Shown: piece after piece, positions 1 through 35,825 of the stretch | Position numbering within the stretch: position 1 is the stretch's first letter | How the letters are laid out: every line of letters begins with the position of its first letter | Assembly (NCBI GenBank): GCA_048213135.1 | Contig: PS015650.1 | Coordinates: 1-35,825 of the forward strand | Reading direction: 5' to 3' | Source of the DNA: Reclinomonas americana ATCC 50394 | Taxonomy: Eukaryota | DNA: 35,825 nucleotides | The notes under the pieces: model-generated | The model's database searches: none | Seen by the model: the letters and a program-made list of their open reading frames with translations, nothing else | What the model was told of the DNA's origin: nothing | Position numbers and translations under genes: made by a program

Positions 1-250
1 AGAGAGAAGGAGAGGGAAAGAGAACACGGGCGTGTGGGAAAGAGACATATGCAGTGCACCAAGGCAGACAAGGAGAGAGAGAGAGAAGAGTGCGACATGT
101 CTCTCCCTGACAAGTCAATTTGCACCAGTCGGAAAACCACTGTCTCTCTCACTCTCGCGCACACTGCACACACAGCAACAAACACCACAACTCACAACAC
201 ATGCACGCGCAAGAGAGACAACAGACGCAAACACACACAAGAACGACATG

Positions 251-532
251 TCAAAAGTGCGCGACATGAACCTCTTCCTCCTCCTCCGCCTCTGCCTCCT
301 CAGCCGCTTTTTCTTCTCCTCCATCACTGGCGGCTTCCTCGTCCGCCTCTCCATCGTCCTCCACGTACACCACCTCATCGTCAACCACATAGTCATCGTC
401 GTCGTTGCTCGCCTCCTCATCATCCTCTTCCACCTCCTCCACCGGAGCACGCTTGCCGTGTGCCTGGTGCTGCACAAGCAGCAGCACAGCGCACAGGAGC
501 GCAAAGAGCAAGAGAAGCACCGACGCGCGCAT
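251..532 (-). CDS. Small (93 aa) secreted hyper-acidic protein, single exon
   Basis: ORF MRASVLLLLFALLCAVLLLVQHQAHG-KR has a hydrophobic signal-peptide-like N-terminus. It is followed by a D/E-dominated tract (EEVEEDDEEASNDDDD...EEEEEV) and a TGA stop at 251. Confidence 0.7.
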   Translation of the reverse strand: MRASVLLLLFALLCAVLLLVQHQAHGKRAPVEEVEEDDEEASNDDDDYVVDDEVVYVEDDGEADEEAASDGGEEKAAEEAEAEEEEEVHVAHF

Positions 533-716
533 GAGAGACCGAAAACGCCACTTGTCCCGGAGTTTTTCCGACGTCGGACACTTCTCTTGCTCTTGCCTTA
601 TATTTCTTGTTGCAGTTCATATCTCTCTCCTTGCCTCATCTCCATTGCTGGTCACGCACAAGACCTTGCGACACAATGCATGAGAATTTCGACTTCAGAA
701 CATTCTTCGGCTACCT

Positions 717-3700
717 TTACATGGCAGTGGAGAAGACGAGTTTCTGCACGTCGGCCAGCCGCCGCTTCTCGGCCTCAGAGAGCGTCGACTGCATGCGACC
801 ACCGGGACCCATCATGTTGGAGTAGACACGCGCCGTGGGCGACATGATGATCGAGCGTCGACGCTGTCCGTGAAAGGCGGAGGGCGTGGCGTGCCCCGAA
901 GACAGGTCACCCATCGACGTCTGTTGTGCGCGAGGCGAGTATCGCTGCACCACCGCCCCACCACCGCCGATGCCAAAGTGCGCCGGGGACGACACTGCGC
1001 CGGAGACGCCACTGGCGTCGCCACCACCACCGGCCAGACGGCGCAACTCGTCGTCGGCCGGCATCATTGACGACGACCACATATCCATGTTTTTGGCGCG
1101 TTGTACGAAAGACGAGGACGACGACGATGCGCGACTCTTGGGTCGCGGAATCGGCGAGGCATCCTCCATGCCGTCGAGCGTCAGCGGCAGAGGGCGGCCA
1201 CCGCCCAGCGAGAAGAGTCTGTGTCGCCGTGTGGCTGGATCGAGCGGCGATGCGGGCGACAAGGCGGTCTCGTAGTGTCGCGGTGATACGGGAGCCGAGA
1301 AGGCCACCATACCACTGCCACGACGCGCGCGGGTCGACTGACTTGGTGCGGCGAGTGTCGTGGACGACGACTGCAGCGGGTCGACCGGCTGCAGCTCGCC
1401 GTCGAACGACGACAGCGGGTCGAGTGTCACATCGTCGGCGTCGCCCACGTAGCCCTCCTCCTCGATGTCGTCGCCGCCGAACTCGGACTGCCCCGAATCC
1501 CCACCACCGTTCCTGCCGAGCACCACGAATCCGGGAAACAGCGGCTCCAAGTCCACCGAGGAACCGCGCCGGTGTGAGGAGCGCACGAGTCGATGTATTA
1601 CTGGTGGACCGACATCGTGAGCACGCGGGAGGCGTCGGCGCAGAACTGTCTTGTCGCGCATGCCCGGCTGGCGCAAGCCCAGGTGTCTTGCCAGCGCTGT
1701 TTCGGGGAGAGTGCAAGTGAGCGACGAGGAGGAGCGACTATTCAAACAACCATCACCGCCCTCACCTTCATGTTCCGTTCGCAGCTTCCGAGTGGTGGCG
1801 TCCGTGTCGGCTGGCGTGTCTCGCACCACGGTATCCGCTTGCGGCATGGCCACGGCCACGTCGACACTGCCTTGCGTCTTGTCCAGCGGATTTGGCGGCG
1901 CGCTGGACTGCGACTTGTTTAGTGGATTTGGCGGCATGCTGTCGGCCGACGCTGCAACATGCGAGTGGCGTCCGCGACGCTTGCCAGGCGCCGTCAGTTT
2001 GGGCGCACGCGGTGAATCGTCAGATGAGTCTGTTGAATCGGAGCGACGAGTGGACGACATGGCTCGATTTCTGGGGCGGGGTAGGGGGGTGAGTGGCAAC
2101 GACTCGGAGGCGGTCGTCGTCATTGGCACGCAACTTGATGCGATCGAACCACGTCGAGGACGACGGCGACGCATCCTGCCGCTTGTGCAACCAGTCGAGC
2201 ACGGCTTGCGACTGCGGCTGCGTCTGTTGCGGTGCGTCGGCAAAGGAAAAGTAGATGCGGTACAAGCCACGCGCTTGCAGCTCCTCGGCCGCCGCCGCCG
2301 GAACCTCCACGTTGTGCACGTGCAAGAAGTTGACACGGACGGTTTTGATGCCCTGCATGCCAACCACAATATGAGACACGGTGGGGACGAAAGAATTAAC
2401 TGGTGCCACTGCTGACCTTGAACCGCTTGCGATGTACGCTCCACATACGCGCCACCATGGTGTCGGCGGCAATCTCCGCCTGGTCAATGTCGGTGGGGAC
2501 GGGTTCTGGCTCGTTCACCATGTCGGCCGGGTCTGGCACCGACACTTCGCGATACCAGCGACGGATCTTGGATTTCATCTCGTCGTTGATGTATGTGCCA
2601 GCAACATTGGCCGCCGCCTCCTCGTGATCCGCTACGCCACCAGGCCGCGTGTGTGAGAGAGAGTTAGGGGGTGAAACAAAGGCACGGGCTTCTGCAACTC
2701 ACCAGCGGTGACTTCGGTGACGGCGCCCGTGTTGCGCATGCCGAGGGGCTGTGTGGTGGCCACGGGGTTGTCGGGTCGTGACTTGCGGCGCTGCCGGATC
2801 ATGAGCTTCTCACGCAGTCCACCCTGCTCCTCAGCGGCCACCACCTGAGCTCGTTCGTCCACTTGCGACAAAAAGTACCTGCACAGACACACGGTCAGTC
2901 GGCTCATTATTGTGCACGTAGACAACTCGCTGCGACGCACCTCTCGGAAAACATGAGCGACTGCATGGGAAACGTCTTGTGGAAGCGAGCCAACATGGAG
3001 AACTTGTCGGCGGCGCGCTGTGAACGCAGTCGCATGCTCGCCCTGCACATCAGTCAGAGGCAAGACAACTCACACGGAATGACAGCATTTCTCACACAGA
3101 CCGGACGTTGTCGGCGGCCTCGCTGGATCGTGAGGCGGCCGTGGGCGGCGGAGTGGCAGTCGGGAAAGACATGTCCGCCAGAGACATATCCCCGCCAAAG
3201 GTGCTGTCGTGACCGCTGCGAGCCGACACATCGGCACCACCGCGACTCCTCGGTCGACTGCGACTGGCACCCCGGCTGGGCGGTCGATCCGACGACTTGC
3301 CGCTGCCCATTCGCTTCTGCGGGGCCACAGGCGGCAACTGGCCCGGCGTCGACGGCCCACTTTCCAGCATCATGGTCGACATGTTCACCGATGGGAGCGG
3401 AGCTGTGGTGTCCAGCATCGTCGTACCCACGAATCGAGGTTCCGATCGACTGTTTCCGGTGATGAACAGGATGTGCGACGAGAAGCACACACACTGGTTG
3501 ACTGGACGCACCTGGCAGCTGACATGATGGGCGACTGCACCTGCTGTGTGGGTGCAGGCGATGAGCCCTGCGGTGAATTGGCGTGTTTCTTGGTCGGGCT
3601 CTCCAAGAACACCGCCATCAGCCACTCCAGTTGTTCACTGGCTCCCAGCGAAGTCGGCAAGCTCTCTGGCAAATCCGGTTGCGACGTGGTGGTGGCAAAC

Positions 3701-6218
3701 AGCTCCGTCAGTGATTCGTCAATCAGCTGTGAGCAGGCAAGATAAACAAGGTGAGCGACACCAACACTGATAGCGGCGCGAATGGCCATGCACTTACCGG
3801 CAGCTCTCGCGACGGCCCGGCCGACGATGTACCACTCGCCGAATGCGACGAACGGCTCACGAGCGCTGGTCGTGTGGTCGAGTGCGCAGTCGGGGATCGC
3901 GACGCGCTGCAAGGGCAGGGCGGGGGTGAGCGATGCGCGGAGGATAAGCAGACGAGGAGCACGAAAGTACCTCTCTTGTGCAATGGAAAATTGAGTCTGC
4001 ATGCAGAGAAGCGCAGGAATAGGGATGAGCATGGGGGAAATAGCACAGGTTGCACGCCGCAGCGACTTACCGCAGGTGCTCGAATGTACCAGTCGACGAG
4101 CATCTTGGCCTGACGCGGCAGCATCAGCGGATTCTGCATGGAGAATGCAATCTGTGTTGCGATAGACAGTGAGCGGAAATGGTTCATCGGAACCAGACAC
4201 TGCGAAACGCCTGACCTCGGGGCAAAAGACACGAATCGGTAGCGTGCCGATAATGGCCACGTCGTGCATGATCTTTTGCATGTAGGTGCGTTGCTTCCAC
4301 TCGAATTCGGAACCAGTGGCAAACGCAGACTTTTGGTTGGCAGTGTACGTCTGCCAAACGCGAATGCAGGTGAATTACCGTGTCCACACCCTGTCTCTTT
4401 CAAACAACGCGATGCACACCTGCAACGCTTGGTACGCCTCCACCACGTACACGGTGGCTGTACGCAGAGCGGTGACCAGCCGACGGACTTCGGTGCGCTT
4501 GTCGTTGATGTCCATGAGCAACTCGCTGTGCAATCAATCCAGCAGTCAGCAGTCAGCGACTGTTGAAAAAACACCGTGAGCTCGTGAGGCGCAACTCTTG
4601 GGTCAGGAACTTGACCGACTCGGCGATTTGCTGTCAACATCAACGCGTGAGACGAAGAGGAACGTGGCGCAGGCGCAAAGGCTACGTGCGGAACGCAACG
4701 ACGATGGAAGCAAAGAACGACTCGCGATGATTGATGCACTGCGACACCTTCGAGAGGAGGTGGCGCGTGTTGAGGCAGCGATCCAACTGTGTTTCCTTCT
4801 GGGTCAGCTGTCGAGTGGGAAAATCACTGCAAACAAGCCACACAGAGGTGTACCTCCTCCGCCACCGCTCGGCAGTGCTCCATCGACGGGCGCACACTCG
4901 TGTAGTGCTCCTTGGTGAAGGCGTGAAAGTACGAGTCGCGGATGCCGATCTCCGACCACAGACGACGAAGCATTTGCCAGGCATAAGCAAATGGGTCATC
5001 GCGAATGTCGGAGTGAGTGCGTGCGAGTGCGTCGGTCCGCTCACGAGTCTGCTGCGGACCGAGCAAGTGACATGACTCGATCAGCATCGGTGTGCCGAGG
5101 TCGGGGAGCGCTCGCACAGTGCGCTGTGCGGAGAAGAGTCAGCATGGCAGCGGCAGTGGGGAGCACATGCGCAGCAACGTACGTGAATGATTTGTGACAC
5201 TTCGTACTCTGCGCAGCAACACCAACCAATCATGTGTGAGTCGCAGGGCAACTTGGGGCACCGAAGCGATCGGTCACGCAACTGGCAATCTCGACACCGT
5301 CGTTGAGCAGCGTGACAGGGATGTGTGCATAGTCGCCGAACCGCGCCGCGTCCTTCAGCAGCTGCGACATGACATTGGGCTCCAGTGCATTGCTCTGCAC
5401 ACCACGCAGCCGGGCGCCACCTCCAACGGCACCGAGGCGACCAGATGGAGTCGCACTGGGCAGTGTTGCACCGCGACCACCACCAGCAGCAGCACCACCA
5501 GTCGCCTATACATCCAAGTCGACATGAGACTCCCGCACAGCTATCATCATCATCATCCTCGCCAGCACACGCAACGTTAGCATCCGCAAACAGGCGTCGA
5601 CGAGTCGGCTTCTCCAACTGTGGCAAAACGACGCCCGCACTGGGCGAACCACCTATCACACGCTCATCTTTAGCCACCAATCGACTGCAGCAAAGAAGAA
5701 CGATCCTCTCGCGCGCTCTCTCTCTCATACCTGCAGTCGGCGATCCAGCACCCTCACCACCTGCGCCACCACCCTCCGCCGATCCACCACCCGCCCCACC
5801 ACTCCCCGGTGCATCGCCTGCCACCCCGCTCCCACCTGCACCCGCCGCACCACCAGGCGTGCCCACCATTCCTGGCGAACCCATGGCCGACGGCAACGAC
5901 GAGGTCGTGGTCGATCGCAACTTTTGCTTCTTCTCCACTCGCCGTCGCCCATCGGGCGTCAGACCCATCACATTGCGCAACTGAGAAGTGGGTGAGCACA
6001 CAGGCCACGCACGAGAGGCAAACACACAGACCTCATCCACTGATCTTGCGGCATGGAGCTTCCTCAGAAAGCTGTTCTTCTCGATCCTGCGACGATTGAT
6101 TGTGTGCGTGAGTGACTCATCATCAGTTGTCTTGTGTGTGTGCGTGTGAGCCTGCGATGCGCAACAATAGCTTCCGATGTTCCTCCTCAAAGGCCTTGGC
6201 CGTCTGATTGGCGGTCAT
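717..6218 (-). CDS. Large multi-exon (~21 introns) protein of unknown function: helical N-terminal/central block, long Ser/Pro/Gly-rich disordered C-terminus
   Basis: Exons join in frame across GT-AG introns from a probable start MTANQTAKAFEEEHRKLLIEKNSF (ATG 6218). The path runs through ...EVRRLVTALRTATVYVVEAYQALQ|TYTANQKSAFATGSEFEWKQRTYMQKIMHDV... to ...RRLADVQKLVFSTAM-TAA (717). In-frame stops fall only in predicted introns. The start codon is inferred. Confidence 0.75.
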
Positions 6219-6332
6219 GCAACGTTCCAAACTGTCGATGGACGGCGTTGACAAGCGCGTACACACGTGTCACCACCGCCCATCATCATCATCACGTATC
6301 TCAAACTTCAGACAGAGGGAGAGAGAGAGAGA
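6219..6332. promoter_or_regulatory. Putative bidirectional promoter / shared 5' region
   Basis: Only 114 nt separate the divergent predicted start codons. No specific core motif was identified. Confidence 0.45.
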
Positions 6333-9259
6333 ATGAGTGGGCGATCGTCGCCCTCAGAGCCCGCGCTCTCTGTGAAACGAGTTGCGTGTCTGAGTGTGTA
6401 AGCCCTTGTGTGCGCGAACATGCATTCACTCGGTTTTGTGCTCTCTATCTCTCAGGCGGCTCTTCGCGCCACTGCCACCAACAAGCAGGTGTTGGGCCTG
6501 CGCACGCGTGAGCAGAGCAAGACGGCGTTTGATGAGATGCACCGCCTGCTCTGTGGTGTGTGTGTGTGTCTCTCATTGTGAATGCCCGTATTCTTCCTTC
6601 TCATCAGCAAACAGAGAGCGCGGAATCCCGTGTGACTCCCGATCCACTGCGTGTGCGTGATCTGGTGCGCCTGAAGCCCATGGACTTTTCGCAACAAGCA
6701 GGTTGCGCGTGTGTGTGTGTGCGCGCACGCTCTCCTTCTCTCTTGCCTGCTCTTGTGTGTTCAGTTCGCTCTTGGCGCACACACAGAGAACGGGCAGCAC
6801 GTTTCTCCGCTGGTGGCGCGACTGCGTGCACAGATGGCCGCCATGCAGCAGCGCAAGCAGGAAGAGGTAGACGAGAGGCAGAGGCAGCTGGCGGCGTACA
6901 TTCGCACGTCGCCTGCCTCCTCTTCGTCGTCGTCGTCGTCGGCGCCATCTCTATTGGCCGGACACGCAGTGTACAGGCAGCCGGGCGCAGAGGGTGAGTC
7001 GTTGTCGTCGACACACCGACGCAGCTCCATGCCTGCGCTGTCGATGCCGAGTGTCGGTGTGGCGGTGAAAGACGGGCGCAAGAGTCGTCGGCGAGTGTCA
7101 TCGCCGCGGGAGCGACCGGACACGCTGGAGGTGACTTTTTTCCTGATTCAGCGTCTCACCCCCCCAGCTTTCTGACGCGCACACGCGGACACAGGATCGT
7201 GTGCGAAAGCGTATTGAGTTGTGTCTGCGCAACCCGGAGGCCGCCGCGCAGCTCATTGATTATGCGGAGCAACTTGAGCGCAATTCGACAGAGGAGATAA
7301 GGATGCGGCAAGACGCCTCGCGCACTCGCTTGCAGGAGCACAAGGTCTGTGCATCTGTATATGTACACTTTGTTTTCGTTGGTCTGACTTGCCACGCACA
7401 CGCACACGCACGCAGCTGTGGCTCCAAAACGTGCAGCGTCTGCTCCACCTGGAGGTGACCAGTCCGAAATCGCACCGGTCGCCTCGGTCACGCTCTCCGT
7501 CCCCGTCACCGCCGCCAGAGCTGCTCGCCTCCCCAAAGAGCATGCTTGAGGTCGTGGAGCCGGCGGTGCGTTACGAGAGGATTCGGCGACCGATGGTGCG
7601 CTCGCCGATTGAACAGCTCCGCATGGTGGCCGAGCGGCAGGAGCTGTTGCGCAGGGAGTTTGAGGAGCAGCAGGAGCGCACTCGGCAAGACGTGGAGCGT
7701 AAAGCACAGCAGGCAGAGGAAATTCGCAAGCGCTTGGAGCGGGAGGAGGTCTGCACATGTGTGTGTCTGCTTGGTCTCGTCGAGTGTGTCGTCCACTCAT
7801 TCGCACGTGCGCACCGCGCCACAGGAACATCGACAACGATGTCGATGGTGGCTGAGTGTGGTTTCCTGCTTTTCGCGCATGTCGTACTGGACTATGGTTC
7901 TGGAGGCCACTCGTATTCGGCGAGCGGAGATTGAGAAGTTTGAGCGTGCCGTGTGCACGCTGCAGCGTCGCGTGTATCCCATGGTGCACCTGCGAGTACG
8001 TGTTCGCCGACGACGAGCTGCCAATGTTATCGCTCGCAAGTTGCGTGTTTTGCTCGTACGTGCTTCTTCCTTTCCAATGTTCATGCCTCTCATCGCCCAT
8101 TTATGGAAAAATAGCTTCTGGCGCTACCGCATGGGCAAGCGCATTCACCGCAAGCGTCGTGCCTGCGCGATTCTGCGATCCATGCTCTCCAAGAGCCGCT
8201 CCATCACTCGCTGCTTCGACTATCTCACCATTTTTCACCGACGAGGTACGTGCGACGGGTGCACACGCACAACGAGGCATCCATCTCATCTCAATTCTCC
8301 TGCCGCCCTTCGCAGTGCGCTTGGCGCAAGATGTCGTGCGACATTTGCTGGAGCGAGTGCGGGCGCGCAAGCGCACGTTCATCCAACAGTGGCAGCGCAA
8401 GGAGGAGGAGCTGCGTCGGTGGGCGCCCGACGAACGCCGTCGCCGCATGAAGCAGCGACGAGAGGCCGAGGCACAGGCGCGAATCGCAGCCAGCGCGGCA
8501 AGGCGCAATCGGCGCAACATGGTCAGTGCACGCATCAGTCTCTCCACCGTTCGTCTCATCGCCTCACTTAGTGCGCGGTGCAGGGCTCCTTCACGTCGAT
8601 GATGTCCATGACACACGCGCAACTGGTGGCCGAGCTGCATGCCGCAGAACCTCTGCCGCCTCCGCTCACTCCCCAGGAGGAGGCCATGAGCGTGCTGGTC
8701 GATGCGTATGCGGACTCGGACTTTGTGTTGGAAGAGTCCATCCGCAACCGCGTCATTGATCTGGCATGGCGCTCCCGCCGACGCCGCTACCGTTTGCAAA
8801 CGCGCGCCTACAAGCGGACGGTTGCCGAATCGGCGTGGTCCTCTGTGCGCACCAAGGTGCTCAGCCGGGCGGCGCAATTCGCCAGTGTCGTTGCGTGGTG
8901 GTGGAGGAGGAGGAGGGAGGGAGGAAGATGCTCGAGTGTTTTGTTTTCACGTGTGCTGACGATCGGTGTCAGACAATCGGCGTCAAGCTCGGTCGAAAGA
9001 ATATCATGCTGGCAGAGTTGCCAAAGCGGCCACGATTGCAGGTATCCATGCTCTGTGCTGCAGTCGACTTTCCTTCTGTTTGCTGCCTCACTCACTATGA
9101 CAACCACCCCAGCTGCTGGCCACGGAGAGCGAGCTGATTATTTACATGGCGCAGGCGGTGTTGGAGCAGCAGACGGGAAAGCCGTGCACTGACATGTTCA
9201 TGGAGCCGCAACCGGCGGCACACTCACCGACACACTCGATGTCAGCCGCCGCCAAGTAG
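6333..9259 (+). CDS. Multi-exon (11 introns) basic coiled-coil protein with degenerate IQ-like motifs; function unknown
   Basis: Spliced reading: MSGRSSPSEPALSVKR|AALRATATNKQ...QELLRREFEEQQERTRQDVERKAQQAEEIRKRLEREE|EHRQRCRWWL...VCTLQRRV...AANVIARNFWRYRM...VRLAQDVVRHLL...HSMSAAAK-TAG (9257-9259). The IQ resemblance is by eye only. Confidence 0.75.
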
Positions 9260-9304
9260 TGTAATGCACGTGCAGTTATTGTTGTTGTTGCTGTTATTTC
9301 TTTT

Positions 9305-10982
9305 TCAAGGGTATTTTCTGTATGGTGCCGTGGAGTCCTCCACCGGTAGTAATGCGCGGTCATCACTACTTCGCGATACGACGCTGCTGGTGGTGGTGGA
9401 GGTCGTCGTGTCCGCGGTCATTTCGTCGAGTGGGATCTGTGCCAGTTGAGTGAGGGATTGCGAAGGAGAAGAGAGAGAACGGGTGCGGCTCAAAAAAAAC
9501 CTCTTGTTTTCGCGAGTACTTGGAGAAGCGCGGATCCACATACAGGAAGAGCAGAATGCCCGCGCAAGGGAGGAGATCCATGACCTGCACAAGCGTGTTG
9601 AGTGCGATGGAGCGAAGCGGTGCGGGCGTCGGATCGAGGTCACCCAACCTGCACGACGAAATACACCATGTCCCAGTACTCGAGGAAGTTTTGCAGGTTG
9701 AACGCCAGAAGACCGGCACCGACAGCCACAGGGATGCAGTAGCCCGTGTAGCCGGCGGCGAGGAACATGACCTGCACTCACCACGTTTCATGATTATGAC
9801 GGATGTGACTGGAAGCAAAAAAGCGCCCAGTCACGTGCCTTCAACAACGATCGTCGTGCTCGCTTCCGCAAGGGCCCTCCGCCCTCTTTCATCCTTTGCT
9901 GGTTCGACGAGCGCATCAACACGAACAGCATGCACCACGTGATGACGAGATTGCAGGCGATGGTGAGCTGTCGGATCGCCATCCAGTCAGTCGGTGGAGA
10001 CAAGAACAAGGGGCACGGAAGAAGCCGCAGCGCACCAATACAAAGGCAAAGTAGATCTTAATGTCGGTGGTCTTCATCGTTGTCATTTGCACCATGCAGC
10101 TGACGACTGCGCATGGGAAAGAATGAATGCAAGAACTCGTCGTCGTCGTCGTCGGAAGCAACGCAACTGTCTCCAATCACCACTCCACTCACAAGCAGCA
10201 GCGCGATCACATAGCTCACGACCGAAAACGCAGCAGCGCGGAACAGCAGTCGCAACCTGGAAGGAGAAGAAGAAACCACACATGGCAACCGGAACACGAT
10301 CATCGTCATGATCATCATACAAGCAGGCAGAACAAACAAACGCGACAAACACCGCACCACAGCAGCATGAGCAAGAGGCCGGTGAGGTTGACAGTGACAT
10401 AGATCACCACCTAACGCGCACATTGTCGGTGCTCTTTTCATGACGGAAAAAGGCGAATGACGCAACAAAGGGCACATGCAATGCAATCGAGTTCGTGGTC
10501 GGATCACACAAGTGTTTGTTGAACACGTTGTAGAATGCAGCCACTGTGCACAAAGAGCGTGAGGTTCGTGCACACTCAAGAGGAGGAGACAAGCACACAG
10601 GTCACTCACCAATGAGATGTGTGCACACCAACACACGCAGCACTGTGTACAAGACGCGACTGAACCGATCATCGGCACTGACATGGAACGATCTGCGCTC
10701 GCGTGTGTGAGTGAGGGAGAGGTGCATTGTGAGAGACACGCACACACACACACACACACACACCGAAAGATGCGTATGTCTTGTCTCAGGCGATAGACAG
10801 TGATGCCAACGCCGCCGACGCCAGTGGCGAGGAAGAGGATGTTGAAGATGAGGTACGCCTGTGTGCATCCTGCGACACGTGCGTGCGGGGAGGAGTTACT
10901 CAGCTGAAGCACGAGTGTGTGTGAGTGTGTGAGTGTGTGAGAGAGAGACGGAACCTGCAAATGCCTCTGCGCCGTTGGTCAT
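9305..10982 (-). CDS. Seven-transmembrane protein, probable THH1/TOM1/GPR137-like (DUF1084) family
   Basis: The spliced product (10 introns) has seven hydrophobic segments: YLIFNILFLATGVGGVGITVY; VLYTVLRVLVCTHLIVAAFY; VPFVVIYVTVNLTGLLLMLLW; AFSVVSYVIALLLVSGVVIGDIV; IYFAFVLLTIACNLVITWCMLFVL; VMFLAAGYTGYCIPVAVGAGLLAF; MVYFVVQVMDLLPCAGILLFLY. The Trp at the end of TM3 and the (E/D)LLP in TM7 recall TOM1/GPR137. It has a Ser/Thr-rich tail and a TGA stop. Confidence 0.75.
9772..9838 (-). other. GC-AG intron in the 7TM gene
   Basis: AAG|GCACGT...GTGCAG|GTC is the only nearby junction found that keeps the frame into TM6. Neighbouring GT dinucleotides are in the wrong phase. Confidence 0.7.
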
Positions 10983-11178
10983 GTGGAAGAAAACGAGGAG
11001 AGTCGTCGGAAAGTGGATTTACAAACAACACCAAAGCTACATTGTTTTTCACCGCCCGGAAACGGCAGGAGGACGATGGTCACTCCGCCTCTAAGAAAGA
11101 AACACACACTTAAACACCTAAAACACTCCCCAGCGAGCTGCGGGTATTAGAACTACAACAATTACAACAACAATTCGA

Positions 11179-14100
11179 CTAGTCCGCGTCTTCCAGGTCG
11201 GCTGTGTCGTCCACCACCTCAATGTCTGGTGCGTCCTCTGACGATGATGATGATGACGATGACGAGGCCACAGAAGTAGGCGTGTCCAACGCTAATGAAG
11301 AGCCGTCGGCGGTGAGTGTCAGTGGCGCCGGTCGTGCTTCTCGTCGCTTGGTGAGAGCGTCGGCGGCGGTTTGATTGACACGCTGCTCAGCCTCGGCGTC
11401 CGTGATGCCGGCATCGTCGGTGCCCGTTAGGCTTGACCAGAAGCGCATGTTGGCCATCAAGTGCTCCAACGGGAACGCCAGCGCGGAGCGGAATTCGCCC
11501 AGTGCCTCGTACAGTGGCTTGACAATTACGTTGATGAAGCCTGTGGGGAAAGGTGAGCAAAAATCAACACATGACGAACAGCCAGCCTGCGCATCGCACT
11601 CACCAATCTGACAGTCCTTCTTGGAGGTCGTGTCGCGATCCATGAACGCGGACACCGGAAGCCCGTTCACCTTTTCCAAATCGCCCTGCTGGTAGAACTC
11701 CTCCATCACGCGGCGAGCCCAGATGCGACACATACGCTGCATGGCGGCAGCACATATGTCAGATCGCAAAACGTATCTCGGTGGAGGAAAGAAGGGCAAC
11801 GCACCAGTGGTTTCGCCGGGTTCGAGACATCGGCTGCCTTGACAAACATTTGCAGCAAGAGGAGGCGGTCCTTGCGGTCCTTGAAATTGTACGCTAATCA
11901 ACACACCCACGTCAGTACGCGTTGATGGAGGGAGCACGTGTGATGTGTGACACGCAACGATCGCCGCGGAAGCGCCCCACAAACTTGCCCACGTGATCGA
12001 AATGCTTGGCCATGTCGGTGGCCAGTACCACGGCAACAATGGTGTCGCGAATGACCCGCCGGTCGTCCGGGTGCAAGTCTCGCAAGAAATTCAAATGGTC
12101 CTGCTGCAACAACTTGAAGATCGACGAGCAGTGATGATTCTCCAGTACCTAGTACAATCGGGGACGTGAGAGCGATGCATATGCGGGGCACACGAACTCG
12201 AGACGCACGCCACCCACCGATTGGTCGTTGTAAATCGTGGCCAGCTCCGACTCTGAGCGCACATGGAACATGTTGTTGACGCCAGGATGATCGTAGTCAT
12301 GCGCCGTGCACGCAATCAGGGCCGCCAGAATCTCAATGTCGGTCATGAACCTGCGCGACGGTGATGAAGTGAGCAGAGAGAGCGAGAGAGAGAGAGCAAC
12401 AGAGAAAGTGTTTCATCTCCTCTCCATCGTCGCTAATCTCCACCCTAGCAACTCAACTCGATCAATTCCGACTTTCGTAGCAAGAAGAAGCACGTCTGCG
12501 TCATGTCGGCGGCATGATCTGCGATCGTGGATAGGGATGAGCGAACGGGAGACATCCACAATTAATCGCAACACGGAGACGCAACAGCGATTGTGGTACG
12601 GATTGTTGCGGTAGCCGTCTTCGACAGCAGCGAAAAAGTGCTGCATGCGATCGGGTTCGAGCGTCAGCTTGTTGATCAGGTTGAATTCGTGCACAATCGC
12701 CATGGCGACGTGGAACAATGGCCGATCATCTGTCCATTCGGTTAGTGAGGCAAGAAAAGATCACGGACTGGCACAGCTCGCATCATCGCACTCACCAGAC
12801 AGACGACCGAGATCAAACACATCGAATGTCCACGACGACAACTGCGGCACCAGGGGCTGCACTTTGGCGACCAGTGCAGCCGGCAATGTTCGTTGCACCG
12901 ACATGCGTCGTTGATGTACTGAGCGATGCAGCGCACGACTGCGAGGGGGGCAACGATGAGTTGGTGATCAACAAGGGGACGAGCAGGGCACGCGTCACGC
13001 ACGTGAATCGCACGGCGTTGAAGACGTCACGAATGAGCTGAATGCCGGTTCTCTTGCTCCGTCTCCGATCCGGGCGCAGTTGCACACCGGCCTCGGCGAG
13101 GTATTGTGTCACGGCATCGTCTGGAGCCATCAACTCTCTCAGCCTCTCGACATTCTTTTTGAGTGAGAAACGAGACCACCCCAACGCAACTGCGACCGAG
13201 GCGATTGGAACTGCCGACACTGGCAATGGTCGACGCCGACGGCGTGAACAGCTCATCGCGCGACAGCAGAGTCAGCAGCTCATCGATGCGTTCCCTGTCG
13301 TCCTGGTCAAACGAGTACTTGGCCGCAAACTGCTGCAGTGTGTCCATTGCTGTGTCCACTGGTAGCCGAACGGGCGACACTGAACTCAGCGGTCGCACAT
13401 GTTGCGCACGCTTGATGTGCGACGACCGCTGCGGGTAGTCTGCGGATTCGCTTGGGGTATGATTCGCACCGCCACGCACTGCACCACGCATGTGAGATGT
13501 GGGAGGTAGGGAGGGAGGGTCAGAAGGGAACGACGCAACATGCAGAGACAACGACGGCTGTGCTGGGTGCTGCTGGTGGCGCTGCTGTAGCTGACAATGG
13601 CTGCTTGGTCAGCGATTCGGCGACTGGTGGCGACGGTGACCTCGGCGGTGGAGTCTGCCGTGGTGGCGATGGTGGCGACGGACGGGAGAGAGGCGAGTCC
13701 GGCATGCGCTGGCGAGAGGAAGAAATGAGCACTCAACCAGCGTGTACGGAAAATCGATGAATCGATCAACTCACCTGCCGTGGCACACCAGCGCCGGCAG
13801 ATGGAGGCAGAGTCAGAGACTGTACCGCACCCCGCTCACTGAGGTAACAGTTGGCATCAAAGACGGCCATCATCAGTGACTTGATGCGCCGTGCCCTGGC
13901 AATAGAAACCAGGTGAGAAAGCGGACCGAACATGCACAGACGATGGCACAAAAAAAAAGGACGCAACCTACGAGCAGGCTCGTTGACAGCGACCAGCGGA
14001 AACGCAATGTAGGCCAGGCGGGGGGAAGTGAAGTTGAAAAGAACGCGCATGCAAGAGCGCTCAATCTGCAGCGCAAATTGACGGGAATGGGCAAGATGGA

Positions 14101-14855
14101 TGGCAAACGCGAGAACAAAAAAACACGAATGAGATGCACCCGCACACGGAAAGCACCACTCCTGAGCGCCGCACACATCATCTGGTACGCCTGCTCACTG
14201 CCGAGACCGGCGGCCGCCAACTCTGCCTGCGCATCGACCTGCAATCGGATGCACTCCCAGAACGTGTCCTGAAGATCACTGGCAGCCATGAACACATCGC
14301 CGCTGTCAGACCTACACACACACACACCCGCATGAGCATCAACGCACGTACTCGCCACACGCTGCTGCTGCTGCTCACCGCGATACGACAAACACATTGG
14401 AGACTCCATCGACGACACATCGTGCAAACGTCGCCGTGCGAACATACATATCCAGCGTCGACTTGGCCTCCGTGTCCCCATGCACCAGCACACTCTCAAA
14501 CGATCCACCCACACCCGCGGAAGCACCACCACCACCACTAGGCGTCGTCACGCGCACCGACAATCCTCGCGGAACCCCGGCCGAATCGCGACTGCTATTG
14601 CTCGCTGTGCTGCTCGTGCTACTGCTACTTCCACTGCTCACGCTGGCGGGAGTGGCAGTGGCGATCACTGTCGCCACTCTCGTCGATTCACCAAACGCAT
14701 CGACTCGATAACTGCCGCCGGCTTTCCTGTTTGGCGACACCACGCCCGATGAGTGTTGCCGGCTGGATGATGGCTTACACCTGCAAACGGGAAGAGTGTG
14801 TGAGAGAAAGAGACGCAGGAAGAGGGAGGCTGGGGGGGAGAGCTGCTGACCCCAT
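11179..14855 (-). CDS. Class I 3',5'-cyclic nucleotide phosphodiesterase with N-terminal MGC dual-acylation motif
   Basis: Spliced catalytic motifs are intact: [87 protein letters not shown]. There are 15 introns. The first coding exon ATGGG (14855-14851) splices to give MGCKPSS. Confidence 0.95.
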
Positions 14856-14971
14856 TCGGCGGAAAATCACAAAGGCCCCTCGAAATTGCGCTTCCAATCC
14901 GCCGCAAATTGAAGATATCAAATCGATTTTTTTGATTGTGTTTGGAGAGCTTTTCGTTTCGTCTTTCGATC
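14856..14971. promoter_or_regulatory. Putative bidirectional promoter / shared 5' region
   Basis: A comparatively AT-rich 116-nt interval lies between the divergent ATGs of the PDE and the gap-spanning gene. Confidence 0.45.
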
Positions 14972-16064
14972 ATGGAACTGTGCATCGTCGGCAAGTCTGC
15001 GGTCATTCACCAGGCACCTCCACCAGAGGCTGGTGAGTTTGTGAGCGTGTGTATGTGTGTGTCATGGCACGCGCGTGTGGAAATCACGTTTGTTTTTTTG
15101 CTTGTCTCGCACTCTTCTCTCTCTCCCCTCGTCTCTCACTTGGTGACGTCAGCACACTCTCTCTTCGTGTGCTCTGCCGCCTCTCTTGTTTAATTTTGTG
15201 CCGTCCTCTGTTTTGCCCCGAGTGAGCGAGTGATGTGGGGGTGTTCTTTGTGTTATTCCATTCAGCAAACTGCAGTGTCAGCGAGACAGATCGGACATCC
15301 GCACACGAAAACACTTTCTCTCTCTCTCTCGCCTCTCCTGTCCTCTCTCCCNNNNNNNNNNNNNNNNNNNNNNNNNNNNNNNNNNNNNNNNNNNNNNNNN
15401 NNNNNNNNNNNNNNNNNNNNNNNNNNNNNNNNNNNNNNNNNNNNNNNNNNNNNNNNNNNNNNNNNNNNNNNNNNNNNNNNNNNNNNNNNNNNNNNNNNNN
15501 NNNNNNNNNNNNNNNNNNNNNNNNNNNNNNNNNNNNNNNNNNNNNNNNNNNNNNNNNNNNNNNNNNNNNNNNNNNNNNNNNNNNNNNNNNNNNNNNNNNN
15601 NNNNNNNNNNNNNNNNNNNNNNNNNNNNNNNNNNNNNNNNNNNNNNNNNNNNNNNNNNNNNNNNNNNNNNNNNNNNNNNNNNNNNNNNNNNNNNNNNNNN
15701 NNNNNNNNNNNNNNNNNNNNNNNNNNNNNNNNNNNNNNNNNNNNNNNNNNNNNNNNNNNNNNNNNNNNNNNNNNNNNNNNNNNNNNNNNNNNNNNNNNNN
15801 NNNNNNNNNNNNNNNNNNNNNNNNNNNNNNNNNNNNNNNNNNNNNNNNNNNNNNNNNNNNNNNNNNNNNNNNNNNNNNNNNNNNNNNNNNNNNNNNNNNN
15901 NNNNNNNNNNNNNNNNNNNNNNNNNNNNNNNNNNNNNNNNNNNNNNNNNNNNNNNNNNNNNNNNNNNNNNNNNNNNNNNNNNNNNNNNNNNNNNNNNNNN
16001 NNNNNNNNNNNNTGTACAAGCAGCACTCGAGCGGTACCAGCAGCTGACCGACGACAGCCCATGA
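14972..16064 (+). CDS. Probable small gene interrupted by an assembly gap (partial)
   Basis: The first exon MELCIVGKSAVIHQAPPPEA ends in a consensus G|GTGAGT donor at 15033. After the gap an open segment VQAALERYQQLTDDSP-TGA (16062-16064) is followed by UTR-like TTG repeats. The linkage across the gap is inferred. Confidence 0.45.
15352..16012. other. Assembly gap
   Basis: Run of N. Confidence 1.
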
Positions 16065-16297
16065 TACTCGTCGCACTTGTTCGTGTCCTGTTCTTCTTCT
16101 GTTGCTGTTGTTGTTGTTGTTTGACCTTTTCCTCCCCCCTGCATCTTGTTTGGCTATATCATTAATTGATCTCCGTGTCTACTGCGCGTTCATCTGGCCC
16201 TCGGGCTCTTTCGCTCTCTTTCTCCACTCCTCCTCTTTCCCACTCATCGTCCTCTCGCGCTGCCCAAGCGCACCTCCTTTTTCCCCTTGTTCCTCTT

Positions 16298-16562
16298 GCA
16301 GTGACATGCTGCCTCTCCCCGCTCGTTTCGAGTACCGAGACGAGGTGTGGTTTGCTAGTTGGCAGGGCGAGCATGCATACAAGTGCATATCACATGCCTT
16401 GTAATGCACACAGCCGTCCGCCTGTCTTCCTGAGAGCGCGTCACTGCTCCATCTCTCCCATCCTCCACTGTTATAACTTCCCCCGCCCCCCTGTCTATGT
16501 ATATTCCGCGCCACTGCCGCACCACACGATCGTTTGAGAGGACGAGGTGCGTGGCACGTGGC
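16298..16562 (+). ncRNA. Candidate structured non-coding RNA element(s), partly H/ACA-like
   Basis: Nested inverted repeats, an ANANNA box and an ACA after a terminal hairpin sit in an otherwise pyrimidine-rich intergenic region (see findings). Confidence 0.3.
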
Positions 16563-16759
16563 CGCAGTAGGATCTCTCCCCCGCTGCACCCTCTTTTTTT
16601 CCTTTCTCTTGTCCATAGCCCCCCCCCTCTCTCCCCCCTGTGTGTATGCTCTCTTGCGCAAAAAAATGCAGCAAAGGAAGCAAGAGAGGCTCAATGAACG
16701 TCGCCCAAGTCCTTGTTATAACGACGAAACCCATACGTTTTTCCGATTTTCTTGCGTGC

Positions 16760-19311
16760 ATGTTTGACGACGACGACTCTGTCAGCGACATTCGTCGTCG
16801 CCTTCTCGCCGGTGTGCGTCGCTCACACTCAGTCACCAGCGTGACCCACTCGCCTGTGCCTCACTCACCTGCAGTTGCGCATCACAATGAGCGAGCACAC
16901 ACAAGAGAGACACTCTTTGACACAACTGTTGCACAGAATGGCGACCCGCACATTCCTCTGGGTGTGGCCGCACGCGCGTCACCTCTGCGCACACAGCTGC
17001 AACTCGACGCAGTGAGCGCGGCTGCAGAGAGAGAGGCCCGCGAACTGCGTGTCATGCGAGAAAAGGAACTGGCCTTGCGTCTCTTTCTGGAGAAGTTGCA
17101 ACGTGGTGCGTGTGTGTCTCTCTCTCTCTCTCTGTTGTGTGTGTCGCGTGCGCTGAGTGTGTGTGTGCGTGCAGACGTGGAGGAGTTGCAGAAAGAGAGT
17201 GCATCACTCAATCAAAAGCTGAGATTGCCGGCACCTGTGTATCCAAAGGTGCGATCCTGTGTGTGCGTGTATGCCGCCCTGCTCACTCTTCATTCATTCT
17301 TTCTTGTTTGTTTCCAGCTTCGTTCTGCAACGCCACCACCGCGCTGGTACGCCACCCCGTCGCAGGCGATTCTCATGACCTCCACTGTGCATCCGGGTGT
17401 CGCCTCGTGGGCCAGTTTCCGTCGTCGTGACGAGGGAGTGAGTGTGACTCCAGTGGCGATGACACCGATGCCGCCGCCGCCGGCACCAACGCCACCGCGC
17501 GCAACGCCTGTGTTGTCATCGCCGCCAGCAACGCGCTCTGAGTCGGCGAGACCACCGACACTGGAGCGACCGCCGTCTCCCTGGTCGGCGTCATCGTATC
17601 AGCAGCAGCAGCCGTTGAGTGGACGCTTGTTTGGTGGGCACGGATCGATTGTGTGGTCTCCGTCGTCGGCCAGACGCGTGTTTGGAGGTGCGGCGTCGCC
17701 TCCACCGCGGCCCACGTCGGCGTCGCCGACTCGCTCGTCGAAACCACCACTGCCGCCACCGTCGCCGGTGCCTTTGTCGTTTGCCACCAACTCGGCCGCG
17801 ACGTCGCCGGTGGCGGCTTCGATGCCGTCGCCGCAATCGGCCGGTCGCAGCAGCCGTGCCATGCCGCATCGTCGGCTGCCGTCGCCCACGCGGCGCATGA
17901 TGAGTCGGCAAGCGGAGCTACCTCGGCCCATCGCTCACCCTTCGCCACGCGAGTCAGTCGTTATCGATGCGCCTCCAGTCGCTATCGCGCCTGTGCCGTC
18001 GCCGCCGCCGGATTTGGTGGTGCAGGAGGCGGAGGAATTGGTGAAGCAAGAAGAAGGGGAAGAGGACGAGCAGCAGCAGCAACAACAACAAGTAGAGGAG
18101 GAGCGGCGGCAGCCGTCGCCTCCACCAGTGGATGCACCTGCAGCAGGCGACGATGTGAGTGTTGTGGGCGAGCCGGCAGCCGTAATGGTGTCGAGTCTGG
18201 AGCTGTCCGCGGTGCCGCACGTGGAGGATTCGTGCCCGTCTCCACTGCCGACCAGCAATCCTCTGTATCAGTTCTCACCGCCGGAGAAAACCCTTGTCGA
18301 GCACGCGGGAGTAGATTCGGAAGATGTGGACACGGCGGTCGAAGAGCACGGCAGTGACGAAGTCGGTGTGGAGGTTGCCGCCGCCGCCGCCGTCGACTCC
18401 TCGCCACTAGAGGTCGTCGCGACTGCCGAGGTGGAGGTGGTGGCGGCTGCTGAGAGCCCCCCAGTGGACGTTGCGCCGGTGGAGGAAGTGGCCGTGGCCG
18501 ACAGCCCTCCCGTTGATGTGGATGAGAAGCCGGTGCAGCAGCACGACGCAGACGAGGATCTAGCGGTGCCGCTGGTCGCTGCTTTCTCTCCCACAGAAAC
18601 CATTCACGCTGAAATTCCGCAACTGGTGAGTCTCCTTTCTTCCCGTGGTACTGACTGCATCGCTCACGATCGTCGCAGGTCGTCACTCCATCGTCGTCGC
18701 CGCCGATGGATCCGACATTTCCCTCGCCCGTCGTTCCTCGCCTTCGCATCGATAGCGCAACGCCGACGGTACCCGCGGCAGCGATTGTGGACGAAGGTCA
18801 GCAGCGATTGCCGGAACCGAAAATCCACGTGCCTCCACTGCCGCTTGCCGCCGAGAGGTTGCCGGCGGAAGCGACGGCACCGCCGCCTCCACCCGCTCCG
18901 TTGCCTCCACTGATCGCACAGGCAACGCCTGCTGCCACCACTACCGCCACCGCTGCTGCACCTGCTGACGAGCCGACGCCAGCTGTGGTGGCCTGCGTCG
19001 TCGACGACTTGTCGCCTGTCAGCGCCACTGACGACGCCGCGGAGAGCGACAGCCCGACATCCACGCACTCTCCCAGCACGCTACGCTCGGCCGTACTGGT
19101 GGGTGTCGCAGCCGCTGCCTTTGCCGAGAAGGCGTCAGCCGGGGCGCTGCAGTCGCAATTCTCAGTGCGTCGCGCCAAGGGTCCGGGCAACAGCCCGCGA
19201 CGGTCCGCCGGCTTGCGCGCCAGTCCGCGACTCTCCTCGAGTCCTGCAAGTCTCTCCGCCAGCCCCCTCAACTCCACACTGCTGAGCCAAAGCGCCCCTC
19301 CCGAGGCATAG
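16760..19311 (+). CDS. Pro/Ser/Ala/Glu-rich low-complexity protein with a short N-terminal coiled coil
   Basis: Reading: MFDDDDSVSDIRRRLLA...EREARELRVMREKELALRLFLEKLQRDVEELQKESASLNQKL, then long Pro/Ser-rich and acidic tracts. It has 4 GT-AG introns and ends ...SQSAPPEA-TAG. Confidence 0.65.
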
Positions 19312-19475
19312 CAAGAATGAAATTGCATGTCCGGACTTGGGGACTTCTCATCGTCGATATTGAGTGTGTTGAGTGCACGTGAGACCCGCACCCGTCGTGT
19401 TCACTCACACACACAGGCACCGACGCGTGTCCACGCACACAACAGCCGAGAGTGACACAGAGAGACACAGAAAAA

Positions 19476-22142
19476 ATGCCTCGACACCGCAGTCCGATGC
19501 AGCAGCAATCACCATCGCATCAACAACCAACGATCACTCATGGTATGGAGAGACGCACTCTCTCTCTCTCTCACTCACTCACACGGGCAGATACTCACAC
19601 ACATACAGTGAGCGCATTCATCGACGACGAGTACGATCAGGAGGAGGAGGAGATGGATGATGATGATTTCGATGACGATGAGTACCATCGAGGAAGAGCA
19701 GACGAAGACGAGGAGGACGAGGAGGAAGAAGAAGACGAGGGAGAAGAGTACGACTCCATGTACACACCAGGAGCAGCAGCAGCAGCAGCAGCAAATGTTG
19801 GTGGTGTTGCTTCGTCTCCTCGCCGTGGGATGCGCGTCGCCACCAGCAGCCCTCCTGTCTACAATCGCGGTGGAGGAGGAGGGATGCGTCGTGCACACGC
19901 TGTGGACTCTCCCGTGTATCCCATCGTCGACTATGATCCGCCGCCTTCGTCGCGGTCACCGCGTCGTCACCAGTCGCCACCGTTTCACGCCTCGCGACAC
20001 CGGGAGAGGGATCAGCGATTTGTGCGGCAAGCGGATCGTGTGAGTCTGTTTGACGGCCACAGTGGTGGAGAAGGCGGTGCGATGGATGGCGATGAGCTGC
20101 AGGTGGACAGGTTACCGTACACGACGCAGCTGCGCTTGGCCGAGTACATTCAGAATGGCTTCCGAGTGCCGGTGCGCCTGCTGCTGTGGGAGAGTCCTCT
20201 GTCGGGCATGATCAACTTTCAGCTGCAGGATGACATGAAAGGGTGAGGCGCCACTCCGGTGTGCTTGCATGTGGTGGCTTGTTGGCTGAGCGCAGCGACC
20301 TCTCCTTGTTGTCGTCAGGGCTCTCGAGTTGCGCGTGACGCCGACAGTGTTTGCGTTTTTCCGACCCGGCGCTCCTGGCGAAGCGGACTACGATTCGGAG
20401 GAGGAGGAGGAGTCGCCGTGTGTGCGCTGGTGCACTTGCATGTCCAACAAGAAACCGCGTCGTGTGTCACGTGCCTTTGATGTGGCGCCCGAGATTGAGG
20501 TTGGTCAGGTGGCGCTTTGTGTCTGGTGCACTGGCTAATTTCGCTCGCACAGGTCTCCTGCACATCGCGGAACGTTGTTCGCATCCACAATCCGGCTCCG
20601 TCGGAGCAGAGCACGATTCTGTTCTCCACACAGAATGGACCGCTAGTGGCGGCGGCACTGCGGGGGATTGTCGAAGTGCAGAGGTTGAGAATCCGACTCG
20701 TTGTGACCAACTTTACTTCTCTTGCTCACCTCTGTTGCGCAGAGCTCTGTATTCGGTGGCTGCCGGAGTCTCGGGCACGGCTCGACAGAGTCCAGTGGCC
20801 GGCTCCTCGTATGCACACTCGCCGGTGACACCTGTGCGGTCGCCGGATTATCGCGGTCGGCATGTGTCGTTCAGGACGCACCCTTCTCCGCCGCCGCCAC
20901 CGACTGACCATCGACGCAAAGCAGCACCCAGGAGAGGTATGTCATTTCGTACTCACTGCTCTGCGTGCATGCATACTCGCCAACTCACTCGCATCAAAAC
21001 CAATAGCGCCGCCGCCGCCGCCACCTGCACAGCCGGACGTGGACGCGATGGTCGTGGAGGATGCCGAAGAGGTGGCGTCGGATACGGCACCGGTCAAGTC
21101 AGCATCTGCGCCGGTGGTAGCAAGTGCTAAAACTGGAACGCGATCGCAAGCCACCTCTCCAATGCGCGAATCGTCACGGCGCTCGTCCGTTGGCACATCA
21201 CCTGTTGTCGCGACACGGCGAGCCTCGATCGGCACGTCTCCCATTTCGCCTACGGCGGCAGCAGCAACGCCTCCACCTCCTCCACCACCACCTCCAGTTG
21301 TAGCAGACGATGAGGCGTCGACGGCATCGTCGGCGTCGAGTACGCATTCATCGGCGTACTCGGGCTCCTATTCCTCCTCGTCTCGAACACCCACAGCCAC
21401 CTGGGGCTGGCAGCCGACGCCTCCCATGGCCGCCTACTCCATGTATCCGGGCAGCACCGAGTTCCCCATGTTCTTCCAGCCCCCCGATCGTGCGACAAGC
21501 ATGTATCTCGGCATGCCACAGTCGCCGCCGCAGGCGGCACTCAGCCGCGTGGCCGGGCCACCGCCAGCGAGCCGGCGCAACGACGATATCCTGGGTTTGT
21601 TGGCGCAGCACCGAGCGATGCAGCTGAAGTGGTCGGAGGAGCAGCTCCGGTTGCAGCAGGAGGAACTGAATCGGCTGGAGGATCTACAACAGGAGCAGAG
21701 ACTACTGGAGGAGCTGCAGCAGCAACAGCGCGTATTGCAAGCCGAGCACATGCTCCGCTTGGCTGAGCTGGAGACCTCCGAGCGCCTGCAAGCTGAACGC
21801 GAGGAGAAGGAGCGACTCGACAAGGAGCTTGCCATTAGGAGGCAGCAGGAGGAGGCCGAGACGGCGGCCGCTGTAGCAGTACTCATGCAGGACTTGATCC
21901 GCCAGCTGGAGGCGGATGAGGAGGCGAAGAGGAAAGCGGCGAAGGAAGCCGAGGCCGCGGCAGCCGCAGCAGCAAAAGGCAAGACGGGCAAGCGTGCCGG
22001 TCGCGCTGTGTCGAAACCAACCGCAGCTGCCTCAGTAGCAGCTAAACCGGCAGCACCCGGCGCCTCCTCGGCAAAGTCACCACCAGCTGCCAAGGGCGCT
22101 GGAAGAGGGGCCGGCAGTGCAGCGCGCGGCGGTCGCAAGTGA
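19476..22142 (+). CDS. Protein of unknown function: acidic N-terminus, small globular (possibly PH-like) middle, C-terminal coiled coil and Lys/Ala tail
   Basis: AAAAA-ATG start, MPRHRSP...|VSAFIDDEYDQEEEE. The globular block LPYTTQLRLAEYIQNGFRVPVRLLLW...VVRIHNPAPSEQSTILFSTQNGPLVAAALRGIVEVQR is followed by the coiled coil EEQLRLQQEELNRLEDLQQEQ. It has 5 introns and a TGA stop. Confidence 0.7.
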
Positions 22143-22265
22143 TCTCCGTGGTGCTCAGCAATGTTTAAGGAGTGTATGTGTGCGTTTTGTGAAATCGTAC
22201 TTTGTGCTCTGCAAATAAGGCGTTCATTCACACAATCTCTCCGCCGCTGGCTGCCACGGCAGCGC

Positions 22266-25200
22266 TTACTCAGTCGCATCGCCCTCGTCCAGTCCAGCAT
22301 ACACACTGCAGGGACACACCCCGCGTCAGCGACACGACCGATACACCGACAGGAGCACAAACAGTGAGACACGCAACAAGGAAGTGGCACTGGCGTCGAG
22401 ATCGATGGCAGACGTCTGCAGCACACACACACACACACGCATACACATAAGTCGCCACCGCCAACCGAAGCGGGAAGAAATAAGAACAAACACGCAACGT
22501 GATAGACGGCCGTCTGCAGCCGTCGAGCAGCAAACTCTTTGCTCGTGTACGACGGCCATCGGAGCTTCTGGAAGCAAGCCGATGCCTCCGGCAGGCGAGT
22601 GTCAGGCGATGCCGAGCTCGAATCGTGCTTCTGCACAATGATGCGGAATTCGGAACCCTCGCCCCGATGCGGCAGACGACGGCGACCGCTGATGAAGCGA
22701 AGGAACAGCGAGCGCTCCTGCGGCGTCATGTCACGGAGCGCCGCCCACAAGTACTGGACCGACGGTGAGCTCGAGCTCAGACCGCCGTCGTATTGGGTGA
22801 GTTCCTGGATAAACACAAAGGGCACGTCAGTGACGTGAACGAACACACGTAAAAGAGAAGAAGAGGTGACGGCGCACACACACGCACCATGAGCTTCTCC
22901 ACCGTCACGTTCGGCTCGCCGCAGACCCGAGTCTCCAGCAGCGCTGCCGACATGACGAGCAGCAGACCGCGCGGCAGAATCTCGTACATGCCTCCGCGAA
23001 TGGCTTCCACCTGACGCTTCGACTGTGTGTGCATCCCACGCCACACGTGAGCTCCCCGTCGGTCAAGTCAACTCTGCTCACATTGCACTCCACACAAACC
23101 TCGGAGATCTTGGCAGCAACACACAGATCAATGTACTCGGGCAGAGTCTCCCACCTGCACACACAATCAGCCAAAATAACATGCAACACCAAACACGAGC
23201 AGGCGACGCAACGTCACGGTGATATTTCGACCGTTCGGCTTGAGCTCGCGGCTGGCTTGCTTGCCGGAGAGTGACATCTCAAACGTGAGCGGCACCTCCT
23301 CGGAAAGCGGCGTACCGTCCTCGTCCGGTCCCTTGTCAGCCACCTTGCGCAACGAGTCGATCCCTGTGGCTGGTGGCGAGGAATGACGAAAACACATCAT
23401 GAGATCACACACCACATGCAGCGCCACAAATCAGGCCACTGCACGAACCGAATGCATGGTCCATGCCGCCAATGTCAGCCAGATCGATCTCCTCGCCGAC
23501 CAGAGCCTTCCACACCACCAAATCAATGTCCAGATCCAGCGGCTGGTTCAGCTTGAAGGCAATGGCAAACAGCACACCCAGGTTGCGGTACATTTGCATG
23601 TGGTGGGCGGCGGTGGACTCGGGATTGAGAAGCATGCTACCGCGACGATCACCGACACCGGTGGTGGCTGCGCAGCGGACACTAGTGAGACGACAGAATG
23701 AACAAAAAACACGAAATCCGCTACACGCCGCAACTGTTGGGCGACGGAATCAGCAGCGGGAGCGCATTGGACATGAGCTCTGTGGCCATCTCCGAAATCG
23801 AATCGTGATACAAGGCACCTGTCATCATCTCCTGCACATGAGCAGCCACGTTCTATTGACAACAATATGGCTGATCGATCACACCGACCTCCATCAATGC
23901 CGCCTTCGCCAAGGAACTTGACGTTCCACGCACGCGCCGCAGCCACCAGCGACGCGGCAGGTCGGCCACTCAGTGCGTTGAACACTTGCATGAAGATGGT
24001 GTCGGCGCAGCGCGGATCCTTCACCGGCTCTGTGAACATGGCACACGTCAGCAACAGCAGCGGTGACACAGGGGGGAAACGTCGGGCAACACGCAACTGC
24101 GACGGTGCACAAGGGCCTTGACGCGATTCAGCTCAATCTGCGCGCCACTGCCGTCGCGCCGTGCCGCCGGGCTGAGACTCGCTGCAATCCGCTGGAACTG
24201 GGCGACGGTCAAGTATCGCTTGGCGCGAATGAACAACTGAACAAGCAGAGAGTGGCAATGTGTCAGTGCGAAATCGCGATGTAGGACGCGAAAGTCACAA
24301 ACCCGGCCAAAGAGCGACGGGAACATGGATCCCATCTCGCCGCTCACACGCGACATGTCGGCGTAGCGCAATCCGGTGTCGACCAGAGCGTTGAATGCCG
24401 CAATCTGACGCACGCGGAGTGCCAGAAGCTCGGGGGGAATCTGTGTGCACAAAAGTGAGAATGACATTCGCAGGTCCACCACTGCTGCTTTTGTTTTCTT
24501 TTTTGCGTCACCGTATTCAGTCGCGAGTTCGCCGCCACATCGAGCGGCAAGAAGCCGGCCTGCGGAGAGCCGGCGACCGGGGACACCACGGTGGTGCCCA
24601 AATTGAACGGCGCTCGGCTGGCCTCCTCGTACTTGGACAAGGCGTCGACAAGCACCGCATCGACGGCAGGGGTGAAGAATTGCCTGCACAGTCACGTAAG
24701 CACATATATGGAGGTGCGAGTGTGCACACGCCAGAACACGTACCGCAGCAGGCGACGCAGGCGGGACATGTAGCCCGGATGCGCGTCGCTGGATGAGCCA
24801 CCGCTCTCCACCAAGAGCGCGTCGTCAACATGCGCGCAGCATTGCACGGGCATACCCGTTTCCTGTGCGATCGCACTGACAGACTTCCAGGATGGCGGCT
24901 CGTCCACGTCCACCAACAGACTGGTGACCGCCACCAGCTCGTGCAGGACGCATAGCAGCGGTGCCTTGCTCTCCAAGGCGCCAGTGCTTGTGCTGCGCTC
25001 CGCTTCCACCGCCAGTTGCGACGACTGGAACGGAACAATCAGCGGCGAATCCAGCGGCAGGTGCGTTGCTGCGCCGACAACGAATCCACCACATGAGAAA
25101 AACGCACACACACAAAAACAAAAAATTGGAAGGGAGGGAGCAGGGCACCCACCGGTGCGAGTGCGAGTGACGAATGCTTCGACTGAGCCATCGTCGGTGA

Positions 25201-25407
25201 CGCCCGTCGAGATGCGCATCAGCGGCACCTCACGTGCGTCAATCACCGACTCGACCTCGCCAACGAGCCACACGTCGCCGACTTGCACTTCCACCACGTC
25301 GGCCACGTCAATGAACGGCTCAATGTTGACCTCACCCAGCGAGTACACCGCTGCCACGGAGTGTCAGTCACCGGCACTGGAGATCACAATGTGCACACAC
25401 ATAGAAA

Positions 25408-25502
<95 letters not shown>

Positions 25503-28500
25503 CGACGACGACGGTACGGCGGTCGGCCGGACGACGACGACGACGNNNNNNNNNNNNNNNNNNNNNNNNNNNNNNNNNNNNNNNNNNNNNNNNNNNNNNN
25601 NNNNNNNNNNNNNNNNNNNNNNNNNNNNNNNNNNNNNNNNNNNNNNNNNNNNNNNNNNNNNNNNNNNNNNNNNNNNNNNNNNNNNNNNNNNNNNNNNNNN
25701 NNNNNNNNNNNNNNNNNNNNNNNNNNNNNNNNNNNNNNNNNNNNNNNNNNNNNNNNNNNNNNNNNNNNNNNNNNNNNNNNNNNNNNNNNNNNNNNNNNNN
25801 NNNNNNNNNNNNNNNNNNNNNNNNNNNNNNNNNNNNNNNNNNNNNNNNNNNNNNNNNNNNNNNNNNNNNNNNNNNNNNNNNNNNNNNNNNNNNNNNNNNN
25901 NNNNNNNNNNNNNNNNNNNNNNNNNNNNNNNNNNNNNNNNNNNNNNNNNNNNNNNNNNNNNNNNNNNNNNNNNNNNNNNNNNNNNNNNNNNNNNNNNNNN
26001 NNNNNNNNNNNNNNNNNNNNNNNNNNNNNNNNNNNNNNNNNNNNNNNNNNNNNNNNNNNNNNNNNNNNNNNNNNNNNNNNNNNNNNNNNNNNNNNNNNNN
26101 NNNNNNNNNNNNNNNNNNNNNNNNNNNNNNNNNNNNNNNNNNNNNNNNNNNNNNNNNNNNNNNNNNNNNNNNNNNNNCGACGAGGTGACGTCCTAAACAA
26201 CGACAACGACTGTTTCAGTGCCTCGCAAACGACAACCTATCGTATTGTTGTGCACATCACGGAACTCGGATGACACCGCGAGTGCCGGCCACGGCAGCCA
26301 TATCGCCATTCCACTGCACACTGGTGGTGGAACCGACGGCTGTGCGCTGGCAACGCTGACGCAACAACGCCACATCAGTCTCGATAAACACGGGCAGACC
26401 AGCCACCAAATCGTCCACGCTGGCCAGCGCTGCACCAGGTGCCACCGCACCAGCAGCGGCGGCAGCAGCAGCTGGAGCGGAACCAGAGCCAGCGGCCGGC
26501 GCATCGGCAGCCACACGGTACAACGTGTCCCACGGCAACACCCAGATGTCGCCACTCTCAAAGCGCACACGAGCATTTTGTGTCGGTGTCACCTCCTGCA
26601 CAACAGCAACAACGACAAACAAAGAATGAGACACTCTGCTTTCCATCACTCTCGCCGCTCTCTTGACGCGATGCGACGCAACGCGAACAACGCCTCGCTT
26701 GCCAGCAATGGCCGCCATGCTTGAGTTCCAGCCGACGTGCGTGCGTGTTCCTGGGGCCGCGCGTGTGCACCGCTGCTGCAGTACCGCCGAGTCGCGTTCC
26801 ACAAATACTTGCAGGTCGACCACCAGGTCACCGACGCCAGCGAGAAGTGCTCCAGGGCGAGCTGCACCAGCCGCACCAGGGGCGGCGGCAGCAGCAGCAG
26901 CGCCAGCAGCAGCGGCGGCCGCCGCCGGCGGGGCCGCCGGGACAACTTCGGCCACTCGGTACAGGGTGTCGAAGGGCTGCAGCATGCATATACATGTGTG
27001 TGTGTGTGAGTCGGNNNNNNNNNNNNNNNNNNNNNNNNNNNNNNNNNNNNNNNNNNNNNNNNNNNNNNNNNNNNNNNNNNNNNNNNNNNNNNNNNNNNNN
27101 NNNNNNNNNNNNNNNNNNNNNNNNNNNNNNNNNNNNNNNNNNNNNNNNNNNNNNNNNNNNNNNNNNNNNNNNNNNNNNNNNNNNNNNNNNNNNNNNNNNN
27201 NNNNNNNNNNNNNNNNNNNNNNNNNNNNNNNNNNNNNNNNNNNNNNNNNNNNNNNNNNNNNNNNNNNNNNNNNNNNNNNNNNNNNNNNNNNNNNNNNNNN
27301 NNNNNNNNNNNNNNNNNNNNNNNNNNNNNNNNNNNNNNNNNNNNNNNNNNNNNNNNNNNNNNNNNNNNNNNNNNNNNNNNNNNNNNNNNNNNNNNNNNNN
27401 NNNNNNNNNNNNNNNNNNNNNNNNNNNNNNNNNNNNNNNNNNNNNNNNNNNNNNNNNNNNNNNNNNNNNNNNNNNNNNNNNNNNNNNNNNNNNNNNNNNN
27501 NNNNNNNNNNNNNNNNNNNNNNNNNNNNNNNNNNNNNNNNNNNNNNNNNNNNNNNNNNNNNNNNNNNNNNNNNNNNNNNNNNNNNNNNNNNNNNNNNNNN
27601 NNNNNNNNNNNNNNNNNNNNNNAATAAATCACCACAAGCCACCGGCATGAGCAGCAAAGACGGGGGAGGGACGAAATAAACGAGCGCACCAATGCCCACG
27701 AATCGCCATTGTCGAAAATGACACGTGCGTTGCGCGATCCAGTTGGCTCCTGCAGTGTGCGCACAAAACCGGTGAGCCCACCTGTCTTGTGCAAGGCACA
27801 ACACAAAGTCACACGTAACTCGAATGACGCCGCGGGCGCCGGCAATCGCCGACATGCGTGAGCTCCAACCGGCACTGGACGACGCACCGGGTGCGGTGCG
27901 GCCGCAGCGCTGCTCGAGCAACGCAGCATCGCGCTCCACAATCACAGCCAAGTTGGCCTGGATGTCGTCGACTCCAGTCAGTGCCGCACCAACAACCGGC
28001 GGTGGTGGCGGCGGCTCCTCAATCAGAGCGTCGAACGGCAGACCCCAAGGACGGGGCTGATTCGGTGCCTGCATGCGGCAGTTGGGGCCAATGACCTCAG
28101 TCACACGGCCACGCTGGCCAGCAAGTGCAGCCATCGCCTCGACCCAGCCCACTGGATCCGAGGCGCCCGGAGCAGGGCGCGTGCACAGTCGACGCAGTTC
28201 ATCGCCGTCGCCAATGACGCGGACATACATACCCACGCGCAGCTGACCGGCGTTCTGCAACGGCATCACCGCCTGTCGAAAAATGAAGGAGAAAAGAGAG
28301 AGAAGTCAGTGCGTGCAAGCGATGAACTCGCATGAGCTTGCTCTAGAGTACCTGGGCATTGAAACGAGTGACCTGTGGCAAAAGGACAGTGATGAGCAAG
28401 CAAACAATGCGAAGGTCACAAGCACGCGGATACAAACCTCGAATGGCGCAGGGGAGACGGCAATCACCGACACCGCAGTGGAGATGACTGTGGACAGGCG

Positions 28501-31500
28501 GAAGTGCGGAACGTCGACGCCAGTCTTGTAGGTCACCGGCTGGAACGTCTGGCGGCAGCGGATCGGACCCGGAGACACCACAGACGGCACCAACCACCGG
28601 TCGACCAGCGTCGGCGGCATCTTCGATTCTGGACCGCTCTCCGGAGCTGCGCACCGTGGGTAAGCAACTACCGGAAAGGGAGACAGTGAGAATATAGAAA
28701 GCCGCCGTACCATGCACCACCAGCTGGCCGCTCGACAAGTCGGCACACAGGAGCCCGGCAGTCGAGTGCCCGATGCGTCCGTCGCGAGTCACCTCCCAGA
28801 TGCACTCCGCCGCCGGCGAGTCGCGCGAGAACGGCGTCAACGTCAGACGCCCGCCAGAACCGACGGAAAGGGCGCGATCGCCAAACATGAGACACACCGC
28901 TGCGCACCACAAACATACGTCGTGAGCCCACCCCAGTGTTACACAATCTGAGTGGCAAACACGAAATGTCCACGCAACGTCCGACAGCAGCACGCCGAAT
29001 CACCGGCGAAACGCCCTGCGACATGGGCTCGTGCAACAGGTCGCCACCGAGGCCATTGTTGAGCAGGCGCACTCGTGCAACCACGGGTGTGCGAGCAGAT
29101 GCAACGCCAATCTCTTCGACCACACCGTGCTGCTTGCGCACAGCAGGTCCGCGCGTGCAACCGCGAGAGTGGTACAGCACCTGGCGGGAAAAAATAAGGC
29201 AACGTCAGCGACACGAGCAAACACACACACACACGTGACAGTCGCGAGAGACAAACCTCTGTGCCGCGACGCACGGCGTGCACAAACGGCTGGTCAAAGG
29301 AGGAGCACGGTCAGTACGGGCACATGCTCGGGGCATCGACACACAGCACAAACCGGTTGCTGCAACAGCCGGATGGAGTGCTGAAGCGAGCTGGCGGCGT
29401 ACAAGAGTTCCGCATACGCTTGTACTTGAACATCTGCAATCGGCGAGCTGCACTCGGCCAGTTTGGCTTCGGCGACGAGTGTCTCCAGCAGACGGCCCAG
29501 CTCCACTGCAACACAAAAAGCACAGCACAAGTGAGTAAACAGAGGCGGTGGGACTGGGAGACGACGAATAAACACTGTTGTGTGCGTACCTTGAGCCTCA
29601 CGCGGGTACGATGTCAGCATATCTGCACAGCAGGAAGATTAGCCACAGTAACAGTCGTGCCGAAAATGAGCACCACGCAGATGCGAACCTCGAGCCACGT
29701 ACAAGGCCACCAGCCGGTCCTGCAGGGACCAGCCGAGAGTCTGCGACGAGAAGGCAGCCGTCACCAGACGCTCCAGCGCATCCGGCGAGAAAATCGCCTC
29801 GGGCGCCACAGCTCGGCGCACGCTGGAAGCGAGCACCGACAACGCAAAGCGCACAGAAGTGTTGGCGAAAGCACCAGCAGCCTCCGGAGCTTCCACTGGC
29901 GACACGGGCAGGTTGTGACGCGTGCCGAGACGCGTCAAGGCCACATTCACCAGCGAGCCGAGGGCGCGCTGGTCGCGCACTGCAGTGAAGAGGCCTTCGA
30001 CCAAGCTCGACACATCTGAGAAAGAGTGTTAGCAGCAAACACAAACGGCAACTTGCGTAGAACCCTTCGTCAAAAAAAACCTTCATCAGACAGCACGGTG
30101 CCTGCTGAGCGCAGCACCGCCTTCCACATTTGATCCCAGCTGTCGATCTGCAAGCTGGCCACCGACAACGGCGCATTGGTCGGCCAGTGCTGGAAGGCGA
30201 CGAGCAGAGCTGCACGGCCCTCGGCCACAGCAACACTCTGGCCCAGCAACGCGAACCACGCAGCCTGTCGTTGTCCCGGCGAGAGCCTCTCCACCAGAGA
30301 GCCGAGTCCGTGACGAGACGACGTCTCGTCGACTGCGCGCAGCACAAATAATCAGTGAGGTCACTGCATGTTCACCATAGCAGACTGCACATCCACGCAC
30401 ATCCAGGCGCCGCGAGCGAGTCGGAGTACAGAGAGCTGGGCGACGCGCTTCCACTGCCGCTCGCAGCCGAGGCAGACGCTCCGCCACTGGCGGCCGCAGG
30501 AGCAGCGGCACCTTCGGCAGGCGGCAGCGCAATGTCGGCCACCATGACCCAGTAATCACGACCGGTTCCTGTGGATGGACATTCAGCACGGACGAACGCA
30601 ACAATGTGAACGAAACAAAAATGAAGCGCGGCACGAAACGGTCCCAGTGAACGCGGAATGGGCGAGTGTTATCACCGACATCCACGCGGTTGACCGAGCC
30701 TGCGAGCATACTTCATAAATGGACCGACAACAAGCACCGCACTGCTCGTCTGCATCGCAAACCTCGGTCGCCGACGGCAAACACGCCTTCCGAATCGCGA
30801 GCGGCCACGACAACAGTGCCATTCTCCACATTGGTCCGCAGGTACGCCAGGTACTGCGTCGTGTCGCCACCAAAGTCCGCCAGTGTGCGCACACTCGCCG
30901 CACTTGATGAACCTGGTGCGACAGAGGTGAACTCAGCAACAGCATAAAAGCATGCGCGCGCGTGTGTGTGCACAATGGAAACGCACCAGCAGCGGGCGCG
31001 CCAGCCGCAGCACCGGCAGCAGCCAGTGTCAGCTGATCAGCCGGGAAGGTGGCACGCTCGCCGCCAGTCAGCTGCGCGCGCGCGTACACACGCAGATAAG
31101 GGCCATGCAACGCGATTTCCACGCCATTTCACGAGGCATAGATGAACATACCTCGACCGTCACCGATGTGGTGGCCGGCATCGCACGCAGTTGGCTGAGG
31201 TACGTGCGGTCCACGCTGACCACACGACCTGTACGGCCAGAATCCTCCGCCCCGATGCACACCTCGGTACCAGGTTGGACACTGTGCACAACATGGTGAG
31301 CAGGGCACGCCAAAGCAGGTAAGCACAGTGACACACGGGAGACGCAACGTGCGGGCCACATACGCGGCATACTGTGCCGCTGAGGCGAATTCTTCGCGCG
31401 GACGCACTGCCGATACGGCGGCACTGGGCGACGGAGCAACGTCACCGCGCGAAGCCCAGAAGGATTCCGGAGCGGTGGCAAATGTTGGCACATCAGCCGG

Positions 31501-34500
31501 GGCGGCGACGCCGCTACCACTTGCACCACTGCCGCCAATCTTGATGCCAGGAACACGCTGCGAGGCAAGCACGGTGAGCGTGGCGATTTGAAAAACTGCT
31601 GCATGTTGCGGAGCACTTTCCCCAATTCACCTTTTTCACGCATGCCTCGCAAAGATCGTAGCTGCACAGCGAGCAATGCCACATGCGCTCTTGCTGGTGA
31701 ATGTTCTTGGTACGGCACACATCGCACTGTGCACTTGCGCCAAGTCCGTAGCGAGCAACATAGCTCGGTGGGCACTGTCGGCAGAGCATCTGCATCCGGT
31801 GACCTTTGTCGCACATGACAGAAGTTCCGGCTGCCTCCGACTGCACACACAAGTAAGCATCTCAATTGCTTTGAGATTAAAAAAGAACACCCCGAACCAG
31901 CAGTGTGGCCAGTNNNNNNNNNNNNNNNNNNNNGGAGACGACATCAGGCTGAGAACATCAGGCGACGCATCGACCAGGCTCGGGCTCGGACTCATGTCGA
32001 CCGACGACCGATCCACGGGGAGAAGCCACGAGAGCGACTTGATAACTTCGGCCTCGGACGGACCAGCTGCATGCAAACACGAACACGCACACAAACGCAT
32101 GTGAGCACAAGAAAGCAACCGAGCATGCCACTCAAGTCACTCACCTCCGCGGCTTGCCACCTTGACTGCAGCAAATCGACGGCGCAGGCTACCCAACACC
32201 TCATCGCCACGCGTCGTGCGAGCGCTTGACATCAAGCGCACGAGCAGGCCGACGACTGGCGGACTCGCATCTGCATGAGAGAAACACACAAAAGATGATG
32301 TGAGTGGCCCTGCAACAAGAGCTGCGATTGTGGGAGCGAGAGGAACACACCTGCACCGTGGTCGTACAGTACGGAGAGCACACGACAACCGGCGGCGGCC
32401 AAGGCGGATCCGCGCAGGTGCAGCGCGAGCGAGTCGACCAAGCGTTGCGGCGTAACCGACGGGCCCGCCACCACACCACACAGGCTAATGGCAGTCGTCA
32501 GCGCAGCCGGCAAGTGCTGCAGCTTCTCGCAGAACGCCGGTGGCGGCGGCTCCACCTACACGAGCCAGCAAAAGGTGGTCAGCTTATGTTCAGCAGTTAT
32601 TTCAAGTAGCAAAACACGTACCGAGTCCACAGCTTGCAGCGAGGAGGTGTCGAACACCACCGACACCGACGGCTCCGACGCGAAGATGCACGTGCAACGG
32701 CCGGGGATGGGAACATCACGAGCAGAAATGACACCCGATCCGCGACCGGCCATCTGAATGGTCGCACCCTCGATTGGCACAGGCCAGTAGCCACCGAGAA
32801 CGGCCATGGCCACCAGCGCCAATCGGAAACTCTGAGTCGGGAGCGACTCGATGCCCTCGACACCACTGGCGGCGAGCGGCTGCAGCGCCTCGTCCAGCAT
32901 GCTGGCCACCTGCGGTCCCCAGTGCGCGTCGCTGGCCAATCGGCGAAGCATAAAGACGTACGACTGCGCCTTGACCGTGTTAACCGAGCGAGCCTCACTG
33001 CTTTCGGCTGTGTGACACCGGAGAAAACGGGTAAGCAAGGGCATGCACTCTTGTCTCACACAGACGAGAGCGCGCACCATCGATAATGGTGGGCAGTCCA
33101 TTTGCTGCCTCGTGCAAGAAGTACGACAGCGGACGCTGCTCGTGAAGGGCGCGTGCGAGATCGAATGCTGCCGGTGGAGGAAAAACAGCAAAAAGGTGAG
33201 TGAGGGGCGGGACAGGCGGCACACTGCTCGGCACCGGCAGCACTCACAAGCAGAGAGCGGAACCATGCGACGGAGGAGATGAACAGCCATGATCACCAGG
33301 CTTTGGTCCTCCAGTGCAGGCGACTCTGTAAACACGGACGTACAGTGTGTGTGTGTGTGTGAGCACTCGACACAGCTGCATCGTCGCCCTCGAGGACACA
33401 CACCCTCGGTAATCTGAATGAGAGCCAACACGCTACCGAGATGGCGTTCGGTGACAGGCACAAAACTGGCTGTCGTGCCAGTGGCGAACTGGACCAAGCG
33501 GTCCGTCGTGTCGACCTCGCGCGCAGCCACGCCGACCGTGATCAACATGTGCGCCGCCTCGAAAAGAGCATCGACGGCAGACGAGCCCTTCACACTCGGC
33601 GGAGCCGTGGCCAACAATCCGAACAGAGAGAACAGCATGTCGGCAATCATGTCCAGCAACTCTGCAGTGATGGACGGTCAGTCAGCTACCGCACGTGCGA
33701 CATTGCAGGGACGGACTCACGGATCGAGTCGGCCGAGTGGTTCTGTCCTGGCGTAATCGACGCGCCAAAGAAGCACGAGAGACTCATCAGGGCCAGCGAG
33801 CTTGCCTGACGCAATTCGTGAACTGCATGCAGTACGCGTTAGGCACACACGCACATAGTGAAGAATGGAAACATCCCCACATTCCACCACTGACGAACCC
33901 GTGGGACCCGGCAGACCAGCCTGCTTGCCACACTCGACCAACGGTGCCACATCTGACACCGACGCACGGAGCATGGAGCGCAGCGCCGAACCAACAGCAT
34001 CTGACAGCACCGTCACGCCACTGTCCGGACGCACGAGACCGCCGAGAGTTTCCACCAGTGCACGCACGTCACTGGGCGCGGAACCGTGCGGACCGAGCAG
34101 CAGGCGCAGACCGAGCACGTTGCGGAAGAGAGCCAGCGAACGCAGTGGAGTTCCTGCATCGGCAGACGAGGCGCTACTGCCGCCGGAGGCTGGCGACAAT
34201 GCCGAAAGAGGAGAGGTAATATCCGGCACCTCAATCAACCCGGCCGCTGCGTAACAATGAGAGAATGGTCGGCAGTAGCGCGAACAAGTGACAAACCTGA
34301 ACCACCGACAGCAGCGCGAATCATGCTGTAGAATGACGAACGGAGATTGTCCGCTACCTCAATCGTGCACGCCTGCGCACAACAACAACAACAAAAGACA
34401 AGTCGGGTCAGTCTCGTCAGCAGGGAGCACCAAGGACGGATGACACAAACGCACATGCAGGCCGTGAGCGTAGTGACGGCTGTTGACCGAATTGGCCACC

Positions 34501-35825
34501 CACTCGAGCACACTGAGTGTCAGCATTTGCTCGTGGCGGTGACTGTCGGCGAACAAGAGAGCCAGCGAGCGGAAAATGTTGCTGCGGAGGGTGGCTTCCG
34601 AGACCTGTCGGTCCACCTCCTGGCGCACAGCGACCGCGTCGTGATCGCTTTGAACGACAAAATTGATAATCTGTGCGCACATGGAGCAAGCATAAGAATT
34701 CAGCCACCAGGAGGGCCTAGGCACGCAGTTCCGAAACATTCTGCGTAATGGTCTCCAACAGCGCGCTGTCCTTTTGTGCCACCGAGGGCGAGAAGGTGCG
34801 AGAGAGCTGCGAAAACCAAGCCGCAGATGCATGTGAGCAGTGTGCCAGCACGTGCGACTACAGACGAGGCAAGAGTGACTAACATCGGTGATCTTGCGCA
34901 TCTGACGGAAGGCGCGCTTCACCACCTTCCAGCCCCACGAGTGACCAGGAGTGGCAGGTGACACGGGCTGTTGCAGCGGATTCCGGAGTGAAACACAAGC
35001 AGAAAACAAATGCAATAAAACCACACACACACTCACCTCAAGTGCCGACTGGATGGCGTTGGCATCGCCGTACTCTTCGGCGTCCACCGACAAAAGATCG
35101 GCGCGACTCGCCAGCGACAGCACCAAGTCCAAGCGTCCCCACATGGGCTTGCACAGCGCGGCAAGAGCCTCCTGTTTGGTCAGAAGCGGGTCCGTGCTCT
35201 GCTTGCTCGCGAGCACTTGTCGGAGCTACAACAAAGCCATCGCACAGATCAGCAACCGGTGGCACTCTGCCCATTCTTCTCCTGCCGACATTCTCAAGTC
35301 CACGAAACATTCTGCGCCATGCGGTACGACTTGAGAAGGTCGGGCGAGCGCTCGCCAACAATGGCGTACGACACCAGTCGCCGGTGCTTCAGCAGCACAG
35401 CAAACATGGCTCGCACAAAGTCATTCGCTGGCACGGGGAAAAAACGAAGCAGTCAGACAACGACGACTCGCCAACAAAGTACAGCCAACAATGGATGGAA
35501 TGCAGTGACGCAACCGACTGGCACAGTCTGCAGCTGGCGCTCGTCCTTGCCGGCACTGCCCGCCAGTGACTGATAGAACGCGCCACCATGACCGGTTCCG
35601 TCAACAACCTCACGCAAGAAGGCATTCTCCTCCATCTCGACATCCTGCCCCGCAGCCACCACTCCGTGTGCAAAGAGCGGAAGCGCCAGCAGGTCAGTGA
35701 ACGGACCGCTGTCCACTGCGCTCATGGAGCGTGAAAGAATCTGCGTGCGTACGGCACAGGTAGCCTCAGTACACGAGCGTGTAAAAGTTGAATGGCAAAC
35801 GCAAATGCTTGCACAAACCGCGACT
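22266..35825 (-). CDS. Giant HERC2/HERC1-like HECT E3 ubiquitin ligase (5' end outside window; spans three gaps)
   Basis: The spliced HECT domain reads WNVKFLGEGGIDGGALYHDSISEMATEL...PLLIPSPN, ELKPNGRNITVTWETLPEYIDL, LETRVCGEPNV, YLWAALRDMTPQERSLFLRFISGRRRLP, catalytic LPEASACFQKLRWPSY, TSAIDLD, and ends ...DEGDATE-TAA (22266). About 50 introns are visible. Confidence 0.93.
22390..24010 (-). other. HECT catalytic domain (approximate bounds)
   Basis: Motifs as listed for the gene. The PLLIPSPN and final IDLD motifs resemble HERC1/HERC2-type HECT domains. Confidence 0.92.
25409..25500. repeat. (CA)n microsatellite, ~46 units, intronic
   Basis: Uninterrupted acacac run next to an assembly gap. 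Confidence 0.97.
25546..26177. other. Assembly gap within E3 gene
   Basis: Run of N. Confidence 1.
26178..28250 (-). repeat. At least four ~75-aa Mind bomb-type SH3 (MIB-REP/SH3_15-like) repeats in the E3 ligase, separated by Ala/Pro linkers
   Basis: The copies are GMYVRVIGDGDELRRLC..GWVEAMAALAGQRGRV; LAVIVERDAALLEQRC..GWSSRMSAIAGARGVI; LQVFVERDSAVLQQRC..GWNSSMAAIAGKRGVV; LPVFIETDVALLRQRC..QWNGDMAAVAGTRGVI. Copies 1-3 end in W-x-LP-F/W-D-x-L; copy 4 runs into the gap. Confidence 0.75.
27015..27622. other. Assembly gap within E3 gene (possibly wholly intronic)
   Basis: Run of N. The flanking exons ...DSWAL| and |PFDTLYRV join in frame to complete a repeat. Confidence 0.95.
30525..31405 (-). 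other. Two tandem CPH (Cul7/PARC/HERC2)-like domains
   Basis: The segments REEFASAAQYAAYVARTVQPGTEV...GRVVSVD and ADFGGDTTQYLAYLRTNVENGTVVVAARDSEGVFAVGDRGSV...RVHWDRTGRDYWVMVADIAL match the CPH pattern (F..Y..YVR.....G..V...GD.G....W...G..YWV). The second is the stronger match. Confidence 0.75.
31630..31820 (-). other. ZZ-type-like zinc finger
   Basis: CDKGH...CDVCRTKNIHQQERMWHCSLCSYDLCEAC. Confidence 0.8.
31914..31933. other. Small assembly gap (20 N)
   Basis: Run of N. Confidence 1.

Follow-up and report, generated by a model that had tools for sequence, protein, structure and literature searches.

Introns of the U12 type lie mixed with standard introns in the same genes and carry a rigid intronic donor motif of about seven bases, with the consensus RTATCCTT and no consensus on the exon side. 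Their share in man is given as 0.36% in PMC4856993. As described in the same source, two non-canonical registers of pairing between the standard U1 and the donor have been established experimentally in human cells. In the first, described by Roca and Krainer, a donor such as /GUUAAGU (here and below the slash marks the cut) has an extra U after GU, with G at +6 and U at +7, where G+1 can sit at the −1 place opposite C9 of U1 while GU is cut and AAGU pairs with the standard U1. In the second, described by Roca et al. 2012 and Tan et al. 2016, a bulge at +2/+3 leaves one nucleotide extra between GU and the paired block from +4 to +6. The shifted-register sites are rare in man, the bulge sites at +2/+3 amount to 68 predicted and 54 curated cases among 201,541 donors, and all of the validated non-canonical registers together make up 1.5% of the donors (PMC4856993). 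A precedent for a changed U1 that matches the atypical donor of a lineage is given by Entamoeba and Mastigamoeba, where, as described by Roy and Bowser (bioRxiv 10.1101/2022.06.08.495308), the U1 5' ends have co-evolved with the donors, a U1 reading ACGUAC setting G opposite the C at +4. In addition, introner elements, or introner-like elements, give many introns with an identical start.

In the window analysed here, 35,825 nucleotides of intron-dense Reclinomonas americana DNA with about 7 genes, a second, abundant donor class is confirmed to be present alongside the usual GTNNGT starts, and the two donor motifs suggest that the organism recognises intron starts in two ways. Over both strands of the whole window the heptamer GTTGCGT occurs 24 times, versus 9.73 ± 3.33 times in 100 dinucleotide-preserving shuffles, none of which reached 24. 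The extra base is specifically T, with the control heptamers GT[ACG]GCGT giving 23 matches versus 23.8 expected and lying on both strands. All 24 GTTGCGT sites are on the strand of the local gene, the assignment being checked by the gene-model score on the assigned versus the opposite strand (for example, 258.4 vs 11.6, 213.9 vs 0.0 and 158.1 vs 23.7). The pattern GTTNMGT has 46 matches versus 31.0 expected, and after subtraction of the 24 GTTGCGT sites the other variants as a group are unenriched (22 vs about 21).

The introns themselves are predicted here from the genomic sequence and from self-trained, imperfect gene models. A self-trained model blind to the donor gave GTTGCGT as the commonest intron start (6 of 98), self-training raised such starts to 18 of 114, and an unsupervised two-motif mixture separated 74% of gAG/GTGnGT from 26% of /GTTGCGT (weights of 0.74 and 0.26). 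The final model has 114 introns, with 54 starting with GTNNG[TC] (class 1), 30 starting with GTTN[AC]G (class 2) and 30 fitting neither class, many of the latter being misplaced junctions; 21 of the 24 GTTGCGT sites are donors in this model. For 27 of the 30 class-2 introns, retention would bring about a frameshift or an in-frame stop, and for 22 of the 30 an in-frame GTNNG[TC] donor is absent within 36 nt on either side. It could be argued that the gene modelling itself produced the class as an artefact, with GTTGCGT being no splice site and the introns being mis-drawn, since the models are self-trained and five hand-checked places had misplaced junctions. However, the enrichment, the strand concordance, the emergence under the donor-blind model, the need of the reading frame and the PDE homology tests given below, together with the unenriched controls on both strands, make this the least credible of the explanations considered.

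Hand reading added two class-2 introns to the 30 modelled. The class takes a share of about 26–36% of the introns; the initial annotation had placed about 34 of about 115 introns in it. The claims that the class occurs on both strands and in most of the intron-bearing genes, and that it has a conserved G at +6, are borne out: class-2 sites are found on both strands and in 6 of the 7 gene units, with the four minus-strand pieces at 22.2–35.8 kb taken together as a single gene and class 2 being absent from the gene at 16.0–19.3 kb, and G stands at +6 in 30 of 30.

Class 2 is essentially one motif. The 30 modelled starts comprise 21 GTTGCGT, two GTTGCGC and one each of GTTGCGG, GTTGAGT, GTTGAGA, GTTACGT, GTTCCGT, GTTTCGT and GTTTCGG. 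At +5 there are 28 C and 2 A, at +7 T is found in 25 of 30, and the preferences at +8 to +10 (G/C, T/G, C) correspond to the class-1 preferences at +7 to +9. It was proposed before that each standard donor recurs with one added T, which does not hold: the variable pair is GC in 24 of 30 class-2 versus 12 of 54 class-1 introns (p = 5e-7), while GA, which in class 1 is about level with GC (10 of 54), is found in only 2 of 30 in class 2. On the exon side, G at −1 is present in 5 of 30 class-2 versus 41 of 54 class-1 sites (Fisher, 1.8e-7), and the difference is also seen against the class-1 GTGCGT donors (7 of 11; p = 0.0066). When counted from the cut, the two classes are alike at −3 (C or G in 40 of 54 for class 1 vs 21 of 30 for class 2) and at −2 (A in 23 of 54 vs 14 of 30), which would not be expected if the entire U1 helix were simply displaced by one nucleotide.

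Several junctions can be compared with conserved protein domains. In the PDE gene, splice variants were scored against a profile of 27 homologues, with two class-2 junctions giving the top-scoring variants and the third ranking second. The intron at 12519–12585 (minus strand; gct/GTTGCGTC...CGCAG, 67 nt), splitting YHNR/YHAAD where the homologues read YHNAMHACD, scores highest among 11 stop-free variants (392.5 vs 386.4 and 385.1), and the variant intron at 12351–12457 (minus strand; cga/GTTGAGTT...CGCAG, 107 nt), at LIE-FMTDIE, is the best of 5 (392.5 vs 382.1). Both of these junctions, read in this way by the initial annotation, are confirmed by the residue spacing in tblastn against the homologues as well as by the profile score, the spacing at LIE-FMTDIE being equal to that of the homologues. 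The third, in the PDE catalytic domain at 11894–11958 (minus strand; atc/GTTGCGTG...ATTAG, 65 nt), falls in a variable linker and scores 392.5, slightly below the 394.4 of a variant that starts at GC, 3 nt deeper into the intron. In the HECT domain, the annotated junction NITVT/WETLPEY at 23155–23212 (minus strand; gac/GTTGCGTC...TGCAG, 58 nt; manual trace) is upheld by Pfam positions that are contiguous within one residue, with 93–134 matched before and 156–199 matched after the 18-residue exon following the intron, so that 19 model residues stand for 20 profile positions. At the junction labelled CPH, 31282–31348 (minus strand; cac/GTTGCGTC...CACAG, 67 nt; gene model), the flanking exons have no covering Pfam match.

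These results bear on the idea that the introns are of the GC-AG type and start three bases later (GTT/GCGT...), GTT being the end of the exon. As the three-base move preserves the frame, the frames are compatible with a GC start; this start is slightly ahead at 11894–11958, and at the HECT junction an additional residue would make up for the profile position that is short. Nevertheless we consider it very improbable. At 12519–12585 the GC variant is 6 bits worse (386.4 vs 392.5) and does not keep the two-residue spacing of the homologues; the six modelled donors GTTGAGT, GTTGAGA, GTTACGT, GTTCCGT, GTTTCGT and GTTTCGG, as well as the hand-found GTTTCGT donor, have no GC at that place; exons ending in GTT in all three phases, which class 2 uses 9, 12 and 9 times, would be unmatched in the standard class, with its exons ending in AG; and the motif after GC would be weak, with G at +5 in only 14 of 30.

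Apart from the donor, the two classes look alike. The median intron length is 69 vs 70 nt, the acceptor is CAG in 51 of 54 class-1 versus 25 of 30 class-2 introns, the branch-like motif CTSAY is found in 39 of 54 versus 24 of 30, and the composition of the intron body is similar. To judge from these sequence features, the class-2 introns would be real, ordinary-looking major-type (GT-AG) spliceosomal introns, which forms part of the explanation favoured below. They resemble the U12-type introns in the rigid intronic motif, in the lack of an exon-side consensus and in being mixed with standard introns, but their donor departs from RTATCCTT, they share the CTSAY branch motif with class 1, and their frequency far exceeds any known minor-intron share. 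A young copied family of the introner-like kind, with the start shared by common descent, would account for the near-invariant heptamer and for some starts that agree over 10–11 bases (GTTGCGTCTCC twice, GTTGCGTGTC three times). Past the donor, however, there is no similarity: the body alignment scores have means of 7.62 within class 2, 7.62 within class 1 and 7.64 between them, with a maximum of 14 in class 2, the lengths span 55–107 nt, and neither terminal complementarity nor repeats were found when looked for in the class-2 introns. The bodies being unrelated, class 2 is not a mobile intron family, and descent from a copied element is highly unlikely.

We now turn to U1 pairing, for which the duplex energies were calculated with a nearest-neighbour model that leaves pseudouridine and proteins out of account. 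Against the standard U1 5' end, the mean energy is −6.72 kcal/mol for class 1 and −2.05 kcal/mol for class 2, compared with −2.77 kcal/mol for 1489 exonic GT sites, i.e., class 2 pairs no better than the latter; the canonical register is predicted for 43 of the 54 class-1 sites. With a hypothetical 5' end having G-C at positions 5–6, the energies for class 1, class 2 and exonic sites become −9.15, −7.57 and −5.61, and with one having an added A they become −7.85, −10.47 and −5.08. These calculated energies make it plausible that the recognition machinery is adapted, with either an adapted or a second U1. The analogy with the mammalian shifted register drawn in the initial annotation therefore cannot be directly transferred. 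The initial annotation had also taken the two registers to imply variant U1 or U6 snRNAs or modified recognition proteins, of which the energies make some form plausible rather than established.

It may still be supposed that one standard U1 reads both classes via the mammalian registers, shifted by one or with a bulged U at +2/+3, with the machinery being nothing special and the lineage merely tolerating many such sites. In line with this, both registers exist in human cells, the shifted duplex is the best one for 6 of the 30 class-2 sites (C9-G+1, A7-U+3, C4-G+6), and Thecamonas and Mamiellales are described as keeping the standard U1 despite a preference for C at +4 (bioRxiv 10.1101/2022.06.08.495308). 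We nonetheless regard this as unlikely: the class-2 duplex is no better than that of exonic GT; two pseudouridines opposite +5 should favour A there, rather than the C that prevails; the bulged register should retain the preference for G at −1, which class 2 is without; human sites of the shifted kind present AAGU to U1, whereas class 2 presents UGCGU; and the registers that account for 1.5% of the human donors in PMC4856993 would have to account for 26% of the modelled introns here.

Another possibility, which we judge unlikely to the same degree, is that the class-2 donors are defined mainly after or without U1, with U6, U5, Prp8 or a protein reading UGCGU and GU, and with U1 pairing minimal or dispensable in very short introns, under intron definition near the branch site. 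The negligible pairing of the standard U1 with class 2, the rigid motif that is entirely intronic with no exon consensus at −1, and the short introns with CTSAY close by are consistent with it. By contrast, the class-1 donors of these genes seem to depend on U1, to judge from the G at −1 and the canonical register.

The explanation that we favour, tentatively and with slightly less than an even chance for the whole of it, is that class 2 is a discrete second motif, /GUUGCGU, read via an altered snRNA 5' end in otherwise ordinary introns. The motif matches the strongest standard donor of the genome, /GUGCGU, with one U added after GU, and UGCGU would be read one nucleotide farther from the cleavage site than in the standard case, with the cut staying at GU, as would be set by U5, U6 and Prp8. 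The intronic G+1 would then occupy the place of the exonic −1 G of the standard sites, which is proposed as the reason why G at −1 is unselected in class 2. Because the standard U1 is blind to class 2 relative to exonic GU and C at +5 is near-invariant, we infer an altered reader, most likely an snRNA 5' end having G/C in place of the two pseudouridines of the standard U1. This snRNA might be the only U1 of the organism or a second U1 variant; a sole U1 with G facing +4 would be expected to make class 1 favour C there, while the counts are T 22, C 17 and A 14 (n = 54). No snRNA gene lies within the window. Note also that in Entamoeba and Mastigamoeba, as described, one transformed consensus goes with one U1, whereas here two donor classes are present within the same genes.

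The other class-2 introns, taken from the gene model unless stated otherwise, are as follows. On the plus strand they lie at 6381–6455 (cga/GTTGCGTG...CTCAG, 75 nt), 8040–8114 (caa/GTTGCGTG...AATAG, 75 nt) and 8890–8972 (gtc/GTTGCGTG...GTCAG, 83 nt), with variant introns at 6702–6786 (cag/GTTGCGCG...CACAG, 85 nt), where in-frame GTGTGT alternatives are present 9 and 15 nt downstream, and at 20684–20742 (gag/GTTGAGAA...CGCAG, 59 nt). On the minus strand, the first part of the window has introns at 2071–2134 (caa/GTTGCGTG...CCCAG, 64 nt; also from the heptamer list), 4631–4699 (gtc/GTTGCGTT...GACAG, 69 nt), 5209–5282 (cca/GTTGCGTG...CGCAG, 74 nt), 5506–5575 (aac/GTTGCGTG...TATAG, 70 nt) and, in a membrane-protein gene, 10107–10167 (aca/GTTGCGTT...CGCAG, 61 nt), together with a variant at 4526–4595 (aga/GTTGCGCC...CACAG, 70 nt) and a weakly supported variant at 10870–10954 (cag/GTTCCGTC...CGCAG, 85 nt). 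A probable intron at 10411–10466 (ttt/GTTGCGTC...GTTAG, with the acceptor and the frame of the following exon provisional) comes from three-frame reading, its plausible donor GTTGCGT at 10460–10466 being skipped by the gene model. Further along the minus strand are 13479–13539 (cat/GTTGCGTC...TGCAG, 61 nt), 13896–13967 (tag/GTTGCGTC...GCCAG, 72 nt) and 13121–13190 (gca/GTTGCGTT; gene model and sequence reading), the last with an uncertain acceptor, which is GAGAG at 13136 in the model or an in-frame CCAG at 13121 that gives 70 nt.

In the region beyond 22 kb, also on the minus strand, manual tracing gave the last intron of the HECT gene, 22306–22377 (ctt/GTTGCGTG...TGCAG, 72 nt), and, together with the gene model, 22416–22498 (cac/GTTGCGTG...TGCAG, 83 nt), 24030–24097 (gca/GTTGCGTG...CACAG, 68 nt) and the variant 23668–23734 (aca/GTTGCGGC...CGCAG, 67 nt). 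The gene model has 26596–26682 (cgc/GTTGCGTC...TGCAG, 87 nt), 28900–28978 (gac/GTTGCGTG...CGCAG, 79 nt) and 35428–35514 (tcg/GTTGCGTC...GCCAG, 87 nt), as well as the variants 27750–27819 (cga/GTTACGTG...TGCAG, 70 nt), 34671–34737 (aat/GTTTCGGA...CACAG, 67 nt) and 35226–35308 (aat/GTTTCGTG...TGTAG, 83 nt). A variant at 30569–30639 (acc/GTTTCGTG...CACAG, 71 nt) was found by hand with three-frame reading; it starts with GTTTCGT and contains a second, unused GTTGCGT at 30596–30602. Finally, we note that the GTTGCGT at 26359–26365 is exonic, lying in A-L-L-R-Q within a repeat domain.

Two populations of 5' splice sites are found among the introns of the window: the standard donors GTNNG[TC] (class 1) and a second class, GTTN[AC]G, which has a conserved G at +6 (class 2). 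The evidence base for all the results is the 35 kb window itself and protein homology. The heptamer GTTGCGT occurs 24 times in the window versus 9.73 ± 3.33 in dinucleotide-preserving shuffles, with none of 100 shuffles reaching 24, and each of the 24 sites is in the coding orientation of the gene around it. Controls of the form GT[ACG]GCGT fall on both strands and are unenriched (23 versus 23.78), which rules out a class built on an extra A, C or G. In our gene model, an exon/intron parser that keeps track of the reading frame and was trained on the window, GTTGCGT was the top intron start when GT was the sole donor information (6 of 98), and its count went up to 18 of 114 once donor preferences were learned from the introns that the model itself had predicted. 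A two-matrix mixture, started at random on 115 introns, separated gAG/GTGnGTg (0.74) from caa/GTTGCGTgtC (0.26), the slash marking the cut. The second abundant donor class claimed in the initial annotation is thus confirmed by the enrichment of GTTGCGT, by its concordance with the coding strand and by the unsupervised split into two motifs.

In the final gene-model run, where the donor model contained no exon positions, 114 introns were obtained, of which 54 begin with GTNNG[TC] and 30 with GTTN[AC]G (21 of them GTTGCGT), the other 30 falling in neither class. Many of the neither-class introns are probably misplaced junctions; the motif CTSAY is present in just 12 of these 30. A check of five junctions of earlier models, by eye or with a profile, assigned three of the true donors to class 1 (GTCGGT, GTTCGT and GTGGGT) and two to class 2 (GTTTCGT at 30639 and GTTGCGT at 10466). 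Class 2 therefore makes up 26% of the modelled introns and 36% of those where the donor is recognisable, a range that includes the 34 of 115 introns counted before. Retention of a class-2 intron leads to a frame shift or a stop in 27 of 30 cases, and for 22 of the 30 an in-frame GTNNG[TC] alternative is missing within 36 nt. A donor-blind gene model gave exon placement that was roughly right and junctions that were wrong. It is noted that microsatellites of the types (CA)n, (GA)n and (GT)n are frequent, both within introns and beside assembly gaps (25390-25500, 10741-10770, 12375-12395 and others), and since several modelled GTGTGT-type donors fall within such runs, the exact junction is ambiguous there.

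The window is draft eukaryotic sequence with a G+C content of about 60%, four runs of N and a very dense population of short introns. By the gene-model score, the regions 1-6330, 9251-11150, 11101-15351 and 22151-35825 are assigned to the minus strand and the regions 6251-9300, 16013-19400 and 19351-22200 to the plus strand, the assigned strand far outscoring the opposite one in every region (e.g., 258.4 versus 11.6 and 204.4 versus 0.0). Two genes are recognisable, both on the minus strand: a class I cyclic-nucleotide phosphodiesterase (PDE) gene at 11179-14445 (about 11.2-14.4 kb), with Pfam PDEase_I on four exons, and a very large HECT ubiquitin ligase gene, which extends from 22266 to the window end at 35825, has HECT on four exons, spans four assembly gaps and is at least 13.5 kb long. 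The HECT gene also contains repeated units of about 110 residues each (26257-28272) with a weak match to the Mind-bomb SH3-repeat (SH3_15), and at 30764-30910 a weak Cul7/CPH match, both below the Pfam cut-off. A Pfam search of 150 raw ORFs of the window gave the PDE domain as its sole result, and Rfam families at gathering thresholds gave no match in the window. Against a protein atlas, a HECT exon matched HECT clusters of mixed phyla; in a metagenome scan, 599 pattern matches were obtained with a HECT exon and none was confirmed, while two short HECT exon pieces had no match in the PDB. Word-indexed homologue searches among longer proteins with the exons 32622-33005, 11179-11538 and 22499-22804 gave none that scored. 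The closest named homologues of the PDE are in the transcriptomes of Percolomonas sp. and Diplonema japonicum, with 25-33% identity in the tblastn alignments of the catalytic domain. Because proteins of the own genome or of a close relative were absent from the collections searched, the assembly seems to be unannotated and phylogenetically isolated.

The position of the cut in class-2 introns can be examined by homology, most directly in the PDE gene, for which a profile was built from 27 homologues spanning the catalytic domain (from 150 fetched) and every stop-free GT/GC...AG variant of each intron was scored against it. The intron 12519-12585 (GTTGCGT) is the best of 11 variants with 392.5 bits, a GC start 3 nt further in giving 386.4, and the intron 12351-12457 (GTTGAGT) is the best of 5, with 392.5 versus 382.1. 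Moreover, in the tblastn alignments the NPYHNAM-HACDV of the homologues corresponds to NPYHNR-YHAADM of the spliced window, and between that H and the D-I-E/D-I motif the spliced window has as many residues as the homologues. Profile and residue spacing thus agree with the initial annotation, where these two PDE junctions had been taken as pinned by conserved motifs. For a third class-2 intron, 11894-11958, which interrupts a variable linker, the class-2 start comes second to a GC-start variant (392.5 versus 394.4). In the HECT gene, where the junction checks are based on Pfam profile positions only, the exons around 23155-23212 cover positions 93-134 and 156-199 of the Pfam profile and enclose an exon of 18 residues; 19 residues stand for 20 profile positions, so that the match is contiguous within one residue, which is not decisive. 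For the junction 31282-31348, which the initial annotation had taken as pinned by a CPH motif, Pfam on the surrounding exons and on those around 30569-30639 gave nothing usable.

The same scores bear on a reading of class 2 as GC-AG introns whose exons end in GTT. This reading is the worse one at 12519-12585, though slightly the better one at 11894-11958, and it needs an invariant exon-end GTT in all three phases (9, 12 and 9). Six modelled class-2 donors and the hand-found GTTTCGT lack GC at +4/+5, so that for them the GC-AG reading is impossible; as an account of class 2 we regard it as unlikely.

From +4 on, class 2 repeats the class-1 consensus with a displacement of one position: G is present at +6 in 30 of 30 donors and T at +7 in 25 of 30, and the positions +8 to +10 (G/C, T/G, C) echo +7 to +9 of class 1 (G, T/C, C/G). 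On the exon side the two classes differ only at -1, while -3 and -2 are alike when counted from the cut, with A at -2 in 14 of 30 class-2 and 23 of 54 class-1 donors. The G at -1 is present in 41 of 54 class-1 donors versus 5 of 30 class-2 donors (Fisher, 1.8e-7). Since class-1 GTGCGT donors still have it (7 of 11; p = 0.0066 versus class 2), a strong intron side is not the cause of its loss. At the two variable positions class 2 allows much less variation than class 1, the pair being GC in 24 of 30 versus 12 of 54 (5e-7), and in class 1 the pairs GA (10), GT (9) and TT (7) are about as common as GC. The GTTNMGT words other than GTTGCGT are unenriched (22 versus about 21 expected), despite which at least one of them, GTTGAGT at 12457, is a donor supported by homology. 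Class 2 is essentially one motif with few tolerated variants. The earlier description of each such donor as a standard one with an extra T is right about the T and the G at +6 and is too general otherwise, because only GTTGCGT is enriched and the GC pair predominates.

In their other features the two classes resemble each other. Class-2 introns are GT...AG in 30 of 30 (CAG 25, TAG 4 and GAG 1), partly by construction because the model required GT...AG, and CAG is the acceptor in 51 of 54 class-1 introns. The motif CT[CG]A[CT] lies within the last 45 nt minus the final 6 nt in 24 of 30 class-2 and 39 of 54 class-1 introns, CTCAC and CTGAC being the leading 5-mers of the branch region in both. 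The median length is 69 nt in class 1 and 70 nt in class 2, and the composition is alike. By acceptor, branch motif and length, class-2 introns thus appear to be of the major type; their predicted removal from the transcript is supported indirectly, by the need to restore the reading frame in 27 of 30 and by the homology tests. As a side observation, the acceptor consensus is unusually rigid in all modelled introns, with G or A at -4 in 47 of 54 class-1 and 24 of 30 class-2 introns; there is a weak polypyrimidine tract, and the branch-like motif is CTCAC/CTGAC, not CTAAC.

Introns of the U12 type have the 5' consensus RTATCCTT and the branch motif TCCTTAAC near the 3' end. An assignment of class 2 to the minor spliceosome is rejected, since its donor motif is GTTGCGT and its branch motif is the same as that of class 1; a strict donor motif confined to the intron is a likeness to minor introns, whereas the branch site is that of the major type. 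It is noted that the last modelled intron of a plus-strand gene, 9042-9112, starts with GTATCCAT, near to a U12-type donor, which may be chance, and that it has an ordinary-looking branch region, with CTCAC some 24 nt before the intron end. A mobile, introner-like or recently copied family is also rejected: the mean scores of pairwise local alignment of intron bodies are 7.62 within class 2 (435 pairs), 7.62 within class 1 (1431 pairs) and 7.64 between the classes (1620 pairs). Pairing of the intron ends, in the style of euglenid non-conventional introns, is rejected as well, class 2 giving -3.22 versus -3.91 for permuted ends, with pairing as strong or stronger in all 200 permutations, and pairing of the donor with its own intron body is no stronger than with permuted partners.

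The pairing of the U1 5' end with a GURAGU-type donor is among the most conserved RNA-RNA recognitions of eukaryotes, from which off-register pairing is known only as an infrequent exception. With the standard U1 5' end, taken as the 11-mer printed in PMC4856993, and a simple energy model without pseudouridine or proteins, the predicted duplexes average -6.72 kcal/mol in class 1, of whose 54 donors 43 pair in the canonical register, -2.05 kcal/mol in class 2 and -2.77 kcal/mol at 1489 GT within modelled exons. As the class-2 energy is no better than that of exonic GT, the standard U1 cannot, in this simple model, tell class-2 donors apart from exonic GT. Moreover, it would favour A at +5, where a nearly invariant C is observed, and for just 6 of 30 class-2 sites does the model predict the shifted register as the best one; energies and counts alike apply to the standard U1 sequence. 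It is thus rather unlikely that one standard U1 serves class 2 in the known non-canonical registers. To a recognition of class-2 donors largely after, or without, U1 we give the same modest chance.

The reading that we tentatively prefer, and to which we give somewhat less than an even chance, is that U1 itself may be adapted. Recognition of the intron-side block UGCGU would take place at a distance from the cut that is greater by one position than in standard donors, with G+1 occupying the place where the -1 G otherwise pairs; the recognising RNA would be a U1, or perhaps a second U1, with a 5' end adapted to G/C, and the cut would then be fixed at GU by later components. A shifted register, in which G+1 replaces the -1 G and no -1 G is required, agrees with the 5 of 30 class-2 donors that have it; of the exon-side pairing that a +2/+3 bulge would keep, class 2 keeps the -2 A and loses the -1 G. 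The preferences at -3 and -2, which are kept relative to the cut, fit a separate, cut-anchored reader of the exon end and not a pure shift of the U1 helix. By way of illustration only, placing G-C at positions 5-6 of a hypothetical U1 5' end gives -9.15 for class 1, -7.57 for class 2 and -5.61 for controls, and the same end with an extra A gives -7.85, -10.47 and -5.08, respectively. It is conceivable, though on the unlikely side, that two systems work in parallel, with the standard U1 for AG/GUNNGU and a second U1-like snRNA for GUUGCGU; the 5' end of the latter would have G/C in place of the two pseudouridines and be one nucleotide longer, and it would serve a quarter to a third of all introns.

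According to PMC4856993, U1 in mammals pairs with such sites by a one-position shift of the helix or by a bulged U at +2/+3, and in human the non-canonical registers together account for 1.5% of 201,541 donors, with 54-68 sites for the +2/+3 bulge. Class 2 would work like these donors and differs from them by its inadequate complementarity to the standard U1 sequence and by orders of magnitude in frequency. Changes of U1 itself are described in a preprint by Roy and Bowser (bioRxiv 10.1101/2022.06.08.495308): the U1 recognition sequence of Entamoeba has changed to match atypical donors, and the candidate U1 of Mastigamoeba reads ACGUAC, with G opposite the +4 C, while Thecamonas and Mamiellales have a standard U1 despite a preference for C at +4. 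In searches of open-access text without supplements, on shifted base-pairing and on the co-evolution of protist U1 and splice sites, no lineage was found to be described as having off-register donors in abundance, and the literal motifs GTTGCGT, GUUGCGU, GTTGCG and GUUGCG had no splicing context among the matches listed.

If genes carry standard donors together with a rigid off-register motif that serves at least a quarter of the introns, nature has set up an experiment here. It would bear on what determines the cleavage site once the recognition helix has moved, on the handover between U1 and U6, and on whether snRNA variants can split an intron population; if two parallel systems were at work, there would be a third spliceosomal 5' splice-site code beside those of U1 and U11. 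Many genes of Reclinomonas americana ATCC 50394 will be mis-spliced by gene finders that rely on one donor matrix. It is also noted that on the minus strand the intron 30569-30639, whose donor is GTTTCGT, contains a perfect GTTGCGT 37 nt further downstream, at 30596-30602; this heptamer may be an alternative or decoy donor, the use of which would lengthen the exon by an open but non-homologous stretch.

Follow-up and report, generated by a model that had tools for sequence, protein, structure and literature searches.

Donors in the window, by which we mean the whole 35.8-kb stretch of DNA analysed, fall into two registers that differ in the last exon base. Where the conserved G-T lies at +6/+7 (GTNNNGT, mostly GTTGCGT), G at -1 is found in 5/32 introns (A11 C12 G5 T4), compared with 37/48 of the GTNNGT donors and 22/37 of those in neither class (regex classes, 117 introns; GTNNNGT vs. 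GTNNGT, Fisher p=5.9e-8, odds ratio 0.055). This -1 G deficit in the shifted donors is confirmed as real. Our preferred reading, to which we assign a probability of roughly 0.55, is that all of these introns would be ordinary GT-AG substrates of the major spliceosome, with donors in two registers and one seven-base word being read in both by the same factor, most probably U1.

Intron Calling and Scope

Gene models were built with our own dynamic-programming parser, which combines a codon model, an acceptor matrix, intron composition and a length prior, and in which the donor score is a two-class mixture on intron positions +1 to +9 only, with the -1 base excluded. The parser was seeded with six donor patterns because a first pass without a donor model was too noisy; three of the six are GTT-type, and the two mixture classes are therefore not independent of the seed. 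Independent support is given by the heptamer count, its strand bias, frame necessity and homology. The kept genes held 130 intron calls, which were filtered to those of at most 125 nt within six gene regions, namely 717-6292(-), 6333-9259(+), 9366-14500(-), 16497-19311(+), 19317-22142(+) and 22273-35825(-). This left 117 short introns (minus strand, 96; plus strand, 21). All longer calls and all calls outside the six regions were excluded before the tally, among them calls at 6293-7830 on the minus strand that rival the plus-strand gene, calls downstream of the HECT stop codon, and those in 1-532 and 14972-16304. Intron density is about one per 300 bp in the window.

An artefact of gene modeling or hand tallying, with no real association behind it, could be argued from the fact that all intron calls are predictions from this single window, made by a motif-seeded parser with errors at 12208 and 2448, and that the homology check covers only about ten junctions. 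However, the -1 base was unused in calling, miscalls dilute the contrast and do not create it, the contrast holds in three classification schemes and in a -1-aware rerun, and the strand bias of the heptamer is independent of gene models; we consider an artefact exceedingly improbable.

The Last Exon Base in Two Donor Registers

When registers were defined by matrix, -1 G was present in 8/39 donors of the +1 register, 46/63 of register 0 and 10/15 weak donors (p=2.3e-7). The strict motif GTT[GA][CA]G carries it in 4/30 cases and, with matched motifs, GTGCGT has it in 7/11 vs. 2/21 for GTTGCGT (p=0.0026). Of all introns called in the window, between 32/117 (27%) and 39/117 (33%) belong to the shifted class. 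The effect does not stem from the +3 T per se, because GTT donors in the normal register, with G-T at +5/+6 (GTTTGT, GTTCGT, GTTAGT), retain -1 G in 7/8 cases, compared with 6/33 when G-T is at +6/+7 (p=5e-4). No trade-off between donor strength and -1 G was seen among register-0 donors (25/35 strong, 31/43 weaker).

The association between -1 base and donor class put forward in the preliminary description is thus present among the predicted introns of the window. Its count of shifted donors with -1 G (5/34) is reproduced at 5/32, whereas its figure of about 8 in about 80 standard donors lacking this G was too low, with 20/75 in the -1-blind set and 18/77 in the -1-aware run. The non-G standard donors include at least two miscalls, each with a -1 G alternative: at 12208, homologs and Pfam coordinates favor tcg/GTGGGT 9 nt upstream (the slash marks the cut), and the call at 2448 was replaced in the -1-aware run by intron 2353-2416, with donor AAG/GTCAGC as read in the sequence. 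The donors cited as examples were all found, namely caa/GTTGCGT at 2134, cac/GTTGCGT at 22498 and 31348, ctt/GTTGCGT at 22377 and cga/GTTACGT at 27819.

The last exon base had also been described as freed from splicing constraint. The preference for G is indeed lost, but A is enriched: strict shifted donors have A12 C10 G4 T4 at -1 (n=30) against a codon-position expectation of A5.5 C9.3 G9.3 T6.0 (A p=0.007, G p=0.046). This composition resembles that of the standard -2 base (A40 C12 G10 T18, n=80), with log2 likelihoods of -59.8 under standard -2, -63.5 under the codon-position background and -95.3 under standard -1, an advantage of just 3.7 bits over 30 sites. One position further upstream, the -2 base of shifted donors does not clearly track standard -3 (-62.5, vs. 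-61.2 under standard -2).

The GTTGCGT Heptamer and Shared Intron Features

GTTGCGT occurs 24 times in the window against 9.7 +/- 3.3 expected, a count reached in 0/100 shuffles; all 24 lie on the sense strand and 21/24 are called donors. GTAGCGT, GTCGCGT and GTGGCGT have 3, 6 and 14 occurrences and 0, 1 and 0 donors, respectively, giving 1/23 for GT[ACG]GCGT, and T is the extra base in nearly all cases. If retained, 28/32 GTNNNGT introns would give a frameshift or an in-frame stop. In other respects the two classes are alike, with a median intron length of 70 nt (+1 register) and 69 nt (register 0), C at acceptor -3 in 33/39 vs. 54/63, and a YTVAY branch-like motif in 26/32 GTNNNGT vs. 41/48 GTNNGT introns; U12 signals were found in 0/117 called introns. 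Both donor classes belong to the same spliceosome type. Standard-class donors resemble GTGCGT and come with CTGAC/CTCAC branch-like motifs.

The heptamer varies unusually little, 21/32 GTNNNGT donors being exactly GTTGCGT, which would suit a historical origin of these introns by introner-like insertion with a target-site preference, their -1 composition being a relic. Beyond the donor, however, there is no sequence similarity among shifted introns: 133 of the 144 intron-intron matches at E<=0.01 are dinucleotide repeats, the other 11 form 6 pairs of 13-22 nt, and none of these 11 links two shifted introns. In addition, the HECT gene encodes three internal repeats that have diverged from one another and yet share the position of a shifted donor, spelled differently in each (GTTACGT, GTTGCGT, GTTCCGT), suggesting that it has been maintained over a long time. 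The introns concerned are one of shifted type at 26193..26265 (cga/GTTCCGTG) and two with shifted donors at 26596..26682 (cgc/GTTGCGTC) and 27750..27819 (cga/GTTACGTG), all on the minus strand. We regard an introner origin as highly unlikely.

Junctions Checked at the Protein Level

A class I cyclic-nucleotide phosphodiesterase (PDE) gene (9366..14500, minus strand; Pfam PDEase_I) contains both donor classes (11 GTNNNGT, 9 GTNNGT), and its spliced model aligns with homologs (310 residues, 4 gaps, E 2.6e-77) and shows no indels across the junctions at 12585 and 12457. Three of its shifted-donor introns can be placed on this alignment: the junctions of 11894..11958 (atc/GTTGCGTG) and 12351..12457 (cga/GTTGAGTT), both in the catalytic domain, fall in a variable loop and in an indel-free stretch, respectively, and the junction codon of 12519..12585 (gct/GTTGCGTC) lies within the conserved YHN..HAAD motif, the exact spacing of which is kept only with the called GT donor.

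This last codon is TAT (Tyr) under GT-AG and TGT (Cys) if both cuts move by 1 nt, as had been correctly stated, and it bears on the reading that both cuts lie one nucleotide downstream, giving UU...AGN introns with the G staying exonic as a normal -1 G. Such cuts would keep the frame, are indistinguishable at the DNA level where G follows AG (11/36 junctions, 25 being informative), and would leave all shifted donors with a -1 G. However, GT-AG is already present at the called ends of 117/117 introns, and both terminal G's of an intron, together with its +2 U, occupy the catalytic centre. The junction residue among 96 homologs is L54 I27 T8 V5 Q1 Y1 C0, in which Cys is absent but the Tyr of GT-AG is also rare, making this a weak argument; the 11138-11179 junction would become a stop codon, in an intron whose call is itself doubtful. 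The downstream-cut reading receives no positive support, and we give it scarcely any credence.

The very long HECT E3 ubiquitin-ligase gene (22273..35825, minus strand; Pfam HECT, collinear exons), which runs off the window end and contains 3 N gaps, also holds both classes (13 GTNNNGT, 22 GTNNGT). Once spliced, its segments (907, 1010 and 1300 codons) contain 0 internal stops, compared with 57-65 in unspliced frames. The shifted-donor intron 23155..23212 (gac/GTTGCGTC) lies within the HECT domain between Pfam-collinear exons: the exon upstream of the 23212 junction reaches Pfam HECT position 134, an exon of 18 codons comes next, and the one after it starts at 156. Two further shifted donors lie directly past the domain (22416..22498, cac/GTTGCGTG) and in the gene tail (22306..22377, ctt/GTTGCGTG). 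The protein comparisons show several shifted junctions to be correct.

Shifted Introns Along the Window

All shifted introns listed in this text have a -1-blind parser call as their common basis, with any extra support given for each. On the minus strand of 717-6292, shifted donors begin introns 2071..2134 (caa/GTTGCGTG; frameshift if retained), 4526..4595 (aga/GTTGCGCC), 4631..4699 (gtc/GTTGCGTT; in-frame stop if retained), 5209..5282 (cca/GTTGCGTG), 5506..5575 (aac/GTTGCGTG) and 6087..6165 (att/GTTGCGCA). The plus-strand gene that follows has them at 6381..6455 (cga/GTTGCGTG), 6702..6786 (cag/GTTGCGCG, among the few with -1 G), 8040..8114 (caa/GTTGCGTG, in frame and stop-free, with support from signals only) and 8890..8972 (gtc/GTTGCGTG). 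In the remainder of the PDE gene, again on the minus strand, shifted donors occur at 10107..10167 (aca/GTTGCGTT), 13121..13190 (gca/GTTGCGTT), 13479..13539 (cat/GTTGCGTC) and 13896..13967 (tag/GTTGCGTC; -1 G, in frame and stop-free), alongside shifted-type introns at 9585..9648 (cag/GTTGGGTG; -1 G) and, with lower confidence, 10544..10660 (tca/GTCGCGTC; extra base C) and 10870..10954 (cag/GTTCCGTC; -1 G).

Three plus-strand introns are likewise of lower confidence, namely the shifted donors at 16874..16936 (gca/GTTGCGCA) and 17614..17673 (gcc/GTTGAGTG), both in frame and stop-free, and a shifted-type intron with -1 G at 20684..20742 (gag/GTTGAGAA). The HECT gene (minus strand) has further shifted donors at 23668..23734 (aca/GTTGCGGC), 24030..24097 (gca/GTTGCGTG), 28900..28978 (gac/GTTGCGTG), 31282..31348 (cac/GTTGCGTC) and 35428..35514 (tcg/GTTGCGTC; -1 G), and shifted-type introns at 23853..23922 (aac/GTCAAGTT; extra base C), 30569..30639 (acc/GTTTCGTG) and 35226..35308 (aat/GTTTCGTG).

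A Proposed Shifted Register of U1 Pairing

In the mechanism that we propose, the 5' splice site would first be marked by a factor, in all likelihood the U1 snRNA 5' end, reading a single seven-base word common to both classes, G-[G/U]-U-G-C-G-U. Standard donors would have the first G of the word as their last exon base (G/GUGCGU). In shifted donors, where the second base of the word is U, the sole GU would be at the first G and the cut would fall one base further upstream (/GUUGCGU), with the intron +1 G occupying the slot normally held by the exon -1 G; U1 would pair one nucleotide out of register and U5/U6 would then fix the cut at GU. Selection for a G as last exon base would vanish because the intron +1 G fills its slot, and the shifted -1 would adopt the weaker bias of the neighbouring slot (A, like standard -2). 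That the +1 G may take the -1 place during U1 pairing, with the cut still before the G, was suggested in the preliminary description and is partly supported; from these patterns we infer U1 as the reader, its out-of-register pairing and the fixing of the cut at GU by U5/U6.

With the canonical U1 5' end (from Tan et al., 2016), predicted duplexes average -2.1 kcal/mol for the +1 class vs. -6.3 for register 0, and the +1 G of the +1 class is placed on C9 (shifted) in 9/39, on C8 in 9/39, and on C4 or nothing in 21/39. Because these predicted duplexes are weak, the near-invariant C of GUUGCGU is unexplained by canonical U1. No snRNA genes were found in the window.

It is also conceivable that the +1 G and +2 U pair normally, one U (+2 or +3) bulges and GCGU pairs downstream. 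GUU followed by the consensus suits bulged and shifted registers equally, a 5' splice site bulged at +3 (or +2) appears in the legend to Fig. 1C of Tan et al. (2016; PMC4856993), and all but one of the 9/39 canonical-U1 minimum-energy duplexes that set the +1 G on C8 have -1 G. Bulged-nucleotide registers with the bulge at +2/+3 (Roca et al., 2012, as cited in PMC4856993 and PMC9311317) would likewise allow GUU-type donors to be drawn with a bulged U. They keep the -1:C9 pair, however, and -1 G should therefore be favored as in standard donors, yet it is found in 5/32 vs. 37/48; a bulged base could be other than U, yet the extra base here is restricted to T, and -1 A enrichment is not predicted. 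We consider a bulge unlikely. The shifted register fits the data better, given the -1 A enrichment, the extra T and the -1 G of GTT donors in register 0.

Another possibility is a different reader, be it a U1 snRNA particular to this lineage, a second U1 or some other factor, with a 5' end that co-evolved with GUGCGU/GUUGCGU. The shifted class would then sit in a canonical register of its own, and its -1 preference would mirror the sequence of that RNA. In favor of such a reader are the poor pairing of GUUGCGU with canonical U1, its nearly invariant C, and the co-evolved 5' ends described for Entamoeba (ACAAAC/GUUUGU) and Mastigamoeba (ACGUAC/GUACGU) in bioRxiv 10.1101/2022.06.08.495308. The same source, however, gives a standard U1 pairing sequence for lineages with +4 C, Thecamonas and five Mamiellales (GYGCGY), so that +4 C needs no changed U1. 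The donor classes are also interleaved within genes and have all other intron features in common, and a variant reader seems to us rather doubtful.

Comparison With Known Systems

Exonic and intronic sides of the 5' splice site compensate for one another, as captured by dependence decomposition in gene finders. As in such models, the need for -1 G depends here on the intron side, a context-dependent donor code, but the dependence is on the +5/+6 G-T register and not on strength. The standard class, being GTGCGT-like, resembles the donors of Mamiellales (GYGCGY) and Thecamonas (+4 C), although for these C-rich-donor and co-evolved-U1 lineages a second, one-base-shifted class is not described in the part of bioRxiv 10.1101/2022.06.08.495308 drawn on here. 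The window is also far more intron-dense than in those lineages, and no close protein relative was found, the best having 54% identity.

The closest likeness is to the shifted U1/5' splice-site register (Roca and Krainer, 2009), as summarized in Tan et al. (2016; PMC4856993), in which U1 merely marks the site and U6 sets the cut. In human, as here, one extra nucleotide lies between the cut-site GU and the consensus and, as in our proposal, U1 pairs displaced by one position with the +1 G replacing the -1 G; the oligo ACA/GUCAAGUAU tested there for the shifted register has the layout CA/GU-N-consensus, which is that of CA/GTTGCGT here. The word here, GUUGCGU, is predicted to pair weakly with canonical U1. 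According to the same account shifted sites are atypical in human, whereas here their share among the introns called in the window is 27% to 33%. Overall, the two donor registers fit a mechanism that is known but rare in humans and that may operate here at unusually high frequency.

Donor Class and the Last Exon Base

Among the predicted introns of the window (n=117), a G as last exon base (-1) is common before standard donors and scarce before shifted ones. Sorted by plain regular expression, 37 of 48 standard donors (GTNNGT) follow a G, as do 22 of 37 donors matching neither pattern, but just 5 of 32 shifted donors (GTNNNGT, with the conserved G-T at +6/+7; Fisher p=5.9e-8). The contingency check of -1 base against donor class, which the preliminary description proposed genome-wide, returns an association in these predicted introns. 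Its hand tally of shifted donors, with a -1 G in 5 of 34, is reproduced, whereas its estimate that only about 8 of 80 standard donors lack the G was too optimistic: we count 20 of 75 with calls made blind to the -1 base and 18 of 77 with that base in the model, two known miscalls included. The result holds its form when donors are assigned by the genome's own standard-donor matrix, with -1 G at 8/39 in the +1 register, 46/63 in register 0 and 10/15 among weak donors (p=2.3e-7), and for the matched words GTTGCGT (2/21) and GTGCGT (7/11; p=0.0026).

Apart from the donor, the two classes are indistinguishable. Median intron length is 70 nt for shifted and 69 nt for standard introns, acceptor position -3 is mainly C in both, and a branch-like YTVAY motif lies 8-45 nt from the 3' end in 26/32 and 41/48, respectively. 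The classes are interleaved within genes, with 13 shifted and 22 standard introns in the HECT ubiquitin-ligase gene and 11 and 9 in the class I phosphodiesterase (PDE) gene. The HECT protein also holds three diverged internal repeats, each with an intron at the same codon, and their donors (GTTACGT, GTTGCGT, GTTCCGT) are all shifted, which argues that the feature has been maintained over time.

Two other intron types were considered and rejected. The U12-type signature of the minor spliceosome, a [AG]TATCCTT donor with a TCCTTRAC branch site, occurs in 0 of the 117 introns. An introner-like mobile family would link the shifted introns by similarity along their length; dinucleotide repeats account for 133 of the 144 intron-intron matches, and none of the remaining 11 connects one shifted intron with another.

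Intron Calls and Gene Models

Introns were called by a dynamic-programming exon-intron parser written for the analysis and run on the DNA sequence alone. Its score combined codons, a two-component donor mixture (intron positions +1 to +9 only), a matrix for acceptors, and the base composition and length of introns, with the exon -1 base outside the donor score. A donor-free pass proved too noisy, so six donor words, half of which are GTT-type, were supplied as seeds; the two resulting mixture classes, GTGCGT-like (~0.66) and GTTGCGT (~0.34), are therefore not independent of the seed. In discarded runs, penalties from -14 to -8 left introns in place. The final set holds calls of at most 125 nt in six gene regions, longer calls and calls elsewhere having been dropped. 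Concerning the two miscalls (a slash marks the exon-intron boundary), homologs and Pfam coordinates favor a donor 9 nt upstream of that called at 12208, tcg/GTGGGT, and a -1-aware rerun replaces the call at 2448 with an intron at 2353-2416, whose donor is AAG/GTCAGC. The first of these regions (12149-12217, minus strand) has two in-frame donors 9 nt apart, tcg/GTGGGTGGC and ggc/GTGCGT, which may form a tandem pair of alternative 5' splice sites; the upstream donor is the one favored by homologs and Pfam coordinates, and the downstream one would add Val-Gly-Gly. Runs of (GT)n or (GTGC)n microsatellite lie within the introns at 25351-25498 (-), 10693-10763 (-), and 6556-6614 (+); if such an intron is retained, the run keeps the frame open and reads as Cys-Val repeats.

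The window spans 35,825 bases, has a G+C content near 60% and four N runs, and comes from an intron-dense eukaryote; the majority of genes are oriented on the minus strand. Gene models place an uncharacterized gene at 717-6292 (-) and further genes at 6333-9259 (+), 16497-19311 (+), and 19317-22142 (+), while Pfam identifies the PDE gene (~9366-14500, -) and the very long HECT gene, which runs from 22273 to beyond 35825 (-). The models act like genuine genes. N runs divide the HECT gene into three segments, which when spliced give 907, 1010, and 1300 codons with zero internal stops, against 57-65 stops in each unspliced frame, and HECT exons cover consecutive Pfam positions 24-86, 93-134, 156-199, and 202-298. 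The alignment of the spliced PDE domain to homologs spans 310 residues (E 2.6e-77), with 4 gaps in all and no indel at six junctions, and a protein search with a PDE exon returned 602 matches, the best at 54% identity and none a self hit. Searches of this kind, aimed at the window's own proteins or at close relatives, gave no match for the exon at 32559-33677 (-) or the HECT exon at 22499-22804 (-), and the ESM Atlas gave only generic HECT clusters for the HECT exon. Rfam gave 0 matches at the gathering score, with no snRNA gene in the window.

Further features of these genes can be recorded. Neighboring models lie ~40-190 bp apart, convergent ends included (532-717, 6292-6333, 9259-9366, 22142-22273), and this tight spacing suggests a compact genome. 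Downstream of its domain, the PDE model runs on at 9366-11180 (-) into hydrophobic, membrane-like segments, a part that is unreliable and whose intron calls are poorly supported. Coding third-position G+C bias is weak despite the 60% G+C (~0.69, vs. 0.66 at the first codon position and 0.52 at the second), and T exceeds A on the sense strand. The HECT repeats, at least three in number, lie at 26193-28272 (-) and read ...AG.RG.[VI]R then E/D..., each interrupted at one shared codon by a phase-0 intron; one has a weak Mind-bomb SH3-like Pfam match.

The Word GTTGCGT and Its Register

GTTGCGT makes up 21 of the 32 GTNNNGT donors and, under the genome's own standard-donor matrix, its score rises from -8.5 bits in register 0 to +4.5 bits in register +1. 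Across all 32, the consensus downstream of the GU cut site is displaced by exactly one nucleotide. A count that needs no gene model finds 24 copies of GTTGCGT in the window, compared with 9.7 +/- 3.3 in dinucleotide shuffles, with 21 copies on the minus and 3 on the plus strand. All 24 lie in gene sense orientation, 0 antisense, and 21 are called donors; in contrast, called donors account for just 11 of 59 copies of GTGCGT. The remaining three fall in one called exon (26359-26365) and in two other called introns (10460-10466, 30596-30602), and its use other than as a donor may be avoided.

Standard and shifted donors can be viewed as the same seven-base word bar one base, G/GUGCGU and /GUUGCGU. 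A single reader would bind both words alike, while the cut would fall before the first GU. Three results favor one reader with cutting at the first GU, concerning the register, the -1 base, and the extra T. As to the register, -1 is G in 7 of 8 GTT donors with the G-T at +5/+6 and in 6 of 33 with it at +6/+7, and thus the effect tracks register and not the T at +3. As to the -1 base, strict shifted donors have A12 C10 G4 T4 (n=30), compared with A5.5 C9.3 G9.3 T6.0 expected from codon position. In this small sample the G preference is lost (4/30) and the A preference of the next slot is taken up (12/30); the composition fits standard position -2 (A40 C12 G10 T18, n=80) more closely than it does the background or the remaining standard positions, as expected if the exon bases each move one slot along U1. 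The likelihood advantage is 3.7 bits over 30 sites, and the -2 position of shifted donors carries no clear signal. As to the extra base, it is T, with GTAGCGT, GTCGCGT, and GTGGCGT together supplying 1 donor among 23 copies; such a T could pair with the A normally opposite the +2 U.

Other ways of accommodating the extra base fare less well. A register in which the +2/+3 U is bulged would keep the -1:C9 pair and so still favor a -1 G, a preference not seen in the counts of 5/32 against 37/48. A GC donor three bases in (GTT/GCGT) was rejected, as at 12585 it would put an extra residue into the conserved YHN..HAAD spacing of the PDE. Protein homology supports the predicted GT donor at 12585, along with the collinear exons at 23212. 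The more exotic reading, in which both cuts of shifted introns lie 1 nt downstream (UU...AGN), would alter 25 of 36 junctions at the RNA level and change a residue at 21; it finds no positive support and needs introns starting with UU, although all already obey GT-AG. The junction of intron 12519-12585, the sole one in a conserved motif, would encode Tyr (TAT) with GT-AG and Cys (TGT) with the downstream cuts, and the corresponding codons are CCG and CGG at intron 11894-11958 and AAG and AGG at intron 24030-24097; at the conserved motif, homologs have Tyr in 1/96 and Cys in 0/96, a degree of conservation too weak to serve as a test.

Pairing With U1

The preliminary description proposed that the +1 G of shifted donors fills the -1 slot in U1 pairing. 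Against the canonical U1 11-mer, from which the organism's own may differ, the +1 G of the +1 class falls on C9 in 9/39, on C8 in 9/39 and on C4 or nothing in 21/39, and the minimum-energy duplex adopts the shifted register in just 9/39. Predicted duplexes with this canonical 5' end average -2.1 kcal/mol for the +1 class vs. -6.3 kcal/mol for register 0. The invariant C mismatches canonical U1 in both registers. Together, the weak calculated pairing and the invariant C may point to an altered or second U1. Such a U1 may itself read the shifted donors, with precedent reported in Entamoeba and Mastigamoeba, although the same preprint describes standard U1 in other lineages preferring +4 C (bioRxiv 10.1101/2022.06.08.495308). 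It may also accompany a two-register code, in which case its 5' end, altered or duplicated, would explain the invariant GCGU.

Relation to Known Splicing and Significance

The shifted-register mechanism is already known. Work by Roca and Krainer, as summarized in Tan et al. (2016; PMC4856993), described the shifted U1 register in human as a trait of atypical sites, and in the same account U1 does no more than mark the site, with U6 setting where the cut is made. An oligo used there, ACA/GUCAAGUAU, has the layout of the shifted donors here. What appears new is how frequent it is (27-33% of called introns, as predicted in one window), how little the word varies, and how cleanly the -1 G is lost. 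In the literature searched, at the level of listings and abstracts, work on shifted registers concerned human and tunicates, and no lineage with an abundant shifted donor class came up; searches for the word itself gave only unrelated papers among the matches listed.

The most far-reaching reading of these data would be a genome-wide two-register code, in which about a third of introns would be marked one nucleotide off by a common reader and cleaved separately at the first GU. We rate this as somewhat less likely than not, at a probability of around two in five. If it is true, the cut site would be systematically decoupled from the register of binding, and thousands of junctions would have a last exon base no longer held to G. 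If a quarter to a third of its introns do use a shifted U1 register, the organism would be a natural large-sample system in which the recognition of 5' splice sites by U1 could be told apart from the choice of cleavage site by U5/U6 and splicing constraint on the last exon base could be measured, with a bearing on whether U1 co-evolves with unusual donor words. Gene finders could then also be improved, as those that allow donors only one register would put such introns in the wrong place or overlook them.
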